This document shows, piece after piece, positions 1-64,000 of a stretch of DNA of 64,000 bases. The position numbers and the translations under genes are program-made. Source of the DNA: Candidatus Eremiobacteria bacterium (lineage in GTDB: Bacteria > Vulcanimicrobiota > Vulcanimicrobiia > Vulcanimicrobiales > Vulcanimicrobiaceae); assembly GCA_963737065.1 (NCBI GenBank), contig CAVTRC010000001.1:2048001-2112000 (forward strand), written 5' to 3'. The notes under the pieces were generated by a model. It did no database searches. It was not told where the DNA came from and saw only the letters and a program-made list of their open reading frames with translations. Numbering within the stretch: position 1 is the first letter of the stretch; every line of letters starts with the position of its first letter.

Positions 1-2984
1 GCGGCGCAACGCCGGACCGGCGTTTCAGCTACTATGTCGGCATCAGCGGATACAACCAAGGGTTCCGCGTTCTCGACAACAGCAACGGCGCTTCGCTGAA
101 CACCACGCCGACGGGCATCTACGCGGGTCAATCGTTGGCTGGTTCGCCGTTCATCCTCAATTCGATTCCTGCGATGCAAGCAGAATGCTCGCCAGGGACC
201 GCAAACGATCCGAATCCGCTGCTTTCGATGCCGGCGAGCTACTATGCCGCGGACGTCGGCGCGCTTGGCGGCACGGGAAGCTGTTACATTCCGTACAGCG
301 GGCTCTACGGCAACATTGCACAGATCGCGGATCGTGAAAACGTCGCGAACTTCCACTTCCGCATTCCGCAGAAGAACGGAACGTCCGACGACATTCAGCT
401 GCTCGGCAGTACTTCGATGATGAATTCGCAGTTCTATACGAGCGCGAACGATGCGGGCGGCCTGCCGGTCTACTCGCTCGGAATTTTCGGTACGCCGTAC
501 TGCAATCCGCAGACGAGCCTAACGCCGAGCGGTGCCGGCTGCACGCCGACCCCGAACGGAAACTATCCCGCGTACGTGGACGCTACCGTCTTCAACGCGC
601 CATTCGGTACCCCGGTGGCCGGACTCAAGGCGACGTCCTACTACCAGCCGAGCAGCCCGACGGACCGTGCGTTCAATGCACCGCTGCCTGCGGATCTCCG
701 CGACGGCATCATGAACGACGCGGGCATCGTGAAGCTGCAATACACGCACCAATTCTCGAGCAACGCCTTCGCGCGCGTGTTCGGCTACACGTTCTTCTCT
801 GACTGGACGCAAGCCGGCGCAAACTCCGCGCTCGATTGCTATGTGACGGGCATCGGCCCGTGCTTCTCGGGCGTCGCCGCGAACTACGACTTGATCACCC
901 ACACTGGCGGCGGTCAGCTTGAACTCGTCGATCAGCTCACAAGCCAGCACCTCGTGCAGCTAACGGCGAACTACACGACGGCAAACGTCGTGCGCTTCAA
1001 CAACACCGGCTTCACGGGCGGCGCTTCTCCCGTCGGCCTGATCTCGCAGAGCAACGGAATATTCACGTGCTACGATACAACGGGCGCGCCGGTTCCGTGC
1101 TCAAAGGCGACGCAATCGAATGCCGCGGATATCGCTGCGAATGGCGTCCCACCGATCCCGGCGGGCAGCGCTGCGGCCGGAGCCGGAGCACAATGGGTGA
1201 CGTTGTGGCAAGGTAACTCGCGCGGCACGTACAACACGGTGAAGCCGCAGTTCTCGTTCATCTCGTTGAGCGATCAGTGGCGTCCGAGCGATCGTTTGCT
1301 CTTCGACGCGCAAGTCCGCTACGAGAACTACAAGTATGGTCTCGTGTCGAATCCGGGCGAAGCGACGGACTTCTACGCGCAGATCGTGTCAAACGACGTG
1401 TGCCAGAACTCGTCGGGAACTGTTCTCACCAAACCGCTTCCGCCGGGCGTTCCGCCTCCCGCGCCGGTCATCTATACGCCGACGTGTCCGGCTGGATACG
1501 CTCACCCCGCGTTCTCGGCGAACTCACCTGGATCGTACGTCATCCAGGATCTCTCGCCGCGATTCTCGATGACGTACACGGAGTCGCCGGACACTGTGTG
1601 GCGTGCCTCGATCGGGCGCTTCACCGAGCCGCCGATCTCGGCATCGGTGCAGTATCTGAACAACTCGGGTAATTCACTCTCAACCTGGAACGCGACGCTG
1701 CCCTTGGGCTTCTACTCGCCGTTCCACCCGATCCCAGCCATGAGTGCTACCCAAGCGGATCTTTCGCTGGAGCACCATATCCACGGAACGGACATGAGCT
1801 TTAAGCTCTCGCCGTTCTTCAACTTCACGACGGGATATCAAGAGCAGTCCTTTATCGGACCGAACTTCGTCACGCAAGCGCCGGTCGGAAACTTCCGGTC
1901 CCAGGGTGCGGAATTTGCGTTCACAAAGGGCGATTTCGCAAAGGATGGTCTGTCGACGCAAGTTTCGCTGACGTACACGAACGCAAGGGTGCAATACACC
2001 AACTGGTTCGGTGTTAATCAGATGGCGACCGTCAACAGCGCCGTCCAGCAGTACAACCTTCTCACGAAGGGCGGCGGCGGCTCGCCGTATTACTGCGCCG
2101 GTGGCGCGGATGCCGCGGGCAATGCGAGCCCGGGAACGACGACGCCCGCGTCGTGCGCGGCGCTTGCGACGCCCGGCACGCCGATCACGAATCCGTATTA
2201 CAACTCGCCCACGCAGGGTTTGTTCAACACGAGCGCTTGGTATGCACCGGGCGATGCCGGTCTTTCGCCGACGAACAACACCGCAACGACGTACTATGAC
2301 TCTCCGTGGAACCTGACCTGGCTGTTGAACTATCGTAAGCAAAAGCTTGCCGCGACGCTGTCGCTGCAGGCCGTCGAAGGTTCGTCATACGGCGGTCCGT
2401 TAGACACGTACGGATTCGATCCGCGCACCTGCGGTGCAAACTCGAGTTCCGCGACGCGTATCGATCCGGCGACCGGTAATCCGGTTGCCGTAACGCCCAT
2501 CACAGCGGTGTCGCCGAACACCGATCCGTTCAAGTGCGACGTTCTCACCTCGGTGGGCACGTTCTCCACGGCGGCGGGTCAACTGTTCATCCCGAATCCG
2601 CAAACGGGCTCCTTCGCGGCTCCCGGGCAATACCGGAATCCGTGGATTATGGTGGGAAATCTAGCACTTACCTACGACGTCTCGCCACGAATCTCAGCGA
2701 ACGTGACGTTCGCGAACCTGTTCCATACCTGCTTCGGTGGGTCGAGTGAGCCATGGACGACGGCCAATCCGCCGGGACGATATGTCTGCGGCTATGAAGC
2801 CAACGGTCCTACCGGGTTCTATAACTCCAACTTCTACAACGGTACAAGCCCGAACGACATCGCAGCGAACGGCGTAGCCGTACCGTCGTGGCAGCAGAAC
2901 TCGTATTCACCTCGCTCGTTCTCGGATGCCGGAGCGATTCCGAATCCGTTGAACGTGTACTTCCAGGTCACGGTGAAGATCTAA
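1..2984 (+). CDS. TonB-dependent receptor-like outer-membrane beta-barrel protein, 5'-truncated by the window
   Basis: Frame is open from the window start. Amphipathic beta-strand pattern (SPRFSMTY, QADLSLEH, SLTYTNARV) and C-terminal NVYFQVTVKI strand. Confidence 0.75.
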   Translation, partial: GATPDRRFSYYVGISGYNQGFRVLDNSNGASLNTTPTGIYAGQSLAGSPFILNSIPAMQAECSPGTANDPNPLLSMPASYYAADVGALGGTGSCYIPYSGLYGNIAQIADRENVANFHFRIPQKNGTSDDIQLLGSTSMMNSQFYTSANDAGGLPVYSLGIFGTPYCNPQTSLTPSGAGCTPTPNGNYPAYVDATVFNAPFGTPVAGLKATSYYQPSSPTDRAFNAPLPADLRDGIMNDAGIVKLQYTHQFSSNAFARVFGYTFFSDWTQAGANSALDCYVTGIGPCFSGVAANYDLITHTGGGQLELVDQLTSQHLVQLTANYTTANVVRFNNTGFTGGASPVGLISQSNGIFTCYDTTGAPVPCSKATQSNAADIAANGVPPIPAGSAAAGAGAQWVTLWQGNSRGTYNTVKPQFSFISLSDQWRPSDRLLFDAQVRYENYKYGLVSNPGEATDFYAQIVSNDVCQNSSGTVLTKPLPPGVPPPAPVIYTPTCPAGYAHPAFSANSPGSYVIQDLSPRFSMTYTESPDTVWRASIGRFTEPPISASVQYLNNSGNSLSTWNATLPLGFYSPFHPIPAMSATQADLSLEHHIHGTDMSFKLSPFFNFTTGYQEQSFIGPNFVTQAPVGNFRSQGAEFAFTKGDFAKDGLSTQVSLTYTNARVQYTNWFGVNQMATVNSAVQQYNLLTKGGGGSPYYCAGGADAAGNASPGTTTPASCAALATPGTPITNPYYNSPTQGLFNTSAWYAPGDAGLSPTNNTATTYYDSPWNLTWLLNYRKQKLAATLSLQAVEGSSYGGPLDTYGFDPRTCGANSSSATRIDPATGNPVAVTPITAVSPNTDPFKCDVLTSVGTFSTAAGQLFIPNPQTGSFAAPGQYRNPWIMVGNLALTYDVSPRISANVTFANLFHTCFGGSSEPWTTANPPGRYVCGYEANGPTGFYNSNFYNGTSPNDIAANGVAVPSWQQNSYSPRSFSDAGAIPNPLNVYFQVTVKI

Positions 2985-3099
2985 TCGATCTTCACGCGTA
3001 GCCACCGAGGCTGCGTAAAACCGAACCGAGCCCCGTATGGCTTTGCGCGAAAGCGCAAACCCTGCGGGGCTCACTCTTTTTCTTTCGAATACGCGCGCG

Positions 3100-3309
3100 A
3101 TGCAACACGGCTACAAGTGCGAGGATTGTGAAGTCGCGATCTTTCCGACGACGACACACAGCGAACTCGCATGGCTGCGAGATCGCGTGCACGTGGCACG
3201 CGAAGTTGCAAAGCACTCGAGCGGCGGGCTCGATACGTGGATGAACGAAGGGCTAGAGTTTCTGAACGACCACCAAGGCCATTCAATCGTGCTCGTCAGT
3301 CGCCGCTAA
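3100..3309 (+). CDS. small putative metal-binding protein (CxxC ... HxxH)
   Basis: MQHGYKCEDCEV...LNDHQGHSIV. A degenerate copy at about 5155-5257 differs mostly at synonymous sites, which supports coding status. Confidence 0.6.
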   Translation: MQHGYKCEDCEVAIFPTTTHSELAWLRDRVHVAREVAKHSSGGLDTWMNEGLEFLNDHQGHSIVLVSRR

Positions 3310-3390
3310 CAACGCGCTCGTATTCGTTTCGCCTCGCGCCGTCAGATGAGGAGTGGAACTCTGCTCCCGCTACGAAGCGTATATTCACCA

Positions 3391-4453
3391 ATGGTGCGAT
3401 CACTGTGGAAAGCGGTTCTATCATCCGTCGCGGTGCTCTTCGGGACACTCGTTCTTATCGGCGCCATGCCAAACTTTTCGGGTGGCGCGGCGTGGCTCAA
3501 TTCGCCGCCTCTCACGCCGGCTGCACTCCGCGGCAAAGTCGTACTCGTCGATTTCTGGGAGTACACGTGTATCAATTGTTTACGCACCCTGCCGTATCTG
3601 CGTGAGTGGTATCGCCGGTATCACGACGACGGCTTGGTGATCATCGGCGTGCATACGCCCGAATTCGCGTTCTCAGGAGACGATCGTAACGTTACGGATG
3701 CCGTGAAGCGGCTTGGCATTGCATGGCCCGTCGTGCTCGACGACGGGTACGCCGTTTGGAACCGCTATCACAACAACATCTGGCCGCACGAGTTCTTGTT
3801 CGATCAAAATGGAAATCTGGTGGAAAGCCAAGAAGGCGAGGGCAACTACCAGCAGACCGAACAAAAGATACAAGCGCTTCTGCATGCCGAAAATCCGCAG
3901 CTGCGCTTGCCCGCGGTGATGGCACTGCTTCCGCAAGACAGTTACAACAAGCCCGGAGCGGTCTGTTACCCGAAGACACCGGAAACGTACGTTGGACCGT
4001 GGCACGGTCAGCACGTCGCCAATCGGCCGCAGCTTTTCGATCCCACGCAATACATCGATCGCGGCGGTGATCGCGAAGACGGCAAAGTGTACTTGCAAGG
4101 GTCCTGGACGATCTCACCGCAGGGGCAAGCGATGATCTCCGCGGCGAACGACGGCTATGCGGCGCTGCCCTATCACGCGATCCAAGTCGTCGCGGTCATG
4201 CGTCCGCAGCAAGGCACGCCGGTACGCGTTGTGGTGACGCAAGACGGCAAGCCCGTACCACATTCGGATGCCGGTAAAGACCTCGCATACGACGCGCTCC
4301 GGGACATCGTATGTCACGGTCGATGCCGCACGCGCGTATGACTTGGTAATGAATGCGCGCTTCGGCTCGCACGAATTGCGGCTGTCGCCCGATCGTGCCG
4401 GCTTGGGCTTATACAGTTTCGACTTTGAATCGTGCGAGGTTCCTAAGACGTGA
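3391..4453 (+). CDS. exported redoxin (DipZ-like thioredoxin plus C-terminal domain); frameshift near 4297
   Basis: Signal peptide, VLVDFWEYTCINC, IGVHTPEF and TPETYVG motifs. The C-terminus continues in the 4268..4453 frame (YDLV...HELRL...GLYSFDF). Confidence 0.8.
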
Positions 4454-4458
4454 TCACC

Positions 4459-5086
4459 ATGCGATACGTCCGCGCGTGCTGCGCTGCGATCGTGTTTCTC
4501 TTTGCGCGCCTACGCAATTGCGCCCGCCGACGAAGGGCCGACGGTCACAGGCCCTCCCTCATTGTCTGAGCAGCAATTCGTGCAGTCCGTGCAGTCCGAT
4601 TTGCTTCGTCGCTTTCCACACGTAGCGGATGCGTTACATGCGGGCTACGTACGATACACTGCGCCGGACGAGTCCGGTGCAATCAGCTATGCAAACCAAC
4701 AATGGTCGTCGGATCAAACTCATCCGAGCCAACTGTGGTACGACAAAAGCGGCAATTTGCTTGGCGCCGATTTTTCGGTTCTCCGCCCGAACAACGAGCC
4801 GCGGCCGCAGCTCTGGGGCGTCGATCCCGGACGCTGGGTTGAACTAAACGGCCACGTGCACTACGTCACCAAAGACTCCAGCGGCGCGCTCAAATACGAT
4901 CAGTGGGTGTGGAATCAGCAGTGGGTTGCGGCGGGCGGTTCGCTGACCTCGCCGTCGGCCGACACGTTGGTGAAGCTGGGAAAAGTTAAATCAGCAAGTG
5001 ACGTGGTTACCGTCTTCGAGTTCCCAACAATTTGGGACTTGACCGTGTGGGTCGTGCCGCACGCGAACCCCTTCTCCTGGGATTAA
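4459..5086 (+). CDS. secreted hypothetical protein; probable frameshift near 4505
   Basis: ATG4459 gives a signal-like MRYVRACCAAIVFLFA that joins the 4502..5086 frame. Followed by a terminator. Confidence 0.6.
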
Positions 5087-5099
5087 TAAAAGACGCAAC

Positions 5100-5130
5100 A
5101 AAAGACGCCGCATCCCGCGGCGTCTTTTTT
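5100..5130 (+). terminator. intrinsic terminator
   Basis: AAAAGACGCCGC-ATCCC-GCGGCGTCTTTTTT hairpin with U-tract. Confidence 0.8.
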
Positions 5131-5154
5131 CCAGACGGTGAACGTCCCTCGTCG

Positions 5155-5257
5155 AGCGTTGCGAAGTCCGTCTTCCCGGCGACCAGGCGCAGCGAACTGG
5201 TTGGAGTTTCTGAACGACCATCAAGGTCACTCGATCGTCCTTGTAAGTCGACGCTAG
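5155..5257 (+). pseudogene. decayed, internally deleted paralog of the 3100..3309 gene
   Basis: Encodes CEV / VFPATRRSEL, then LEFLNDHQGHSIVLVSRR* (5201-5257), identical in protein to the end of 3100..3309. Confidence 0.75.
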
Positions 5258-5271
5258 CCACGTGATAGACT

Positions 5272-5814
5272 ATGCGTGACATGCCGGTCGAGTATCGCAC
5301 GGAGCCCGAATACTGGGAGTATCTTGACGGCGAGGTTCATCCAAAGGTGAGCCCGCGTCAACGGCACGCAATCGTGCAAACGCGCCTTGCCTCCATGATG
5401 CTTAAGGCGGCTGCAGGGCGAGGGCAGGTAGGAACGGAGTGGGACATTTGGCTTCCGGACCACGAGAAGTTAACGAAATTTATCCCGGACGTTTCATTCT
5501 TCTCTTTCGATCGCTTGCGTGAGATGGGTGAACGCGATGCAGAATTTCCGCCATGCGCGCCCGATATAGCATGCGAAGTGTGGTCGCCGGGTGACCGTCG
5601 CGCGTACCTCGAAAAGAAAATTAGCCTTTATTTAACGCATGGTTCACTCGTCGTGCTCGATGTCAATTTTCTTGCGCGTACCATCGACGTTCACGACAAG
5701 ACTAGCGTTCGGACATTACGCGCACTCGATACATTTGCGCACGTGCTGGTTCCGTGGCTCGTATTTCACGTCGCTGAGGTCTTTCGGGATCTCGATATTC
5801 CGCCCACAAAATAG
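5272..5814 (+). CDS. Uma2/DUF820 family putative endonuclease
   Basis: EYLDGEV..KVSP..RHA, PDVSF, PDIACEVWSP and K..LY motifs. Confidence 0.85.
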   Translation: MRDMPVEYRTEPEYWEYLDGEVHPKVSPRQRHAIVQTRLASMMLKAAAGRGQVGTEWDIWLPDHEKLTKFIPDVSFFSFDRLREMGERDAEFPPCAPDIACEVWSPGDRRAYLEKKISLYLTHGSLVVLDVNFLARTIDVHDKTSVRTLRALDTFAHVLVPWLVFHVAEVFRDLDIPPTK

Positions 5815-5843
5815 AAGACGCCGCTATCATACGGCGTCTTTTT
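5815..5843. terminator. intrinsic terminator between convergent genes
   Basis: AAGACGCCG-N8-CGGCGTCTTTTT. Confidence 0.7.
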
Positions 5844-5864
5844 CATTTCACGGAGATAGAACCG

Positions 5865-6146
5865 TTATTGCGGGACGCGCAACCGTTGCCCCGGCTCGAG
5901 GCTCGTCGCGTGCAAACGGTTTGCGTCGGAGATGCGATCGATCGTTTCTTGCACGTCGCCGTCGTTTGACGTGTTTGATGCGGCGATCGACCACAATGTG
6001 TCGCCCGGCCGCACCGTGATCGTTGTATAGTGTTGCGCCGTGGCCGCGTAAAGATGGATGCCCGAGAGCGTCGGTAGCGCGACGATGAGACCAAGCGCAG
6101 CGAGCGTGATCGCCGGCATCAGAGTGAATTTCTTGCGCTTACCCAC
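5865..6146 (-). CDS. membrane-anchored LysM protein, YneA/ChiZ-like SOS cell-division inhibitor
   Basis: Basic N-terminus, one TM helix and a LysM domain (TVRPGDTLWSIA...LEPGQRLRVP). Divergent from lexA. Confidence 0.75.
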   Translation of the reverse strand: MGKRKKFTLMPAITLAALGLIVALPTLSGIHLYAATAQHYTTITVRPGDTLWSIAASNTSNDGDVQETIDRISDANRLHATSLEPGQRLRVPQ

Positions 6147-6175
6147 CGTTTTTGCAGCCTTTCGACATCTTGTGC

Positions 6176-6290
6176 CAAACGAGCGTTCGAGCACTATTTC
6201 GGTCCATATGTTGGGCCAAACACCTGTTTGTCCCCAAGATTTTACCACAGCGCTTCGAAGAGCTGTCAAGGTTTCTCGAACGTATGTTTG
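6176..6290. promoter_or_regulatory. three putative LexA boxes (CRAAC-N4-GTTYG)
   Basis: CAAAC-GAGC-GTTCG at 6176-6189, CAAAC-ACCT-GTTTG at 6217-6230 and CGAAC-GTAT-GTTTG at 6277-6290. Confidence 0.7.
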
Positions 6291-6368
6291 CCTTTTCCTG
6301 ACTCCTATGGTAGGGTTGTACAGCAAGCCCATGCCAGACGCATGGCATTTTGTAGCTGAAAGAGACGA

Positions 6369-6541
6369 GGGGGCCCCGCTGTAGCGGGGGGCGCGCAGCC
6401 GAAGGCGGAGTGCCTTTCAAACCTACGGGGTCCCCAAAACGCGAAGCGTCACGATGGGGACCCGCTGTAGCGGGGGCGCGCAGCCGAAGGCGGAGTGCCT
6501 TTCAAACTACGGGGTCCCCAAAGTGCGAAGCAGTTTGGGGG
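6369..6541 (+). repeat. two tandem copies of a ~88-nt structured intergenic repeat
   Basis: Copies at 6369-~6449 and 6456-6541. Shared core GGGGGCGCGCAGCCGAAGGCGGAGTGCCTTTCAAAC..GGGGTCCCC, also found at 16378 and 16526. Confidence 0.85.
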
Positions 6542-6545
6542 TATT

Positions 6546-7160
6546 TTGGACAAGCCAGCGACAGAGCGACAGCAGCGGATTCTCGAAGTGATTCGCGCCT
6601 TTACCGCAGAGCACGGTTATCCGCCGTCCGTTCGCGAGATCGGCGAGCGCGTCGGCTTATCGTCGTCGTCGACGATTCACGCGCATCTGAAGGCGCTGGA
6701 ACGGCGCGGTCTGATCTCGCGCGATCCGACGAAGCCGCGCGCGCTGCGCTCCGATTTGAACGTCCCGCGTACCCGTCAGCCCGACACCGTCGTCATGCCG
6801 ATCGTCGGCAAAGTGGCCGCCGGCGTTCCGATTACCGCCGAAGAGAATCTCGAGGGCGAGTTCGTTCTGCCGACGTCATTCGTGCCGCGTTCGTCCGATG
6901 CGTTCATGCTGCGCGTGCAGGGTGACTCGATGGTTGAAGCCGCGATCCTCGATGGCGATCTCATTCTGGTGCGTCCGCAAAAAACCGCGAGCAACGGTGA
7001 AATCGTTGTCGCGATGCTCGATGGTGAAGCGACGGTCAAGCGCTTCTATCGCGAGAACGGGCAAGTCCGTTTGCAGCCGGAGAATTCCGCGATGGCGCCA
7101 ATCTACGCGAGCGATGTCGACATCATCGGCCGCGTGGAGGCTGTCGTCCGCCGCCTTTAG
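6546..7160 (+). CDS. lexA: SOS repressor LexA
   Basis: GYPPSVREIG helix-turn-helix, VAAG cleavage site, GDSM catalytic Ser and TVKR catalytic Lys. Probable TTG start at 6546. Confidence 0.95.
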   Translation: MDKPATERQQRILEVIRAFTAEHGYPPSVREIGERVGLSSSSTIHAHLKALERRGLISRDPTKPRALRSDLNVPRTRQPDTVVMPIVGKVAAGVPITAEENLEGEFVLPTSFVPRSSDAFMLRVQGDSMVEAAILDGDLILVRPQKTASNGEIVVAMLDGEATVKRFYRENGQVRLQPENSAMAPIYASDVDIIGRVEAVVRRL

Positions 7161-8304
7161 TGCGGTCACCGGCGCGGCGGCTCGATTTAAAGCCGTAGCC
7201 GACCTTCCGTTTATAGCTGCAACGCGCGACGCGCTGCCTTGGAGTTTCGTCGCGTTGCTGGCGGCTTTCGTTGTTCTTTTGCCGCTCGTCCCCGCGCCCG
7301 GGCCGGTATTCGGGCCGGGTCTCGGATTGCGCGTCTCGTCGGCATTGTTACCGGCATTCGGGATTATGGGGGCCGCACTTGCGCCCGCACTCGGATGGCA
7401 CTATGCGAAGCGGACGGCACTCCCGTTCGCGCCCGCGATCGCCGGGACGTTGTTGGCCTACCTGGTCGCGTTGCCGCCGCTCCATGGATCGGCCCTCGAT
7501 TATCTACGGCTCGTCGGTCCGAGCGGGTTGTTTCTCGCACTCGGTATCGCGGGCGCGTTCGCGCTCTGCGCGCGACTGTTGCGAAATGCGTGGGCCGCTG
7601 CGGCCACCGTCGTCGTACTCTGCTGCATCCTTCATTTCGAACACGTCTCATTGACCGCCGCAGTGCAAGCCGTTCTCAAACCGCTCGGAACGCTCGGCGA
7701 CACATATTTTGCGTTCGTCTTCATCGTGTTCATCGAAACGCTCTTGTGGACGTTCGGCATGCATGGACCGGCGCTGCTGGCGGCCGTCGTCACGCCGGTC
7801 TATCTGACGTTGCAGATGCAAAATACGACCGCGTTCCAATCGCATGCGGCGCTGCCGCACATCGTCGTCGTGTCATTGTTTCTCTTTGTATTTCCCGGCG
7901 GGTCGGGCGGAACGCTTCCCCTGGCCGCACTGCTTGCCGTTTCGCGAGTCCGTAAGCTGCATAGGATCGGCCGCGCGACGATGCTTCCCGCGCTCTTCAA
8001 CATCAACGAGCCGCTGATCTTCGGCGCGCCGATCGTGTTCAATCCGTATCTCGTTCCGCCGTTTCTCATCGTCCCGTTGGTTCTCGCGACGACGACGTAT
8101 TTTTCGATGCAGTGGGGCTGGGTGGGACGTCCGGCGTTTTACGTGCCGTCGTCGGTTCCGACGGTTATCTCTACGTATGTCGCTACGCTCGATCCGCGCG
8201 CCGTTTTACTGGCGATCGTCAACATCGCGATCGCAGCCGTCGTGTACTTCCCGTTCGTGCGCGCATACGAAGCGCATTACGCCGAACCAGACCGCGCACG
8301 GTGA
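7160..8304 (+). CDS. PTS EIIC component, lactose/cellobiose family (start uncertain)
   Basis: LLWTFGMHG, GGSGGTL and PALFNINEPLIFGAPIVFNP motifs. Confidence 0.85.
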
Positions 8305-9548
8305 TCGAGCTTCTCTGCGAACGGTTCGGAATCGGCGGCCGCGTTCGTGAAGCGGCCCTGCGTGCGCACGAACGGGTGCGCGATGTGCGCTATCCCGCAC
8401 AAGAGACGGTGAAGGCAAACGTATTACGCGCGTTTCTCGATGAGGGCATTGCGGAGAGCGATCTTGGCGGTTCGACCGGATATGGCTATGACGACGCTGC
8501 GCGCGAACGGTACGAGTCGTTGCTCGCGCGCGTGTTCGGGGCGGAACGTTGTCTCGCGCGATTGTCGATCGTCAGCGGAACGCATGCGATCGTGATCGCG
8601 CTTGCCGCGTGCGTTCCTCCCGGAAAACGGTTGATCTCGGTGGCGGGTCGTCCGTATGACACGTTACGCAATGCGATCTGCACGGCACCCGATTCACTGG
8701 TCGCGCAAGGTGTCGCGTACGACGAAATCGCCCTTTGCGCGAGTGACGATCTCGATCTCGATACGATCGCGCGAAGCGTTCGACGCAACGACGTGGCAGC
8801 AATTTTCGTGCAGCGTTCGCGCGGCTACGCGGCGCGACGTTCGCTCGATATTGCGCGAATCGAAACGTTGACGTCGCGCGTACGCGAGGCTGCGCCGCAC
8901 GTCCTCATTCTCGTCGACAACTGCTATGGCGAACTCGTCGAGCCACGAGAACCCACTCACGCCGGCGTGGACCTCGTGATGGGCTCGCTGATTAAGAACT
9001 TGGGCGGGTCCCTCGCGCCCGCGGGCGGCTACGTAGCCGGGCGGGAAACCGCCGTCGCTCGCGTTGCTGCGCGGCTCTATGCGCCGGGACTCGGCGGAGC
9101 GCTCGGGCCGACGCTCGGCTTCGGGCGCGCCTTCATTCAAGGCCTCTTTCTCGCACCGCTCGTCGTCGAACAGACCCTGCGCGGCTTGGATTTCGCTGCC
9201 GCACTCTTCGCGGAGTTAGGGTTTCGCGTCGATCCGCTGCCCGGCGCAGCGCGGACGGACATCGTGCAGGCAATCCGTCTGGAAAACACCGAGCGCCTCT
9301 TACGCTTCGCCCGTGGACTCCAGCAAGCGATGCCCGTCAATGCAAAATTTGCGCCGGAACCGGCCCCGGTGCCGGGTTACGTGGATCCCGTCGTTATGTC
9401 GAGCGGCGCGTTCGTTGCGGGTGCGACCATCGAACTTTCGTGCGATGCGCCCTTACGCGAGCCGTACGAGGTGTACTTACAAGGTGGGCTCATAACCGAG
9501 CATACGATGCTCGGTGCACTTTTCGCGGCGCGGGCGGTTCTTGAATAA
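8301..9548 (+). CDS. YnbB-like methionine gamma-lyase family (aluminium resistance) PLP protein
   Basis: STGYGYDD, VSGTHAI, QRSRGY, VDNCYGE, GSLIKNLGG and GATIELSCDAP motifs. Confidence 0.9.
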   Translation: MIELLCERFGIGGRVREAALRAHERVRDVRYPAQETVKANVLRAFLDEGIAESDLGGSTGYGYDDAARERYESLLARVFGAERCLARLSIVSGTHAIVIALAACVPPGKRLISVAGRPYDTLRNAICTAPDSLVAQGVAYDEIALCASDDLDLDTIARSVRRNDVAAIFVQRSRGYAARRSLDIARIETLTSRVREAAPHVLILVDNCYGELVEPREPTHAGVDLVMGSLIKNLGGSLAPAGGYVAGRETAVARVAARLYAPGLGGALGPTLGFGRAFIQGLFLAPLVVEQTLRGLDFAAALFAELGFRVDPLPGAARTDIVQAIRLENTERLLRFARGLQQAMPVNAKFAPEPAPVPGYVDPVVMSSGAFVAGATIELSCDAPLREPYEVYLQGGLITEHTMLGALFAARAVLE

Positions 9549-9585
9549 AGGCGGCTTACCCGGCGCAGAGAATCAGCTTCCACCA

Positions 9586-9951
9586 GTGAGTACGCAAGAA
9601 GACCGCTCTCACGAGCGCCGGTTTTTCCGAGCATCAGTTGACTTTCCCGTGACGGTTATCGTTCCGGGTCACGAGCTCGTTCTTTCGGGCAGGGCGCTCG
9701 ATCTGAGTCGCGGCGGTATGCGCGTCTCGACGAATACCGATCTTCCGGCGGGACAACCGATCATGTTGCGGTTCGTACTTCCGAACAGCGAGCGCGAACT
9801 ACTCGTCCGCGCGAAAATCGTGCTGTCGTTTTTTGATAATTCGTCACAAATGTACGCGCACGGCATTGCATTCACGCAATACACCACGCACGATCACGAC
9901 CAGATCGCGAATTTCGTCACCAACGTGGAAAGCCGTCCGCAGGGTAGTTAG
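9586..9951 (+). CDS. PilZ domain protein (c-di-GMP receptor)
   Basis: ERRFFR (RxxxR) and DLSRGG (DxSxxG) motifs. Confidence 0.85.
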   Translation: MSTQEDRSHERRFFRASVDFPVTVIVPGHELVLSGRALDLSRGGMRVSTNTDLPAGQPIMLRFVLPNSERELLVRAKIVLSFFDNSSQMYAHGIAFTQYTTHDHDQIANFVTNVESRPQGS

Positions 9952-9953
9952 AA

Positions 9954-10175
9954 CTACGGGCGTTGTTCGCCCGACTCACCCATGAAACCGTAGAAAAAGT
10001 AACGGTTCCCGTCGGACGTCGTAATGACGATCCGAGTATCTTGAATTTCAGCTGCTTTGATCGTCTTGCCGATCAATGTCTCAAGAATAGACTGCGCTTG
10101 CATGAATTCGGCCTCGCGCAGTGCATCCGGCTCTACCTCTATGAGCTCGAGAAGCTCGTCGATCCGGTCGTTCAT
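9954..10175 (-). CDS. small hypothetical protein
   Basis: ATG with AAGGTG ribosome-binding site; fills the gap between neighbouring genes. Confidence 0.55.
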   Translation of the reverse strand: MNDRIDELLELIEVEPDALREAEFMQAQSILETLIGKTIKAAEIQDTRIVITTSDGNRYFFYGFMGESGEQRP

Positions 10176-10295
10176 CGTCACCTTTTGAATAATCGTCCGC
10201 CCCGGCGGTTTTGTTAGCGTATCGTAAGCATCAACTCGCCTGGACGCCGTTCCTACCAGGAGCCGGGCGGCTTCATCAGCGAAGGCCACGCCGCC

Positions 10296-10589
10296 ATGTA
10301 CCTACTCGAGGTCCTCAGCGGACCATTAGATGGAAAAACCTGGACGTTCGAGAGCGAAATTACGATTGGGCGCGACGATTCGGTCGCAGAAGCGTGCATC
10401 CCCCTTGACCGCTATGTTTCCCGCAAACACGCGCACCTACGCGTCGAGGGCCGGACGCTGCATGTCACCGACTTGGAAAGCCGTAACGGCACGAAAGTAA
10501 ACGGGGAAGTCGTCAACGGCAAGGCGACGCTCGATATCGGTGCGCCTTTTATCGTGGGGCGGACCGTGCTGCGTGTAACGCGCGCGTAA
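10296..10589 (+). CDS. stand-alone FHA domain protein
   Basis: TIGR, VSRKHA and DLESRNGTKVNG motifs. Confidence 0.9.
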   Translation: MYLLEVLSGPLDGKTWTFESEITIGRDDSVAEACIPLDRYVSRKHAHLRVEGRTLHVTDLESRNGTKVNGEVVNGKATLDIGAPFIVGRTVLRVTRA

Positions 10590-10601
10590 GCAAGCGCAGG
10601 A

Positions 10602-11426
10602 ATGCAAGTCGTTACAGCGGTCCTGCAGGCGCGCGCCTTGTTCGAAGTGATGCCACGTCCGCTTGGTTTCGTCCCCACAATGGGTGCGTTGCATGAAGGT
10701 CATTTGGCGCTGGCGCGGCGCGCGCGCGAAGCATCCGCCGGTGTTGCGGCTTCGATTTTCGTCAATCCGTTGCAGTTCGGCGCAAACGAAGATCTTCAAA
10801 CGTATCCGCGCGATCTCGAGAGCGACCGCGCGAAGTTCGCGGCTGCGGGTGTCGACGTACTGTTTCTTCCGGATCAAGCCTCGATGTATCCGCCTGATTT
10901 TTCGACAAGCGTCGATGTGGGCGAGATCGGCACGCGCTTCGAAGGCGCCGCCCGGCCAACGCATTTTCGCGGGGTGACGACGGTCGTGTCGAAGCTGCTC
11001 AATATCGTTCGTCCAGATACGCTCTACTTAGGACAAAAAGACGCTCAGCAAACTGCCGTGCTACGCCGGATGATTCGCGACCTCGCCATTCCGGCCACCG
11101 TCGTCATCGTGCCGACCGAGCGCGAGATCGACGGGCTCGCGCTCTCGAGCCGTAATCGCTACTTAGCGCCCGAAGAACGGCAAGCCGCACCGTCGCTACA
11201 CCATGCGCTCGAAGCGCTGCGCACGGCGATGCAGAACGGCAAGTCGAAGGCGGATGCTATCGCGGTTGCGCGAACGCGGCTCGATCCGCTCGCACGGGTC
11301 GACTATCTCGACGTCGTCGACGCGAATACGTTTGCGCCGATCGACGTGCTTGCACCGCCCGCATTCGTGATCGGAGCCGCGCGATTCGGCTCCACGCGGC
11401 TGCTGGACAATCTATGGATCGAATAG
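10602..11426 (+). CDS. panC: pantoate--beta-alanine ligase
   Basis: PTMGALHEGH, FVNPLQF, GQKDAQQ and GLALSSRN motifs. Confidence 0.95.
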   Translation: MQVVTAVLQARALFEVMPRPLGFVPTMGALHEGHLALARRAREASAGVAASIFVNPLQFGANEDLQTYPRDLESDRAKFAAAGVDVLFLPDQASMYPPDFSTSVDVGEIGTRFEGAARPTHFRGVTTVVSKLLNIVRPDTLYLGQKDAQQTAVLRRMIRDLAIPATVVIVPTEREIDGLALSSRNRYLAPEERQAAPSLHHALEALRTAMQNGKSKADAIAVARTRLDPLARVDYLDVVDANTFAPIDVLAPPAFVIGAARFGSTRLLDNLWIE

Positions 11427-12619
11427 ATCCGTTGCCCGGCGCCCGCGTCCTGCTCGGCGTCTGCGGCGGAATCGCGGCGTATAAGATTGCTTCGCTGACA
11501 AGCGCACTTGTTCAGCGCGGCGCCATCGTCGACGTCATGATGACGGCGGAAGCCGAGCACTTCATCGGATCGCTCACGTTCTCGTCGCTGACCGCGCGTC
11601 CGGTCTACACTTCGTTGTGGGATGCGCCCGAACACATTCCGCATATCCGTCTCGTGCGCGAAGCGGACGTTGCGGTCGTCGCACCGGCGACCGCCAACGT
11701 CATTGCGAAACTGGCGCACGGCATCGCCGACGATCTGCTGACCACGGCGCTGCTCGCGGCGCGCATTCCGGTACTCGTAGCGCCCGCGATGAACAGCGCT
11801 ATGTACGACGATGCGGCGACGCAGGCGAACCTGGACACGCTGCGCGCGCGCGGATATTGCTTCATCGACCCAGAGCGCGGCTTTCTCGCCGAGCGCGAGC
11901 CGGGTGTCGGACGTCTCGCCTCTGAAGAGCGATTGCTCGATGCGATTACGGACGTGCTGCACCGCAAAAAGTCGCTTGCGGGAAAGCGCGTTGCGATTAC
12001 CGCCGGTCCAACACGCGAAGCGTTCGATCCGATTCGCTTCATCAGCAATGCGTCGACCGGGTCGACCGGCATTGAACTTGCGCGCGAAGCATCGTTGCGC
12101 GGTGCGGACGTGACCTTGCTTCTTGGGCCGACCCTCCTCGAACCGCCGGCCGGTGTGCGCGTTGTCCGTTTCACGTCGGCGCAAGAACTCTACGAAGCGG
12201 CATTGCATGAAGCAACCGGCGCCGATCTAACGATTGCAACGGCAGCCGTTGCCGATTGGCGCCCCGCCGAGCGCGCCGAGTTGAAATTGAAGAAGACCGC
12301 CGACGATCTTACCGCACGGATGGTTCGCAATCCGGACGTCCTCGCGGCGCTCGGCGAGCGAAAAGCGCAGACGTTTCTCGTCGGCTTCGCCGCGGAAACC
12401 GACCTGCACGAAACGCACGCGCGCGAGAAGCTGACGCGAAAACATCTTGATGCCATCGTCGTGAACGACGTGCGCGGCGAACGCGGATTCGGGCGTGTCG
12501 AAAACACGTTGACGCTATTGTGGGGAGAGGACGGGCGCAAGAACCTCGGTACGGCGGCAAAAGCGCAACTCGCCGTGCGCCTCTTCGATGCGATTGAAGA
12601 GTTGATGCGATGTTCTTAG
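11414..12619 (+). CDS. coaBC: phosphopantothenoylcysteine decarboxylase / phosphopantothenate-cysteine ligase
   Basis: GGIAAYK, APATAN, PAMN, TAGPTRE..DPIRFISN and VGFAAET motifs. Confidence 0.95.
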   Translation: MDRIDPLPGARVLLGVCGGIAAYKIASLTSALVQRGAIVDVMMTAEAEHFIGSLTFSSLTARPVYTSLWDAPEHIPHIRLVREADVAVVAPATANVIAKLAHGIADDLLTTALLAARIPVLVAPAMNSAMYDDAATQANLDTLRARGYCFIDPERGFLAEREPGVGRLASEERLLDAITDVLHRKKSLAGKRVAITAGPTREAFDPIRFISNASTGSTGIELAREASLRGADVTLLLGPTLLEPPAGVRVVRFTSAQELYEAALHEATGADLTIATAAVADWRPAERAELKLKKTADDLTARMVRNPDVLAALGERKAQTFLVGFAAETDLHETHAREKLTRKHLDAIVVNDVRGERGFGRVENTLTLLWGEDGRKNLGTAAKAQLAVRLFDAIEELMRCS

Positions 12620-13392
12620 CGATCGACGTCGGCAATACGGAAACGAAGCTCGGCATCTTCGAGGACGCCGCCGACGAGCTCGTGCATCATTGGCGCATCA
12701 ATACCGATGCACGCCGTACGGCGGACGAATACGGGGTGTTCTTCACGCAGCTTTTTGCGACCGCATCGTTGCCCGTGAACGCGATCGATGCGGTTGCGAT
12801 CGCAAGCGTCGTTCCGCGGCTCGACAACACGCTCGCCGGCGTCTGCGAGAAGTTCTTCAACGTGCGCGCGCACTTTCTCGAACCGCAGCGGCAGGACCTG
12901 ATCGAGATCCGCACCGAGCGTCCGGCGGAAGTCGGCGCGGATCTGGTCGCGGCGGCGATCGGCGGCCGGCAGCGCTACGGAGCGCCCTTGATTGTCGTAA
13001 GTTACGGTACGGCGACCGTCTTTACGGCGATTTCGCCGCAAGGCGAGTATCTCGGCGTTGCGATTGCGCCGGGCATCAATGTCTCGATCGACGCATTGGT
13101 CGGGCGAACCGCCAAACTTCCGCAAGTCGCACTCGAAGCGCCGGATCGCGCGATCGGCCGCAACACGATCGAAGCACTCCAAGCGGGATTCATGTACGGG
13201 TTCGTCGGCCAAAGCGAAGCGATCATCACGCGCATGCGGGCCGAGATGCAATACGATGCGCGCGTCGTAGCGACCGGCGGTCTTGCCGACGCCGTAGCGC
13301 GGCACAGTTCGCTCATCGAACGTGTCGATCCGAACTTGAGCCTTATCGGGCTGCAGTTGTTCTATACAAAGCTGCACGACGCCGGCACGTGA
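12610..13392 (+). CDS. coaX: type III pantothenate kinase
   Basis: LAIDVGNT, VGADL, GTAT and ATGG motifs. Confidence 0.92.
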   Translation: MFLAIDVGNTETKLGIFEDAADELVHHWRINTDARRTADEYGVFFTQLFATASLPVNAIDAVAIASVVPRLDNTLAGVCEKFFNVRAHFLEPQRQDLIEIRTERPAEVGADLVAAAIGGRQRYGAPLIVVSYGTATVFTAISPQGEYLGVAIAPGINVSIDALVGRTAKLPQVALEAPDRAIGRNTIEALQAGFMYGFVGQSEAIITRMRAEMQYDARVVATGGLADAVARHSSLIERVDPNLSLIGLQLFYTKLHDAGT

Positions 13393-13438
13393 ATCTGCGA
13401 CCCGTCCAAAGACGAGTCATGGTATACTGCGGGTTGCC

Positions 13439-14446
13439 ATGACCCCCGTCGTAGCGCCGCTCGCCGTCGGCGAGCACACCATTTGGCCTCCGCTCATTCT
13501 GGCGCCGATGTCCGGCGTAACGAACCGGACCATGCGTGCGCTCTATAAGCCCTTTGGGCTTGGTCTTACGGTGACCGAGTTCGTTTCGTCCAACGCGCTG
13601 CAGTACGGCAGCAAGCGGACGATGGAGATGATCGACCAGCACGGAATCGAGAAGCCGGTTTCGACGCAGCTCTGGGGCGACGACCCGAAGGTGATGGCGA
13701 GCGCGGCGAAGGTCGTGCGCGAATGCGGCGCGGACATCGTCGACATCAATTTCGGCTGTCCCGCCCCGAAGGTGACGAAGACGAACGGTGGCTCGGCATG
13801 TCTGCGCGACCTCGATCGCTGCGAAGCGATCATGGCGGACGTTGTCGAGGCCGTCGATTGTCCGGTGACGATGAAGATGCGTCTCGGCTGGAGCGAGGAT
13901 AAACTCGTGTACGTCGATGTCGCGAGGCGCGCCGAACGCGTGGGCATCAAAGCGGTGACGCTGCACGCGCGTACCGCGCGGCAGTTCTACAAAGGCACTG
14001 CCGACTGGGATCACATCAAACGGTTGAAAGCCTCCGTCGGCATTCCGGTTATCGGTAACGGCGATCTCGACGATCCGCACGTCGCGATGCAACGCATGCG
14101 CGATACGGGCGTGGATGCAATCATGCTGGGCCGTGCGACGTTGGGTAACCCGTGGTTGATTTCGCAGATTCGCGAATTGATGGAGGGCCGCGAAGCCCAG
14201 CCGGCGCCATCGGATGCGGACCGCTTGCGGTTCTGCATCGTGCACTACAAGCGCATGGTGGACGAATTGGGCGAAGCGCGAGCGGTTCCGCAAATGCGCA
14301 AACACGTCGCATTGTATCTGAAAGGCATTCCGCGCGCCGCGATTCTGCGCGAGCGAATCATGCGCATTCCAACCGCGCATGAGGCTGTCGGCGTCATCGA
14401 AGAGACGATCGAACGTCTGGAACGCGAGTGCTACGTTGCCGCATAA
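13439..14446 (+). CDS. dusB: tRNA-dihydrouridine synthase B
   Basis: LAPMSG, DINFGCP, HART, IGNGD and GRATLGNPW motifs. Confidence 0.9.
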   Translation: MTPVVAPLAVGEHTIWPPLILAPMSGVTNRTMRALYKPFGLGLTVTEFVSSNALQYGSKRTMEMIDQHGIEKPVSTQLWGDDPKVMASAAKVVRECGADIVDINFGCPAPKVTKTNGGSACLRDLDRCEAIMADVVEAVDCPVTMKMRLGWSEDKLVYVDVARRAERVGIKAVTLHARTARQFYKGTADWDHIKRLKASVGIPVIGNGDLDDPHVAMQRMRDTGVDAIMLGRATLGNPWLISQIRELMEGREAQPAPSDADRLRFCIVHYKRMVDELGEARAVPQMRKHVALYLKGIPRAAILRERIMRIPTAHEAVGVIEETIERLERECYVAA

Positions 14447-14476
14447 AAAACGAGGAGACCGCATTGCGACCTCCTC

Positions 14477-14518
14477 GTCTCGTAGCTCAATTGGATTGAG
14501 CACGGCCCCGACTAAGCA
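14477..14518 (+). repeat. inverted copy of the 5' half of the adjacent tRNA-like gene
   Basis: GTCTCGTAGCTCAATTGGATTGAGCACGGCCCCGACTAAGC versus GCTCGTAGCTTAATTGGATAAAGCACGGTTCCGACTAAGC. Confidence 0.7.
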
Positions 14519-14572
14519 CCCTGACTTTAGCGCGGCCGACCAAACCGCGTCAAGGTGCTTGAGTCCTTGGGT

Positions 14573-14646
14573 CGCGCTCGGCGGGACTCGAACCCGCATC
14601 TCCGGCTTAGTCGGAACCGTGCTTTATCCAATTAAGCTACGAGCGC
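14573..14646 (-). tRNA. tRNA-like gene with an Arg-type body and a non-canonical anticodon loop (CCGACUA)
   Basis: Acceptor stem GCGCTCG/CGAGCGC, D-arm GCTT-AATTGGATA-AAGC, anticodon stem CGGTT/AGCCG and T-arm GCGGG-TTCGAGT-CCCGC. Confidence 0.7.
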
Positions 14647-14650
14647 TGTG

Positions 14651-15934
14651 ATGCAATCACGCGATGGACAGTCGTTGACAACCGAGACCGCGCACGATCT
14701 TGCCGGCGAAGCGTTCGAGAATTACAAGCAGTACATTAATCCGCCGTTGGCGCGCGTGATGAAGCTCTCAGGCTCGCCGGTTGAAGTCCGCGCTTCGGGC
14801 ACGACGATTTGGGATCAGAACGGTAAGGCGTATCTCGATTTCGCCGGCGGCTACGGCGTCTTCACGCTCGGACACTCGCATCCGCGTGTGATTGCCGCGG
14901 TCCGCGAGCAGATGGAGTCGATGTCGCTTTCGGGCAAGACGATGTTCAACGTTATGCTCGGACGAGCGGCGAAACGTCTCGCGCAACTCGCGCCCGGAGA
15001 TCTCCAGTATTCATTTTGGTGCAATAGCGGAACCGAAGCGGTAGAAGGCGCGATCAAGCTCGCGCGTGCCGCAACGGGACGGATAAAGATCGTTGCAACG
15101 CGCGATGCATATCACGGAAAAACGATCGGCGCCCTGTCGATTAGCGGTCGCGAAGCTTTTCAAACGCCGTTTCGTCCGCTTCTGGCTGACGTGGCGCACG
15201 TCGATTTTGGAGACGCATCCGTGCTCGATGACGCGCTGCGCGATGCGGCCGCATTCATCGTGGAACCCGTGCAAGGCGAAGGCGGCGTAAACGTCCCGCG
15301 CGACGGCTATCTGCGCGCCGTTCGCGATGCGTGCGATCGCACCGGCGCGGTCTTTATCGCCGACGAAGTGCAAACGGGTCTCGGCCGCTGCGGTTACCGG
15401 TTCGGTTGCGATCGCGACGGCGTCGTTCCCGACGTCATGACGCTCGCGAAGGGACTCTCCGGCGGCGTCATTCCGGTCGGGGCGTTCATCGCACGCCCCG
15501 ACCTGTGGAATCGCGCGTACGCGAAGCAGCCGCTCGTACACACGTCGACATTCGGCGGAAGCGAAATCGCATGCGCCGCCGCGCTCGCCGCGATGGACGT
15601 TCTCGAGGACGAGGACCTCATCGCAAACGCGCGCGATCGCGGTGCACAATTGCTCGACGGATGCCGTGCGCTTGCAACGCAATTTCCTCACGTGATTCGT
15701 GAAGCGCGCGGCGTCGGGTTGCTCGTCGGCGTTGAACTCACGAACGAGGGCTACGGCGGCTGGATCATTCCGGAAATGTTGAAAGCCGGCGTGACGGCCG
15801 CGTGGACGCTGAATCAGCAGCGCGTTATTCGCTTGGAGCCGCCGTTGGTGGTCACCGGCGACGAAGTACAGTACGCGCTCGCGGCATTGCGGGCAGGGGT
15901 AACAACCGCCGGTGAGAAGCTAGGGCGCTTGTAA
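14651..15934 (+). CDS. class-III PLP aminotransferase (omega-transaminase / putrescine aminotransferase-like)
   Basis: YLDFAGGYG, NSGTEAVEGA, YHGKT, EPVQGEGG, DEVQTG, AKGLSGG and STFGG motifs. Confidence 0.92.
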   Translation: MQSRDGQSLTTETAHDLAGEAFENYKQYINPPLARVMKLSGSPVEVRASGTTIWDQNGKAYLDFAGGYGVFTLGHSHPRVIAAVREQMESMSLSGKTMFNVMLGRAAKRLAQLAPGDLQYSFWCNSGTEAVEGAIKLARAATGRIKIVATRDAYHGKTIGALSISGREAFQTPFRPLLADVAHVDFGDASVLDDALRDAAAFIVEPVQGEGGVNVPRDGYLRAVRDACDRTGAVFIADEVQTGLGRCGYRFGCDRDGVVPDVMTLAKGLSGGVIPVGAFIARPDLWNRAYAKQPLVHTSTFGGSEIACAAALAAMDVLEDEDLIANARDRGAQLLDGCRALATQFPHVIREARGVGLLVGVELTNEGYGGWIIPEMLKAGVTAAWTLNQQRVIRLEPPLVVTGDEVQYALAALRAGVTTAGEKLGRL

Positions 15935-15941
15935 ATCGATC

Positions 15942-16376
15942 ATGCCCTACGTCGAAACCACGATTGCGATCGCGGCGCCTGCGCGCGCGGTTTACGAGCT
16001 CGCGAAAGATCAGGAGCGGTTCCCGCAATTCATGCCGGACGTCGAAACCGTGTCGGTTCTCGAACGCCATGCGGATCATTGGATCACACGCTGGAAGACG
16101 CTTGTGGAAGAAGCGCCGATCGAGTGGACGGAAGAAGATCGTTTCGATGACGACGCATTGCGCATCGATTACAAACTGCTCGAGGGCGATCTCGATAAGT
16201 TCGAAGGCGCGTGGACATTCGAAGAACGTGACGGCATAACGCACGTGCTGCTCGGCGTCGACTACGATTTCGGCGTGCCGACGCTCGCGCAGTTGATCGG
16301 CCCGACCCTAGAGAAAAAGGTCAAGGAAAACAGCGAGATGATGCTCGCAGCGCTCAAACGCGAGGCTGAAAAGTGA
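15942..16376 (+). CDS. SRPBCC/START (Coq10/polyketide cyclase-like) ligand-binding protein
   Basis: IAAPARAVYEL..D.ERFPQFMPDV and EGDLDKFEGAWTF motifs. Confidence 0.85.
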   Translation: MPYVETTIAIAAPARAVYELAKDQERFPQFMPDVETVSVLERHADHWITRWKTLVEEAPIEWTEEDRFDDDALRIDYKLLEGDLDKFEGAWTFEERDGITHVLLGVDYDFGVPTLAQLIGPTLEKKVKENSEMMLAALKREAEK

Positions 16377-16673
16377 TGGGGGCCCCAAAGGCCTTTGGGG
16401 GGGCGCGCAGCCGCAGGCGGAGTGCCTGTCAAACAGAGGGGTCCCCGAAGTGCGGAGCACTTTGGGGATGAAGGAAAACAGCGAGATGATGCTCGCAGCG
16501 CTCAAACGCGAGGCTGAAAAGTGATGGGGCCCCAAAGGCGTTTGGGGGGCGCGCAGCCGCAGGCGGAGTGCCTGTTAAACAGAGGGGTCCCCGAAGTGCG
16601 GAGCACTTTGGGGATGAAGGAAAACAGCGAGATGATGCTCGCAGCGCTTAAACGCGAGGCTGAAAAGTGATGG
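16323..16673 (+). repeat. 3' end of the SRPBCC gene repeated three times, separated by two copies of the ~88-nt structured repeat
   Basis: AAGGAAAACAGCGAGATG...GAAAAGTGATGGG at 16323, 16471 and 16617; repeat elements at 16378-16467 and 16526-16613. Confidence 0.9.
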
Positions 16674-17794
16674 GCACCCAAAGCGCTCGGCCGAAATTCT
16701 GCTTCGTCATTCACCCGCTTTCGCTGCTGGACGTTGCCCGTTATGAGCCGGGCGCGGCGGGCAAGGGAGAGCCGATCATTCGCAAGATTCTCGAGTGGAT
16801 GCCGTCGTACGCTGCGGTGCATGTGACCGGCGTGCGCACGCCGGACGGTCGCGAAACGGAAGGGTGGTTCGTGGCCGCGCCGCTGCTGCCCGAGCAGATC
16901 ATGGAGTTGCCGCGCGAAGAGGTGTACAAGCGAATCGTGCGCGCGATCGAGATCGGTGCGGAACTCGGCGCAAATGTTGCGGGACTCGGGGCGTTCACCG
17001 GCGTCGTCGGTGACGGCGGCATCACGATTGCGCAACGGTCGCCGATCCCGGTGACGACGGGAAACTCGCTCACGATTGCCGCCGGAATCCAAAGTCTATT
17101 CCGCGCCGCGCGCGAAATGGAGATCGATCCGTCGACGTCAACCGCCGTCGTCGTCGGTGCAACGGGTTCGATCGGAAGCGCATGCGTGAAGCTCATTGCG
17201 TCGCGCGTCAAAGACGTGATTCTCGTCGCGCGCAACGCCACGCGTTTAGCGAAGTTTCACGAAGAGGTGCGCGACGAGCTTCCGTGCGACTCGACGTACA
17301 CGACCGATATTCCGGACGCCGTGCGCCGTTCGCAATTGATTCTTACCGCGACATCGTCGACGCAAGATATCATCGAGCCCGAAGATTTGCAAACCGGCGC
17401 GGTCGTCTGCGAACTATCCCTTCCGCACGACGTCAGCCGGCGTGTTGCGTTGGAGCGTCCCGACGTCCTCGTCACCGAAGGCGGCAACATGTGCGTGCCG
17501 GGTGCGCCTCGATTCGAACGCGTCCGTGAACCCGGAACGGATTTCGATTTGAATCTCCCTCCGCGCACCGCACTCGCCTGCATGAGCGAAACCATGGTGC
17601 TCGCACTCGAACGCCGCTTCGAGTCGTATACACTCGGCCGCGGCATCGATGTAGCGAAGGTCGTCGAGATCGAAGAGATGGCCGGACGCTGTGGGTTCAC
17701 GCTCGCCGGCATGCGTGCATTCGACGCAGCGATTACGCGCGAAAAAGTAACGGCGACCCGAGAAGCCGCCGCCGCACGGCGCGTCGCTGTATGA
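16670..17794 (+). CDS. acyl-ACP reductase-like NAD(P)-dependent oxidoreductase (COG5322-like)
   Basis: FCFVIHPL, GLGAFT, TTGNSLT, VGATGSIG Rossmann motif and ACMSETMVLALE with the putative catalytic Cys. Confidence 0.8.
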   Translation: MGTQSARPKFCFVIHPLSLLDVARYEPGAAGKGEPIIRKILEWMPSYAAVHVTGVRTPDGRETEGWFVAAPLLPEQIMELPREEVYKRIVRAIEIGAELGANVAGLGAFTGVVGDGGITIAQRSPIPVTTGNSLTIAAGIQSLFRAAREMEIDPSTSTAVVVGATGSIGSACVKLIASRVKDVILVARNATRLAKFHEEVRDELPCDSTYTTDIPDAVRRSQLILTATSSTQDIIEPEDLQTGAVVCELSLPHDVSRRVALERPDVLVTEGGNMCVPGAPRFERVREPGTDFDLNLPPRTALACMSETMVLALERRFESYTLGRGIDVAKVVEIEEMAGRCGFTLAGMRAFDAAITREKVTATREAAAARRVAV

Positions 17795-17835
17795 AGCCTG
17801 GTACGGCGCCGCCGCATCGCGGTTCAGCCGTTGCT

Positions 17836-17986
17836 CGACGAGGTCCCGCTGCATGATCGCTCGCGCCGCCATGTTCTTTAGGCGCGCCCTAGGGGCGTTT
17901 CAAGCGCACCGAGTTCTGTCGCGCGCCATGCACGGGGGGCCCCACAACGTGGGGGGCGCGGAGGCTCGGCCGGAGCGCCGTTCAAA
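17836..17986 (+). repeat. ~150-nt structured element, copy A
   Basis: Shares CGACGAGGTCCCG, TTTAGGCGCGCCCTAGGGG, TTCTGTCGCGCG-CATG, CCCAC-N3-GTGGG and GGAGCGCC with 20717-20863. Confidence 0.75.
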
Positions 17987-18892
17987 ATGAAAAAAATCGT
18001 GTCGGTGTCGCTTGGCTCGTCGACACGCGATCATCGCGCCGTCATCGATCTCATGGGCGAGGACTTCGATATTTCACGCGAAGGTGTCGACGGCAAATTG
18101 GACGTGGCGATCAAACGGGTCGAGGAGCTCGACGGGAAGGTCGATGCGATCGGGCTCGGCGGGATCGACGTCTACCTGTATGCAGGATCGAAGCGGTATG
18201 CGTTGCGCGACGGCTTACGTTTGCTCAATGCGGCGAAAACTACGCCGGTCGTTGACGGAAGCGGTCTCAAGAACACACTCGAACGCGAAGCGGTCCGATA
18301 TATGCAAGACGACCTGCACATCGATCTTCGCGGGAAAAAAGTGCTGATGGTGAGCGCGCTCGACCGCTTCGGTATGGCGCAGGCGCTCGTCGACGCCGGT
18401 GCGGATGTGCTCTTCGGTGACTTCATCTTCGCGCTCGACAAAGACATGGCGGTGCGCGATCTCAAGACATTCGAAGAGATGGCGGAAAAATATCTCCCGG
18501 ACGCCTGCAAACTGCCGTTTCAATTTTTTTATCCCACAGGGAAGAAACAAGAGAAGCCGCCCGAGCCGAAGTATCCGCAGTACTACGACGAAGCCGACAT
18601 CATTGCGGGCGACTTCCATTTCATGCGCCAGTTCATGCCGCGTCGCCTCGACGGAAAGATCGTGTTGACCAACACCGTTACGCAAGCGAATATCGACGAA
18701 CTGCGCGATCGCGGCGTTACGATGTTAATCACCACGACGCCCGACTTCGAAGGCCGTTCGTTCGGAACGAACGTCATCGAAGCGGCATTGCTCGCGTTCC
18801 TCGGCAAGCGCTGGGAAGATGTGACGCCCGCGGACTACGAGCGCGTGTTGCGGGAATTGCGTCTGCGTCCGCGGGTCATCTCGCTGAATTGA
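17987..18892 (+). CDS. conserved uncharacterised protein (family often labelled quinate 5-dehydrogenase)
   Basis: VSVSLGSS.RDH, GLGGIDVYL, VVDGSGLKNTLE and GRSFGTNVIEA motifs. Confidence 0.7.
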   Translation: MKKIVSVSLGSSTRDHRAVIDLMGEDFDISREGVDGKLDVAIKRVEELDGKVDAIGLGGIDVYLYAGSKRYALRDGLRLLNAAKTTPVVDGSGLKNTLEREAVRYMQDDLHIDLRGKKVLMVSALDRFGMAQALVDAGADVLFGDFIFALDKDMAVRDLKTFEEMAEKYLPDACKLPFQFFYPTGKKQEKPPEPKYPQYYDEADIIAGDFHFMRQFMPRRLDGKIVLTNTVTQANIDELRDRGVTMLITTTPDFEGRSFGTNVIEAALLAFLGKRWEDVTPADYERVLRELRLRPRVISLN

Positions 18893-19398
18893 TCGTCGGC
18901 GTCGTTTCCGACACGCACCTTCCGCGCTTCGGTTGCGAGTTGCCGCCGGCGCTCGTGCGCGGCTTGCGAACGGCGAACGTCGACGTCATCGCGCATTGCG
19001 GCGATTTGACGGAACTGATGGCGATCGACCTACTCCGGGAGATCGCGCCCGTCGTTGCGGTCGCCGGCAATAACGACGCGAAGCAGCTGCATAAAGAGCT
19101 GGGCGAGCGCAAAATCATCGAAGCGGGCGACGCGCGCATCGGCGTCGTGCATGGCCACGCCGGGAAGGGACGCTCAACCGCCGACCGCGCGTTCAATGCG
19201 TTCACCGATGAGGCGGTCGACGTAATTCTGTTCGGTCATTCGCACATTCCATATCGTGCGCGGCGCGACGGCGTACTGCTGTTCAATCCGGGTTCGCCTA
19301 CCGACAAACGGCTAAATCCCGCATATTCGTATGGGATCGTGCGCGTCGACGGCAAGCGCGTGCGCGCCTCACATCGCTTCTATCTCTCGAAGAAGTAA
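18889..19398 (+). CDS. YfcE/MJ0936-like metallophosphoesterase
   Basis: SDTH, HCGD, GNND, HG, GHSH and NPGS motifs. Confidence 0.9.
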   Translation: MIVGVVSDTHLPRFGCELPPALVRGLRTANVDVIAHCGDLTELMAIDLLREIAPVVAVAGNNDAKQLHKELGERKIIEAGDARIGVVHGHAGKGRSTADRAFNAFTDEAVDVILFGHSHIPYRARRDGVLLFNPGSPTDKRLNPAYSYGIVRVDGKRVRASHRFYLSKK

Positions 19399-19479
19399 GG
19401 CCGAGATGGCGAGCATATTGCGATGCGTGCTCGCGTACATACCTCGGTACGCCGAGCGGCTTTGCGGAGAACCAAACGG

Positions 19480-20013
19480 ACACGCTCCCCTACGTCGGCA
19501 CGTTGCTGGGCGGGATGGTGGCGCAGTGCGATTGTGGTGACCGCGCTCGTATCCACGCTGACGACGCTCTGGACGACGATTTTGTACCTGTCGCGGTCGG
19601 CATTTGCGATGGGCCGCGACCGGCTGTTGCCCCGCGCGCTCGGCGAACTCGACCGGCGCGACGAACCGCTGTGGTCGCTCGCGGTCGTGGCCGTCCTCGT
19701 GACGGTATGCGAACTGGTTACCGGCTTTTCAAAGACGGCGACCGATCAACTTCAGCTCGTGCTCAATGCCAGCTCGGTTTTCCTCGGCCTGCTATTCGTG
19801 TTATCCGCCTTCGCAGCCGTGCGGCGGTTCAGGCACGACCGTAGCGCATCGTTGAGCAGCGTTATCATTCCTTCGGTCGGCGGCATCGCGTTGCTCGGCG
19901 TTCTCGCAGCAACGATCGCGGTCGAAGACCCCACCCTCCGCTGGTATGCGTGGTCGGGCATCGTCTTGGGTATACCGTTCGCACTCTGGCGCGGTCGGGT
20001 TCTGCGAGGGTAG
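19480..20013 (+). pseudogene. C-terminal fragment of an APC-family amino-acid permease
   Basis: SRSAFAMGRDRLLP motif and several TM helices; the N-terminal part is absent. Confidence 0.6.
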
Positions 20014-20163
20014 AACCACGGTTTGCCTTCATGGTGCAGGGGAACGCTCGGAGTCCCCCAAACAAACCGCGCCAGCGTTCTCACCCGGACGCAAAATTTG
20101 TTTACACGGGGTCCGTAGCGGGGCTTCAGCGCCTCGCCGTCGATCCTTCGTGAGGGTCTGTAC

Positions 20164-20688
20164 TTGAACGAAAAAGAGATTATACTCACCGCCGAAGGCC
20201 TGGCGAAACTCCAGAACGAGCTCGATGAGCTCAAAACCGTCCATCGCAAAGAGGTCAACGACCGGATACGCCAGGCGAAAGAGTACGGTGACCTGAGCGA
20301 AAACGCCGAGTACGAGGATGCCAAGCAAGAGCAGGCGTTCATCGAAGGCCGTATCCTCAAACTCGAAGCGATGATTCGTAACTCGCGCATCATCGATGAA
20401 TCCGAATACGCAGCCGACGAAGTTCACTTGGGTGCGACCGTCAAGGTCAAAGACCTCAAGAACAACGACAGCTACGAGTTTCACATCGTCGGATCAGCGG
20501 AAGCGGACCCAACCGCGAAGCGCATCTCGAACGAATCGCCCCTCGGCCGCGCGCTCATCGGTCACAAGAAGGGCGAGACGGTCGACGTTTCCACGCCGCG
20601 CGGCGTCGTGAAATACAAGATCGAAGCGATCAAGAACGGCAACGGCGCAGTCGCGCCCGCAAAGAAGGCTGCAAAAAAAGCGTCTTAG
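20164..20688 (+). CDS. greA: transcription elongation factor GreA
   Basis: GDLSENAEY and ISNESPLGRALIG motifs. Confidence 0.95.
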   Translation: MNEKEIILTAEGLAKLQNELDELKTVHRKEVNDRIRQAKEYGDLSENAEYEDAKQEQAFIEGRILKLEAMIRNSRIIDESEYAADEVHLGATVKVKDLKNNDSYEFHIVGSAEADPTAKRISNESPLGRALIGHKKGETVDVSTPRGVVKYKIEAIKNGNGAVAPAKKAAKKAS

Positions 20689-20716
20689 CCCGACGAGGTT
20701 CCCGGTTGTCATAGCG

Positions 20717-20863
20717 CGACGAGGTCCCGATCTATGAACCTTCGCGACGTACCGTCTTTTAGGCGCGCCCTAGGGGAGAGCTTCGTGTTCCTCACTTCTG
20801 TCGCGCGTCATGGTTAGGGGGCCCCACGAAGTGGGCGGCGCCGAGTCCGGGGCGGAGCGCCTT
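20717..20863 (+). repeat. ~150-nt structured element, copy B, overlapping the lysS 5' region
   Basis: Same ordered conserved blocks as copy A at 17836. Confidence 0.75.
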
Positions 20864-22357
20864 ACGACCGGGAAAAGTGAAGCTGCGCTTGTAGCGGCCA
20901 GACGCCAAAATCTGGCCGCTTTGCGTTCGCGCGGTTGCGACCCGTTTGAAGCGCGCCGCTTCACCGTCGATACGACCGCGGAGCAGTTGTTGCGCCAGTA
21001 TGAAGTGCTTGACGTCGGTCAGCATGCCGAGTCCGAGAACTGGAACATCGCCGGACGATTGATGTCGATCCGCACCGCCGGCAAAACACTTTTCGCCGAT
21101 CTGCACGACCGCACCGGCCGCCTGCAACTCTACGTTCGCAAAGATGAACTCGGCGACGAGCGGTTCGCGCAGTGGAACGATTTGGACCGCGGCGACATCA
21201 TCGGCGCGACGGGTTTCATGTTTCGTTCGAAAAAGGGCGACTTGACGCTGCACGTTCGTTCGTTCGAAATACTTGCAAAAGGATTGATGCCGCTGCCTGA
21301 TAAGTGGCATGGGCTGCAAGACGTCGAAAAGCGCTATCGGCAGCGGTACGTCGATCTCATCGTCAATTCTGAGGTTCGCGACACGATGATGATGCGCAGC
21401 CGCATCTTCGCCGAGGCGCGCCGCTTCATCGACGGCCATGGTTTCTACGAATGCGAAACGCCCACGCTGCTTCACGTGGCCGGGGGCGCAGCCGCGCGGC
21501 CGTTCCTAACGCACGTCAACGCGCTTTCGGGTGAGGAGATGCAACTTCGCATTGCGACCGAGTTGAATCTCAAGCGATTGATCGTCGGTGGAATGGAGCG
21601 CGTCTACGAGATCGGGCGAATTTTCCGCAACGAGGGCATCGACACGACGCACAATCCTGAGTTTACGATGCTCGAACTGTATGCGGCGTACTGGGACGTT
21701 CACGACATGATGGAGTTCAATGAAGCTTTGATCGCGCATCTCGTGAACGTGGTGAGCGGCGGCGACGATAAGCTGACCGTCGGCGAGCGCACGATCTCAT
21801 TTGCGCGTCCGTTCAAGCGCATCTCGTACCTGGACGGCATCGCGCAACATTCCGGTGGCCGATTCACCCGCGAACGTCTGCTCGATGCGACCGCGGCGGA
21901 CGAAATTCTAAAAGAACTCGAGTTGCCGAAGTCGCCGACGCACGGACACGCCCTCGATAAAATCTTCGAACGGGTGTTGGAGCCGCATTTGATCGAGCCG
22001 ACGTTCGTCATGGACTATCCCGTCATCATTTCGCCGCTTTCGAAGCGGAAGGCCGGTGACGCCGACCTGGTCGATCGCTACGAACTGTTCTGCAACAACA
22101 TGGAGATTTCGAACGCATTCACCGAGCTGAACGATCCGGACGATCAGCGCGCGCGCTTCGAAGCACAAGTCCGCGAACGCGCCCAAGGAGACGAAGAGAT
22201 TCCCCATCCGGATTGGGATTTCGTGCGGGCGCTCGAGTACGGTATGCCGCCGACGGCCGGCATCGGGATCGGCATGGATCGCCTCGTCATGCTCCTGACG
22301 AACAACACCTCGATCCGCGACGTCCTGCTCTTCCCGCTCCAGCGGCAGCACGGATAA
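20810..22357 (+). CDS. lysS: lysine--tRNA ligase, class II (start uncertain)
   Basis: RYRQRYVDL, GGAAARPF, FRNEG..THNPEFT and YGMPPTAGIGIGMDRL motifs. Confidence 0.95.
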   Translation: MVRGPHEVGGAESGAERLTTGKSEAALVAARRQNLAALRSRGCDPFEARRFTVDTTAEQLLRQYEVLDVGQHAESENWNIAGRLMSIRTAGKTLFADLHDRTGRLQLYVRKDELGDERFAQWNDLDRGDIIGATGFMFRSKKGDLTLHVRSFEILAKGLMPLPDKWHGLQDVEKRYRQRYVDLIVNSEVRDTMMMRSRIFAEARRFIDGHGFYECETPTLLHVAGGAAARPFLTHVNALSGEEMQLRIATELNLKRLIVGGMERVYEIGRIFRNEGIDTTHNPEFTMLELYAAYWDVHDMMEFNEALIAHLVNVVSGGDDKLTVGERTISFARPFKRISYLDGIAQHSGGRFTRERLLDATAADEILKELELPKSPTHGHALDKIFERVLEPHLIEPTFVMDYPVIISPLSKRKAGDADLVDRYELFCNNMEISNAFTELNDPDDQRARFEAQVRERAQGDEEIPHPDWDFVRALEYGMPPTAGIGIGMDRLVMLLTNNTSIRDVLLFPLQRQHG

Positions 22358-22433
22358 AAAGCAAACGCCGCGAGGCCCCTCCGGCGTCGTGCATGAATCA
22401 ATCAATCTCGCTTTCGTTATGAAGGGGCGTCGC

Positions 22434-23547
22434 ATGTCGTTTGGTCGTGCGTTTGCGGTTTTCGGTGTTGCTGCGATGCTCGCGGGCTGCGCAGGCGGAG
22501 GGACGAGCGGTGGTGGCAATGGGAACGTGAGCCCGCCGGCCGCCCCATCGAGCGCGAACATGACGAAGAAGAGCGTTCAGCGCGCTGACGTGCAAAGTTC
22601 GCTTGCCGGCGTGCAGGCGATGCGCGAAGCCGTTGGCCCGGGCACGAGCGCTTTCGTCCGTCAACGCAACGCTTTGAAAGCCGCGGTAGCGAAAGCGCGG
22701 CGCGCGGGAATGTTCGGCATACTGCACCCGATGGCGACGGCAACGAGTGACCCGAATTGCAACGGAAGCGGTTCGTCGGAATCAACAGCGCCCGGGTCGA
22801 ACGGCTCGGTCGTCATTACGGTGTCGACGTATTATGATTCCGCGTGCACCGATATCGAGAGCGTCATCGTATGGACCGCGACACAAAGCGGAAGCACCGT
22901 GAACGGGCCCGCGACCGTTACGCTGTACTCGAAGAACGGGACCGTGACCGAAACAGCCTCGGCGCAAGTGCAGTTCATCTACAGCGACTCCACGCTCTCC
23001 GTGGTGACCGGGATCTCGATCCTGATGACGAGCATTGTGGATAACGGGAAAAATCAGGGCGAACTCGGTGTCGGCTGTAACATTGCGTCCGCGACGACGA
23101 TTTCGTGCGGAGTGGCAGTCGCTGCCGACGTGTACGCGGCGCAGATCGAAGAGGGCGCGAACGTCAGCTTCACGGCGACGCATGACGTCGAGCGGCGCAT
23201 CGATGTCGATGCAGGCGAGCGCATATCAAAGTTCGCTCGACGCGTTATCGATCGCTCCGGCGCAGTTCCCGGACTGGACGATTTCGCCCGCGTCCACGCA
23301 AACCGGATCCGTAGCGATCAGCGGCTCGGAAATCGGTTTGAGCGTTTCGCTGACCGTTGCGGATACGACGAATGCGGGTTCGGTCGCTATTAGCGGTACG
23401 GTGAGCGGCACGGTGAAGGGAACGCTGCGGCGCAACGACACCAATGCGACCGTCGGCGGCTTCACAATCGACGAATTCGGCAACGGCACGTTGACATACG
23501 GCGACGGCACGCAGGTGCAAATCGTGAACTACGCAGTACAGGGGTAG
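22434..23547 (+). CDS. Ser/Thr/Gly-rich lipoprotein; frameshift near 23180
   Basis: Lipobox MLAGC. Composition continues in the 23035..23547 frame. Confidence 0.6.
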
Positions 23548-23691
23548 AGTGGACGGGGAAAAGTGCGCTCACGAGCAGTGCACGTGTTACGTCGATCTCG
23601 GTGAGACGTATTGTGCTCGGCACTGCCGCGAAGCGGAGGAACAAGATCCCGATGCGGCGCCCGCGAGCCGGTGCGGCTGCCGCCATGTCGA

Positions 23692-24498
23692 GTGCGCGAA
23701 CGGCAGTTAACGACGACGATTCGCGCGGCGGTGGAATATGACGGCTCGCGATTCTTCGGCTTTCAATTTCAACCCGCCGCACGAACCGTTGCGGGCGAAT
23801 TAGAGCGTGCGCTTTCGTCACTGCTGCAAGAGCCGGTAAAGATTTCGGGAGCCGGGCGAACCGACACCGGCGTCCACGCGAGCGGGCAAGTCATTTCGTT
23901 TAGCACTGTTCGCTCTTTTCCATTCGAGCGTCTTGCGGTCGCGTGCAATAGCAGACTTCCCGACGACGTCTCCGTCCGCGATGTCGCAATCGTCGACGCA
24001 CCGTTCTCGGCGCGTTTCTCCGCTCGTTCACGCACCTACGTCTATGCTATTCTTCGTCGCAAGGACCGCTCTGCGTTGCTTGCACGCCGCGCGTACCACG
24101 TGTACGGCACGCTCGACGTGGACGCTATGCGCGAAGGCGCGAAGCATCTAATCGGCGAGCACGACTTCCGTTCGTTTTGTGGAATGCTGCCGGAGGGCGG
24201 CGTGACGATTCGCACTGTGCGCGCGCTCGACATCGGCGAATCCGGCGAGTACCTGCGCGTGCAGATTTCCGCCGACGGCTTTTTACACCGCATGGTCCGC
24301 ACGATCGTCGGAACGCTTGTCGAGTGCGGGCTGGAGCGCCGCGATCCCACGACGATCCCGGATGTGTTGGACGCAAAGGCGCGCGCCGCCGCCGGATTAA
24401 CCGCGCCCGCACACGGGTTGTATTTGGCGGGTGTCCGTTATGAGGACGGGTACGATTCGTACGCGGAGCCGCCCGTATTCGTATGGAGCGCATCATGA
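23692..24498 (+). CDS. truA: tRNA pseudouridine(38-40) synthase
   Basis: YDGSRFFGFQ, GAGRTDTGVHA, GFLHRMVR and TAPAHGLYL motifs. Confidence 0.95.
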   Translation: MRERQLTTTIRAAVEYDGSRFFGFQFQPAARTVAGELERALSSLLQEPVKISGAGRTDTGVHASGQVISFSTVRSFPFERLAVACNSRLPDDVSVRDVAIVDAPFSARFSARSRTYVYAILRRKDRSALLARRAYHVYGTLDVDAMREGAKHLIGEHDFRSFCGMLPEGGVTIRTVRALDIGESGEYLRVQISADGFLHRMVRTIVGTLVECGLERRDPTTIPDVLDAKARAAAGLTAPAHGLYLAGVRYEDGYDSYAEPPVFVWSAS

Positions 24499-24515
24499 CC
24501 GAGAAGCGCGTTGCG

Positions 24516-24920
24516 CTATCGGCCAATCTCTTCCAGCAGCCGCTGCAGCTGTTTCGTTTGGCCGATGCTGAGCCGACGTAAAAGCTTCGCCCCGCGTTCG
24601 CCGGCTGCGGTTGCCGCCTCATCGACCAGCGCACGTCCGCCGCCGTAAGGAAAACATGCGAGGCGCGGCCGTCGCCCGGGGTCGCGTTTGCGCTCGACGA
24701 TTCCGCGTTTCTCGAGCGGCAGAAGCGCGCGCGTAACGCCCGAAGGAGTGAGATGAAGGTCGTGTGCGAGTTCGGTCGGGCGGCGGCCGCTTTCCGCACC
24801 TCGTAGCGCGAGGAGCAGGCGCAGTTCGGCGAAGCTCAAGCCGGCGACTTCGAGCGACCGCGTCGCGACGGCGTGTGCGGACGCGAGCGCCAAGAGCGTT
24901 TCCATTGCATCGGTGGACAT
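24516..24920 (-). CDS. MarR family transcriptional regulator (short stretch frameshifted)
   Basis: ELAHDLHLTPSGVTRAL..LEKRGIVER. The expected DGRASHVFLTAA wing lies in an alternative frame. Confidence 0.8.
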   Translation of the reverse strand: MSTDAMETLLALASAHAVATRSLEVAGLSFAELRLLLALRGAESGRRPTELAHDLHLTPSGVTRALLPLEKRGIVERKRDPGRRPRLACFPYGGGRALVDEAATAAGERGAKLLRRLSIGQTKQLQRLLEEIGR

Positions 24921-25071
24921 AGCTGGACGTATATTTGATATGTCAAATACTTGTCAAATGGTTTTCGCTCGTAAAAATCGCTTGACGGCCGCCCCGGGAC
25001 AACCGCTAAGATGCGTAAGTTCGCCGCGCCCGACGGCGCGACGGATCTACTTTCTGGTCAGGATACTTTCG

Positions 25072-25496
25072 ATGCGAACGACGCTACAAAAAACCGCCGA
25101 GACGAAGGCCGATTGGTACGTCGTCGACGCGGCCGGGCAACGTCTCGGTACGCTCGCCGTGCGCATTGCGCGCGCGCTCTCCGGTAAACACAAACCTACG
25201 TGGACCCCGCATATCGACAACGGCGATTACGTCATTGTGATCAACGCCGAGAGAATCGAGCTCGGCGGAAAGAAGTGGGACGAGAAAGTCTACCACGATC
25301 ACAGCGGCTTCCCGGGCGGGCTCAAGACGAAGACCGCGCGTGAGATTCACGAGAAGCATCCACGCGCCTCATCGAAAAAGCCGTGCGCGGCATGCTTCCG
25401 ACGAATCGGATGCGCGACGTTCAACTGGGCCGGTTGAAAGTCTACACCGGGCCGTCGCATGCACACGACGCGCAGAAGCCGCAACCGCTGTTCTAG
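25072..25496 (+). CDS. rplM: 50S ribosomal protein L13; frameshift near 25362, likely sequencing error
   Basis: WYVVDA..LGTLA and [15 protein letters not shown], then [10 protein letters not shown]...[16 protein letters not shown] in the next frame. Confidence 0.92.
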
Positions 25497-25504
25497 GAGT
25501 ATTC

Positions 25505-25897
25505 TTGGACACCAATCAGATTCAAGCCACCGGACGACGCAAGCGCGCAATCGCGCGAGTGAAGCTCGTCCTCGGCCAAGGCATCATCACCGTCAATAAA
25601 AAGCCGATCGAAGAGTACTTCCCGCGTCCACAACTCCAACAGATCGTTCGTCAGCCGCTCGAAGCAACGCAGAGCGGCGGTCGCTTTGACGTCGTCGTCA
25701 AAGCGGAAGGCGGCGGCGTGACCGGACAAGCCGGTGCCGTACGTCACGGTATCGCGCGGGCGCTGGTGGAGATGGACGCTTCGTTCAAAGAGATTTTGCG
25801 TAAGAACGGTTTTCTCACCCGCGATCCGCGCGAAAAAGAATCGAAGAAGTACGGTCGCAAGCGCGCTCGTAAACGCTTCCAGTTCTCGAAGCGCTAA
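25505..25897 (+). CDS. rpsI: 30S ribosomal protein S9
   Basis: [21 protein letters not shown] and [17 protein letters not shown] motifs. Confidence 0.97.
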
Positions 25898-25920
25898 TTT
25901 CGAGCGAATTGCGTATCAAC

Positions 25921-27005
25921 ATGAGAAATGGGAGCCGCCCTTTGGGCGGCTCCTTTGCTTTATCGCTTGTTCCCGCCATCGGCATTGCGCTCGGCGTGCT
26001 GACATTGCTCGTTCCCTCCAACGCACAGTGGGTCGAAAGCGTCTTTGCCAACGGCGTCTATCCGCAGTGGGAGCGCGCCGATCTTTCCGGTCACGAACGC
26101 GATGCCATGGTCGCTGGGCGACGTTGCGGTTGCACTCGGCATCGTCTTACTCGTCTGGCGCGTTCCGATTTGGTTTCGGAACCGCACGAAGATCGCGCGA
26201 TGGCGACGTATTGCGCTGACGGTCGTCGAACTGCTGGGCATCGCCGGCCTCTATTACTTCTGGTTCGAAGCGAGCTGGGGATGGAACTACAATCGCGCGC
26301 CGATCGAATCACGCGTGTTGTACCGTGCGTCCGCTGTAACGCCGCACGCGGTCGACGACCTTCGTCGGCGCGCGATAACGCAGCTCAATCGCCTCGCGCC
26401 GCTGGCTCACGCGAGACCGAACGGTCAGTTTGACCTGTCGCACATTGTACGTCGCATGGCTTCCTGTCGTGCAAGCCGGCGGCGATACGTGGACGCCGCT
26501 CACCGGTGCGCCGAAGCCGACGCTGTTCGACCCGTTCATGGATGCGACCGGAACCAGCGGTTTCATCAACCCGCTCACGTTGAACGTTCATCTCGCGAGC
26601 GACTTGCTCTGGTTCGAGCGTCCTTTTTCGCTCGCGCACGAGTGGAGTCACGTCGCCGCGTACGCTCGCGAAGATGAAGCAAATTACATCGCCATCGTCA
26701 CGTGCACGCGCTCGCCCGATCCGGTGCTCGCGTACTCCGGCTGGTTGGAGCTCTTCCTCTATCTGCCGCCGCTGGCGAAATATTCAAACACGACGTTCGT
26801 GCCGGACGTATGGCGCGATTTCGCGGCGCTGAGAAAGCGCAATGCGCAGCGCATCAACGCGCGCCTCGCGTCCGTATCTTGGCATACGTACAACTCGTAT
26901 CTACAAAGCAACCACATCCCCAGCGGCGTCGCAAACTACAACGAGGTGACGCGGCTCTATCTCGGTGTGACGCTCAGCGCAAGCGGCATTCCGGTCTCTC
27001 GGTAG
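25921..27005 (+). CDS. DUF3810-like membrane Zn-peptidase; two frameshifts (~26078, ~26432)
   Basis: WVESVFANGVYP, PWSLGD, WGWNYNR and HEWSH..A.EDEANY motifs spread over three frames. Confidence 0.7.
25931..25960 (+). terminator. intrinsic terminator after rplM-rpsI
   Basis: GGAGCCGCCC-TTT-GGGCGGCTCC-TTTGCTTT. Confidence 0.7.
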
Positions 27006-27056
27006 TTCTGTTTCTGCTCATTCTCAGGGTAAACCGGCACAGTGTCCCGTGGAAAG

Positions 27057-28301
27057 ATGAGAGATCCTGCGCGACTTGCCGGTGCCGGCGCGTTAGCCGC
27101 CGTTTTGTTGTTTACCGTTCCGCTCGCGGCGTGCGCGAGACACGAACGAGCGCCCCGGCAGCAGACGCCGTACGTCACGACGGCGGTCGCCAACGTCGGC
27201 GACATCGTGCCATCTTCTTCGATGTCCGGTCTCATCGCGCCGTTCGAAGAGGTTGCCATCCAGAGCTCGCTCGCCGAACCCGCCGATGCGGTGTACGTGC
27301 AGGAAGGCGATCACGTGACGAAGGGCGAGCTTCTTGCGCGGTTGGACACCGCTGATTTGCAAGCGGAAGTTCAATCGGACCTGGCAACCGCGCAGAGCAA
27401 TCAGGCGAACACGCAACATAACATCTACTCCGGCAGCGCGACGATTACGCAAGGCAATCAGCAACTCTCCGGTGCGCGCGCCACGCTCGTGCGCGATCAG
27501 GGCGTGCTCGCACGCGATCAGCAGTTGTACCGCCAAGGGTATGTCTCGCTCCAGCAAGTTCAGTCGGACGAAGCGACCGTGAGGAACGACGAAGCTAACG
27601 TTCGCGCTGCGCAAGCTACGGTTTCGGCAAACGGCCCCAGCATCAACGCGCCGGGCGCGCAGTCCGCGACCGTCGCGCAGTCGCGCGCGCAAGTTGCCGT
27701 CGCACTGGCGCAAGCGCAGCAGATTCGAGTCCAAATTTCAAAAGCGACGATCGTTTCTCCGATCGACGGCGTCGTCGTCAATCGCAATTTGAATCCCGGA
27801 GAATATCCCGGGAACCGTCAGATTTTCACGCTACAGCAAGTGAAACCGGCGTATGCAATTCTGCGCGGATCAGCAGCCCAAGTCGAGGGCATAACGAGCG
27901 GCACCGTTGCGTCGATTTCAGTCGCCGGCGCACGCAGCTCAAACTTACGCGGCAACGTCGTCGGCGTGCTCAACGAGATTCAGCCCGGTTCGACCGAATT
28001 CCAAGTCAAGGTGCTGCTGCCCAACGAAGATGAATCGCTGCGACCCGGTATGGCGGTTGAGGGCAAGCTGCGTCTGCCTGCCGTGCGCGGCGTACGAATT
28101 CCGCAGACGGCGTTCACCGACGACAACCATGATGCCTTACAGATCGTGCAGCCGGACAGCACCGTTAGGACCGTGAAAGTTTCCGAGCGCGCAAACGATG
28201 GGACGACGTCGGTCGTGACGGGCATCGCCTCCGGAACTCGCATCGTCGCAAACGGTCAAACGAGCATCGGCGACGGCGAGAAGATTTCGTACCGGCCATG
28301 A
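27057..28301 (+). CDS. RND efflux periplasmic adaptor (membrane fusion protein), lipoprotein
   Basis: LAAC lipobox, VQEGDHVTKGELLARLD, IVSPIDGVV and LRPGM motifs. Confidence 0.9.
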   Translation: MRDPARLAGAGALAAVLLFTVPLAACARHERAPRQQTPYVTTAVANVGDIVPSSSMSGLIAPFEEVAIQSSLAEPADAVYVQEGDHVTKGELLARLDTADLQAEVQSDLATAQSNQANTQHNIYSGSATITQGNQQLSGARATLVRDQGVLARDQQLYRQGYVSLQQVQSDEATVRNDEANVRAAQATVSANGPSINAPGAQSATVAQSRAQVAVALAQAQQIRVQISKATIVSPIDGVVVNRNLNPGEYPGNRQIFTLQQVKPAYAILRGSAAQVEGITSGTVASISVAGARSSNLRGNVVGVLNEIQPGSTEFQVKVLLPNEDESLRPGMAVEGKLRLPAVRGVRIPQTAFTDDNHDALQIVQPDSTVRTVKVSERANDGTTSVVTGIASGTRIVANGQTSIGDGEKISYRP

Positions 28302-31300
28302 ACGGCTTCAGCTTAACCCGCCTCTTCGTCCACCGGCCCACGCTCGTTTTCGTCATCGTCGCGCTGATGATGTTCGCCGGTATTCTCTCGATGATGTTGA
28401 TCCCAAAGGAACTGTTTCCGAACGTTAGTCAACCGACCATTACGATTTCCGTCGGGTATAGCGGCGCGTCCGTTACGGAAATGCGCGATGAGATTGTCAA
28501 ACCGATCGAAGAAAACTTGGCCGGTACGCCCGATTTGCAGACGATCAATAGCGTCGTGCAGCAAGGGCAAGCGACGATCTCTGCGACGTTCGACATTCAG
28601 TCCGATACGGCGACCGATCTCGCGCTGACGAATAAAGCCGTACAGGCGTCGCAACGTCTCTTGCCGGCGAACATTCAACAGCCGACGGTCAATCTGCGCG
28701 ATCCCGCCGAATCGGTGGTGGTGACGCTCGCGCTGCATTCCGCGAAGCTCAGCCTCTCAGAATTGTCGCAGCTCGCGCAAAACGAAGTGGTTCCGCAGGT
28801 GGAGCAAGTTCCGGGCATTTCATTTGCGAACGTCGGTGGCGTCGTGACGCCGGCGTACGAGATCGAAGTCGATCCGGTCAAGTTGGCGGCCGCGAACCTG
28901 ACGCTGAACGACGTCATCAATACCGTCTCGAGCGATAACCAGCGCGTTCCCGGAGGTTTCGCGTATGAGCCCAACCGGCAGACCGCCGTCGAAGTGCGTG
29001 GCGACATCACGTCGCTCGATACGGTTCGCAACCTTCCGATTCTGACCGGATCGGGCGCCGCAGGATCAACGCCGAACGGTGCGCAGGTCGAAAATATCAA
29101 CGGCGGCGTGAACGCGCTGGCCGGCAGCGTCAATCCCTGGACGGCGAGCAACAGCGTCGTTCGTATCGCTGACGTCGCCACCGTAACGGCCGGCAACGAA
29201 CCGCGCCTGCAGTTCGCACAAGTCAGCGGCAAACCCGGCCTGTTCTTGCAGATCCAAAAGATGTCGCAAGCGAGCGAAATCGATTCGGCAAACGCGCTCC
29301 TGAAGTCGCTGCCCGAGCTCGAGCGGCAATTCCCGATGATTCAGTTCCAAATCATCAACGTGCAATCGAAATTCACCGAGCAGCAGATCTCTCTCGTCGC
29401 GCGCACGCTCGCGGAAGCGGTTCTGCTGACCGGTATCGCGATGATTTTCTTCCTGCGTTCCTGGCGAAGCGCCATTGTCGTCTGCGTCGCCATTCCGACC
29501 TCGCTTGCGATCGCGATCACCGCCATGAAGTTGATGAACATGACGATCGATACGGTCTCGCTGCTCGGGATGTCGCTCGTCATTGGTATTCTCGTCGATG
29601 ACTCGACGGTCGTCTTGGAAAACATCGAGCGGCATTTCACGGAACTGAAGGAGCCGCCCGAAGAAGCCGCGGTCCACGGCCGCGAAGAGATCGGTGCGGC
29701 GGCAGTGGTGATCACCTTGGTCGACGTCGTTGTATTCTTCCCGATTGCGTTCATTCAAGGTCAAGTGGGCCGCAATCTCTCGGAATTCGCCATCGTCGTT
29801 GTGATCTCGACTCTGACGTCCCTCTTCGTCTCGTTTACGATCACGCCGACGCTTGCGGGTTTGTGGGCGCTGCGTTCCCACTGGAAGCCGTGGCGTCCGG
29901 TTGAGTGGTTCGGAGAAAAATTCGACGACGTTCGCGACTGGTACACCAAACGCGCCCTGCCGTGGGGCATCGAACACGGCGCACTCGTCGCGGCCTTCTG
30001 CGCGATCACGTTCGGTATTGCAATCGGCATGGTCGGATTTGGTATCGTCGGTGAAGAGTTCATTCCGGGAACCGATCGGGGTGAAATCTACATCCAGCTG
30101 ACGTATCCGATCGGAACGCCGGTCAGCACGGTCTCAAAAGGGACGTTCGCGTTAGAGAAAGCGATCGACGCAAACCGAGCCGATATTCAACACGATACTG
30201 CGGTAGCGGGCGCATATTCCGCATCGTTCGGCGGATTCGTTACGCAGAGCAACGTCGGTCAAGTTCACATCTTCCTCAACGACGACCGCAAGCACCCGAC
30301 GAATTATTGGGTCGAGCAATTCAGGGCGCTGACGCGCAAACACTTGCCGGCCGATGTTCAGGCCACGGTCGTTCCGTCGACCGGTTCGCATGGAGGCAAC
30401 GCTCAGCCCATCGATCTGCTGGTTACCGACATCACGGGTGGCGATCCGACGCTCTACGCCCAGACGGTGCTCAATGCCGTGCGTCAAGTGAAGGGCGCGA
30501 CATCGGTCAACAGCAGCGGAACGGACTTGGCACCCGAAGTGTCTGTAATTTTCGATCGCCAAAAAATGCAAGCGCTCAATGTCGACATCGGAACGGCGGC
30601 GCAAGCCGTGGGCGCAGCGTTCGGCGGTAACGTTGCGACCCAGTTCGAAACGACCTCGGGACTCGAACAGGTTCAAGTCATTTATCCGCCTGCGTATCAG
30701 ACGAGTATCGCGACGCTAAAGAACGTTCCGATTCGCGCGCAGAACGGCTCCATCGTGTATTTGGGCGATTTTGCGACGCTCGAATCCACGCCCACGGCGC
30801 CCCTGATGACACGGGTCAATCGGAATACCGTCATTCATATCAACGCGAACATTGGTCCGGGCGCATCGCTCTCGTCGGTGGAAGACGCAATCATGCGGAA
30901 GATTCCGTCGCTGCACCTGCCGCCGAACATCGTCGTGCGGCCCGCGCCGCTCGGCCAGCAAGACTTCATGCATCAGACGCTCGTAGGCATCGGCACGTCG
31001 ATGATCGTGTCGGTGTTGCTCGTGTACTTGCTGATGGTCGCGCTCTACAATAGCTATCTCTCGCCGTTTATCATTATCTTCTCGGTGCCGGTCGCCGCAA
31101 TCGGCGCGCTAACGGCACTTTTCGTCACCGGCAAAACGCTCAATCTGTTCTCATTGATCGGTACGATTTTGCTCATCGGTATTGCAACAAAGAACGGAAT
31201 TCTGCTCGTTGACTACGCCAATACACTGCGCGAGCGCGGGTACGACAAGTTTCACGCGATCATGGAGAGCGCGCACGTGCGATTCCGTCCGATCATCATG

Positions 31301-31549
31301 ACGAGTTTCTCGGTCGTTGCCGGTAATTTACCGCTCGCGCTCGCACTCGATCCGGGAGCGGAGTCGCGCTCCAGTCTCGGCATCGTCATCATCGGCGGCG
31401 TGTTGAGCTCGCTCGTTCTAACGCTGCTGCTGATTCCGAACGTGTACCTGTGGGTGGCGCCCTCCGACGCGCGGTTCCACGCCGGCACGAACGGCAGAGC
31501 GAAACAGCCGTCCGATAAATCTAAGGAGCTCGCACCGAACCCGAGTTGA
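28298..31549 (+). CDS. RND efflux permease (AcrB/HAE1-like)
   Basis: GILVDDSTVVLENI, KNGILLVDYA and RFRPIIMTS motifs; 12-TM architecture. Confidence 0.95.
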   Translation: MNGFSLTRLFVHRPTLVFVIVALMMFAGILSMMLIPKELFPNVSQPTITISVGYSGASVTEMRDEIVKPIEENLAGTPDLQTINSVVQQGQATISATFDIQSDTATDLALTNKAVQASQRLLPANIQQPTVNLRDPAESVVVTLALHSAKLSLSELSQLAQNEVVPQVEQVPGISFANVGGVVTPAYEIEVDPVKLAAANLTLNDVINTVSSDNQRVPGGFAYEPNRQTAVEVRGDITSLDTVRNLPILTGSGAAGSTPNGAQVENINGGVNALAGSVNPWTASNSVVRIADVATVTAGNEPRLQFAQVSGKPGLFLQIQKMSQASEIDSANALLKSLPELERQFPMIQFQIINVQSKFTEQQISLVARTLAEAVLLTGIAMIFFLRSWRSAIVVCVAIPTSLAIAITAMKLMNMTIDTVSLLGMSLVIGILVDDSTVVLENIERHFTELKEPPEEAAVHGREEIGAAAVVITLVDVVVFFPIAFIQGQVGRNLSEFAIVVVISTLTSLFVSFTITPTLAGLWALRSHWKPWRPVEWFGEKFDDVRDWYTKRALPWGIEHGALVAAFCAITFGIAIGMVGFGIVGEEFIPGTDRGEIYIQLTYPIGTPVSTVSKGTFALEKAIDANRADIQHDTAVAGAYSASFGGFVTQSNVGQVHIFLNDDRKHPTNYWVEQFRALTRKHLPADVQATVVPSTGSHGGNAQPIDLLVTDITGGDPTLYAQTVLNAVRQVKGATSVNSSGTDLAPEVSVIFDRQKMQALNVDIGTAAQAVGAAFGGNVATQFETTSGLEQVQVIYPPAYQTSIATLKNVPIRAQNGSIVYLGDFATLESTPTAPLMTRVNRNTVIHINANIGPGASLSSVEDAIMRKIPSLHLPPNIVVRPAPLGQQDFMHQTLVGIGTSMIVSVLLVYLLMVALYNSYLSPFIIIFSVPVAAIGALTALFVTGKTLNLFSLIGTILLIGIATKNGILLVDYANTLRERGYDKFHAIMESAHVRFRPIIMTSFSVVAGNLPLALALDPGAESRSSLGIVIIGGVLSSLVLTLLLIPNVYLWVAPSDARFHAGTNGRAKQPSDKSKELAPNPS

Positions 31550-31739
31550 GCGCCCAGGACAGCCACGTATCCATGCCCCAGCCGAGGATCAAGCCGAATG
31601 CAACACAGGTAATCGTGGCAACGATCAGGACTTTGCGCGTCCACACGCCGTAGTCGTGCTCGCGCACCCAAGCACCGGCAATCGCAACGCCGAGCGCGAT
31701 CGAAAGCGCCATGGAAAACGCGTAGTAAAAGAGCGTCAT
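31521..31739 (-). CDS. small 2-TM membrane protein
   Basis: Two hydrophobic helices; its start overlaps the TMEM175 stop (ATGA). Confidence 0.55.
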   Translation of the reverse strand: MTLFYYAFSMALSIALGVAIAGAWVREHDYGVWTRKVLIVATITCVAFGLILGWGMDTWLSWALNSGSVRAP

Positions 31740-32338
31740 GATGTTTCCAAGTCGCGATCGACGCCGTGCGGAATCAAGTAGTACAACGTAACGAAAATGT
31801 ATGCCGCGAAGCTTACAATCGGTGCGAGCAGCGCAACGAGCATCGCCGCGACGTAGATCGTCCAGCCGACCTTATATGCGTTCACGGTGCCGCGAAGCGT
31901 TTCGGGCGAGATTTCTCTTCGGAAAGCCGTGCTCGCCATGAGATGCTTGAGCATGACGTTGTAGATGGTCGCGCAGTACGTCAGCACGATGCCGTACAGA
32001 AACGTCGACGCGTGCATGGTCGGATATGTGCCGAGCGCGGAGGTCGCGAACGGGATGAATACGGTTCCGGCAAGCAGCAACAGATTCAAAAAGACCGTTG
32101 TCCGGTCGATGCGTTCGATGAGGCGAAAGAGCGCGTGATGGTTCTGCCACATGATTCCGATGACGGCGAAACTCAGCCCATAGGCGACGACGTTCGGCCA
32201 TAGCGCGAGCAGCGCAGCACGTAGTTGCGCTTCACTCGGGGGCAGCTTGAATACGGGCAAGGCGACACCGAGAATCAGCAGCGTGATTGCGAACGCAAAC
32301 ACACCATCGGAGAAGGCTTCGAAGCGAGGTTTGTTCAT
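31736..32338 (-). CDS. TMEM175/DUF1211 family potassium-channel-like protein
   Basis: RFEAFSDGVFAFAITLL and W.NHH motifs. Confidence 0.9.
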   Translation of the reverse strand: MNKPRFEAFSDGVFAFAITLLILGVALPVFKLPPSEAQLRAALLALWPNVVAYGLSFAVIGIMWQNHHALFRLIERIDRTTVFLNLLLLAGTVFIPFATSALGTYPTMHASTFLYGIVLTYCATIYNVMLKHLMASTAFRREISPETLRGTVNAYKVGWTIYVAAMLVALLAPIVSFAAYIFVTLYYLIPHGVDRDLETS

Positions 32339-32408
32339 CGGATGCCCGGCAATGTCACGGTAACCGCGGTGTTGCGCGGCTGCTATCATGGCCCCCTACC
32401 GTATCAGT

Positions 32409-32624
32409 ATGTTTGACGTCGGTCGTTCACTGCAACATGGCCTTGATGACGCGCAAAATCGCTTGCGGGAGTCGCAAGCCGCGGTCGCGGAGGCGAACGC
32501 GGGTCGTCCGAGACGTTCCACTGATGCCGCTATGGCGGAAACGGCGCGGGCGGCAATCTTCAACGAGGCGTTACTTGGTGCATTGCACGCACGGCTTCAG
32601 GAACTCAAGGCCGTCACGCGCTGA
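32409..32624 (+). CDS. miniature FlgB-like axial protein
   Basis: C-terminus (DAAMAETARAAIFNEALLGAL..RLQELKAVTR) resembles the FlgB C-terminal helix; lies upstream of flgC. Confidence 0.45.
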   Translation: MFDVGRSLQHGLDDAQNRLRESQAAVAEANAGRPRRSTDAAMAETARAAIFNEALLGALHARLQELKAVTR

Positions 32625-32645
32625 GCCGTAGAACGCTCGTGTCTT

Positions 32646-33050
32646 ATGGCGGCAACTGCAGGCGAGTGCGCCGGCGCGAGCGTCACAATCGAAGACTCCG
32701 ATCTCGGGCGTTGGACGGCCGCCCGTTGGGCGCCGCCGCGGACATCGCCGTTATTCAATCTGATCGAACGGATCTGGTATTTCGACGGAGCGCTAGCGAA
32801 TGCAAAAGAGCGCGTCTTCCCGGACGGTCGTTCGGAACTGATCGTCATGCTGGACGAGCCGCATCGCGACGGCGATACCGCGCTTCCCGGCCGTTTCCGA
32901 TCGTGTGCATTAATGGCCTTCGCACGCGACCTTCGGCCGTGATTGCACCGCGCGGACCTTGCCGCGATCTCGGTATCTCGCTTGAAGTCGCGGGAGCGTG
33001 TGCGCTATCCGGGGTCGCCGAGCCTCGCCGAACCGTAACCATTTTTACAA
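32646..33050 (+). pseudogene. N-terminal fragment of an AraC-type regulator (DUF6597-like), truncated and frameshifted
   Basis: LIERIWYFDG...ERVFPDGRSELIV motif; no helix-turn-helix half. Confidence 0.55.
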
Positions 33051-33084
33051 GACACCTGGCCCGGGTTCGGTTTACGATCGGTTC

Positions 33085-33486
33085 ATGAATATGACGCAAA
33101 GGCAACCGCTTCAATCGATCTATCCAACCGTTCGCTACGACGACGCTCGCGGCGCAATCGACTGGCTCACGTCTTGTCTCGGCTTCAGCGAACAGGTCGT
33201 CTATCCGGGTGAAGGCGTGACGATCGCCCACGCACAGTTGGCGCTGGGCGGAAATCTCATCATGTTGGGCAGCACGAAAGACGACCGCTTCGGCGTTTAC
33301 ATTGCGCTCGATACTCCGGAGGAGGTCGATGCGCATTACGCGCGCGCGAAGGCAGCCGGTGCGCAGATCGTTCGGGATCTCTGCGACACCGAGTACGGAT
33401 CGCGTGAATTCGGCGTACGCGATCCCGAGGGCCACCTCTGGAGTTTCGGAACGTACCGTCCGCAGGCAGGCGAAACAACGCCGTAA
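33085..33486 (+). CDS. VOC/glyoxalase family protein
   Basis: YDDARGAIDWL...GF and DTEYGSREFGVRDPEGHLWSFG motifs. Confidence 0.9.
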   Translation: MNMTQRQPLQSIYPTVRYDDARGAIDWLTSCLGFSEQVVYPGEGVTIAHAQLALGGNLIMLGSTKDDRFGVYIALDTPEEVDAHYARAKAAGAQIVRDLCDTEYGSREFGVRDPEGHLWSFGTYRPQAGETTP

Positions 33487-33531
33487 CGCCCGCGTCAATC
33501 GTCGCTCACGCCTGCTCCGTATCGTGACCGC

Positions 33532-33864
33532 ATGGATACGGATTTGCTGCAAACGGCCGCGAGCGGAATGGACGCGCAGCGCGCAGCGCTCGATGTCTAT
33601 GCGCGAAACGTTGCCGCCGCTGAAGCGGCCGGACGCGACGGGCACTTCGAGCGCCTCGTTCCTCAGTTCGAATTGCGCGATGACGACGACGGAACGACCG
33701 TCGAATTCACGGGTGCGCAAACGGATCGCGGAAAGAGCGTGGACATCGTGACCGAGATGATCGCGGTAATGAACGCGTCGCGCGCCTATGAAGCCGACGC
33801 ATCACTCTTCGACGTCGGCAAAACGCTGGCACAACGGACGATCGATATGGGGCGGCTGCAATGA
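33532..33864 (+). CDS. flgC: basal-body rod protein FlgC-like
   Basis: AASGMDAQR..LDV.A.NVA and VDIVTEMIAVMNASRAYEA motifs. Confidence 0.85.
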   Translation: MDTDLLQTAASGMDAQRAALDVYARNVAAAEAAGRDGHFERLVPQFELRDDDDGTTVEFTGAQTDRGKSVDIVTEMIAVMNASRAYEADASLFDVGKTLAQRTIDMGRLQ

Positions 33865-34127
33865 AGGTGGAATTGCTCCAGCCCGACGTTTCCCCGGCGC
33901 CCGCGGCAAGCGCAGCGAGCGGCTCCGCGTTTTCGCGAGCGTTGGACGGCGTCGGGGCGTTGCTCGACGGCGCCAACGCTGCAGAGGACGCTTTCGCGAA
34001 CCGGGTTGGGTCGTTGCAACGCGCGGTGTACGAACGCGCGCGCGCCGATGTCGCATTGTCTGTTGCAACGGCAGCCGCTCAGCGTAGCGCGCAGGCCCTC
34101 ACGTCGATCCTCAACATGCCGATTTGA
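33861..34127 (+). CDS. fliE: FliE-like hook-basal body protein
   Basis: FSRAL...ADVALSVA...LTSILNMPI; lies between flgC and fliF. Confidence 0.75.
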   Translation: MKVELLQPDVSPAPAASAASGSAFSRALDGVGALLDGANAAEDAFANRVGSLQRAVYERARADVALSVATAAAQRSAQALTSILNMPI

Positions 34128-34129
34128 CC

Positions 34130-35599
34130 ATGTCGCTCGATTCATTTCTGGCTCGTGTCGCGTCGCTGCCCCAGCGGGTGAAGGCCGCCGCGATCGCGGT
34201 TGGCGCGTGTGCAATCGTCATCGGGATCGTCGTCGGCATTGTAGCGAACGCTCCGCGAACGCCGCTCTTCGCGCAGCCGCTGCATCCCGACCAGCTCGCG
34301 GAGGTCGAGGATCGTTTGGCACAGTGGAACGTCGCGTTCACGCCCAGCGGTGAAAATGTCGTCGTCGATGCCGGCCGCCGGAACGACATACTCTTGCGCT
34401 TGTCGCTTGCCGGTGTGCCGCACGCGCACGTTGCAACGACCGGCGAAGCGCTCGCGAACGTCGGTGTTCTGACCCCGCAAGCGGTCGTTGAGGCGCAAAC
34501 GCGCAGCGGCCTTGCCGGCGAAATCGAACTTGCGTTACGCAGCATCAACGGCGTGGACGAGGCGCGCGTCATCATTGCACCGGGTAAACTCGCGCAATTT
34601 GCTGACCAAGGTTCAGCCGATGCCTCGGCGAGCGTGCGCCTTCAACTGCATCCTGGCGTTCGTCTCTCGCGCGCGTCGATCGCCGGAATTCGCTCGTTTG
34701 TCGCAGCCAGCGTTACGGGCCTCGATCCGTCTCATGTCACGATTCTCGACGATCGCGGCGTCGCGCTGAGCGCGGACGCCGGTACTATCGATGACGGAAG
34801 CGTGCTCCAGACATCGCTACAAACGGCGCTCGATGACGCGCTCGGGGCCGGTGTCGCAATTGTCCGTGTCCACGCTGAATATGCCTCGGCGGAAAACGAA
34901 CAACGTGACGTGCGGCGTACTCCGCTCGGCAACACGCCGATTCAGCGCGACTCGGCGTCCGAATCGTTCGACGGTCAAGGCCGGCGGTACGAGAAGAACG
35001 ACGAGCACGACGATCGCGGAAGCGACGTGCATGAAACCGTCTCGCGCCTGCCGCGCGGTTCACTCGCGCGGATCACCACCGCTGTCTTCGTCGACGCGCA
35101 AAACAGCGTTCCCGTTGAAACGGTGAGCGCACTTTCCGCGGCGACCGTCGGGTACGATCCGCGGCGCGGCGATACGCTCACCGTTGAAGCGGTGAACTTC
35201 CATCACGCGCGCTCGCAGCCCCACGATATCTGGTTTCTGCTCTACGGCGCGCTCGTACCGTTGCTTCCGACGCTCGCGATCGTACTGGGTGTTCTCGTCG
35301 CGGGCCGGCACGCAGCGCCGCACGTTGCATCGATGACCAAGCGATATTTCGAACGTACCTCGCTTGCGCGCATCTCCTCGCGCGCGGCAGGCGTTGAACC
35401 GGCGCAACTCCGCGGCGCGCTTGTCAACGAACCGCCGCATGCTGCCGCCGCGATCATCAGTGCGTTGCCCGCTGCGACGGCGGCGGCCGTGCTCGAACTC
35501 TATCCGCCGCACGAGCGAGAAGCGATCGTGCGACGCATGCAGCGCGCGCATTCGCCGCTCGTTCCGGATGCATCCGAGATCCTCGGGCGCCATGCTTGA
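34130..35599 (+). CDS. fliF: FliF MS-ring protein with a fused FliG-middle-like C-terminal domain
   Basis: TM1, YscJ/FliF ring motifs (LRLSLAGVP, GVDEARV, ASASV, VTILDDRG), VGYDPRRGDTLTV, TM2, then an EHPQ-like EPPHAAAAIISAL segment. Confidence 0.8.
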   Translation: MSLDSFLARVASLPQRVKAAAIAVGACAIVIGIVVGIVANAPRTPLFAQPLHPDQLAEVEDRLAQWNVAFTPSGENVVVDAGRRNDILLRLSLAGVPHAHVATTGEALANVGVLTPQAVVEAQTRSGLAGEIELALRSINGVDEARVIIAPGKLAQFADQGSADASASVRLQLHPGVRLSRASIAGIRSFVAASVTGLDPSHVTILDDRGVALSADAGTIDDGSVLQTSLQTALDDALGAGVAIVRVHAEYASAENEQRDVRRTPLGNTPIQRDSASESFDGQGRRYEKNDEHDDRGSDVHETVSRLPRGSLARITTAVFVDAQNSVPVETVSALSAATVGYDPRRGDTLTVEAVNFHHARSQPHDIWFLLYGALVPLLPTLAIVLGVLVAGRHAAPHVASMTKRYFERTSLARISSRAAGVEPAQLRGALVNEPPHAAAAIISALPAATAAAVLELYPPHEREAIVRRMQRAHSPLVPDASEILGRHA

Positions 35600-36086
35600 T
35601 CGATTTCTATCCATGCGTGAGTGGCTTGCGCGCGACGGCGAATCGCCGGCTGCCTCGGCCGACGTCGAAACGTACGAAGAACCGGCGGTTGAATCGGAAG
35701 CGTCGCCGGCGCACGCCGCAGACGACGAGATCGACGTGGCGATTGCCGAGGCCCGGCGTTTTCGTGCGTCGCTTGCCGATGCGCTCGCGATGCGAGTCGA
35801 CGAACTGATGCGCGATATCGCAAGCGAAGTGCTCGCACGCGAACTCGAGCTCGCGCCTTGCGATGTAGCGCGCATCGTTGAGCGCGCGGTGCAACGATAC
35901 GGCACCGAACCCGTATGCATTCGCGCCAATCCAACCGACGCAAACGTACTCCGGCGCAGCGATACGATCGTGATCGCGGACGATAGCTTGCGCGGCGGTG
36001 ACGTAGTTCTCGAAGTGCGATACGGCAGCATCGATGCCACGCTCGGCGTCCGGCTCGAACGCGTGCTCGGGGCGCGTACGCAATGA
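35592..36086 (+). CDS. fliH: FliH/SctL-like export stator-stalk protein
   Basis: IASEVLAREL, IRANPTD and DDSLRGGDVVLE..GSIDATL motifs. Confidence 0.75.
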   Translation: MLDRFLSMREWLARDGESPAASADVETYEEPAVESEASPAHAADDEIDVAIAEARRFRASLADALAMRVDELMRDIASEVLARELELAPCDVARIVERAVQRYGTEPVCIRANPTDANVLRRSDTIVIADDSLRGGDVVLEVRYGSIDATLGVRLERVLGARTQ

Positions 36087-37330
36087 TCGCGCGGGGAACG
36101 GTCCGCAACGTGCGGCGCGGCTGCCTCGACGTTGCGATCGCGCCGCTCGCTGCCGGAACGGCGGTACGCATTGCGTTACGCGACGGTTGGAAGCGCGGCA
36201 CGGTAACGTCGAGCGAAAACGGCTTGGTAAGGGTCGCGCTCATCGGAAGCACGGACGGCGTCGTGCCGGGCGCACGCGCGGAAGAGGATCGCACGGGTCA
36301 GACGCTCGTCCTGGGAACGGCGGCGCTCGGGCGCGCGATCGACGCGTTCGGAAGACCGGTTGACGTTGGTGCGTCGCTGTGCGGCGTGCGCGTTCGCATT
36401 CCGGCAGCGCGCGTGCCACCACCGGATCGCATCGCGGTCGATGCGCCGCTTTGGACGGGCGTTCGCGTGATCGACGCGCTGCTGACGATCGGCCGCGGAG
36501 CGCGCATCGGACTCTTCGGTTCACCGGGCGCAGGCAAGAGTACGTTGCTCGAAACGATCGTTGAAGGCGTCCGTTGCGACGCGGTGGTCGTTGCGCTCGT
36601 CGGCGAACGCGGACGCGAAGCAGAACGATGGATCGCGCGGCGCAGCGCGCGCACAACGGTTGTCTGCGCGACGAGCGATTGCCCCGCGCGCGAACGCGTC
36701 GCTGCGGCGCACACCGCGCTCGCACAGGCGCGCGCGCTCGCGCAACGGGGGTTGCACGTACTCGTGATTCTCGATAGCCTCGCTCGCGTGGCGTACGCGT
36801 TGCGCGAAGACCGCGCCGACGAGCCGGCCGGGCGTGCGGGCTATCCGCCGAGCGTCTTTGCAGATCTTGCGCAACTCGTCGAGTGCGCAGGTGCCTTCAC
36901 GCGCGGTTCCGTTTCGCTACTCGCGACCGTCTTGAACGACGGCGAGGAGCGTGACCCGGTGAGTGAAGCGGCGCGCTCGCTGCTCGACGGGCACATCGAG
37001 CTCTCGTCGAAACTCGCGCAAGCGGGGCGGTTTCCAGCCGTCGACGTGCCGGCGAGCGCGAGCCGGACGATGGCCGCCGTTACGACGCCCGAACATCAAC
37101 GCGCTGCAACGAGGGTTCGGGCGGCATTGGCAGCGTTGCGCGACAGTGAAGATCTGCGCTCGCTCGGGATTGACGTGCGTGAGCCGCTCGCCGTCGCCGC
37201 GGTCGCCCAGCAACGCAAATTGGAGGCGCTGCTGCGCCAGGGACGGTCGCCCTGCCCTCCGCGACAGACCCTAACCCTCCTCTTCGAAATCGCCGATACC
37301 TTGGGAGAGCCCGATGAATATCACGTCTGA
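36083..37330 (+). CDS. fliI: FliI/SctN export ATPase
   Basis: GSPGAGKST, LVGERGRE, LDSLAR, GYPPSVF and LDGHIELS motifs. Confidence 0.92.
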   Translation: MIARGTVRNVRRGCLDVAIAPLAAGTAVRIALRDGWKRGTVTSSENGLVRVALIGSTDGVVPGARAEEDRTGQTLVLGTAALGRAIDAFGRPVDVGASLCGVRVRIPAARVPPPDRIAVDAPLWTGVRVIDALLTIGRGARIGLFGSPGAGKSTLLETIVEGVRCDAVVVALVGERGREAERWIARRSARTTVVCATSDCPARERVAAAHTALAQARALAQRGLHVLVILDSLARVAYALREDRADEPAGRAGYPPSVFADLAQLVECAGAFTRGSVSLLATVLNDGEERDPVSEAARSLLDGHIELSSKLAQAGRFPAVDVPASASRTMAAVTTPEHQRAATRVRAALAALRDSEDLRSLGIDVREPLAVAAVAQQRKLEALLRQGRSPCPPRQTLTLLFEIADTLGEPDEYHV

Positions 37331-37940
37331 TCTTGCCGCGGTCGAGCAGCGCATCACGCAAATCACCGGATCGACCGTCGAACTGCCCGGCTTCTCGCAC
37401 GCGCAGGATGAATCCGCATCCTTTAGCGACATGGTGCGTGCGCAGCTTTCCGCGCAAAACGGGCAGCAAGGCGATGGCAATGATATCGCCGGCACCGCGC
37501 CCGGCGCCCCGCTTGGGATGAGCCCACCGGCAATCGTTCCTCCCGCGCAAATCGACCGGCTCGTGCACTCGAACGCATCCCAGTGGAACGTGGATCCCGC
37601 GCTTGTAAAGGCAATCATTGCAAACGAGTCCGGATTTAACGTGAATGCGACATCGAATGTCGGTGCGCAAGGGCTCATGCAGCTGATGCCCGGCACGGCA
37701 GCCGGTCTCGGTGTCACAAATGCGTACGATCCTGCGCAGAACGTGTGGGGAGGCACTCGGTACATCAAGGGACTGCTCGACCGATTTAACGGCGACGTGC
37801 GAAAAGCGGTCGCAGCCTACAATGCGGGACCGGGTGCAGTAGAGAAATACGGTGGCGTACCTCCGTATGCCGAAACGCAAAACTACGTCGAAAACGTTCT
37901 CGCCAGTTACGAAAAGTACCGCAGCCCGAACACTCCGTAG
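37314..37940 (+). CDS. lytic transglycosylase (SLT domain)
   Basis: ES catalytic motif, GAQGLMQLMPGT, AYNAG and PPYAETQNYV motifs. Confidence 0.92.
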   Translation: MNITSDLAAVEQRITQITGSTVELPGFSHAQDESASFSDMVRAQLSAQNGQQGDGNDIAGTAPGAPLGMSPPAIVPPAQIDRLVHSNASQWNVDPALVKAIIANESGFNVNATSNVGAQGLMQLMPGTAAGLGVTNAYDPAQNVWGGTRYIKGLLDRFNGDVRKAVAAYNAGPGAVEKYGGVPPYAETQNYVENVLASYEKYRSPNTP

Positions 37941-37956
37941 TGTCTTGCTTGCGGCG

Positions 37957-39513
37957 ATGGGTTGCGCGCTGGTCGCGCAAACCGCACCGTCGCATCCTTC
38001 CGTCGAAACGATTCTCAAGAACCACGCCGCCGCGCTTTCCGCGATGCGTTTGCGCGTACCGCAGACGCATGAAACGCAAGGCAGCATCGAAGGTCTCGGG
38101 TTGCAAGGAACCTTCCACGAATGGCAGGCGGGAAACAAACAACGTCGAGACGAGCGTCTCGGCTTTCGCGTGCAGCGCGAGCTGCGGGTCGGCGACAATC
38201 TCTGGATCGAGAACACCAGCGGCGAGATTCGCGAACTGCACGGCTTGCTCGCGCGCCGGCAATTGACGGATGATTTCATCGACACCGGCGTCTTCGCGAA
38301 GCATCCGGAGAGTGCGCGCTATATCGAGCGCGCAACGCTTCCGGACGGGCGGGTCGTTTACCGCTTGTCCATTGCGCCCCCGCAGGGCGAGCGGTTCGTC
38401 ATCGGGATTGATGCGAAGACGTGGCTCATCGACCAGAAGTCGTACATTGAAAACGATGCGCCTCAGGTGTCGACGTATTCCGACTACCACGTCGTCGACG
38501 GCCTGTTGATTCCGTACACCGAGGTTGATTCGACCGGCGATACAAAATTCGACGTGACGTCACACGTCACGAACGTAATGGTCAATCAGCCCATCGCCGA
38601 TTCGATCTTTGCGCCGCTTGCGCCTGAAGCGGTCGGAGCCGATACACCGGTGCGCGTGCCGCTTGAGATTCATAACGGTCTGCCGATGGTCAAGGTCACG
38701 ATCTCCGGACACACGTACCGGTTCCTGATCGATTCGGGCTCGCAAGGCAACGTGTTGGATCCGCACGTCTCGAAAGAACTCGGCTTGCATCCGGAGGGAA
38801 CGCTCGAGATTCGGGGAGCCGAACGGACGCCGAGCCTCGGGGTCGTTGAAACACCGCCGATGGAAGTGGGCGGCATGCAATTGCCGTCGCGGATTGCGAC
38901 GGTCCTCGACCTGAGCAAAATTCTACGCGGGCCATATCCGCTCGACGGCGTGCTAGGCTATCCGTTCTTCGCGGCGGCGGAAATCCGCTTCGATCCGGAC
39001 ACCAATGAATTGATCGTTGCCAAGCCCGGATTGCTGCCCGTGCTCGGCGAGAAGCTCCAGGTCGATACGGATCGCGAGCTCGTCGAGGTTGAGGCCACGA
39101 TCGACGGAACCGCGAAGACGCGGCTGCTCGTCGATACGGGAAACTCGAACGAATTATTGCTTTTCCAAAGTTTCATCAACGCACATCAAGGCCTCATTAT
39201 GTTCGCGGGAAACCCTTCGGTCGCAAACCGGGGCGCAGGCGGTTCCGCGCCGGCTGTGACGGCGATGGTCGACGAACTGCAAATCGGCAGCCAGCGTCTC
39301 TTCAATCGCTACACGGACGTTATTCTTGCAAGCGCTGGTGCGTTCGCCGACCGCAACGACGGCGGTAACGTCGGATATGGCGTGCTGCACAACTTCGTTG
39401 CGACGTTCGACCTTGCAGACCGTTCGATCTACTTACAAAAAGCGAGAAATTTCGATGATGGCCGCTTTCGTCAACGGACCGAGAGCGGCCAAATCTTGCC
39501 GTGGCGTTCATAA
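37957..39513 (+). CDS. exported protein with two retropepsin-like aspartyl protease domains (start uncertain)
   Basis: FLIDSGS...DGVLGYPFF and LLVDTGN...GNVGYG motifs. Confidence 0.8.
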   Translation: MGCALVAQTAPSHPSVETILKNHAAALSAMRLRVPQTHETQGSIEGLGLQGTFHEWQAGNKQRRDERLGFRVQRELRVGDNLWIENTSGEIRELHGLLARRQLTDDFIDTGVFAKHPESARYIERATLPDGRVVYRLSIAPPQGERFVIGIDAKTWLIDQKSYIENDAPQVSTYSDYHVVDGLLIPYTEVDSTGDTKFDVTSHVTNVMVNQPIADSIFAPLAPEAVGADTPVRVPLEIHNGLPMVKVTISGHTYRFLIDSGSQGNVLDPHVSKELGLHPEGTLEIRGAERTPSLGVVETPPMEVGGMQLPSRIATVLDLSKILRGPYPLDGVLGYPFFAAAEIRFDPDTNELIVAKPGLLPVLGEKLQVDTDRELVEVEATIDGTAKTRLLVDTGNSNELLLFQSFINAHQGLIMFAGNPSVANRGAGGSAPAVTAMVDELQIGSQRLFNRYTDVILASAGAFADRNDGGNVGYGVLHNFVATFDLADRSIYLQKARNFDDGRFRQRTESGQILPWRS

Positions 39514-39566
39514 CATCGTAACGGCATGATGATTGCGCGGTGATGCACCGCGCGCATCATCGGCCA

Positions 39567-40100
39567 ATGATGACGCAGCAACTCGGATTCAGCGTTCTGA
39601 CCGCGCCGATCGCCGCAATCGATCGCCGCGCGCTTTCGCAAGCTTGGTATTCAGCGCTCCATCTCGCGCAGCAATCACCAAAGGCCGAAACGTCGCCAGT
39701 GTACGCGACGGTCGCACGACGCGAGCCGCGTGATGCCCACGTTCTCGCCGGCCGGCGCAGCCGCGCGGTTCGGAGTGCACCTTCACCTCACGTATATCGC
39801 GAGAAAACGTCCGATCGCCGGGACGCGGTGGCCATCGAGCGGCGGTCATTGCGCTCACCGCTTGCGCGCAAAATCGAACGCGCGTTTTTGCGCCCGAACG
39901 TTCCCGCCACGCGCGCTGCGTTTACGATCGACGGAACGTCCGCACGCGTCCACGTTACGATGCAGCGAACGCGCTCGGGATTGCAACTCGTCGCCGTCTG
40001 TCCGCCGCATGCGCGCCCGCGCGTTGCGCGAGCACTCGAACAGGCGCGGTACGCGCTCGCCGAACGCGGAATCGCTGTCGACGCGCGGGTCGCGGAGTAA
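39567..40100 (+). CDS. short FliK/SctP-like (hook-length control) protein
   Basis: C-terminus RVHVTM...LQLVA...RALEQARYALAERGIAV resembles the FliK C-domain; position fits. Confidence 0.5.
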   Translation: MMTQQLGFSVLTAPIAAIDRRALSQAWYSALHLAQQSPKAETSPVYATVARREPRDAHVLAGRRSRAVRSAPSPHVYREKTSDRRDAVAIERRSLRSPLARKIERAFLRPNVPATRAAFTIDGTSARVHVTMQRTRSGLQLVAVCPPHARPRVARALEQARYALAERGIAVDARVAE

Positions 40101-40104
40101 GCCG

Positions 40105-40827
40105 ATGTTCGTCAACTCCGCAACTGAACGCTCCTTAGACTTGATCTCCCAGCGCGCGGCGGACGTGTATAAAGCGTTTATTCCGGGCGCGCTACCCGAG
40201 CGCAGCGACGTCGAGACGAACGCGCCGCAGTCGCGCGTGGTATTCGATCCGCTTGCCGTCAGTGCACCGGGCGATGACTATTTCGTGACGTCCGACGAAC
40301 GCGGGCGAACGACGTATACGCGTGACGGTCAAATGCAGCTCGTGAACGGAACGCTGCTCGGAGCCAACGGGCGGCCGATGCTCGGATACACCGCGGACGG
40401 CGAGACCGCTTCGGAGTTGAAGGTCGATCCCGTGGACGAGGCACTCGGACGCATTCGCAACATGCGTGTCGAGGTGAATGGCAGCGTCGTATACGACCGC
40501 CGCACGGTCGATCCGCGCAGTGGGTATATGCAGGTTCAGCGCGTGCCCATCGGACGGCTTGCGCTTGCGCGTTTTCCGGCCGCAACGAAGTTCACGAATG
40601 CGGTCGATGGCACGGTTACGCCGCCGCCGGGTGTTGCGCCGCATCTCGGACGTGCCACCGACGGAAATTTCGGCGCGCTCGCGCCAATGCGGCGCGATGA
40701 AAGCCGCGTCGATCTCAACCGCAGCCTGGATCGGCTTCACGACGCGTACGTTGCGTTCGATGCGCTGGAAGCAGTACATAAGGCGCAAGGTCAAACCGGT
40801 AAAGTCGCAATGGATCTGCTGAAGTGA
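40105..40827 (+). CDS. short FlgE/FlgF/FlgG-family rod-hook protein
   Basis: PLAVSAPGDDYFV...YTRDGQM...L.GANGRPMLG, IGRLALARF and ESRVDL motifs. Confidence 0.75.
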   Translation: MFVNSATERSLDLISQRAADVYKAFIPGALPERSDVETNAPQSRVVFDPLAVSAPGDDYFVTSDERGRTTYTRDGQMQLVNGTLLGANGRPMLGYTADGETASELKVDPVDEALGRIRNMRVEVNGSVVYDRRTVDPRSGYMQVQRVPIGRLALARFPAATKFTNAVDGTVTPPPGVAPHLGRATDGNFGALAPMRRDESRVDLNRSLDRLHDAYVAFDALEAVHKAQGQTGKVAMDLLK

Positions 40828-41598
40828 TGCGCCGCGTTCGACCGATGGTCTTTGAAACGCGCACCGCGTTTCCGGTTTCCGCTGCCTGCGTCGTCGCAAA
40901 TGGAGTGCGCGAGACGCTTTGCGCGCTATTGCAGTCGACGGTCGAACTGCGCCTCTTCGAACCGACGGTACCATCGAAGAACGGCTGGCGCGCGATCGTC
41001 GACGGTGCGCGTCTCTATCGCGTTGCCGGAACGCGCGCGAACGCGGCGATCGTCATACGCCCGGCTGCCTGCATTGCGCTCGCGACGGCGGCGTTCGGAG
41101 AAACGGGAAGCGGTGCGCGTCCGCTCTCGAGCGTGGAAACGACCGTTCTCGATCGTATCGTGAACGCCGTAGCGGCAAATTTCGCCGCCGTCTGCGGCGC
41201 GCGTCCCGAGGGAGTCGTCCCCCAACCGGTCACCGACATCGACGGATTCCTTACATATTTCGAACTCGCGCTCGAACGGCCGGTGCCGGCTTCGATCGGC
41301 GTAGCGGTTCAAACCTACGCTCAGCGCCGAACGCAACGGCGGCCTCCGTGTCGAGGATTTGCTCGACGTCGAGATCGAGTTGCGCGTTTGCACCGAGGGA
41401 ACGATCGTTCCGATTGGGGAGCTAGCGGCAGTACAGCCTGGCGTAATCGTGCCGATTACTGTATCAACCGGCCTAACCGCCGTCGCAACCATCGCTGGGA
41501 GGCCACTTGCCCGTGGGGAATGCGGCGTCCGGGGCAACCGGTTTGCTTTGGCGATCGGACTCTCGCCATGCATTGAAAGGGGAAGCGAACCGGAATGA
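40824..41598 (+). CDS. FliM-like C-ring protein; frameshift(s) around 41315-41350
   Basis: [15 protein letters not shown] (FliM middle domain) and a C-terminal SPOA-like segment in the 41359..41598 frame. Confidence 0.6.
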
Positions 41599-41870
41599 TG
41601 ACTGTCGATACAAAGAAAGTGAAGGACCGCGCTAACCTTGACGTGCTGATGCACGTGCCGCTCACCGTGACCGCCGAACTTGGAACATCGAAGATGTCCG
41701 TCGCGGAAGTCCTCAAATTGGGCACCGGTTCGATCGTCGAACTCGACCGCCTCGCCGGCGGCCCGGTCGATCTTCTTGTAAATAATAAGCTGATCGCGCG
41801 CGGCGAAGTCGTCGCGGTCGATGAGAACTTCGGCGTTCGCGTCACCGAGTTGATTTCGCGACCGATTTAA
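41595..41870 (+). CDS. fliN: FliN C-ring protein
   Basis: [21 protein letters not shown] and [19 protein letters not shown] motifs. Confidence 0.95.
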
Positions 41871-41941
41871 CGGCACGCGCGTTCACGCCGTTGCAATAAT
41901 GGGTTCACGCAAGGGTGACGCGTACGCGTCACCCTTGTTGC

Positions 41942-42598
41942 ATGGATGGACTGTTCGCCCTTGCCCATCACGCGGGAGGGACTCTTCCGCTAGACATCCT
42001 CGTCAGTCTGACGCTCCTTTCGGTCGTTCCGTTTTTGTTGATGATGTGCTCGTCGTTCGTGCGCATCGTCGTCGTCCTCTCGCTCGTGCGCTCGGCGATC
42101 GGAACGTCGTCGCTTCCTCCAAACGCGGTTCTTTCGGGACTCGCTCTCGTGCTCACGTTCGTCGTCATGGCGCCGACATTCAGGCAGATTACACGCGACG
42201 CAATCGATCCGTACGCGCACGGCCGGCTTTCGCAATCGCAAGCGCTCGATCGCGCGACGCAGCCGCTTCGTGGCTTTATGTTGCGTCAGACACGCGTGAG
42301 CGATATCGAACTCTTCGAACGCGTTGCCCACGAACGTAGCGGCCCTCCGTCCACGGCGCCGCTGCTTGTCCTCGTGCCGGCGTTCGTGGTCGGCGAACTG
42401 CGCAGCGCGTTCGCGATCGGTTTCGCGCTGTATCTGCCGTTCGTCGCGATCGATTTGGCGGTTTCCGCAATGCTGATGGCACTCGGCATGATGATGCTCA
42501 GTCCGCCCGTCGTTTCATTGCCGGTGAAGCTGCTGCTTTTCGTCATGGTCGACGGCTGGGCGCTCGTGTGCGGAGGCGTGACCGCCTCATTTCGGTAA
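41942..42598 (+). CDS. fliP: export gate protein FliP/SctR
   Basis: SFVRIVVVLSLVRSAIG..PPN, LVPAF..EL..AF and PVKLLLFVMVDGW motifs. Confidence 0.92.
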   Translation: MDGLFALAHHAGGTLPLDILVSLTLLSVVPFLLMMCSSFVRIVVVLSLVRSAIGTSSLPPNAVLSGLALVLTFVVMAPTFRQITRDAIDPYAHGRLSQSQALDRATQPLRGFMLRQTRVSDIELFERVAHERSGPPSTAPLLVLVPAFVVGELRSAFAIGFALYLPFVAIDLAVSAMLMALGMMMLSPPVVSLPVKLLLFVMVDGWALVCGGVTASFR

Positions 42599-42607
42599 AG
42601 AAAGCCC

Positions 42608-43504
42608 ATGCGAATCTCCGATGCGCTCGCGACGGTCCGGCCGTTCTTTTCGTTCGAATTCTTTCCGCCGAAGGACGATGCCGGATCGCAGCAACTCTTT
42701 GCCGCGATTGAAGCACTCGCGCCGCTTCGGCCCGCGTTCGTTTCGATCACGTACGGCGCGGGCGGATCATCGCGCCACCGTACCGTCGCGCTTGCGAAAC
42801 AAATTCAAGCCGAAATCGGACTGACGGTCATGGCGCATGTCACGTGCGTCGGCTCGTCACGCGCGGACCTGCGCGAACTCTTTGACGATCTCGCTGTCGC
42901 CGGCATCGAAAACGTCCTTGCTCTTCGCGGCGATCCGCCAAAAGGGGCAACCGAATTTAAAACGCCGCCCGGCGGCTTCTCGCATGCAACGGAACTGATC
43001 GCGATGCTGCGCCGCAACTACGATTTCTGCATCGGCGCCGCGTGTTATCCGGAAGTCCACGTGGAAGCGCCTGACGCAGACACCGATCTGCGCCATCTCA
43101 AAGAAAAAGTCGACGCGGGCGCCGAGTTCCTCATCACCCAACTGTTTTTCAACAACGACCGATTCGCCGCGTTCGACCGCCAAGCGCGGTCGCTCGGCAT
43201 CAACGTTCCGATTCTCCCGGGCTTGATGCCGATCACGAACTCCCAGCAAATCTCACGTTTCACGTCAGCGATTGGCGCAACAATTCCACCGAAGCTCCTA
43301 CGCGAGCTCGAGCTGCGCGCGCAAGACGGCAAAGCGGTGGAAGATCTCGGCGTGGCATACGCGGCGTTACAAGCCACGGAACTGCTGCAGCACGGCGCCG
43401 CCGGTATCCATTTCTACACGCTTAACCGCTCACCGGCGACACGCGCTATCGTCTCAGCACTGATAGCAGGCAGCGCGTGGCGTCCGCTATTCGCGCTTCG
43501 CTAG
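42608..43504 (+). CDS. metF: 5,10-methylenetetrahydrofolate reductase
   Basis: SFEFFPPK, SITYGAGG, LALRGDPP, ITQLFF and HFYTLN motifs. Confidence 0.95.
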   Translation: MRISDALATVRPFFSFEFFPPKDDAGSQQLFAAIEALAPLRPAFVSITYGAGGSSRHRTVALAKQIQAEIGLTVMAHVTCVGSSRADLRELFDDLAVAGIENVLALRGDPPKGATEFKTPPGGFSHATELIAMLRRNYDFCIGAACYPEVHVEAPDADTDLRHLKEKVDAGAEFLITQLFFNNDRFAAFDRQARSLGINVPILPGLMPITNSQQISRFTSAIGATIPPKLLRELELRAQDGKAVEDLGVAYAALQATELLQHGAAGIHFYTLNRSPATRAIVSALIAGSAWRPLFALR

Positions 43505-43523
43505 TTCGCAAGACCGCACGCGC

Positions 43524-44207
43524 TTACTCGATGTGAATGCCGAGCTCGGTTCGCAGCGTCATGTTTCCGTCTGACGTAATGTCGAGCGACCGGTCTCGCG
43601 GATTACGGCGGACCCACTGGTGTGCGACAAATCCATCCAGCAGCGCCGCGCCGAGCGCGCCGGCGACGTGGTGACGCCGCTCGGTCCAATCCATGCACGC
43701 GCGCGCGAAATGTCGACGGCTCGTCCGTACGCTGTCCAGATCGATTCCTATGTTGGCGAAGAACGATTCGCCGTTGCGCGTGATGGTAAACGTGTCGTCA
43801 CGCGGCGACAGGAAGCGGCGCCCGGTGAGCGCCTCCGTGACCGCAACGCCCAACCGCCCCGCGAGGTGATCGTAGCACGAGCGAGCGCGTCGAAGACGCT
43901 GCATTGCGGTGTGTTGGTTCAGCGAAGTCACCGGTGCGGCGGGCGCAATGGATGCAAGTACTTCGATGGCGTGCGCGATGTCGGGCGACGCTAAACGGAA
44001 CAGCCGCTGACGACCCGCGTTGCGCGCGGAGATCAACCCGCCGTCATTGAGTTTCGCAAGATGTGCGCTCGCCGCTTGCGGCGATGCATCGCCGCGAAAC
44101 GCCAGCTCGGAAGCGGTTCGTTCGCAGCCGTCCAGAAGTGCGAAGAGCATCTTCGCACGCACCGGATCGCCGATCAACGCCGCAACTTTCGCCACGTTTG
44201 GTAACAT
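43524..44207 (-). CDS. ArsR/SmtB family regulator, long form
   Basis: IGDPVRAKML, ASAHLAKL, ARSCYDHLAGRLG and CMDWTERRHH motifs. Confidence 0.9.
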   Translation of the reverse strand: MLPNVAKVAALIGDPVRAKMLFALLDGCERTASELAFRGDASPQAASAHLAKLNDGGLISARNAGRQRLFRLASPDIAHAIEVLASIAPAAPVTSLNQHTAMQRLRRARSCYDHLAGRLGVAVTEALTGRRFLSPRDDTFTITRNGESFFANIGIDLDSVRTSRRHFARACMDWTERRHHVAGALGAALLDGFVAHQWVRRNPRDRSLDITSDGNMTLRTELGIHIE

Positions 44208-44219
44208 GGCGCGATTGTA

Positions 44220-46931
44220 TCATGTCAATGCTTCAGGTCTGCGTGAAACGAGAGGTTCGCGAGCTTTCGATTTGCCGCCCCCGATCGCCCGGCGCGCGAG
44301 TTGGAAAACCGCCGTCGGATCCAGTTGCGCGCCACGCTGATGCTGTTCTTCGAACCATGCGTGCGAGTGACGCTCGGTGACGCTGCACACCACGTCCGCG
44401 CGCGCATCGCGCTCGGTCTCGATCAACGGGAACTTTAGGCGCAGCCGCAACGCGTCCACCCCGCCGAAGAGCTGCGCCGCGAGCTCGTCATCGCCGCGAT
44501 GGCAGAGCAGTCGTGCAGCGGCTTCAAGCGCGTCCGGCAGTTGCAGCGATAAATTGTGCTCCCGGATGATCGTCAGACTTTCGTCGATGCACCGTTCGGC
44601 TTCCGCGTAGTTCCCGTCGAGCAACTCGACCTCGGCAAGGTGATTCAAACCGCTCGTGATCAAGAAGTAGTATTGCATCGACCGTCCGATCGCAATCGAT
44701 TGTTTGTATTCATCGCGTGCGAGAGCGAGTTCGCCGCTCTGATGCGCGACGTTTCCGAGAGCGCCATGCGCCCACATCAACAGGAGACGATTGCCCGTTC
44801 GCTCGCACAACGTTATCGCTTCACCGGCCGCGTCGCGCGCGGAATCATACTCTCGCAAAGCCGTGTTGCAAAAGCTTAGGTTGATCAGGCACTTCGCGGT
44901 GGTGACGTGATCCGATCCTTCTTCGAAGATGTCAAGCGCGCGTACGAGCAACGACCGGCCGCGCTCGTGATCTCCGGTATTCATGACGATGCCGCCGAAC
45001 GCAACGAGTGCATCGGCCAGTCCGGCGCGATCGGGCAACAGTTCTCGAAGTCGGACGCTTTCTTCGCCGTCGCGGAGCGCGGCATCGGTTTCACCGTGCG
45101 CTTTGCGCAGATCTGCTGCGCGGCTGAGCAGCAGTGCGCGGACGCTTTCATCGGCAATTCCGGCCCGTTCGATCGCCTCGAGAATATCGGCGCCCTCGCC
45201 GTAAAAGCTGCGCACGAGCCAAAACGGCATGAGCTCGAGCGCGAGCGCGACGCATTCGTCGCGGCGCTGGACGACGGCCCACGATAACGCCCCAACAACG
45301 TCGGCATGCGACGTCACGAGTTCTTCGATACACGTCGAACGGCTTTGCGCGTCCGCCCGAGCAAACGCATCGATCTTGCGCGAGAAGTAACGGAAGTACC
45401 GTTCCTCGAGTTCATCTCGACCCGCTGAACTATCCAGTTGTTCGAGCGCGTAGGTGCGAATTACGTGCAGCAGACGGAAACACGCATGTTCCTGATGCGC
45501 GTCTTTCGTGACGAACGACTTCTCCACGAGCGCGGTCAACGTATCGAGGACTAGCGCGGCGGGAAGCCGCTCGTCTGCGCAAACCGCTTCGACGGCGTCA
45601 ATGCCGAACGCAGCGCGGAAGATCGCAAGCCGTGCAAAGAGCAGCCGCTCGGGCTCATCGAGCAGGTTGTAGCTCCATTCGATTGCCGCGCGCAGCGTGC
45701 GGTGGCGTCCGTCTTCCTTCTTGTCGCTGACCAGCAATGCGAATTGCTCGTCGAGACGCTGAACGACTTGACGCGGCGAGAGCGTACGAAGCCGTGCGGC
45801 CGCAAATTCGAGTGCGAGCGGAATGCCGTCGAGCCGTTCGCAAATTTTGATGAGGTCCGGTGCATTTTTTTCGGTGATTTTGAATGTGTCGTCGTGCGCC
45901 TTGGCCCGGTCGAAGATCAACCGCATGGCGTCGGAGCGGCGCACTTCTTCGAGCGGCATGTTGTCGCGCGGCAGCTGAAGCGGCGCAATGGAATAGACTT
46001 GTTCGCCGGGCAGATAAAGTCGTTCACGGCTGGTGACGAGAAGCTTGACGAATGAGGCAACCTTCAATATCTGCGAGGCGAATTCGGCGATCGCTTCTAG
46101 ATATTGCTCGGAGTCGTCCAAGATCAGGAGCGTTTCGTGACCGCCGAGGTGCTGTACGATCGTTTGGAGTGGGTCGCGTCCGGCGATCTCCAAGCTCATC
46201 GTGTTTGCAACGGCGACCGCGACGTCCGTCGTCAGCGCTTCGCTGACCGGTATGAACCATGTTCCGCCTGGAAAGTTCGGCAAGACGTTGTTCGCGAGTT
46301 GAATCGCGAGCCGTGTCTTTCCAACGCCGCCCGGGCCGACGATCGAAAGAAGGCGCTTCGCGCGCAGCACCGATTGCAGGTGCTTGAGTTCGCTCTTTCG
46401 TCCGACGAACGTGGAGAGCTGATTCGGAATATTGTTCGGAGCGATCTCGCCGAAGCGCGAACGGCGCGCGTCGCCTGCGCGCTGATCGATTGCCTCGATG
46501 AGCGCCGCCATATGGACGTCGAAATCGCGCGCTTCATCGACGCGCGCAGCATTCAGTGCTGCGAACCACTCCAGGCCTGCGGGAAGATCGCGCTCTGCCG
46601 GCATGCGAGCGTTGTGCACCAATACCGGTAGAATGGCGGTTCCCGCGGCGGCGGCCGTTTCGATCTCGAGGCGAACGGGGTCGTCCGCCTCGTGAATTCG
46701 GGAGAGCTGCTTACCGCGCGGACCGCGCCATTTCGGGCCCACGACGACGAGCAGAACGTCGGTTTTCTCCAGCGTGTGCGCGATGTAGTCGTGAAAATTT
46801 TCGCCGAACGGAATACGGTCGATGTCGATGAACACCGATTCGCTTCCGTAATTCTGCGTGAGCCGGTCGAAAATCGCGCGGCAAATCGCCGCGGAGTCGG
46901 CTCGCCGGTACGATATCGCGATGCGCCTCAT
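44220..46931 (-). CDS. TIR - STAND/NB-ARC-like ATPase - TPR protein
   Basis: N-terminal ISYRRADS...VRLEIE TIR domain; FVGR, GPGGVGKT, LLILDD, VTSRE and DGIPLALE ATPase motifs; C-terminal TPR-like helices. Confidence 0.85.
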   Translation of the reverse strand: MRRIAISYRRADSAAICRAIFDRLTQNYGSESVFIDIDRIPFGENFHDYIAHTLEKTDVLLVVVGPKWRGPRGKQLSRIHEADDPVRLEIETAAAAGTAILPVLVHNARMPAERDLPAGLEWFAALNAARVDEARDFDVHMAALIEAIDQRAGDARRSRFGEIAPNNIPNQLSTFVGRKSELKHLQSVLRAKRLLSIVGPGGVGKTRLAIQLANNVLPNFPGGTWFIPVSEALTTDVAVAVANTMSLEIAGRDPLQTIVQHLGGHETLLILDDSEQYLEAIAEFASQILKVASFVKLLVTSRERLYLPGEQVYSIAPLQLPRDNMPLEEVRRSDAMRLIFDRAKAHDDTFKITEKNAPDLIKICERLDGIPLALEFAAARLRTLSPRQVVQRLDEQFALLVSDKKEDGRHRTLRAAIEWSYNLLDEPERLLFARLAIFRAAFGIDAVEAVCADERLPAALVLDTLTALVEKSFVTKDAHQEHACFRLLHVIRTYALEQLDSSAGRDELEERYFRYFSRKIDAFARADAQSRSTCIEELVTSHADVVGALSWAVVQRRDECVALALELMPFWLVRSFYGEGADILEAIERAGIADESVRALLLSRAADLRKAHGETDAALRDGEESVRLRELLPDRAGLADALVAFGGIVMNTGDHERGRSLLVRALDIFEEGSDHVTTAKCLINLSFCNTALREYDSARDAAGEAITLCERTGNRLLLMWAHGALGNVAHQSGELALARDEYKQSIAIGRSMQYYFLITSGLNHLAEVELLDGNYAEAERCIDESLTIIREHNLSLQLPDALEAAARLLCHRGDDELAAQLFGGVDALRLRLKFPLIETERDARADVVCSVTERHSHAWFEEQHQRGAQLDPTAVFQLARRAIGGGKSKAREPLVSRRPEALT

Positions 46932-46995
46932 GTCCGAGTCCGCTAGAAAACGAGCACAGACGAGTGATACGACAGAGGGGGCGCGGTACTCTTTG

Positions 46996-48225
46996 TTAGA
47001 GTGACGCGGCCCCTAGCGCGATGTTCTCAGCGAAGAAGACATCCGTGCGCGGGCACGCGTTCTGTCCCTGGACGCAGCCTACGATGCCGAGCGGATTTCC
47101 GCGGGTGGTCACCCGGAGAATCGTCAGTTGAAGCGTCGCCGGCGTAACGTAGCCGACCCGCTTGCCGTCTTTCTCGGTGAACCACATGCGACCAATACTA
47201 TCCGGCGTAATGCTTACAGGTGTTTGCCCGTTTCCATTGTTCGGCAACGCAATGAGCGACGGACTATTTCCGCCGGTCGGGACCTCACCGATCGAATTGA
47301 GTCCATCGTCGGTGAACCAAATTGCGCTCGAGCCGGCCGCGATTGCGCTAATGTGCGATTTATTCGGGAGCGCGAAAGAATGAACGATCTGGCCGGTGGA
47401 TGGGCTCACGGCGTAGAGAATCGACGGATTGTTCGCGGTGCCGTTTTTGCTTCCGTTGAGCGAGGGATCCGTCGCGACCCAAAGATTTCCGTCGGGTCCG
47501 ACCGCGGACGCGCCCAGCGGATGCGTGAACACCGGTGAGACGCACCCGACGCCGATGCCCAACAAGAAACCTTGCCACCCGGCGGGCGTAAAATGATCGC
47601 CGACGACGAACACGCTCGTGCCGCCGGCCGAAGCGAGTGAAACCCATTTATCGCCGTAGTTTCCGCTACGGAGCAGGCTCCATGTTTCCGTCGGAATGTT
47701 GTATTGCTCAAGCAGCGGCTGCGATGACGGCGTCGGCACCGGTCCGGCCGCGAGCGGCATCTCCAAGGCCGAGGCCGTGGTTCCATTCGTCGTCGTTCCG
47801 AGCGCCGTAACGGTCGATCCGGCGGCGATCAGCACGCCCGAGGGGCCGCTGTTTTTCGGAACCGAGGTCCACGTTTGACGGGTACGCGACTGAGCGGCTG
47901 GGCTCGGCGATGGGAGCAAATCCAGGTTCGAGTCGAAAATGTCGACGCCCGTTGCCGTCGTCGCATAGATCTTCTGATCGGAACCGACCGCGATGCCGCC
48001 GAGCAGTTCGTCTTTTGTGGTCTTCTCTCGAATGGTATTGCAACCGCACGGACTCGATGACGGCGTGGCCGTCGCCTCGGCACCGGGTGCCGGATTGCCG
48101 CTCCCGGATCCGCCGTTGTTTGAGTTCACGGGCGCGGGCGGTGCCGGTGAACCGCCGCCGCATGCAACTAACGAACAAGATACACCCGCAATGAAAAGAA
48201 AAAGGACCAGAGCACGTCGGGACAT
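46996..48225 (-). CDS. lipoprotein with Vgb-like beta-propeller repeats
   Basis: LVAC lipobox; GPDGNLWV, AIWFTD and GRMWFTE repeats. Confidence 0.7.
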   Translation of the reverse strand: MSRRALVLFLFIAGVSCSLVACGGGSPAPPAPVNSNNGGSGSGNPAPGAEATATPSSSPCGCNTIREKTTKDELLGGIAVGSDQKIYATTATGVDIFDSNLDLLPSPSPAAQSRTRQTWTSVPKNSGPSGVLIAAGSTVTALGTTTNGTTASALEMPLAAGPVPTPSSQPLLEQYNIPTETWSLLRSGNYGDKWVSLASAGGTSVFVVGDHFTPAGWQGFLLGIGVGCVSPVFTHPLGASAVGPDGNLWVATDPSLNGSKNGTANNPSILYAVSPSTGQIVHSFALPNKSHISAIAAGSSAIWFTDDGLNSIGEVPTGGNSPSLIALPNNGNGQTPVSITPDSIGRMWFTEKDGKRVGYVTPATLQLTILRVTTRGNPLGIVGCVQGQNACPRTDVFFAENIALGAASL

Positions 48226-48334
48226 GGGACGAGCCTCCGTCAAATAGACTGCCATGCTAACCGTAGCCCGCAGTGTACGCGTGCGTATCGTAACGAACGT
48301 CCCGATAGGTATAGGGCCTAAGGGGAACCGCTTG

Positions 48335-49888
48335 CTATGTGTCCGGCATCTCTATCGGGCGTTCGCGATGCGCGAGCAGCCAATCGGCGTTCTCGGATAA
48401 CGCTTCACGTGCAAGCGAACGGAATAGTGCGCGCGCGGCCTCCGGCTCCTGGTCTTCCCGCTGCAACATCTCCCGCAGCTCTTTCGCGGCCGAGCGGTAG
48501 AGGTCCGACATGCGCGCGTATTCGCGCGCGTGGTACGCCCATGCCGACCGATCGGCATACCCATGAATCAAGGCAGACAACGCCGCGAAAACCGATATAA
48601 AAAATATGATGAATTCGCGCGCGTGATCCACACGCAACGGCACCAGCTCGTTCGCGACCAGCGCGAGCGTTAAAATGCTCACCGCGAGAATCAATACGCC
48701 GCTCGCGCGCTGTGTGAGCGCGACGCGAGTTTCGTCACGCCTTTTCGCGCGCGCAAAAAAGCGCTGCTGATCTTCAACCCACGCCTCACGCGCATCGCGT
48801 GCGCGCTCGACCCATTGCTGCTCCTTCAGGTGACGTTCGGCATGCCACCCGTCATAGCGCGACGACGAGCGCAATGCTTTACGCACCCACTCGAGCTCCA
48901 CTTCATGCTTGCGTTCGTACAGCGCGCCGAGGTCGCTGCCGAGATCGAGTGCATTCCAAAATCGCTGGATTCGCAGCGCTTCGCTCAACGCCCGGTAGTC
49001 CTGACTTTTTGATTCATAGCGTCGAGCGCGCGCAGACGCCACGACGAAGAACGCGGCGGCGAACGAAATGAGGTTCGCGATGAGAAAGATAATGGGCGGA
49101 GCGCCCGAGCTCAGCGAGACGTCTAATTCGTATCCGAGGAGCGCTAACACCGCGGCCCCGATGAACGCAAAGGTGCAATCCAACGCGCGGTTCTGTTCTG
49201 CATGGAACCGCATCGCGAGTTCATCGGCAACTGCGAAAAGCGTTGGACGCGGCTGCACCGGAAAGTCGGCCTCGGCATCACGGTTGAATTCGTCGACACG
49301 CGACCACGTTGCCGGTTGCGGCATATGATGGGTTCGCGATATGCGCTGCTCGACGTTCGTCGAGCCGTTGCGTGAGACGATGATCCAATCAATCGGTTCG
49401 GTATTTGCGATGCGCGCGTCGACCACGTCGGCCGTCCCGCCCGCGCCGCGAGCGGGCAGACCGTCCCAGAGCGCGATCAGTAAATCGCTCGTACTCGCGA
49501 TAAAAGCGCCGAGTTCTGCATAGCGCTCGTCGTCTCCGATCGGCCCCGACGCGGTCGGTACGACGAAACTCGTCTTTGCTTGCGCAAGAAGCGCATCGAA
49601 CGATTCCAACGACCCCGGCGTCGTGAAGTCTTTTCGGTATTCATCAACACTCACCGGCAGCGGAACGATAAGTTCGAGCTCGAGCGCGAGCGCTGCCTCC
49701 GCGACGATCCGGTCGGCGCCCTCCGCGAGCGGTGAAAGCACAACGATCGGCGTGTGCGGATAATCGCGACCCAGTTGGCGTAGCCGCTCTGTCACTAAAT
49801 CTCGCGCCGCATCGACGTGCGCTTCCGCGACGTCCCGATGGCCGGTGACGCCGACAAGCAAGGGGATTGCGCCGTCTGAACTGGCCAT
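48335..49888 (-). CDS. SLOG (YpsA-like) domain fused to two 2-TM SLATT/DUF4231-like modules
   Basis: VGVTGHRD, SPLAEGADR and IALWDG...GGTADVV; TM pairs followed by DYRALSEALR and EAL.ENADW. Confidence 0.7.
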   Translation of the reverse strand: MASSDGAIPLLVGVTGHRDVAEAHVDAARDLVTERLRQLGRDYPHTPIVVLSPLAEGADRIVAEAALALELELIVPLPVSVDEYRKDFTTPGSLESFDALLAQAKTSFVVPTASGPIGDDERYAELGAFIASTSDLLIALWDGLPARGAGGTADVVDARIANTEPIDWIIVSRNGSTNVEQRISRTHHMPQPATWSRVDEFNRDAEADFPVQPRPTLFAVADELAMRFHAEQNRALDCTFAFIGAAVLALLGYELDVSLSSGAPPIIFLIANLISFAAAFFVVASARARRYESKSQDYRALSEALRIQRFWNALDLGSDLGALYERKHEVELEWVRKALRSSSRYDGWHAERHLKEQQWVERARDAREAWVEDQQRFFARAKRRDETRVALTQRASGVLILAVSILTLALVANELVPLRVDHAREFIIFFISVFAALSALIHGYADRSAWAYHAREYARMSDLYRSAAKELREMLQREDQEPEAARALFRSLAREALSENADWLLAHRERPIEMPDT

Positions 49889-49960
49889 TGATTCCTCGCG
49901 GACGTGAGGACGCGATATTCGCGCAATATTTTCGAAACGCCCGCACGATAGCGTCGGCGC

Positions 49961-50230
49961 ATGGATGGGTTTGCGGGACTGCTACGCGAGGCAATGGTTT
50001 TGGCGGCGGTGCTCTGCGTGCCGGTGCTCGGTGTTGCGGCTCTCGTTGGAACCGCGATCGCGGTCGTGCAAGCCGCAACGCAAATACAGGAGCAAACGTT
50101 GACACTGCTTCCCAAGATGCTTGCCGTCGGCTTCACGATCGCGCTCTTCGGCGGCTTTGCGATGCACGCGTGCGAAGCGCTCTTCCACCACGCGCTCGAT
50201 GCGATTCCCGCACTCGTGTACGGCCCGTGA
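49961..50230 (+). CDS. fliQ: export gate protein FliQ/SctS
   Basis: QAATQIQEQTLTLLPK motif. Confidence 0.92.
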   Translation: MDGFAGLLREAMVLAAVLCVPVLGVAALVGTAIAVVQAATQIQEQTLTLLPKMLAVGFTIALFGGFAMHACEALFHHALDAIPALVYGP

Positions 50231-50937
50231 CTGCCGCGTCGTTACTCGTTTTCGCGCGCTGCGCCGGCTTCGTCTTTCGCGCGCCGGGCTTTTCGCATCC
50301 GAGCGTTCCGCGCGCGCTTCGTGCCGGTCTCGCACTGGCGCTCGCCGCAGCGATCGCTCCCGGCGTTCACGTTCGAACGTTGGACGGCGCCGCCCTGATC
50401 GTCGGTGTCGCGACCGAATTTGCGCTCGGGACGGCGATCGGCATAGCGGCCTCGCTGTTGTATGACGGTGCGTATGCCGGCGGACGGATGTTGGACGACT
50501 ACGTCGGGGTGAAAGCGATTGCGCCGAACGTCGATCTTGTCGCGCCGAGCGGGTTCGGGCGGCTTTGGTCACTGGCATTTACCGGCGGATACTTTCTCTT
50601 CGGCGCATATGGCCCGGCCATATCGACGTTCGCCGCGAGTTTCGACCACATCGCACTCGGTGCGCCGTTCGACCCGCATGCATGGGAACCGTTTGCGATC
50701 TCGGTTGCAACGACGATCGTGACCGTAGCGGTTGCGGTTGCTGCACCGGCAGTTGCGCTCGCGTTCGTTACGCAGATTGCGCTTGCGGCGCTCGCGCGGA
50801 CGGTCCCGCGGTTCGCGACCTTCTCGCTTTCCTTTCCGGTCGTCTTCGGCGTCGTGCTGATCGTGACGGCGCTCTCCATTCCGATCGCCGTATCGCAGGC
50901 AGCGCATCCGTTCGTTCTCATTCCGGGCGTACGATGA
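50227..50937 (+). CDS. fliR: export gate protein FliR/SctT
   Basis: FAR..GF...PGF, EFALG and LARTVP.F..FSLSFP motifs; located between fliQ and flhB. Confidence 0.85.
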   Translation: MTAASLLVFARCAGFVFRAPGFSHPSVPRALRAGLALALAAAIAPGVHVRTLDGAALIVGVATEFALGTAIGIAASLLYDGAYAGGRMLDDYVGVKAIAPNVDLVAPSGFGRLWSLAFTGGYFLFGAYGPAISTFAASFDHIALGAPFDPHAWEPFAISVATTIVTVAVAVAAPAVALAFVTQIALAALARTVPRFATFSLSFPVVFGVVLIVTALSIPIAVSQAAHPFVLIPGVR

Positions 50938-51944
50938 GCGACGCATCAGAGAAGCAATTCGATGCCACACCGTCCCGCGTCGCAAAAGCACGCCGCGAGG
51001 GCAACGTTCCGCGCTCGCAAGAACTTGCGGCGAACATCGCATTCATTGCTGCGGCACTGTGCGTCGCAGCAGTCTCGCCTTTGTTCAACGCTGCGGCACA
51101 GCGCGCGCTCGCGCGGGCGGCGGGCGGTATGGATGCCGTGGCCGATACGCTCGCAATGCTGGCATGCGCAGTTGCGGTTGCAGCCGGCAGTGCAGCCGCA
51201 GCCGCCGTTGCCGGCGTCATTCAGACCGGGGGTGTTACAATCGTCGCGCCATCGTTCAACGTCTCTCGTCTCGCGCCGGGCGAGGGCATCAAACGCATGT
51301 TGTCCGGTGAAACGGTAACGCACGCGGTTCGCGCGCTGTTCGCATTTGCGGTCGCCGGAGCCGCGACCGTTGCGTCGATGTGGTCGCTCTTCGGAGTCGC
51401 GCGAGAAAGTTCACATATTGACGCGGTGGCCGCGACGGCATGGAACGGTGCAGAACACGTCGTGTTTGCAGCCGCGGCCGTCGGTATGGGCTTTGCAACG
51501 ATCGAATACGCCGTCGCGCGGCGTTCGTGGCTCTCGAAGCTCAAGATGAGCCTGCATGAGCTGAAACGGGAACTGAAAGAGAACGACGGTGATCCGGCGG
51601 CGCGAGCGCGCCGGAAGGCATTGCATCGCAGCCTCATTCGCGGCGCGATCGCGAAGGTCAAAGACGCCTCGTTCGTCGTCGTGAATCCGACGCACGTTGC
51701 GGTTGCGCTCGAATACCGTCCGCCTGCCGTACCGGTGCCGGTCGTTCTCGTGCGCGCTGCAGACGAGATGGCGTTGCGCGTTCGCGCGCTCGCGGCGCAA
51801 AGCGGCATTCCGATCATCGAAAACATCGCGCTCGCGCGTGCACTTTTCGCCCAGACGCAGCCCGGCGAAGCGATACCGCATGAGTGCTACGTCGCGGTCG
51901 CGGAAATCGTCGCGTCGCTCATCCGCAGCGGAGCGTTCGAATGA
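50934..51944 (+). CDS. flhB: export switch protein FlhB/SctU
   Basis: EKQFDATP....AR.EG.VPRS, KE.DGDP and the NPTH autocleavage motif. Confidence 0.92.
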   Translation: MSDASEKQFDATPSRVAKARREGNVPRSQELAANIAFIAAALCVAAVSPLFNAAAQRALARAAGGMDAVADTLAMLACAVAVAAGSAAAAAVAGVIQTGGVTIVAPSFNVSRLAPGEGIKRMLSGETVTHAVRALFAFAVAGAATVASMWSLFGVARESSHIDAVAATAWNGAEHVVFAAAAVGMGFATIEYAVARRSWLSKLKMSLHELKRELKENDGDPAARARRKALHRSLIRGAIAKVKDASFVVVNPTHVAVALEYRPPAVPVPVVLVRAADEMALRVRALAAQSGIPIIENIALARALFAQTQPGEAIPHECYVAVAEIVASLIRSGAFE

Positions 51945-53992
51945 CGAAACTCCCTGTTTATGCTTTTGCGGCGTGTTTGCTCGCAATCGTGGCGATTTTG
52001 ATCGTGCCGCTGGCGCCCTGGCTGCTCGACGTGCTGCTCGCCATCAATGTGTTCGGTTCCGCGCTTGTGCTGTTGCTCGCCGTGACGATTGATGACCCGC
52101 TCGAGTTCTCAGCCTTTGCGCCGGCATTGCTGGTCGCGACGCTCTTCCGCCTGTCGCTCGACGTGTCGGCGACGCGGCTCATCTTGACCGATGGAGCAAC
52201 ACCGGGCGCAGTCGGTGCAATTATCCCGGCTTTCGGCGCGTTCGTCGTTCACGGGAATCTCGTCGTCGGTTTGATCGTCTTCGCCATTCTCATCACGATT
52301 CAATTCATCGTGATCGCGAGCGGATCGCAGCGAGTTGCCGAAGTCGCCGCGCGCTTCACGCTCGACGCGATGCCCGGCAAACAGATGGCGATCGATGCGG
52401 ACGTGCACGCCGGCGTGCTCGATGCCGACGGCGCGCGGCGCAAACGCGCGCTCGTGCAGCGCGAAGCCGATTTCTACGGCGCGATGGACGGCGCCGGAAA
52501 ATTTGTGAAAGGCGATGCCGTCGCTGCACTGGTCATCGTCGGCTTGAACCTTTCGGGCGGCATCGTCGTCGGCATTGCGTATCACGGAATGCCGCCGCTC
52601 GACGCACTCAACACCTACGCGTTGCTCTCCATCGGCAATGCGCTCGTGACGACGCTGCCGGCGTTTCTGATTTCGACCGCGATGGGCATGATGGTCACGC
52701 GCGTCGCTTCGGACGGCGCGCTCGGTGCCGATCTCGCCGCGCAGCTTTTCGCGCGTCCCGACGTATTGCGCAGCGCGGGTGCGCTGCTGATCGTCCTCTC
52801 GTTCGTTCCCGCATTGCCGCGGCCGGTGTTTTTCATGCTCGGCGGATGCGCGTTCGTTGCAGCGCAGCTCGCGGCGCGCAAACAACGCGCGCGCGTCCGG
52901 CAGGCGACGGCGGAAAGCGAGCGCGCAAAGCGGCAGGCGCTCCGGCGACCGGAACTTGCGCTCGGACTCGTGGGCGTGGATGCGATGTCGATCGACATCG
53001 GCTCGGAGATCGCGCACCTCCTAGTGCCGCCGCTGGCGGACGCGCTATTGGATCGTATCGGCGAAGTCCGTCGCGCGCTTGCAACGGAGATCGGTATCGT
53101 GCTTCCGGGCGTGCGGCTGCGCGACGATCTCGCGCGCGACGCACAGACGTATGCGATCCGCGTTCGCGATCGGATTGCCGGAGAAGGGCGGTTGCAGCTT
53201 GAGCGCGTCCTTGCGGTCGCCGACGTCTCGGTGCTGTCGCGCTTCGGCCTCGATGTGCAGCCGGAACCCGTCTACGGGCTTCCGTCCGCGTGGATCGATT
53301 CGGCGCAACGTACCGCGCTCGCCGATGCGGGCGCTTTAGTGTTCGATCCCATTTCGATCGTCGGATCGCATGTCGCGGAAACCGTACGGCGGTATGCAAG
53401 CGAACTCGTCGGCCGCCAAGAGCTACAGACGATGCTCGAACATCTGCGCGCAACGATGCCGGCTCTCGTTAAAGAAATCGGCACGGACGCGTTCCCACTT
53501 GGCGTATTGCACCGTGCGTACGTGTATCTGTTGCGCGAGGGCGCCTGGCCGCGCGACCCCGTCGCGCTCTTGCAGGCGATGCTCGAGGCGCCGACGCGCG
53601 ACCCACGCGAACTTGCGGAGGCGGCTCGTCGCGCGATCGTTCCCGATCTGCTGCGCCGGCGCGGTGTGAGCAAACTCGAGCCGCTCTTGCTCGACCCCGA
53701 ATACGAGCGCGAACTGACGCGAGCTTGGGTTAGCGCTACGGTTGAAATCGCTCCCGATCCCGACCGCGCGCTCTCACTGCGAGACCAAGTAGCGTCGTAT
53801 TCGGCTCGAGTACCGCGCGAGCGAGCGGCCGTCGTCTGTATGCCGCCATTGCGGCCGGTGCTCGCGGACTTCCTTATGCGGAGCGGAGTCCGGACGGAAG
53901 TATTCGCGTATGGTGAACTGCCCCCGGAGTTGCAGTTAGTTCCGGCCGGAGTGGTGAACCATGAGCCGCGGCCCTTGGCGGCATTTGTTTGA
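51941..53992 (+). CDS. flhA: export gate protein FlhA/SctV
   Basis: RVAEVAARFTLDAMPGKQMAIDAD and FYGAMDGAGKFVKGDA motifs. Confidence 0.95.
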   Translation: MTKLPVYAFAACLLAIVAILIVPLAPWLLDVLLAINVFGSALVLLLAVTIDDPLEFSAFAPALLVATLFRLSLDVSATRLILTDGATPGAVGAIIPAFGAFVVHGNLVVGLIVFAILITIQFIVIASGSQRVAEVAARFTLDAMPGKQMAIDADVHAGVLDADGARRKRALVQREADFYGAMDGAGKFVKGDAVAALVIVGLNLSGGIVVGIAYHGMPPLDALNTYALLSIGNALVTTLPAFLISTAMGMMVTRVASDGALGADLAAQLFARPDVLRSAGALLIVLSFVPALPRPVFFMLGGCAFVAAQLAARKQRARVRQATAESERAKRQALRRPELALGLVGVDAMSIDIGSEIAHLLVPPLADALLDRIGEVRRALATEIGIVLPGVRLRDDLARDAQTYAIRVRDRIAGEGRLQLERVLAVADVSVLSRFGLDVQPEPVYGLPSAWIDSAQRTALADAGALVFDPISIVGSHVAETVRRYASELVGRQELQTMLEHLRATMPALVKEIGTDAFPLGVLHRAYVYLLREGAWPRDPVALLQAMLEAPTRDPRELAEAARRAIVPDLLRRRGVSKLEPLLLDPEYERELTRAWVSATVEIAPDPDRALSLRDQVASYSARVPRERAAVVCMPPLRPVLADFLMRSGVRTEVFAYGELPPELQLVPAGVVNHEPRPLAAFV

Positions 53993-54071
53993 CCGTCGCG
54001 CGGCGCCTGAGTATACTCGTAGGGTTGTCGCCGGGCTTTGGCCTGGCGTTCCTTCTTTCATAGTGAAGCCG

Positions 54072-55445
54072 ATGAGCTGGAATACGATTAAACCGTTTGT
54101 CAAAGCGCTCGTGATCATCGCGGTCGTCGCCTATTCGATTTGGACGATTCTCCCGGTCGACCAACGCATTCACCTAGGTCTGGACTTGCAAGGCGGTTCG
54201 CGTTTGCTGCTCCAGCTCTCGCCCACTAACGACGTGACGAAGATCACGCCCGAAGTTCAGGCGCAGACGCGCCAGGTGATCGACCAGCGCATCAACTCGC
54301 TCGGCGTGACGGAGCCGCAGATCAGCAACGTCGGCAGCGATCGCATTCTCGTCGAAATTCCGAACCTCAAGAATCCCGATCAAGCCGAACAACTGCTCAA
54401 GCAGGTCGCGGTTCTCGACTACAAGATCATGCCGCCGGACGTCGAGTCGAAAGCCGAGCGCGCCTTGGAGATCGTCAGTGCACCCGCCAATGCGCCCGGG
54501 ATCACGGCGAAGCAACGCGCGGAAGCAAAGCAGTACGTCGAACGAGGCGCATACGACGCATCCGGTCCGGTCGTATACACGGGTAAAGAATTGAAGGCCG
54601 CCCAGGCGAGCTTCGATCAATCGGGCAACCCGAACATCACGTTTCAGACAAAGGATCCGTCGAAGTTCGGACGCATGACGACCGCGAACGTCGGCAAACT
54701 GCTCGCGATCTTCCTCGATCATCGCTATGTTTCCGCCGCTACCATTCAGAGCCCGATCTTCGACAGCGGTCAAATCACGGGTCAGTTCACGCAAGACTAC
54801 ACGGTTACGCTTGCCAACGAACTCAATGCCGGCGCGCTTCCCGCGCACATCGACATCATCGAGAAAGAGACCATCGGGCCGACGCTCGGTAAGATCGATC
54901 TGGAGCAGTCACTGAGGGCGTCGATTCTTGGTCTCGTGCTCGTATTGATCTTTATGATCCTCGTTTACCGCCTTCCGGGCTTTCTCGCGGACATCGCGCT
55001 CGCGATCTACGTGCTCGTCATGCTAGCGATTCTCTCGCTCTCCCACGCGACGTTGACGCTCCCCGGTATCGCGGGTTTCGTCCTCTCGATCGGTATGGCC
55101 GTTGACGCCAACGTTTTGATCTTCGAACGTATCAAAGAAGAACTGTGGAACGGCAAATCGTTCCGCTCCGCCGTTCGGGTCGGTTTCGCGCGCGCGTTTT
55201 CCGCGGTGTTCGACAGCCACTTCACGACGATCGTCGGCGCGGGCGTGCTCTACATGCTCGGCACCGGCACGGTGAAAGGCTTCGCGTTCACGCTGTTCTG
55301 GGGTACCGTCGTCTCGCTCGTCACCGCGGTCTTCGTTACGCGTTTCTTCGTCGACACGCTGGTCGACAACAACGTGCTCACGTCACCGGAGCTCTACGGC
55401 GTCAAATCCGACGACGTCGGCATCTTCGCGAAAGCGGGGGCATAG
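54072..55445 (+). CDS. secD: protein translocase subunit SecD
   Basis: LGLDLQGG, GPTLG and GMAVDANVLIFERIKEE motifs. Confidence 0.95.
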   Translation: MSWNTIKPFVKALVIIAVVAYSIWTILPVDQRIHLGLDLQGGSRLLLQLSPTNDVTKITPEVQAQTRQVIDQRINSLGVTEPQISNVGSDRILVEIPNLKNPDQAEQLLKQVAVLDYKIMPPDVESKAERALEIVSAPANAPGITAKQRAEAKQYVERGAYDASGPVVYTGKELKAAQASFDQSGNPNITFQTKDPSKFGRMTTANVGKLLAIFLDHRYVSAATIQSPIFDSGQITGQFTQDYTVTLANELNAGALPAHIDIIEKETIGPTLGKIDLEQSLRASILGLVLVLIFMILVYRLPGFLADIALAIYVLVMLAILSLSHATLTLPGIAGFVLSIGMAVDANVLIFERIKEELWNGKSFRSAVRVGFARAFSAVFDSHFTTIVGAGVLYMLGTGTVKGFAFTLFWGTVVSLVTAVFVTRFFVDTLVDNNVLTSPELYGVKSDDVGIFAKAGA

Positions 55446-55454
55446 GACCGCACC

Positions 55455-56714
55455 ATGCTATTTCGCAGATTGAACTGGAACATCGTCGGATGGTTCCGCA
55501 CCGTCTCGGCGATCTCATATCTCGTCATGGCCCTCGGTGCCGCGGCCATGATTTACCACGGTTTCCAAGGCGGCGACGGATTCCACGCCAACCACATGTT
55601 GCGCCTTGGCCTCTCGTTCACCGGTGGTACGGACGTTAGCGTTTCATACGATGGGCCGACGCAACCGCAAGCGGTGAAAGACGCGCTCGCGCCGCTGAAC
55701 CTCTCGGACGAGCGCATCACGACCGCGGGAAGCGACGGCAAGAACTTCCAGATCCAAACGCAGACGTCGTTCGCAAATAACTCTGTCCCGCTCAAGGACG
55801 CGCTTGCAAAAGCCGGACCGTACGATGCGAGCAAGTTGAGCATTACGGCGCTCGGACCGACGCTCGGCGCCGAGTATCTTCGTCTCGCGCTATGGGCGCT
55901 CTTGATTGCGCTCGGCATCCAGTTCATCTACATCGCGTTCCGCTTCAATTGGAACTACATCTTCGGCCTCGTCACCGTCATCGCGCTCGTTCGCGACGCG
56001 CTTGTGATGATCGGTATCTACGCGATCGCCAATCGCCCGGCGGACGACGCATTCCTCGCGGCTGTGCTGACCGTCATCGGCTACTCCGTCATGGATACGA
56101 TCGTCATCCTCGACCGGATCCGTGAGAACACGAAGATCATGGGCGGCGCGCGGTACGAGACGATCGTCAACGAGTCGATCAAGCAAACGATGACGCGCTC
56201 CGTGAACACGGTCGCGACGGTCGTTATCACGCTCGTTGCGCTGTTGCTACTCGGCGGCGGCAGCCTAAAGAACTTCGCGTTCGCACTGCTCGTCGGTATC
56301 CTCTCCGGCGCATATCACTCGATCTTCTTCTCGGCACCGCTCGTCGTGATCTTCCGCAAGCGTCAAATCGCGGCGGCGGAACGCAAGCGCCGGACCAGCC
56401 TCTCGGCGCCCGCGGCCGTGTCGACGTCGAAGGCGGCCACAACCGTGAGCCGCGGAGCGTCGCGCGAAGACATCGTTGCCGCGCGTCGCGCACGCCGGGA
56501 GAAGCAAAAAGCAACGCGTCCTACCGCGTCGACGTCAGCGCGCTACCGGCGTAAAGCAGCGACCGCCGACGTCGCGGAAATCGATCCGCTCGACGCGCAA
56601 GTCTCCGGCTTGCACGAAGAAGCATTCGACGCGGGGCACGAAGAGATCAATCTGAACCTCGACGGTTTCGACACGCCGGAGCATGTCGAGTCGCACATCG
56701 ACCGCGAAGAGTAA
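55455..56714 (+). CDS. secF: protein translocase subunit SecF with a long charged C-terminal tail
   Basis: LGLSFTGG, GYSVMDTIVILDRIREN and TMTRSVNT motifs. Confidence 0.92.
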   Translation: MLFRRLNWNIVGWFRTVSAISYLVMALGAAAMIYHGFQGGDGFHANHMLRLGLSFTGGTDVSVSYDGPTQPQAVKDALAPLNLSDERITTAGSDGKNFQIQTQTSFANNSVPLKDALAKAGPYDASKLSITALGPTLGAEYLRLALWALLIALGIQFIYIAFRFNWNYIFGLVTVIALVRDALVMIGIYAIANRPADDAFLAAVLTVIGYSVMDTIVILDRIRENTKIMGGARYETIVNESIKQTMTRSVNTVATVVITLVALLLLGGGSLKNFAFALLVGILSGAYHSIFFSAPLVVIFRKRQIAAAERKRRTSLSAPAAVSTSKAATTVSRGASREDIVAARRARREKQKATRPTASTSARYRRKAATADVAEIDPLDAQVSGLHEEAFDAGHEEINLNLDGFDTPEHVESHIDREE

Positions 56715-58743
56715 ACGAGCGCTTCCGCCTCCCACCGCGTCGGAACGTCTGTTTGAGCGCGCCTTAGCTGCGCTCAAAGAGGGTTTCAACGCTGCAACGC
56801 GACCGAGTGCGCCACCCGATCCGACGGAGCCCGATGCGTCTCCGCAAGCTTTAGCGGACTTTGTAGATCGTGCCTTTGCACATAGCGGCGCGTATCTGCG
56901 TGACCGCTATGCATCGATCGGGGATGCGTCGCAATTTCATACAAAACTTGCCGGCGTCTCGTTCGAGGGCCGGCAAGATGTTATTGCAGGCTTGCGCGTC
57001 GGCGCAGCGGTGCAACTCCAGCGCCAGCCCGAGAATCGGTTCGATGAAAACGCGATCGCCGTGTTCTTCGGTGCACTGCAACTCGGCTTCATCAACAAGG
57101 GCATCGCCAAACATCTCGCGCCGCTCATCGATGCCGGCGCGCGCTACCAAGCGCGGATCGAGTCGCTCACCGGAGGAACCCCTTCGGCAAGCTCAGGGCA
57201 GGCTCAACGAAACCGCGGCGTCAACATCTACGTGTGGCGCGATGCCGCCGCGTCGATTGCGCACCGAGCCGTGCAGTCGGCGGAATTGCGTGCGCGCGTT
57301 CGCACCACCGGCGACGACTTGGAAGACTCCGTCCGGCGCGCATTGATCGGTGACGCATATCCGCACAAAGCGCAACTCGACGTGCTCGAACGCGTCGAAG
57401 CGGGAAGCAACACGTTGGCCGTACTCGCGACGGGGCGCGGAAAATCGTTGTGTTTTCAGTACCCTGCGACGCTCCGGGCGCTACGCGGTGGCGGCAAGAC
57501 GCTCGTCATCTATCCGCTGCGCGCGCTCGCGAACGATCAATACGAAGCACTGTTACGCAAACTGGACGCTTTCGGCCTACGGACCTATCGCGCGAACGGC
57601 TCGATCTCGCACGATGAACGCGAAGAACTGTTCGAAGCGTTGCAGGAGGGAGCGTGGGACATCATGCTCGCGACGCCCGAGTTTTTGGAGTTTCACCGCG
57701 TAGAGTTCGCCGCGGCTAGCGCGCCGCGTTTCGTGGTCGTCGACGAAGCGCATCATCTCTACGAATCGAAGCATCGCGCCGCGTACGGACGCTTAGGCGA
57801 AACAATTGCGTCGCTCGGCAATCCGCAAGTTCTCGCGCTAACTGCAACGGCGAACGATGAAGCCTTCGCCCATATCGTGCGCGCGCTGAAGGTCGGCGCG
57901 TGGGTGATCGATCCGACCGTGCGAGACAACCTGCAGGTCGTCGACGCACGTGGCGCACGCGATAAAGCCGAGTATCTCCGCGTGCTCTTGCGCAGCGGCG
58001 AGAAGGCAATCGTCTACTGTAATTCGCGCACCGAGGCAACGAAAGTCGCGCAGGCGCTGCGCAAGAACCTCGGCAACCGCGTGATGTTTTATCATGCGGG
58101 CATGCCGACGCCCGAGCGCCACGAGGTTGAACGGTTCTTTCGCGACGGAGAACTGCAGGCCGTCGTCGCAACCTCGGCATTCGGCGAAGGCATCGATCTG
58201 CCCGACGTGCGTCATGTCGTACTCTATCACTTGAACTTCGACTTCACCGAGTTCAACCAACAAGCAGGGCGCGCCGGACGCGATGGCGGCGAGGCGAAGA
58301 TTCATTTGCTCTTCGGCGAGCAAGACCGCGCGCTCAATGAATTCATCATCGACCGCGAGGCGCCGACGCTGAATGTTTTACGCGCCGTTTATCGCGGGAT
58401 CCGCGGCATCGCGCGCGACGGTGAACTCCGCATGAACTACGTCGACATCGCACGCACGCTGGAACTCGACAAGGTGAACGAACGCACCGTGAGCCGCGCG
58501 TTGCGCATCTTCGAGGATGAGGGTCTGGTGGAGATCGCCGAGGACGATGCCGGGCGCTACATTCGCTTTCGGAAAGTCGACGGCAAAGTCGATCTCACGC
58601 AAAACGAGCGATTCGCCGAAGGAGAAGCGGAACGTGAGAGCTTCAAACGGTTCTGCGATCTCGTGCTCAGTGCGAGAAGCGATGCATTGGAGCGCATCAT
58701 CAATCGTCCAATTTACCCGTCGAAGGTTGAACTGCTTCGGTAG
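56683..58743 (+). CDS. HIRAN domain plus RecQ-like DEAH helicase
   Basis: TKLAGVSFEGRQ...QPENRFDENAI (HIRAN), ATGRGKS, DEAHH, TAT and QQAGRAGRDG motifs. Confidence 0.85.
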   Translation: MSSRTSTAKSKRALPPPTASERLFERALAALKEGFNAATRPSAPPDPTEPDASPQALADFVDRAFAHSGAYLRDRYASIGDASQFHTKLAGVSFEGRQDVIAGLRVGAAVQLQRQPENRFDENAIAVFFGALQLGFINKGIAKHLAPLIDAGARYQARIESLTGGTPSASSGQAQRNRGVNIYVWRDAAASIAHRAVQSAELRARVRTTGDDLEDSVRRALIGDAYPHKAQLDVLERVEAGSNTLAVLATGRGKSLCFQYPATLRALRGGGKTLVIYPLRALANDQYEALLRKLDAFGLRTYRANGSISHDEREELFEALQEGAWDIMLATPEFLEFHRVEFAAASAPRFVVVDEAHHLYESKHRAAYGRLGETIASLGNPQVLALTATANDEAFAHIVRALKVGAWVIDPTVRDNLQVVDARGARDKAEYLRVLLRSGEKAIVYCNSRTEATKVAQALRKNLGNRVMFYHAGMPTPERHEVERFFRDGELQAVVATSAFGEGIDLPDVRHVVLYHLNFDFTEFNQQAGRAGRDGGEAKIHLLFGEQDRALNEFIIDREAPTLNVLRAVYRGIRGIARDGELRMNYVDIARTLELDKVNERTVSRALRIFEDEGLVEIAEDDAGRYIRFRKVDGKVDLTQNERFAEGEAERESFKRFCDLVLSARSDALERIINRPIYPSKVELLR

Positions 58744-59282
58744 TGTCGCAACCGCGCAAAGCAGCGATCGTCCTCGCAATTTTCTCCGCACCGCCGCATG
58801 GTGTCGTGTTCCTCGAACGGGCTGCGCATCTGCGCCATCACGCGGGCGAAATCGGATTGCCCGGTGGCGCGATGGATCCGGAAGACGGCGATGATCCCAC
58901 GCGCACGGCATTGCGAGAGATGGAAGAAGAGGTGGGTGTTACGCCCGATCGCGTCGAGTTCGTGTGGGCGTTTCCGGACCTGCACCCGCGCGTGAGCAAC
59001 TTCATCGCGACGCCGTACGTCGCGATCGTGCAACCCGGGCCGCTCGCGATTGATCCCCGGGAAACCGCCGGCATATTCAGCGTTCCACTGAAGACTCTTC
59101 TCGAAGAGGTCCGTGATGGCGTCATGGAGATCGGTGCAATGCGCATCGAAACGACGGTGCTCGATTTCGACGGACGCCGGATCTGGGGACTCACCGGACG
59201 AGTCTTACGCATGTTCGTCGACGAGTGGAACACCAGCAGCAGTGAACTGCGCACGCGGGTCGAGCGACGATTGTGCCGCTAA
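58743..59282 (+). CDS. Nudix hydrolase, CoA pyrophosphatase-like
   Basis: RAAHLRHHAGEIGLPGG, ALREMEEEVG and IWGLT motifs. Confidence 0.88.
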   Translation: MSQPRKAAIVLAIFSAPPHGVVFLERAAHLRHHAGEIGLPGGAMDPEDGDDPTRTALREMEEEVGVTPDRVEFVWAFPDLHPRVSNFIATPYVAIVQPGPLAIDPRETAGIFSVPLKTLLEEVRDGVMEIGAMRIETTVLDFDGRRIWGLTGRVLRMFVDEWNTSSSELRTRVERRLCR

Positions 59283-59285
59283 CGC

Positions 59286-59729
59286 TTACGGAAGCGGCGC
59301 GTTGTATTTGTAGAAGCGCGCTTCGCGTGACCATCCGTTGCGTTCGTACACGCGTTGCGCCGCGGTATTCTCGATCGCGGTTTCAAGGAACATCCCCGAG
59401 GCGCCCGATTGACGTGCATACTGGATCGCTGCTTCAAGCAATGCGGAAGCGGTTCCGCCGCCTCGCGCAGGGGGCGCAACGAAGAGATCCTCCAGGATCA
59501 GCGCTGAACGCAGATGCACCGTGCTGAACGTTTGGAAGAGCTGCGCGAAACCGATCGCTTGTTCCAAATCGTCGCACGCAAGAAACACGATACTGCTTCC
59601 GGCGCTCAAATGCCGGTGCATAAAGTCTCGCTCCGCCGCCGGGTCGTGCGCCTGCTTGTAGAACTCGCGATAGCCGCGCACCAGCGGCAGCAGAGAATCT
59701 AGATCGTCGAGCGTCGCGCGGCGGATCAC
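59286..59729 (-). CDS. GNAT acetyltransferase
   Basis: LEDLFVAPPARGGG and N..AQRVYERNGW motifs. Confidence 0.88.
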   Translation of the reverse strand: MIRRATLDDLDSLLPLVRGYREFYKQAHDPAAERDFMHRHLSAGSSIVFLACDDLEQAIGFAQLFQTFSTVHLRSALILEDLFVAPPARGGGTASALLEAAIQYARQSGASGMFLETAIENTAAQRVYERNGWSREARFYKYNAPLP

Positions 59730-60214
59730 GAATTTGAGCGCGCGGTCGCCGTTTGAACCGAAGGCTCGCAACGCACGGCAAAATTCACGGAGCGCGCGAT
59801 GAAACATTTTTCGTGCGCTTTGTGATGCAGTTCGTTCGCGGTACCGGCCTGCGACGGATCGTCGAGCGTGACAACTGGTGAAAGGAGGACTTCGGTGAAT
59901 TGCCCGCTGCCGTCAGCGTTGAGCACCATCGTGCCCTTCGCCGCGTCCTCATACGCGGTGACGACCACGCCGGCATCTGCGCACAAGTGCAGATATGCCA
60001 GCATATGGCAGCTCGAAAGCGCAGCGATGAGCAGCTCTTCGGGATTGTAGCGAGCCGAATCGCCGTGGAACGTACGGTGCGACGATCCTTCGATCGAATG
60101 CGATTTTTGCGGCGCGGAGAGCTCATGATCGCGCGCGTACGCGCGATATCCACTCGTTCCCGTTCCGTGATTTCCCGTCCAGCGCAAGTCGACTGCGAAG
60201 TGGTGCTCGTTCAT
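59726..60214 (-). CDS. OsmC family protein
   Basis: NPEELLIAALSSCHML and AHEKCFIARSV motifs. Confidence 0.92.
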   Translation of the reverse strand: MNEHHFAVDLRWTGNHGTGTSGYRAYARDHELSAPQKSHSIEGSSHRTFHGDSARYNPEELLIAALSSCHMLAYLHLCADAGVVVTAYEDAAKGTMVLNADGSGQFTEVLLSPVVTLDDPSQAGTANELHHKAHEKCFIARSVNFAVRCEPSVQTATARSNS

Positions 60215-60224
60215 CGAAGTTCTC

Positions 60225-60941
60225 CTATCTCAGCAGCGAGCGCCGCGCCGGACGCAGACGCAGGTTCTCGAGGCTAACGATTCCTTCGACAACAGCCGGA
60301 ACGAACCGTTCGTGAACGATACGTTGACATTGCCCCAAGTCGTCGAGCGAACCGCACAGCCCGCATGCGACGAACGCGTATTCGTTCTCACGAACGGGAA
60401 GCTTCGGAAAATCGTTTCGGCGTTCTTCCGTGATGAAATACGAAACGCCGTTCGCCGCAGTCGAAATAAGCGGAAGGGCGTCACGTTCGAAGGCGGTAAC
60501 GGTTGCTTCGCTCGCGGGCATTTCGAGCATCATCACGCAGACCCAAAGAAATCCTTGCACCTGGTCGTGCGCCGAGCGTTGGGGACGGACCATTCCGCGC
60601 AGATCAAAACCGCTTCTTTCTCGCGCGGGCCGCAAGAGCAACACATCGTCCGAATCGATCATGGTATCGTTTGCCGCATCGCGGTTCGCCCGCCATGCAT
60701 CAGACTCCACATAGAATGCCGTCAATGCAGCCGCGCGATCTTCGAATCGCGGAAAACCGCGGAGCCAGACGAATGCATCATCATTGTCGAGATCACGGTA
60801 GTGCCCGAGCGGGACCATCCCGCACGCCTCTTGAGTTTCGATGAAGTGCTCCTCGAAGAGCGCGACCAGATCGTCACGGCGGCCGGGCTTCATCCGGTAA
60901 CGCCGTAGTTCGATCGTCGCGAGCGCTGCGCCCGTAATCAT
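60225..60941 (-). CDS. NIPSNAP family protein
   Basis: ELRRYRMKPGRRD, FVWLRGF and ANDTMIDSDDVLLL motifs. Confidence 0.8.
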   Translation of the reverse strand: MITGAALATIELRRYRMKPGRRDDLVALFEEHFIETQEACGMVPLGHYRDLDNDDAFVWLRGFPRFEDRAAALTAFYVESDAWRANRDAANDTMIDSDDVLLLRPARERSGFDLRGMVRPQRSAHDQVQGFLWVCVMMLEMPASEATVTAFERDALPLISTAANGVSYFITEERRNDFPKLPVRENEYAFVACGLCGSLDDLGQCQRIVHERFVPAVVEGIVSLENLRLRPARRSLLR

Positions 60942-61426
60942 GGGCGCGTGAACTCCATGACCCAATTCGTTTGCCACGTCGCACGCGCGTCGGTAGAAAA
61001 TGCTTGCTCCCAGCGGCAGCCGGCGTTCCACGCTTTAGTCCATCGGTATCGGCAGACGATCGGGGTGCCGTCGTACTCTTCGTTGCTGAAGAAATCACCA
61101 ACGCCGTCGTCGTCGAACGCGCCGACGTTCGGCACGGTCACGAGTCCGCGCGGCGCGCTTGCCCAATAGAGGCTCCACAAGCCCGAATCGCGGTCGTACA
61201 GGCGCAGTGTCATGCCTTCGAAGGGGCCGTCGGGCGAGTCACCGTTGAATTCGTCGATGTTGCCCTTTCCGCCCCACAGCGGTCGTGCAACGGCTGACGT
61301 TTCGAACGTGTACCATACGTCTGTTCCCGAGAGCGGTTCGCGCAAACGGCGGTGCGCGACGCGCCACGCGCCATAGAGAAAGTCAAAGTCGCGCTGACCT
61401 TCGCGCGCCAAATGCGGCTTCATCAT
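60938..61426 (-). CDS. conserved hypothetical beta-barrel protein (DUF1579-like)
   Basis: DFDFLYGAW.V..RRL and RWEQAFS.D...TW.TNWVMEFTR motifs. Confidence 0.7.
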   Translation of the reverse strand: MMKPHLAREGQRDFDFLYGAWRVAHRRLREPLSGTDVWYTFETSAVARPLWGGKGNIDEFNGDSPDGPFEGMTLRLYDRDSGLWSLYWASAPRGLVTVPNVGAFDDDGVGDFFSNEEYDGTPIVCRYRWTKAWNAGCRWEQAFSTDARATWQTNWVMEFTRP

Positions 61427-61494
61427 ACGCTCAGGGTAGCCGCGGGCAGTGGCCCTAGGAAAGAGCCACGAACCGCTAAAATGACGGTACCACT

Positions 61495-62994
61495 ATGCCG
61501 TTGATCGTCGTCGACCGGAACTCGAACGTCCCGTTGCATCGCCAGGTCGCCTCCGGTTTGCGCGACGCTATCCTGCGCGGCCGGCTTGCCGCAGGCGAAC
61601 GTATCGTTTCCAGCCGCGAGCTGCAATCCGAGCTCGGCGTTTCGCGCAACACGATCGTCGACGCGCTCGGACAGTTACATGCCGAGGGGCATCTCGTTAC
61701 CGTGCGAGGCGTCGGTACATTCGTCAGCGACAATATTCCCCGCGCGCAAACGAATGGTCGCGCGGCACGTCGATTTACACCGTCATCGGATGCGGAACGC
61801 TACCTGGACGTCCGTGAGCTTGCGAGCAACGCAAGCATCACACGCCCGTTCCGTCCTTGCATTCCCGCATTGGATGCATTTCCGGTGTCCGACTTCAGAC
61901 GTTCCCTTACGCGCGCTGCGTCCGACACTGCGCTGCTCGACTATCCCGATCCGCAGGGATATGCGCCGTTGCGCGCACAGATCGCGAGCCGCGTCGCCCA
62001 GACCCGTGGCGCGTTTTGCTCGCCCGATCAAGTGTTCATTACAAACGGTGCTCAGGCCGCGTTTATCCTCATCGCGGACGCGTTGCTCAAGCGCGGTGAC
62101 CGTATCGTTATGGAGGATCCCGGGTATCCGAATGCACGCGCCGCCTTCGTCGCTCGCGGCCATCGCGTGATTAGCGTGGCAGTTGATGATCACGGTATCG
62201 ACGTTGAGGCGTTCGCTCGCCGAAACGCGAGGATCGCCTATGTGACGCCGTCGCACCAGCTTCCGTCCGGCGCCGTTCTCGCGCTCGAGCGGCGATTGAA
62301 ACTGCTCGACTGGGCGGAAGCGCGCGACGCATGGATCGTGGAGGATGACTACGACAGCGAGTTCCATTACACGAGCCGCGCCTTACCGTCGCTCTACGCG
62401 TTGAGCGAGCGCCAGCGCGTCGTCTACGTGGGGACGTTCAGTAAAGTACTCTCGCCCGCGCTGCGCATCGGATATGTAATCGTGCCGCCGATTCTGCGTG
62501 ACGTGTTTTCTGCTTGCCAAGCGGTAACGGGAGGCGTGCCGAGCGCGTTGCTGCAAGCGGCGCTCGCGGATTTTATGGAGCGCGGGCACTTCGCGCGCCA
62601 TATCCGCAAGATGCGGACGCTGTATAATGAACGTCGCGCGCACGTACAGGAACTGTTGCGAAAGACCGCGCTCTTCTCCGTTGCAGATACCGGCGCCGGA
62701 TTGCATTTTGTCGCGCTGCTCAACGCGCAGGTCGAGGACCGCGTTCTCAGTGCCGAAGCGCGAAAGGCGGGCATTGTGGTACCCGCGCTATCGACGTTCT
62801 ATTTCGAGCAGCCCGCTCAAAACGGATTGATCTTCGGATACGCGGCGACGGCGCTCGCGCAATCACGGCGCGCACTCGCAGAACTCGTCTCGCTAACCCG
62901 AAGCCTCGCCACGATGCGCTGCTGCACGGACGGTTGCGCTCATTCGAATCCCGAACGGCATCGGGCTGAACGATGCCGCTGTGCGCAGCGTTGA
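61495..62994 (+). CDS. MocR/GabR family PLP-dependent GntR regulator
   Basis: SSRELQSELGVSRNTI helix-turn-helix; YVTPSHQ, EDDYDSEF and GTFSK motifs. Confidence 0.92.
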   Translation: MPLIVVDRNSNVPLHRQVASGLRDAILRGRLAAGERIVSSRELQSELGVSRNTIVDALGQLHAEGHLVTVRGVGTFVSDNIPRAQTNGRAARRFTPSSDAERYLDVRELASNASITRPFRPCIPALDAFPVSDFRRSLTRAASDTALLDYPDPQGYAPLRAQIASRVAQTRGAFCSPDQVFITNGAQAAFILIADALLKRGDRIVMEDPGYPNARAAFVARGHRVISVAVDDHGIDVEAFARRNARIAYVTPSHQLPSGAVLALERRLKLLDWAEARDAWIVEDDYDSEFHYTSRALPSLYALSERQRVVYVGTFSKVLSPALRIGYVIVPPILRDVFSACQAVTGGVPSALLQAALADFMERGHFARHIRKMRTLYNERRAHVQELLRKTALFSVADTGAGLHFVALLNAQVEDRVLSAEARKAGIVVPALSTFYFEQPAQNGLIFGYAATALAQSRRALAELVSLTRSLATMRCCTDGCAHSNPERHRAERCRCAQR

Positions 62995-63007
62995 CGGCGA
63001 ACGGGAT

Positions 63008-64000
63008 CTAAGCAATCGCGTGCGCGAACGCGTCCTGATCGGTGGCAACGTAAAAGCGGTTTTTCGTCTCGCTCACGGCGGGCGCCCACGGATCGATTTG
63101 CTTGCGCGTGACGGGATCGTGAATCGTGGGTCCCGCCGCATCTTTATAATTCGAACCCCCAAACGGATCGAACGACGTACTCTCACGATGGGCCAGTACG
63201 AGGCTGTTAACGGCCGCCGACGCTTTCGCGGCATCGGTACGAACCGCGTCGCTCAACCGCGCGTCGCTTGCGATCCGGTCGTAGACGGCAATCGCGGGAC
63301 GATCGGCGTGCCACGGCATGTCGGGCGTCGCATCGGGAAAACGAACCATCCCTTGCACATCGCCGACGTCGCCACGCAACGCGCTGCGAGCGCTGGAATC
63401 TTTCGCGGCCGATGTCGCATCATCGTTGAACGTTCGGATGGCACGTTCGGCGGTCGCGAGTTTCGCGGGCGCGAGGTCGAGTACGTCGAACGCCGCAGCG
63501 GGCGCGAACGGTTCGAACCCCGGCCCGGCGTAGCGCGTGTTCATTACGGTGTCGACGACCGCACTTGCCATCGCTTTCCCGTCGCCCGTATTCCGTGCGA
63601 TCGCCTCGGCAACGGTCGTCGGAACGCCGGGTGAGACCATCGTTTCGGGGCTTGCTGCGAGATACTTGACGCCAGCGTGCGAGAGCGCGTCAGCGAAGCC
63701 GAGCGTGGACATCAAGCATTGATTCGCAACGACACCGTCGACGTTGCGATTGGCGTCTTCGGGATGCTGCTTGGCGTGGATCGCTTCGCCGTTGGCGATC
63801 GCGTTAGCGATCGACTGCATTGGCATGATACCGCCGTAGGAGTCCGCTTCAAGTCCGCCGCCGTCCCCTGCGCCATGATCGACGAGATCGATCCACGTTT
63901 GTTTGGCGCCGCTCCTTTCGGCATTGTCGAGCGTTTGCGCGACGAACTTCGCAAGATTCTCCGGGTCCGCCATATCCGCCGCCGAACCACGATGGAGCTG
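63008..64000 (-). CDS. clostripain-like (C11) cysteine peptidase, probably 5'-truncated by the window
   Basis: DHGAG and QCLMS candidate His/Cys dyad, plus ASPE; frame open to the window edge. Confidence 0.65.
   Translation of the reverse strand, partial: QLHRGSAADMADPENLAKFVAQTLDNAERSGAKQTWIDLVDHGAGDGGGLEADSYGGIMPMQSIANAIANGEAIHAKQHPEDANRNVDGVVANQCLMSTLGFADALSHAGVKYLAASPETMVSPGVPTTVAEAIARNTGDGKAMASAVVDTVMNTRYAGPGFEPFAPAAAFDVLDLAPAKLATAERAIRTFNDDATSAAKDSSARSALRGDVGDVQGMVRFPDATPDMPWHADRPAIAVYDRIASDARLSDAVRTDAAKASAAVNSLVLAHRESTSFDPFGGSNYKDAAGPTIHDPVTRKQIDPWAPAVSETKNRFYVATDQDAFAHAIA

Follow-up and report, generated by a model that had tools for sequence, protein, structure and literature searches.

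A conserved four-gene block in Candidatus Eremiobacteria that looks like a dismantled version of enzymes making fatty amines from fatty acids

Eremiobacterota are abundant in cold, nutrient-poor soils, and the phylum is little known. In a soil bacterium of this phylum, Candidatus Eremiobacteria, five plus-strand genes lie together that combine an omega-transaminase with a reductase of the acyl thioester type, raising the question of whether their products act together and on what kind of substrate. The locus was examined within a window, i.e. the whole stretch of 64,000 nucleotides that was analysed (GCA_963737065.1, CAVTRC010000001.1:2048001-2112000). A preliminary description had read the genes as a putative operon for long-chain alkylamine biosynthesis; its five co-oriented genes and the family given to each were confirmed by ORF calls and by Pfam, NCBIfam and PDB matches. 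The features are as follows.

14573-14646, minus strand: tRNA-Val (GAC), found by Rfam (55.3 bits) and ARAGORN; upstream boundary of the unit here
14648/14651-15934, plus strand: TA, class-III (omega) aminotransferase, 428 aa (Pfam Aminotran_3)
15942-16376, plus strand: SRPBCC/START-fold small protein, 144 aa (Pfam Polyketide_cyc)
16323-16683, no strand: tandem repeat, 146-bp unit, 2.5 copies (Tandem Repeats Finder, 96% matches, score 671)
16667-17794, plus strand: RED, thioester reductase of the AAR/PigE-N/TamH-TR type, 375 aa (PDB 4ppm, 6jzq)
17987-18892, plus strand: U301, 301-aa protein of an undescribed family, placed by conserved adjacency and fusions to RED
18889-19398, plus strand: YfcE-type metallophosphoesterase, 169 aa (TIGR00040, 106 bits, cut-off 56; Pfam Metallophos_2)

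Conservation and boundaries of the block

Four of these genes, in the order TA, SRPBCC, RED and U301, form the conserved block. All 41 Eremiobacterota-type loci whose flanks were long enough to judge showed this order on a single strand; six further loci of this type were excluded from the count, being cut by a contig end or undecidable. The gene arrangement is beyond chance. SRPBCC lay upstream of RED in 45 loci, at a spacing of no more than 256 bp and often overlapping in 32 of them; in the other 13, unrelated genes, some of them on the opposite strand, took up 0.9-6.4 kb between the two, so that the term operon overstated the case. The metallophosphoesterase, previously counted as a member of the cluster, is a bystander, with a homologue 3' of U301 in one of 80 loci (i.e. 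L017).

The 290-bp gap between SRPBCC and RED in the window is occupied by the tandem repeat. Each unit is a copy of the SRPBCC 3' end with its stop codon, followed by an overlapping RED start; a hairpin-rich element of ~90 bp, seen again at 6386-6539, sits between the SRPBCC-end and RED-start copies. Upstream, TA may start at a GTG (14648) or at the ATG directly following it (14651), and the minus-strand tRNA-Val stops 1 nt short of this start. Co-transcription of dusB with the unit is impossible in this genome because the opposite-strand tRNA intervenes; the same insert was present in the dusB-TA interval of three of 39 scanned loci. The first plus-strand terminator-like site past the block lies at 20075-20092. 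Pfam, NCBIfam and locus comparison gave panC, coaBC, coaX, dusB, greA, lysS and truA as neighbours of the block, with panC, coaBC and coaX just upstream, and an APC-family permease gene was found 3' of U301 in 12 loci and as a remnant within the window.

Not every RED gene has these companions. In Bacillota and in one actinomycete MAG, U301-RED stands between dusB and greA-lysS without TA or SRPBCC; in total, 15 loci had U301-RED but neither TA nor SRPBCC, and 17 had RED by itself, so the aldehyde must have a different destination there. The U301-RED pair is the more ancient core of the block, a long-established module kept at a housekeeping locus in Terrabacteria-type phyla. Such loci favour an alternative in which the block consists of two unrelated units side by side, i.e. 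an ancient RED-U301 pair making an aldehyde or alcohol and a TA-SRPBCC pair with another substrate that landed alongside it in Eremiobacterota. The unrelated genes splitting SRPBCC from RED in 13 of 45 loci and the repeat array parting the halves in the window point the same way. However, the halves remain neighbours in all 41 complete loci and closely spaced in 32 of 45, SRPBCC-RED and TA-RED fusions occur in other RED clades, and PigE and TamH, as described in PMC8341465 and PMC9594044, show both enzyme families working in tandem. Two unrelated units are thus unlikely, in our judgement.

Reductase and transaminase

RED resembled the AAR-type thioester reductases (AAR, the PigE N-domain and the TamH TR domain) over the whole catalytic unit, matching the PigE N-domain (PDB 4ppm) with an E-value of 5.6e-40 over query residues 52-364 and AAR (6jzq) with 1.1e-14 over residues 54-345. 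The RED part of P0396, a fused protein that is 39% identical to the RED of the window and whose model reached a pLDDT of 88.2 and a pTM of 0.71 over 681 residues, superposed on the three-domain fold of AAR (6jzq/6jzu) with TM-scores of 0.76-0.80. For AAR, a catalytic C294 and a GATGDIG loop at residues 162-168 are reported in PMC7089970, and PMC8341465 equates PigE Cys296 with this cysteine. Cys305 of RED (codon 17579-17581; motif ACMSET) aligns with the catalytic Cys of AAR; it showed no substitution among 28 aligned relatives and a conservation of at least 90% across 70 sequences. The dinucleotide-binding loop of the middle domain, GATGSIG (residues 164-170), a GxxGxxG motif, was likewise invariant in all 28. 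RED is not an orthologue of cyanobacterial AAR, scoring 83.3 bits with TIGR04058 against an equivalog cut-off of 449.7.

TA belongs to the class-III aminotransferases (Aminotran_3, E 3.4e-97, 326 bits, cut-off 30.5). K268, within the motif TLAKG, is its putative PLP lysine. The closest solved structure was YgjG (4uox, E 1.1e-103), followed by PigE (4ppm residues 393-743, E 1.1e-88). Assignment as a putrescine aminotransferase (YgjG/PatA) equivalog was rejected, with scores under the cut-offs of both NF008570 (418.3 bits, cut-off 612) and TIGR03372 (367.1 bits, cut-off 658.65).

The two proteins correspond to the two halves of PigE. With the NCBIfam PigE model NF053554 (cut-off 850 bits), RED scored 198 bits at model positions 46-355 and TA 415 bits at positions 368-730, the latter nearly equal to the 418 bits of the putrescine aminotransferase model. 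Both the conserved cysteine and the pairing of a reductase with a transaminase, as noted in the preliminary description, held up: RED and TA are a split equivalent of PigE/TamH by NCBIfam and PDB matches and by the accounts in PMC9594044 and PMC8341465. The block itself is not of the bifunctional PigE/TamH type, since the enzymes are not one polypeptide, the scores of 198 and 415 bits lie under 850 and there is no prodiginine or tambjamine cluster.

The small START-fold protein and U301

Membership of SRPBCC in the SRPBCC/START superfamily followed from its match to Polyketide_cyc (72.9 bits, cut-off 23.4). Its top PDB match was TTHA0849 of Thermus thermophilus HB8 (2d4r, E 3.8e-21), a START-fold protein of the same size that aligned over residues 1-140 of both, i.e. 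over the full length. A 2026 review (PMC13525633) reports a very small internal pocket for TTHA0849, of only ~18 cubic angstroms, and a role for SRPBCC as a long-chain carrier is disfavoured because this relative has so tiny a pocket.

The same pocket is in line with a small polar substrate, by which, for example, a dicarboxylyl-CoA would pass through a semialdehyde to an omega-amino acid (beta-alanine, GABA), or the enzymes would serve diamine or polyamine metabolism. Putrescine aminotransferase and YgjG are the best NCBIfam and PDB matches of TA, panC, coaBC and coaX lie directly upstream, and the APC-family permease follows U301. TA nevertheless falls under the putrescine aminotransferase cut-offs, the characterised relatives of RED all use lipophilic acyl chains, and the SRPBCC fold suggests a hydrophobic ligand. 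The pan/coa adjacency is little informative because the frame running from pan/coa-dusB to greA-lysS is older than TA and is also found without it. We regard a small substrate as distinctly improbable; the acyl chain is probably lipophilic.

U301 matched no Pfam or NCBIfam model, nor did two homologues. Its family has thousands of members, and 49 columns were invariant among 30 sequences from several phyla. An AF2 model (pLDDT 90.6, pTM 0.88) predicts an AAR-like, two-lobe fold of the nucleotide-binding type, with top TM-scores of ~0.5 to AAR and to the carmabin terminal amidation domain (TAD). U301 lacks the conserved Cys, and no sequence relationship was found to RED (hhalign probability 0.6%) or to any solved structure. 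The public-record labels of U301 are wrong. 'Quinate 5-dehydrogenase', used in some sources, is at odds with the lack of a Shikimate_DH domain and with SALDRFG at the glycine-loop site. 'Serine carboxypeptidase', given to fused forms, was likewise rejected: Pfam gave Shikimate_DH or nothing in two U301-RED fusions (P0275 and P0268), and P0396 and P0499 matched only reductase-type NCBIfam models, with no peptidase domain in any of the four.

TAD also has the AAR fold and an invariant Cys, and its chemistry is described as unresolved (bioRxiv 10.1101/2024.10.28.620694). Together with the rank of TAD among the structural matches of U301, this raises a non-reductive reaction at the RED Cys thioester, e.g. 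amide formation as proposed for TAD, with U301 supplying the nucleophile. RED is much nearer in sequence to PigE and AAR, TAD was absent from the sequence search of solved structures, and a transaminase neighbour suits an aldehyde product; such non-reductive chemistry is a very faint prospect.

Additionally, natural fusions were counted among 150 RED representatives at 50% identity. U301 was fused to RED in 38, SRPBCC in 10 (nine confirmed by Pfam) and TA in two. A further 115 RED relatives longer than 657 aa comprised 112 U301-RED fusions, mostly from Chloroflexota, two RED-U301 fusions and one with neither arrangement. On a FastTree tree of RED (156 rows, including one of the two TA fusions), the SRPBCC fusions, the TA fusion and the clade of the window occupied separate positions, indicating that RED joined TA and SRPBCC repeatedly. 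U301 is an obligate companion of RED, either as a neighbouring gene or within one fused chain. These fusions, with the conserved adjacency, bear out the earlier suggestion that the 17987-18892 protein is a partner of the reductase, and SRPBCC-RED fusions in another RED clade do the same for the association of SRPBCC with it.

Proposed conversion, lipids and known systems

Taken together, the homologies suggest that TA, SRPBCC, RED and U301 jointly convert an activated carboxylic acid to a primary amine, a proposal whose chances we put at about even. By homology with AAR, PigE and TamH, RED would accept on Cys305 an acyl group carried by ACP or CoA as a phosphopantetheine thioester, and would then use NAD(P)H to reduce the resulting enzyme-bound thioester, giving an aldehyde. 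The next step would fall to TA, which belongs to the YgjG/PigE branch of PLP enzymes for terminal amines and aldehydes and would aminate this aldehyde to R-CH2-NH2. SRPBCC, to judge from its START fold and from the chains in which it is fused with RED, may hold the hydrophobic intermediate or dock on RED to take the aldehyde, much as ADO or a fused TA domain does in other AAR-type systems. U301 might bind either a cofactor or the donor of the acyl group, and control or feed RED, which is a guess. Eremiobacterota would have added TA and SRPBCC to U301-RED, rerouting the aldehyde to an amine.

The same enzymes might instead run catabolically, with TA converting an amine by deamination into an aldehyde that RED oxidises to an acyl thioester for beta-oxidation. 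Enzymes of the YgjG type are catabolic, the block often has a permease gene next to it, and thioester reduction would be reversible in principle. However, no AAR-family enzyme is known to run from aldehyde to thioester, no regulator or beta-oxidation gene was found near this housekeeping locus by Pfam, NCBIfam and locus comparison, and U301-RED is widespread without TA. The catabolic direction is highly unlikely.

If amine synthesis is the function, its product could be a lipid component. The block may be the route, so far missing, by which the long-chain alkylamines of bacterial membrane glycolipids are made, with U301-RED supplying building blocks derived from fatty aldehydes in Terrabacteria-type phyla, i.e. 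amines where TA and the START protein are present and otherwise alcohols or diols, as in Chloroflexota with the fusion. This extension is tentative, and we think it unlikely to hold. It is made possible by three circumstances. The polar lipids of the sole cultured member of Eremiobacterota (four glycolipids, seven lipids and one polar lipid) are all listed as unidentified in PMC9758169; Thermus phosphoglycolipids contain an alkylamine, and PMC9636437 describes the enzymes making the fatty amine as unassigned; and there are two leads to the alkylamine lipids of Deinococcus-Thermus, namely the match of SRPBCC to TTHA0849 and a U301-like cluster that is commonest in Deinococcota.

Should the proposal be correct, the block would provide candidate genes for making primary fatty amines within ordinary chromosomal metabolism, outside pigment pathways, with a bearing on the lipid chemistry of Eremiobacterota, and the origin of alkylamine lipids would become directly testable. 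It would also give a first functional handle on the U301 family, physically coupled to an AAR-type reductase, and a natural four-part set (reductase, partner, START protein and transaminase) for fatty acid to amine biocatalysis.

Among systems already described, TamH from the tambjamine pathway of Pseudoalteromonas tunicata shares with RED and TA the same two families, the catalytic Cys, the GxxGxxG loop and the same proposed chemistry, from a carrier-bound acyl thioester through an aldehyde to a primary amine. TamH with TamA is reported to turn a C12 acid into a C12 amine, and PigE to reduce a thioester before transamination (PMC9594044, PMC8341465). TamH is a single chain, its order of transaminase then reductase recurring in two of the 150 RED representatives, whereas TA and RED are separate genes here with the SRPBCC gene between them. 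The block also adds the constant partner U301 and has no TamA-like adenylation-ACP gene nearby; no acyl-activating enzyme or carrier protein gene was detected at 10.6-24.5 kb with Pfam and NCBIfam. PigE of Serratia (4ppm; MAP branch of prodigiosin synthesis) is the best-scoring characterised relative of RED and second to YgjG for TA, but joins both activities in a single 850-aa chain, in which the reductase precedes the transaminase, and acts on a thioester of the 3-acetyloctanoyl type. TamH lies in a pigment gene cluster and PigE acts within a pigment pathway, whereas the block occupies a housekeeping locus. E. coli YgjG/PatA is a class-III enzyme like TA and works on terminal amines, but differs in its genomic partners and in that TA falls under the putrescine aminotransferase cut-offs. 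AAR, finally, whose fold is seen in the RED relative noted above, shares with RED the catalytic Cys (Cys294 and Cys305), the loop (GATGDIG and GATGSIG) and a dedicated partner to receive the aldehyde, which for AAR is the di-iron oxygenase ADO, whereas the partners of RED are TA, SRPBCC and U301.

Genes of the block and their conservation

Five genes on the forward strand between 14.6 and 19.4 kb, read in the preliminary description as a five-gene alkylamine operon (14651..19398), were confirmed with their family assignments by ORF, Pfam and NCBIfam analyses. These genes and two associated features of the window are as follows.

14573-14646, reverse strand: tRNA-Val(GAC), between dusB and the aminotransferase gene, ending 1 nt before the start of the latter
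14648/14651-15934, forward strand: class-III aminotransferase (TA), ORF call
15942-16376, forward strand: SRPBCC/START-fold protein of 144 aa (SRPBCC), ORF call
16323-16683: tandem repeat of a 146-bp unit (2.5 copies), exactly at the SRPBCC/RED junction
16667-17794, forward strand: AAR/PigE-N-type thioester reductase of 375 aa (RED), ORF call
17987-18892, forward strand: protein of 301 aa (U301), an ORF matching no Pfam or NCBIfam model
18889-19398, forward strand: YfcE-type metallophosphoesterase, ORF with Pfam/NCBIfam assignment

The surrounding genes are ordinary, with panC, coaBC, coaX and dusB upstream and the C-terminal remnant of an APC permease, followed by greA, lysS and truA, downstream. 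The nearest relatives of RED and U301 were found in Eremiobacterota (Vulcanimicrobiota) assemblies. A tRNA-Val insert between dusB and TA was present in 3 of 39 related loci scanned (i.e. L007, L018 and L038). Elsewhere in the window, a 334-aa ORF without a Pfam or NCBIfam match lies between lysS and truA (22389-23393, forward strand), and AT skew is strongly negative (-0.10 to -0.18) at 6001-10000 and 50001-54000, the second of which also has a raised G+C content (0.64-0.65).

Conservation was examined by scanning a single genome for each species with a 15-sequence RED alignment; 490 relatives were confirmed and the best 80 kept. An Eremiobacterota-type layout was exhibited by 47 of these 80 loci, and in 41 of the 47 the genes occurred on a single strand in the order TA-SRPBCC-RED-U301. 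Of the other six, a contig end falls where the missing block gene would be expected in L003, L008, L021, L030 and L042, while L034, with 815 bp upstream of RED and no SRPBCC in them, counts neither way. The usual frame among the best 80 of the 490 relatives was panC-coaBC-coaX-dusB-block-(permease)-greA-lysS. A phosphoesterase homologue followed U301 in L017 only (1 of the same 80), so the metallophosphoesterase, previously included as the fifth gene, is placed outside the unit. The permease remnant was likewise rejected as a member, being without conservation alongside the block. Its ORF (19423-20013) matches an APC-type amino-acid/polyamine permease over the last third alone (Pfam positions 269-405 of 427), and the phosphoesterase gene stands where the 5' portion would be expected, so that this ORF is probably a gene remnant; a permease match occupies this position in 12 related loci.

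Insertions recur at the SRPBCC/RED junction, and the compactness of the block varies. The two genes were separated by ≤256 bp in 32 of 45 loci and by 0.9-6.4 kb of other genes in the remaining 13 (i.e. L010-L016, L023, L024, L031-L033 and L036). Identifiable inserts comprised a WYL regulator, an MFS transporter, a PfkB (sugar) kinase, an aldo-keto reductase and a phosphoesterase, while most inserted ORFs had no Pfam match. In the window, each 146-bp repeat unit carries a copy of the SRPBCC gene terminus and of the RED start overlapping it, on either side of a ~90-bp element with two hairpins. This element resembles a small dispersed repeat of the REP/MITE type, because partial copies occur in another intergenic region (6386-6539); it was not found in the 80 related loci searched.

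The reductase-aminotransferase pair and natural fusions

RED and TA cover positions 46-355 and 368-730, respectively, of the NCBI PigE model and hence jointly tile PigE, a reductase-transaminase of a pigment pathway. RED contains a nucleotide loop (GATGSIG, residues 164-170), and the conserved cysteine noted previously was borne out: Cys305 falls on the catalytic cysteine of the cyanobacterial acyl-ACP reductase (AAR) in a HMMER alignment and was invariant in 28/28 relatives from genome loci. The catalytic residue of AAR is reported as Cys294, the bearer of the acyl-enzyme thioester (PMC7089970). At 83 bits, where the cut-off is 450, RED is not an orthologue of cyanobacterial AAR, and by the NCBI model it is no orthologue of PigE either. 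The closest match of TA was the E. coli putrescine aminotransferase YgjG (E 1.1e-103), followed by the transaminase domain of PigE (E 1.1e-88), and TA scored under the cut-offs of the putrescine aminotransferase and PigE models alike. The YgjG/PigE branch of class III works on terminal amines and aldehydes.

Fusions were surveyed in the best 150 RED representatives at 50% identity, out of 2,926 proteins matching at E ≤ 0.001. A U301 domain (U301 HMM) was N-terminal to RED in 38 of these 150, an SRPBCC domain in 10 (BLASTP; 9 of the 10 confirmed by Pfam) and a class-III transaminase in two. Three of the 10 SRPBCC-RED fusions also contained PilZ, one of these three with an additional HTH, and one RED of the 150 carried a C-terminal GAF domain. 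The signalling-domain architectures (i.e. PilZ-SRPBCC-RED, HTH_17-PilZ-SRPBCC-RED and RED-GAF), found among P0253, P0267, P0304 and P0388, hint that some RED members may be under control by c-di-GMP or other small ligands.

A second search, restricted to proteins of >657 aa, gave 645 matches, with 115 new relatives among the matches listed. U301 preceded RED in 112 of these 115, two had the reverse order and one had neither arrangement. The two RED-then-U301 proteins exhibited 79-80% identity to the window RED and the Eremiobacterota gene order, and could be read-through or assembly errors. The named long fusions were mostly from Chloroflexota (i.e. Roseiflexus, Chloroploca, Anaerolineae, Ardenticatenaceae and Amarolinea). 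A 'serine carboxypeptidase' label attached to U301-RED fusions was unsupported in any domain search.

A FastTree phylogeny of the RED domain was generated with 156 rows; the TA fusion P0365 was left off and the other TA fusion passed the length filter. U301 fusions grouped in a single supported clade (51 rows, support 97) and SRPBCC fusions in a separate one (17 rows, support 99). The TA-fused row was placed apart from both, and the window RED was one of 17 members of a clade sharing the four-gene layout (support 81). RED has thus been joined on more than one occasion both to SRPBCC and to TA, and such repeated linkage argues for a functional link over accidental adjacency.

The U301 family and an older U301-RED core

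U301 belongs to a family not yet described and shows unusual conservation. An alignment of 30 sequences from several phyla, whose identity to the window protein was only 45-87%, contained 49 invariant columns and no invariant cysteine. An AlphaFold model (pLDDT 90.6, pTM 0.88) was compared by Foldseek, as the preliminary description had proposed for this protein; the search yielded two-lobe alpha/beta proteins, the top TM-scores, ~0.5, being those for AAR and the AAR-like terminal amidation domain of the carmabin pathway. Lower matches were sugar-binding proteins, malic enzyme and amino-acid dehydrogenases. When the U301 and RED profiles were compared, the probability was 0.6%, without sequence homology, and fold is the only basis for a possible distant kinship. 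Neither the single protein nor its profile had a significant match to sequences of solved structures, and tblastn against 72,556 plasmids gave no matches. At the position expected for a Rossmann glycine loop U301 has the motif SALDRFG, and an invariant Gly-Asp ends the next strand; this region may be a modified nucleotide- or phosphate-binding site. An amino-acid-kinase-like assignment, from motif resemblance only, was dropped, with no kinase among the 50 fold matches listed. Complex prediction for RED and U301 scored 0.00 against a mark of 0.32, a result that counts neither way on binding. For P0396, a Chloroflexota fusion of 681 aa (pLDDT 88.2, pTM 0.71), the RED half of the model superposed on AAR with a TM of 0.76-0.80.

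The other 33 of the 80 loci kept came from Armatimonadota, Bacillota, an actinomycete MAG, Anaerolineae, a Methanoregulaceae MAG and others. Neither TA nor SRPBCC was found beside RED in any of these 33; the only class-III match in L080 was 32% identical and 8.7 kb away. U301 was directly upstream of RED in 15, 5.7 kb downstream in L059 and absent from the flanks in 17. In Bacillota and the actinomycete MAG, U301-RED or a lone RED lies between coaX-dusB and greA-lysS, as in the window, and greA-lysS was downstream in 11 loci. U301-RED is therefore an old module that has been kept vertically, to which TA and SRPBCC were added in Eremiobacterota and in three MAGs that branch more deeply (L039, L041 and L043). 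The actinomycete MAG locus (L049) has two tandem U301-like matches upstream of RED (8108-8959 and 9022-9912). In L080, where the RED relative lacks a nearby U301, the gene immediately upstream of it encodes a MaoC-like dehydratase (9263-9706), a fatty-acid-type neighbour.

Proposed pathway and relation to known systems

The observed gene families, catalytic motifs, conserved order and fusions partly support the earlier reading of an amine pathway, but the metallophosphoesterase is excluded from it. RED would reduce an acyl thioester to an aldehyde, which TA would aminate; SRPBCC may bind a hydrophobic intermediate or pass it on, and U301 may act as a partner of RED, binding a cofactor or donor. 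The nearest solved relative of SRPBCC is the Thermus START-fold protein TTHA0849 (full length, E 3.8e-21), whose pocket is reported to measure only ~18 cubic angstroms (PMC13525633), arguing against a long-chain cargo for SRPBCC.

As to alkylamine lipids, the Thermus phosphoglycolipid includes an alkylamine, and a 2022 paper describes Thermus as only 'probably' possessing a fatty-amine pathway (PMC9636437). No gene assignment for Deinococcus/Thermus alkylamine biosynthesis or for long-chain diols was found in the open-access papers and bioRxiv preprints searched. Deinococcota was the commonest phylum in an Atlas cluster of U301-like proteins, and this cluster and the TTHA0849 match are two leads that point toward that phylum. 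The Atlas neighbours of RED were from Chloroflexota, Bacillota, Armatimonadota, Vulcanimicrobiota and Actinomycetota, not Deinococcota. Chloroflexota, which carry the U301-RED fusion among the named long fusions listed, are noted for wax esters and long-chain diols (PMC10150655). The polar lipids of a cultured Eremiobacterota isolate are all given as unidentified (PMC9758169).

The chemistry of a reductase-transaminase pair is established in the relatives TamH and PigE. TamH, with TamA, is described as converting a C12 acid via a carrier-bound thioester and an aldehyde to a C12 amine (PMC9594044), and PigE as performing thioester reduction first and transamination second (PMC8341465). By analogy with these enzymes, the block is a split PigE/TamH-type pair, predicted to be amine-forming, in a primary-metabolism context and with two extra conserved proteins.

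Follow-up and report, generated by a model that had tools for sequence, protein, structure and literature searches.

A reduced flagellar-type export gene cluster conserved across Candidatus Eremiobacterota

Candidatus Eremiobacterota (Vulcanimicrobiota) is a poorly studied phylum of soil bacteria. The window, a 64-kb stretch of DNA from one of its members, was predicted to carry a co-oriented set of flagellar-type genes, and this set was confirmed on the plus strand at positions 32409..53992, with Pfam and NCBIfam matching all members except the flgB-position and switch proteins:

32409..32624, plus strand: flgB-position protein, 71 aa, with two predicted conserved helical halves
33532..33864, plus strand: FlgC, proximal rod protein, 110 aa (Pfam Flg_bb_rod and Flg_bbr_C)
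33861..34127, plus strand: FliE-like protein, 88 aa (Pfam FliE, E 4e-4; TIGR00205, E 2e-4; both under cutoff)
34130..35599, plus strand: FliF, MS-ring protein, 489 aa (Pfam YscJ_FliF, E 2.5e-26; YscJ_FliF_C, E 1.6e-9)
about 35592..36086, plus strand: short FliH, about 160 aa (Pfam FliH, E 1.1e-9)
36083..37330, plus strand: FliI/SctN-type export ATPase, 415 aa (Pfam ATP-synt_ab, E 2.6e-55, and T3SS_ATPase_C)
37314..37940, plus strand: apparatus-dedicated lytic transglycosylase, SLT (Pfam SLT, E 1.2e-29)
39540..40100, plus strand: FliK/SctP-type substrate-switch (T3S4) protein, 186 aa, or about 177 aa if translation starts at the ATG at 39567
40105..40827, plus strand: single FlgE/FlgF/FlgG-family axial protein at the flgE position, 240 aa (Pfam FlgE/F/G D1, E 1.9e-5)
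40824..41598, plus strand: FliM, middle and C-terminal SpoA domain, with FliMN_C in a second frame
41595..41870, plus strand: FliN, 91 aa (Pfam FliMN_C, E 3.4e-26)
41915..42598, plus strand: FliP, export-gate protein (Pfam FliP, E 5.4e-73)
49961..50230, plus strand: FliQ (Pfam Bac_export_3, E 3.4e-21)
50227..50937, plus strand: FliR (Pfam Bac_export_1, E 1e-28)
50934..51944, plus strand: FlhB (Pfam Bac_export_2, E 2.6e-73), with an NPTH motif
51941..53992, plus strand: FlhA (Pfam FHIPEP, E 6.1e-189)

A FliF relative is encoded in 199 species genomes, from which 80 loci were fetched, and the examined DNA comprises the window and at most 10 kb on either side of fliF in these relatives. The gene order, which runs from the flgB-position gene over flgC, fliE, fliF, fliH, fliI, the SLT gene, the fliK/sctP-like gene, the flgE/G-like gene, fliM, fliN and fliP to metF, fliQ, fliR, flhB and flhA, recurs across the 80 loci, and all 16 core genes are found together in 37 of them. 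FliI, the switch protein, the FlgE/G-like protein, FliM and FliN are each encoded in all 63 loci that span fliF to fliP, FliH in 58 (tblastn) and the SLT protein in 57. The cluster is flanked by housekeeping genes, which have the same order in relatives as in the window. The original prediction of a reduced flagellar-type export system is thus upheld by gene content and order kept across 80 loci of one phylum; no published description of this cluster was found in the literature.

The basal body and axial proteins are small. FlgC has 110 aa compared to 151 aa in Thermomicrobium roseum, the FliE-like protein 88 instead of 99 aa, the flgE-position protein 240 instead of 423 aa and the fliK-position protein 186 instead of 467 aa, in agreement with the predicted shortening of the axial components. 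FlgC is present in 74/74 loci; its match to TIGR01395 (E 8.5e-15) lies under the cutoff, and the family profile finds FlgC in the PDB with an E of 1.2e-9. The FliE-like gene likewise occupies the canonical site between flgC and fliF in 74/74 loci; its family profile has no match in the PDB, and the sequence-based assignment as FliE-like is weak. The FlgE/G-like protein, 238 to 242 aa long in 66 loci, matches FlgE (E 5.8e-10) and FlgG (E 4.6e-4) in profile searches of the PDB. The first gene of the cluster had been described as flgB-like. It is indeed conserved at the flgB position, being present in 73 of the 74 loci whose sequence extends far enough upstream, and located directly 5' of flgC in 71 of these 73, and the protein alignment A2 has a mean column identity of 73%; however, its identity as FlgB is unproven. 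No match to the PDB or Pfam and no significant match to FlgB was obtained in any search, hhalign yielded an E of 0.58 against T. roseum FlgB and of 0.017 against the FlgC family, and the sole lead to FlgB is a language-model match in the ESM Atlas (0.85).

FliF carries a FliG_M-like segment fused to its cytoplasmic C-terminus (Pfam FliG_M, E 3.4e-7), which is widespread: PF14841 was detected on 117 of the 120 FliF homologs among the matches listed, and the C-terminal motif is nearly invariant (alignment A1). A weak hhalign match places the tail on residues 126-158 of T. roseum FliG (E 0.0038, probability 8.8%). The predicted lack of a free-standing fliG holds in that none was found by Pfam in the scanned ORFs, but it overlooked the FliG_M remnant on FliF. 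Judged by sequence, FliG is reduced to a middle-domain remnant, with its torque-generating part apparently removed. FliM lacks the N-terminal CheY-binding segment. In the window, fliM changes frame near 41310-41330, which is probably an assembly error; relatives encode FliM in one ORF of about 252 aa. The L002 ortholog, modelled with AF2 (pLDDT 81), resembles Salmonella FliM in Foldseek (E 2.8e-12) and FliM middle domains (TMt 0.53-0.59). A complex model of FliM and the FliF tail reached an ipSAE of 0.71 (0.72, 0.71 and 0.68 in the individual runs, with at least 93% contact agreement and a partner pLDDT of at least 71) compared to 0.00 for the best control, thereby passing a mark that was attained by 116 of 157 solved complexes and by 2 of 215 mismatched pairs, and the modelled interface is formed by invariant residues of both families. 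Solved FliG-FliM complexes exist, and for this reason the pass indicates likeness, possibly drawn from model memory; the FliG_M-like remnant possibly docks onto the fold-verified FliM. FliN exceeds the cutoff of TIGR02480 (102 versus 84 bits).

The start codon of fliH (ATG at 35592) overlaps the stop codon of fliF. FliI scores nearly equally with the NCBIfam models of SctN (308 bits) and FliI (303 bits), both far under cutoff. Its Walker A motif (GSPGAGKS) and the NPTH motif of FlhB were both found, as expected from the catalytic motifs predicted to be intact. The SLT protein matches the NCBIfam flagellar-assembly lytic transglycosylase under cutoff (E 2.1e-24), and its SLT domain is 56% identical to that of the T. 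roseum gene located after fliJ. The switch protein has no sequence match in Pfam or the PDB, and Flg_hook was matched by one of 39 family members (E 0.012). The protein falls near HpaP/SctP clusters in the ESM Atlas (0.93-0.94), and the C-terminal domain of its AF2 model (pLDDT 77-92) retrieved the switch domain of PscP (5cuk; E 1.4e-3, TMt 0.56) and the C-terminal domain of FliK (2rrl; E 1.3e-2) as the top two Foldseek matches.

FliP scores over the cutoff of its model (TIGR01103, 229 versus 217 bits). An N-terminal signal peptide is not apparent by eye, and no fliO precedes fliP, the gap between fliN and fliP being at most 69 nt in 59/62 loci. The GTG start codon of fliR at 50227 overlaps the stop codon of fliQ. 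FlhB scores with SctU (216 bits) and FlhB (202 bits), both under cutoff, and FlhA reaches 580 bits with TIGR01398 (cutoff 772) and 474 bits with the SctV model. In trees, the Eremiobacterota clade groups with canonical FlhA, but a grouping with SctV was not rejected by the AU test, and the originally proposed independence from the injectisome lineage is a possibility.

Motor and filament genes were predicted to be missing from the window, and this agrees with a Pfam scan of ORFs of at least 110 aa before 31.5 kb and, from there on, of at least 75 aa on the plus and 140 aa on the minus strand: free-standing FliG, FliJ, FliO, FlgD, FliL, MotA/B, FlgH/I, FlgK/L, FliD and flagellin had no match in these ORFs, and a FliG C-domain was not found in the window. 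Similarly, tblastn with 33 T. roseum flagellar proteins left 19 without a match, both in the window and in all 80 loci (FliO, FliL, MotA, MotB, FlbD, FlhF, FliA, FlgM, FlgK, FlgL, FliW, CsrA, FliG, FliJ, FlgD, FlgB, FliK, FlgE and FliE); FlgB, FliK, FlgE and FliE are probably present and too diverged for tblastn. The rest of the genome could still encode genes such as fliC, flgKL, motAB, full-length fliG or a secretin gene. A study of flagellar gene trees in Chloroflexota, which places Eremiobacterota among the phyla grouping close by for one or more of FliC, FliI, MotA, FliP and FlhA (PMC10284905), hints at normal flagellar genes in Eremiobacterota. The only cultured member of the phylum, V. 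alpinus, is described as having neither flagella nor a flagellin gene, and Table S8 lists fliN only (PMC9758169); V. alpinus is not named among the 120 matches listed in the homolog search. No outer-membrane component was seen in the examined DNA, although a diderm envelope is described for this isolate (PMC9758169).

The system could also have an altered or reduced function. Most relatives lack the N-terminal domain of FliI, and the FlhB motif varies among 39 relatives (NPTH in 14, another NPxH in 22, none in 3); NPxH is kept in 36/39. Decay by relaxed selection, named beforehand as an outcome contradicting the original prediction, was not seen, since the 15 cluster genes whose ortholog is present in L002 or L001 have dN/dS values of 0.04-0.31 (FlgC and FliN 0.04-0.05, flgB-position gene 0.09-0.12, FlgE/G-like protein 0.10, FliH 0.26-0.31; control, neighbouring AcrB, 0.08-0.09), which indicate purifying selection, the ratios being rough at a dS of about 1, near saturation.

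We favour, with a probability of roughly 0.6, an Eremiobacterota version of the flagellar type III export apparatus, which was stripped of the requirements for rotation and a filament and vertically inherited across the phylum. That the system is conserved, selected and reduced is very likely, and the lack of both rotation and a filament is likely. A complete gate (FliP, FliQ, FliR, FlhB, FlhA) and the ATPase pair FliH and FliI are encoded. FliF rings would bear their own FliM-docking site, so that a FliM-FliN-FliH-FliI sorting platform would hang directly on the MS ring; with no FliG C-domain, there would be no rotor-stator interface and therefore no rotation. The SLT protein would cut a hole, through which the gate would export the rod components and the one hook-like protein to form a short stub. 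The switch protein and FlhB, through NPTH, would then change the substrate class, after which non-flagellar proteins may be exported into the periplasm or beyond. Export of non-flagellar cargo as the function of the system is a tentative proposal at slightly less than even odds. The cluster resembles a flagellum converted into a device that exports proteins without rotating, and it is kept phylum-wide.

The original prediction of a reduced export set stands, this set being conserved and selected, but its map is to be corrected for the FliG remnant in FliF and for unrelated genes located in the same stretch:

32646..33486, plus strand: frameshifted AraC-like fragment and glyoxalase, inserted between the flgB-position gene and flgC
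37867..39513, plus strand: secreted double aspartyl-protease-like protein with two retropepsin-like domains (Pfam Asp_protease_2 twice, E 4.6e-21)
42608..43504, plus strand: metF, methylenetetrahydrofolate reductase (Pfam MTHFR, E 1.2e-91), between fliP and fliQ
43524..49888, minus strand: four-gene insert encoding an ArsR-type regulator, a TIR-NB-ARC-TPR NTPase, a beta-propeller protein and a membrane protein (Pfam, NCBIfam)

The four opposite-strand genes, which have weak matches in PADLOC, were rejected as parts of the system because they are specific to the window, tblastn finding them at the same place in 0/80 loci. One weak propeller match was observed in L004, at another site. The AraC-like fragment, which shows a frame change relative to a 285-aa ORF of L002, and the glyoxalase were also rejected, since L002 is the only one of the 80 loci that shares them; Pfam matches Glyoxalase (E 3.7e-13) and, weakly, DUF6597 in this stretch. 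The aspartyl-protease-like protein, whose translation has a hydrophobic N-terminus, is accessory rather than core; its gene is present in 21/63 spanning loci, with a rough dN/dS of 0.08-0.11. The metabolic gene metF is a conserved passenger, which lies downstream of fliP in 54/59 loci, immediately so in 46/59, and is followed by fliQ in 45/45 loci with enough sequence.

The window has a G+C content of about 61%, at which GC3-based gene calling could not separate the reading frames, and it contains so many spurious ORFs that the genes were identified by scanning ORFs with Pfam and NCBIfam profiles. The scans bore out the gene list and coordinates of the original prediction, but they also revealed unrelated genes within the same stretch that it had overlooked, namely an AraC-like fragment, a glyoxalase gene, a gene for a retropepsin-like protein, metF and four genes on the opposite strand.

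Genes of the cluster and of its insertions, in window coordinates
32409-32624, + strand: conserved gene for a 71-aa protein at the flgB position
between the flgB-position gene and flgC: AraC-like fragment and glyoxalase gene
33532-33864, + strand: flgC
33861-34127, + strand: fliE-like gene
34130-35599, + strand: fliF
about 35592-36086, + strand: fliH
36083-37330, + strand: fliI
37314-37940, + strand: SLT lytic transglycosylase gene
37867-39513, between the SLT gene and the fliK-like gene: predicted exported protein of 548-553 aa with two retropepsin-like domains
39540-40100, + strand: fliK/sctP-like gene
40105-40827, + strand: flgE/F/G-family gene
40824-41598, + strand: fliM
41595-41870, + strand: fliN
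41915-42598, + strand: fliP (Pfam E 5e-73)
42608-43504, after fliP: full-length metF, methylenetetrahydrofolate reductase (Pfam E 1e-91)
43524-49888, - strand: four-gene insert, which separates metF from fliQ
49961-50230, + strand: fliQ (Pfam E 3e-21)
50227-50937, + strand: fliR (Pfam E 1e-28)
50934-51944, + strand: flhB (Pfam E 3e-73)
51941-53992, + strand: flhA (Pfam E 6e-189)

All five proteins of the export gate, FliP, FliQ, FliR, FlhB and FlhA, as well as FliH and FliI are encoded in the window according to Pfam, several adjacent genes of the cluster overlap by 4 bases, and the catalytic motifs expected from the first reading, Walker A in FliI and NPTH in FlhB, are both seen. The four products encoded by the island at 43524-49888 are a regulator of the ArsR/Csa3 type, a TIR-NB-ARC-TPR NTPase of 903 aa, a beta-propeller protein resembling Vgb lyase and a membrane protein of 517 aa, the last with a weak SLATT-like match (Pfam, NCBIfam). 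PADLOC returned only weak matches for this window-specific island, which looks like a defence-type island; insertions occur at the spot after metF.

FlgC and one FlgE/G-family protein were confirmed as axial proteins by comparing family profiles with solved structures. The FlgC profile finds FlgC at E 1.2e-9, and the profile of the 240-aa protein, which occupies the flgE position of Thermomicrobium roseum and comprises just D0 and D1, matches FlgE (E 5.8e-10) and, less strongly, FlgG/FlgF. The FliE-like protein is named after sub-threshold profile matches and its position, and its family profile found no solved structure. Sequence-only identification of the protein at the flgB position failed; a language-model look-alike, a FlgB cluster at 0.85, is the sole lead. 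As anticipated, the axial parts are shortened: the product at the fliK position has 186 aa and the hook-position protein 240 aa, compared to 467 and 423 aa in T. roseum. The gene originally described as fliM-like encodes a true FliM. Pfam recognizes only its C-terminal SpoA domain, which a PDB profile also finds; the AlphaFold model of the ortholog from L002, one of the two loci closest to the window (pLDDT 81), matches full-length Salmonella FliM (Foldseek E 2.8e-12) as well as the middle domains of FliM proteins (TMt 0.53-0.59), and both the CheC-like middle domain and the SpoA C-terminal domain are present. Judged by its length (252 aa versus 334 aa), the protein lacks the N-terminal CheY-binding segment.

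Sequence searches alone gave no match for the 186-aa protein. The model of its C-terminal domain (pLDDT 77-92) has as its two best Foldseek matches the PscP switch domain 5cuk (E 1.4e-3, prob 1.00, TMt 0.56) and the FliK C-terminal domain 2rrl (E 1.3e-2), and a language-model search places the protein beside HpaP/SctP clusters (0.93-0.94). It is thus predicted to have the C-terminal T3S4 fold of the FliK/SctP switch proteins and is referred to as the switch protein in the following. The 548-553-aa protein encoded between the SLT and switch genes was also considered as FliK and rejected; it is a predicted exported double retropepsin-like protein (DSG/DTG domains; dN/dS 0.08-0.11), which only a subset of the phylum carries (21 of 63 loci). 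FliI retains its N-terminal domain in the window and in the closely related loci L001, L002, L032, L047 and L052, and is about 350 aa long in most other loci (L003, L008, L017, L019, L026, L033, L043, L050, L053, L056), where this domain of about 70 residues is lacking and the space separating fliH from fliI is too small to encode it. The autocleavage motif of FlhB was inspected in 39 loci and reads NPTH in 14, NPQH in nine, NPEH in seven, NPAH and NPDH in two each, and NPVH and NPNH in one each; three loci have none. The T. roseum gene next after fliJ and before flgB (19014-19997 of the flagellar locus L089) bears an M23 peptidase annotation and has a C-terminal SLT domain, which shares 56% identity with the SLT protein of the cluster (37557-37910 of the window); based on this identity, the cluster hydrolase looks like an ortholog of the flagellar one.

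At E <= 0.001, the database contains 1045 relatives of the window FliF. Among the 120 listed, almost all are 454-492 aa long and 117 have the same three Pfam domains, and where names are given they indicate Candidatus Eremiobacterota and its genera. When one genome per species was scanned with the FliF family alignment A1, relatives turned up in 199 genomes, and the best 80 of these 199 loci were fetched. Their titles are mostly Eremiobacterota or Vulcanimicrobiota; a few are labelled 'uncultured bacterium', 'Acidoferrum', 'Acidiferrales' and, in one case, 'Alphaproteobacteria'. The loci L039, L005, L007, L014 and L021 and the FliF relatives P0337 and P0345 are labelled as members of different phyla (Binatia, Babeliales, Alphaproteobacteria, Acidoferrum), which means either that the system extends beyond Eremiobacterota or that the bins carry wrong labels. 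Comparison of the window proteins with the 80 loci by tblastn revealed a recurring order: flgB-position gene, flgC, fliE, fliF, fliH, fliI, SLT, (protease), switch gene, flgE/G-like, fliM, fliN, fliP, metF, fliQ, fliR, flhB, flhA. FliI, the switch protein, the FlgE/G-like protein, FliM and FliN are encoded in all 63 loci that span fliF to fliP, accompanied by FliH in 58, SLT in 57 and the protease in 21. Where upstream sequence is available, FlgC and FliE are each found in 74/74 loci and the first gene in 73/74. metF follows fliP in 54 of the 59 loci with sequence past fliP, directly so in 46, and fliQ follows metF in all 45 loci with sequence past metF; 37 of the 80 loci hold all 16 core genes. 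Examples of closed chromosomes of the phylum with this cluster are OY969805.1, OY970311.1, OY970335.1 and OY970207.1. It is odd that a metabolic gene such as metF is fixed within an export-gate operon across the phylum (window; loci L003-L078). The upstream flank of five distant loci consists of housekeeping genes (GreA, LysS, PAP2, TruA, L13, S9, DUF3810) arranged as in the window, and flagellar genes were found in the upstream flank of neither these five loci nor the window. The shared gene order together with the same housekeeping flank indicates that the cluster has been inherited vertically for a long time.

fliH is located directly 3' of fliF, so there is no fliG gene at this position. 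The C-terminal end of FliF, around 50 residues, is recognized as FliG_M by Pfam (E 3.4e-7); this fused remnant is present in 117 of the 120 FliF homologs listed, and the FliG_M-like segment is the most conserved part of FliF in alignment A1. A weak hhalign match (E 0.0038, prob 8.8%) places the FliF end on residues 126-158 of T. roseum FliG, with E-P-P-H against E-H-P-Q, a stretch which we take to be the FliM-binding motif of FliG. When the FliF tail (393-489) was modelled together with FliM, the complex obtained an ipSAE score of 0.71 (runs 0.72, 0.71 and 0.68), while the best of three controls scored 0.00; 116 of 157 solved complexes attain the mark used for this score, as do 2 of 215 mismatched pairs. 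At least 93% of the contacts agree between runs, the pLDDT of the partners is at least 71, and the modelled contacts (FliF 431-442 and 469-484; FliM 35-37, 88-93 and 102-112) include invariant residues of both families. This pass shows likeness and may come from the memory of the predictor because FliG_M-FliM complexes are solved. The C-domain of FliG carries the stator interface. It has no counterpart in the FliF fusion, and a rotor FliG with a C-terminal torque domain was found neither in the window nor in the 80 loci (Pfam; tblastn with T. roseum FliG).

We tentatively propose, with a probability of about one in three (0.35), that the cluster is a living example of the stage postulated by Abby and Rocha, in which rotation and filament have been lost, a rod-and-hook stub is kept and other proteins are exported. 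The system would be independent of, or near, the injectisome stem and would do without a secretin in a diderm cell; it would be old, passed on vertically and shared by most of the phylum, and its platform would be attached to the MS ring via the FliG_M remnant fused to FliF. Going by the complex model, this attachment of the sorting platform may be a solution without earlier description. In the most probable mechanism, the MS ring formed by FliF would bear its own FliM dock, and a platform of FliM, FliN, FliH and FliI would feed the export gate. Nothing would turn in such a machine because it has no FliG C-domain and no stators. A short stub of rod proteins and one hook-like protein would extend through a hole cut by the SLT enzyme, the short switch protein and FlhB would then change the substrate class, and other proteins may be exported to the periplasm or further. 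This export is the weakest step of the proposed mechanism. No cargo, chaperone or outer-membrane channel was seen in the cluster.

The same observation fits a machine that is built, but which has a structural or regulatory role and exports only its own parts, for instance an envelope-spanning stub acting as an anchor, as a mark of polarity or division or as a sensor; the housekeeping neighbours and the internal metF would likewise fit constitutive rather than conditional use. We regard this role as rather unlikely, since the switch protein is kept in all 63 loci and FlhB retains its NPxH site in 36 of 39 relatives. In known systems, both of these matter only if a second class of substrates follows. 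Furthermore, Lysobacter enzymogenes OH11, whose flagellar export system operates without flagellin and filament, is described as secreting non-flagellar proteins in a FliI- and FlhB-dependent manner, and FlgD is secreted as well, according to the available part of the report (PMC7688988).

Alternatively, the cluster could form the core locus of a normal rotating flagellum whose missing genes are located elsewhere in the genome, a scattering that is common for flagellar genes. From the two flagellar loci of T. roseum, 33 flagellar proteins were taken as tblastn queries against the window and the 80 loci. Matches were obtained for FliN, FliM, FliP, FliQ, FliR, FlhB, FlhA, FlgF/G, FlgC, FliF, FliI, FliH (one locus) and the SLT domain, and none for FliO, FliL, MotA, MotB, FlbD, FlhF, FliA, FlgM, FlgK, FlgL, FliW, CsrA, FliG, FliJ, FlgD, FlgB, FliK, FlgE and FliE. 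In the window, Pfam likewise found no MotA/MotB, FlgD, flagellin, FliD, FlgH/I or secretin. The expectation that motor and filament genes would be missing beside the cluster therefore held within the window (Pfam) and, for those queried by tblastn, in the 80 loci. The search covered only the window and flanks of 10 kb, the flagellar genes of T. roseum are split over two loci as well, the nearest relatives of the window FlhA are flagellar FlhAs, and Eremiobacterota sequences are placed near Chloroflexota in flagellar gene trees, as far as the accessible text of PMC10284905 goes. All this would be compatible with an ordinary flagellum; however, genes are gone from their canonical slots within a tightly packed operon, in which fliH follows fliF, the SLT gene follows fliI without room for fliJ, and the gap between fliN and fliP is at most 69 nt in 59 of 62 loci. 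Moreover, a FliF-fused remnant stands in place of FliG, FliK and the hook-position protein have less than 60% of their normal length, and most NCBIfam scores fall well short of the equivalog cutoffs. Vulcanimicrobium alpinus WC8-2, the one representative of the phylum in culture, has neither flagella nor a flagellin gene, glides by means of type IV pili and has a diderm envelope with LPS, and its gene table lists fliN (WPS_28550) as the only flagellar gene, in the portion of the description available to us (PMC9758169). The name of this species is absent among the 120 matches listed for the FliF of the high-G+C locus L078. Taken together, an ordinary flagellum is unlikely.

The NCBIfam equivalog cutoffs for flagellar proteins are passed only by FliP (229 bits, cutoff 217) and FliN (102, cutoff 84), while FlhA (580/772), FlhB (202/349), FliI (303/619), FliF (69/130), FliQ (66/89), FliR (67/169), FlgC (55/102) and FliE (21.5/30) remain below them; most proteins of the cluster score far below the cutoffs of both the flagellar and the NF-T3SS families. 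The ring protein scores 69 bits on the FliF model versus 35 on that of SctJ, and FlhA, FliP and FliQ score higher on flagellar models, whereas FliI and FlhB are slightly higher on SctN and SctU (308 versus 303 and 216 versus 202 bits). On the FlhA model, the window FlhA (580 bits; cutoff 772) and two relatives, L062 and P0121 (603 and 599), compare with 776-880 bits for six ordinary flagellar FlhAs and 582 bits for a true SctV of Bradyrhizobium. In a full HMMER search, the next relatives of FlhA are 46% ('Candidatus Binatus') and then 35-42% identical, and the named ones are flagellar FlhAs; the protein of 'Candidatus Binatus' scores 684 bits on the FlhA model and branches as the sister of the Eremiobacterota clade. 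Of the proteins encoded on plasmids, T. roseum FlhA shares 40.6% identity with the window FlhA, and SctVs share 31-33%. Trees calculated with LG+G4 and LG+C20 (PMSF) agree in that the five SctV sequences, none of them from Myxococcales or Chlamydiae, form one clade (100), and that the Eremiobacterota sequences group with the database proteins P0121, P0123 and the canonical FlhA P0124 (810 bits) outside of it (99); the link among the Eremiobacterota clade, the SctV clade and the other FlhAs is weak in both. An AU test, performed with LG+G4 only, did not reject a grouping of Eremiobacterota FlhA with SctV, the constrained tree being 7.55 log-likelihood units better (p 0.595). The independent repurposing put forward in the original prediction is thus favoured by the clade with a canonical FlhA, while the AU test leaves the SctV grouping in place. 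Independence from the injectisome lineage is likely rather than settled because of the non-rejecting AU test, the long branches and the set of SctV sequences sampled.

It is very unlikely that the cluster is a member or close sister of the NF-T3SS lineage rather than an independent flagellar offshoot. The AU result, the SctN and SctU scores and a switch protein that is most like HpaP/SctP/PscP would agree with such a placement; however, the AU result can also be explained by long-branch attraction in a tree of this sampling, both trees and the FlhA, FliP and FliQ scores point to the flagellar side, the ring protein is of the FliF type, and FlgC, an FlgE/G-type protein and FliM are present. Profile scans of the window detected no secretin, SctD, SctF, SctI, needle, tip or translocon family.

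In a comparison of the window with its two closest loci (Nei-Gojobori), the 15 cluster genes with an ortholog have dN/dS values of 0.04-0.31 and the neighbouring AcrB control 0.08-0.09, all of which are rough because dS is around 1. The check for relaxed selection, which would have meant decay, therefore points to purifying selection. Protein lengths are fixed across loci (medians 72, 110, 88, 490, 158, 186, 240, 252 and 89 aa). fliM is split over two frames in the window, changing at about 41310-41330, and is one ORF of about 252 aa in relatives. Further frame changes relative to intact ORFs of L001/L002 are located at about 26078 and 26430 (both in the DUF3810 gene) and about 32880 (AraC-like), and rplM, which encodes the ribosomal protein L13, has a one-base gap at about 25362 relative to L002. 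As the essential rplM is also broken, the five frame changes are most simply explained as indel errors of the assembly rather than as biology. Other apparent gene fragments are a PTS EIIC (6898-8304) and a piece of an amino-acid permease (19423-20013). Despite the many gene losses, the shortened proteins, the frameshift in fliM and the unrelated genes inserted in the cluster, a decaying, functionless relic of an ancestral flagellum is hardly credible in view of the dN/dS values, the constant lengths, the breaks in rplM and elsewhere, the 16 genes shared by 37 loci and the five middle genes kept in 63/63.

The proposed non-rotating export machine shares FliPQR-FlhBA, FliH-FliI, FliF, FliM, FliN, FlgC, the FliE-like and FlgE/G-family proteins and the switch protein with the hook-basal body of T. 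roseum, which is encoded on a megaplasmid in the Terrabacteria gene order, and its genes follow the T. roseum order flgC-fliE-fliF-(fliG)-fliH-fliI-(fliJ)-hydrolase-...-fliK-(flgD)-flgE. Unlike this flagellum, it has no FliG N- or C-domain, FliJ, FliO, FlgD, FliL, MotAB, FlhF, FliA, FlgKL or FlgM in the window or the loci and no flagellin in the window, and it differs in the FliG_M remnant on FliF, the truncated FliM and the short FliK and hook-position proteins. With injectisomes it would have in common a non-rotating mode of export, a platform built on the FliM/N homolog SctQ and on SctL-SctN, a short switch of the SctP type and a lytic transglycosylase of its own. In injectisomes, the sorting platform is attached through SctK and SctD, whereas the FliG_M remnant would serve this purpose here; the families of SctC, SctD, SctF, SctI, tip and translocon proteins were not found in the window. 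Buchnera aphidicola keeps hook-basal bodies without filaments. This reduction and that of Lysobacter also retain flagellar export genes without a functional flagellin, but are recent, occurred in flagellated families and involve near-canonical proteins, whereas the Eremiobacterota cluster is phylum-wide, remodelled and strongly diverged. To our knowledge, motor-less and secretin-less intermediates between flagellum and injectisome are known only from Myxococcales, in which the rod and hook genes have already been lost. The available text on this secretin-less and needle-less T3SS states that it lacks FlgBCDEK, FliE and FliG and belongs to the NF-T3SS clade, uses its conserved gene order as an argument against decay and proposes protein translocation or a periplasmic structure as its function; Abby and Rocha also proposed there that motility genes were lost first on the route to injectisomes (PMC3459982). 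Later work on this system is that of Thiery et al. 2022, as cited in PMC12403147. In both cases, a soil bacterium that lives free has kept the core of type III export, and motility parts, secretin and needle are missing from the system. By the published description, the Eremiobacterota cluster differs from that of Myxococcales in keeping FlgC, a FliE-like protein, an FlgE/G-type protein and FliM, and its FlhA lies outside the SctV clade as sampled, that is, without Myxococcales sequences.

A literature search by phylum names and flagellar or secretion terms found no published description of the cluster, and Eremiobacterota are not mentioned in the accessible part of a 2025 survey of FliO, which reports non-flagellar contexts (PMC12403147). 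The route from flagellum to injectisome has been inferred from phylogeny; a selected, phylum-wide system with rod, hook-like and switch parts, but without the torque domain of FliG, would show the form and action of such a machine and that a reduction of this sort is possible outside Proteobacteria. The FliF-FliG_M fusion would be a natural experiment on the attachment of the cytoplasmic ring. Cryo-tomography, knockouts and secretome analyses would be feasible in the cultured non-flagellated member if that strain carries the cluster. Since databases name these proteins 'flagellar', trait predictors may call abundant soil bacteria motile, although these Eremiobacterota are probably non-motile.

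Further upstream in the window, a PilZ-domain protein is encoded at 9514-9951, 23 kb from the cluster, and a 993-aa ORF without a Pfam match, which is open at the window start, occupies 3-2984. Directly upstream of the cluster, the window and its subgroup of about 17 loci carry an HlyD-AcrB efflux pair and a gene for a TMEM175-type potassium channel (window 27042-32389); in the other subgroup, this place is held by a divergently transcribed gene for a protein of about 400 aa with WXXGXW repeats.
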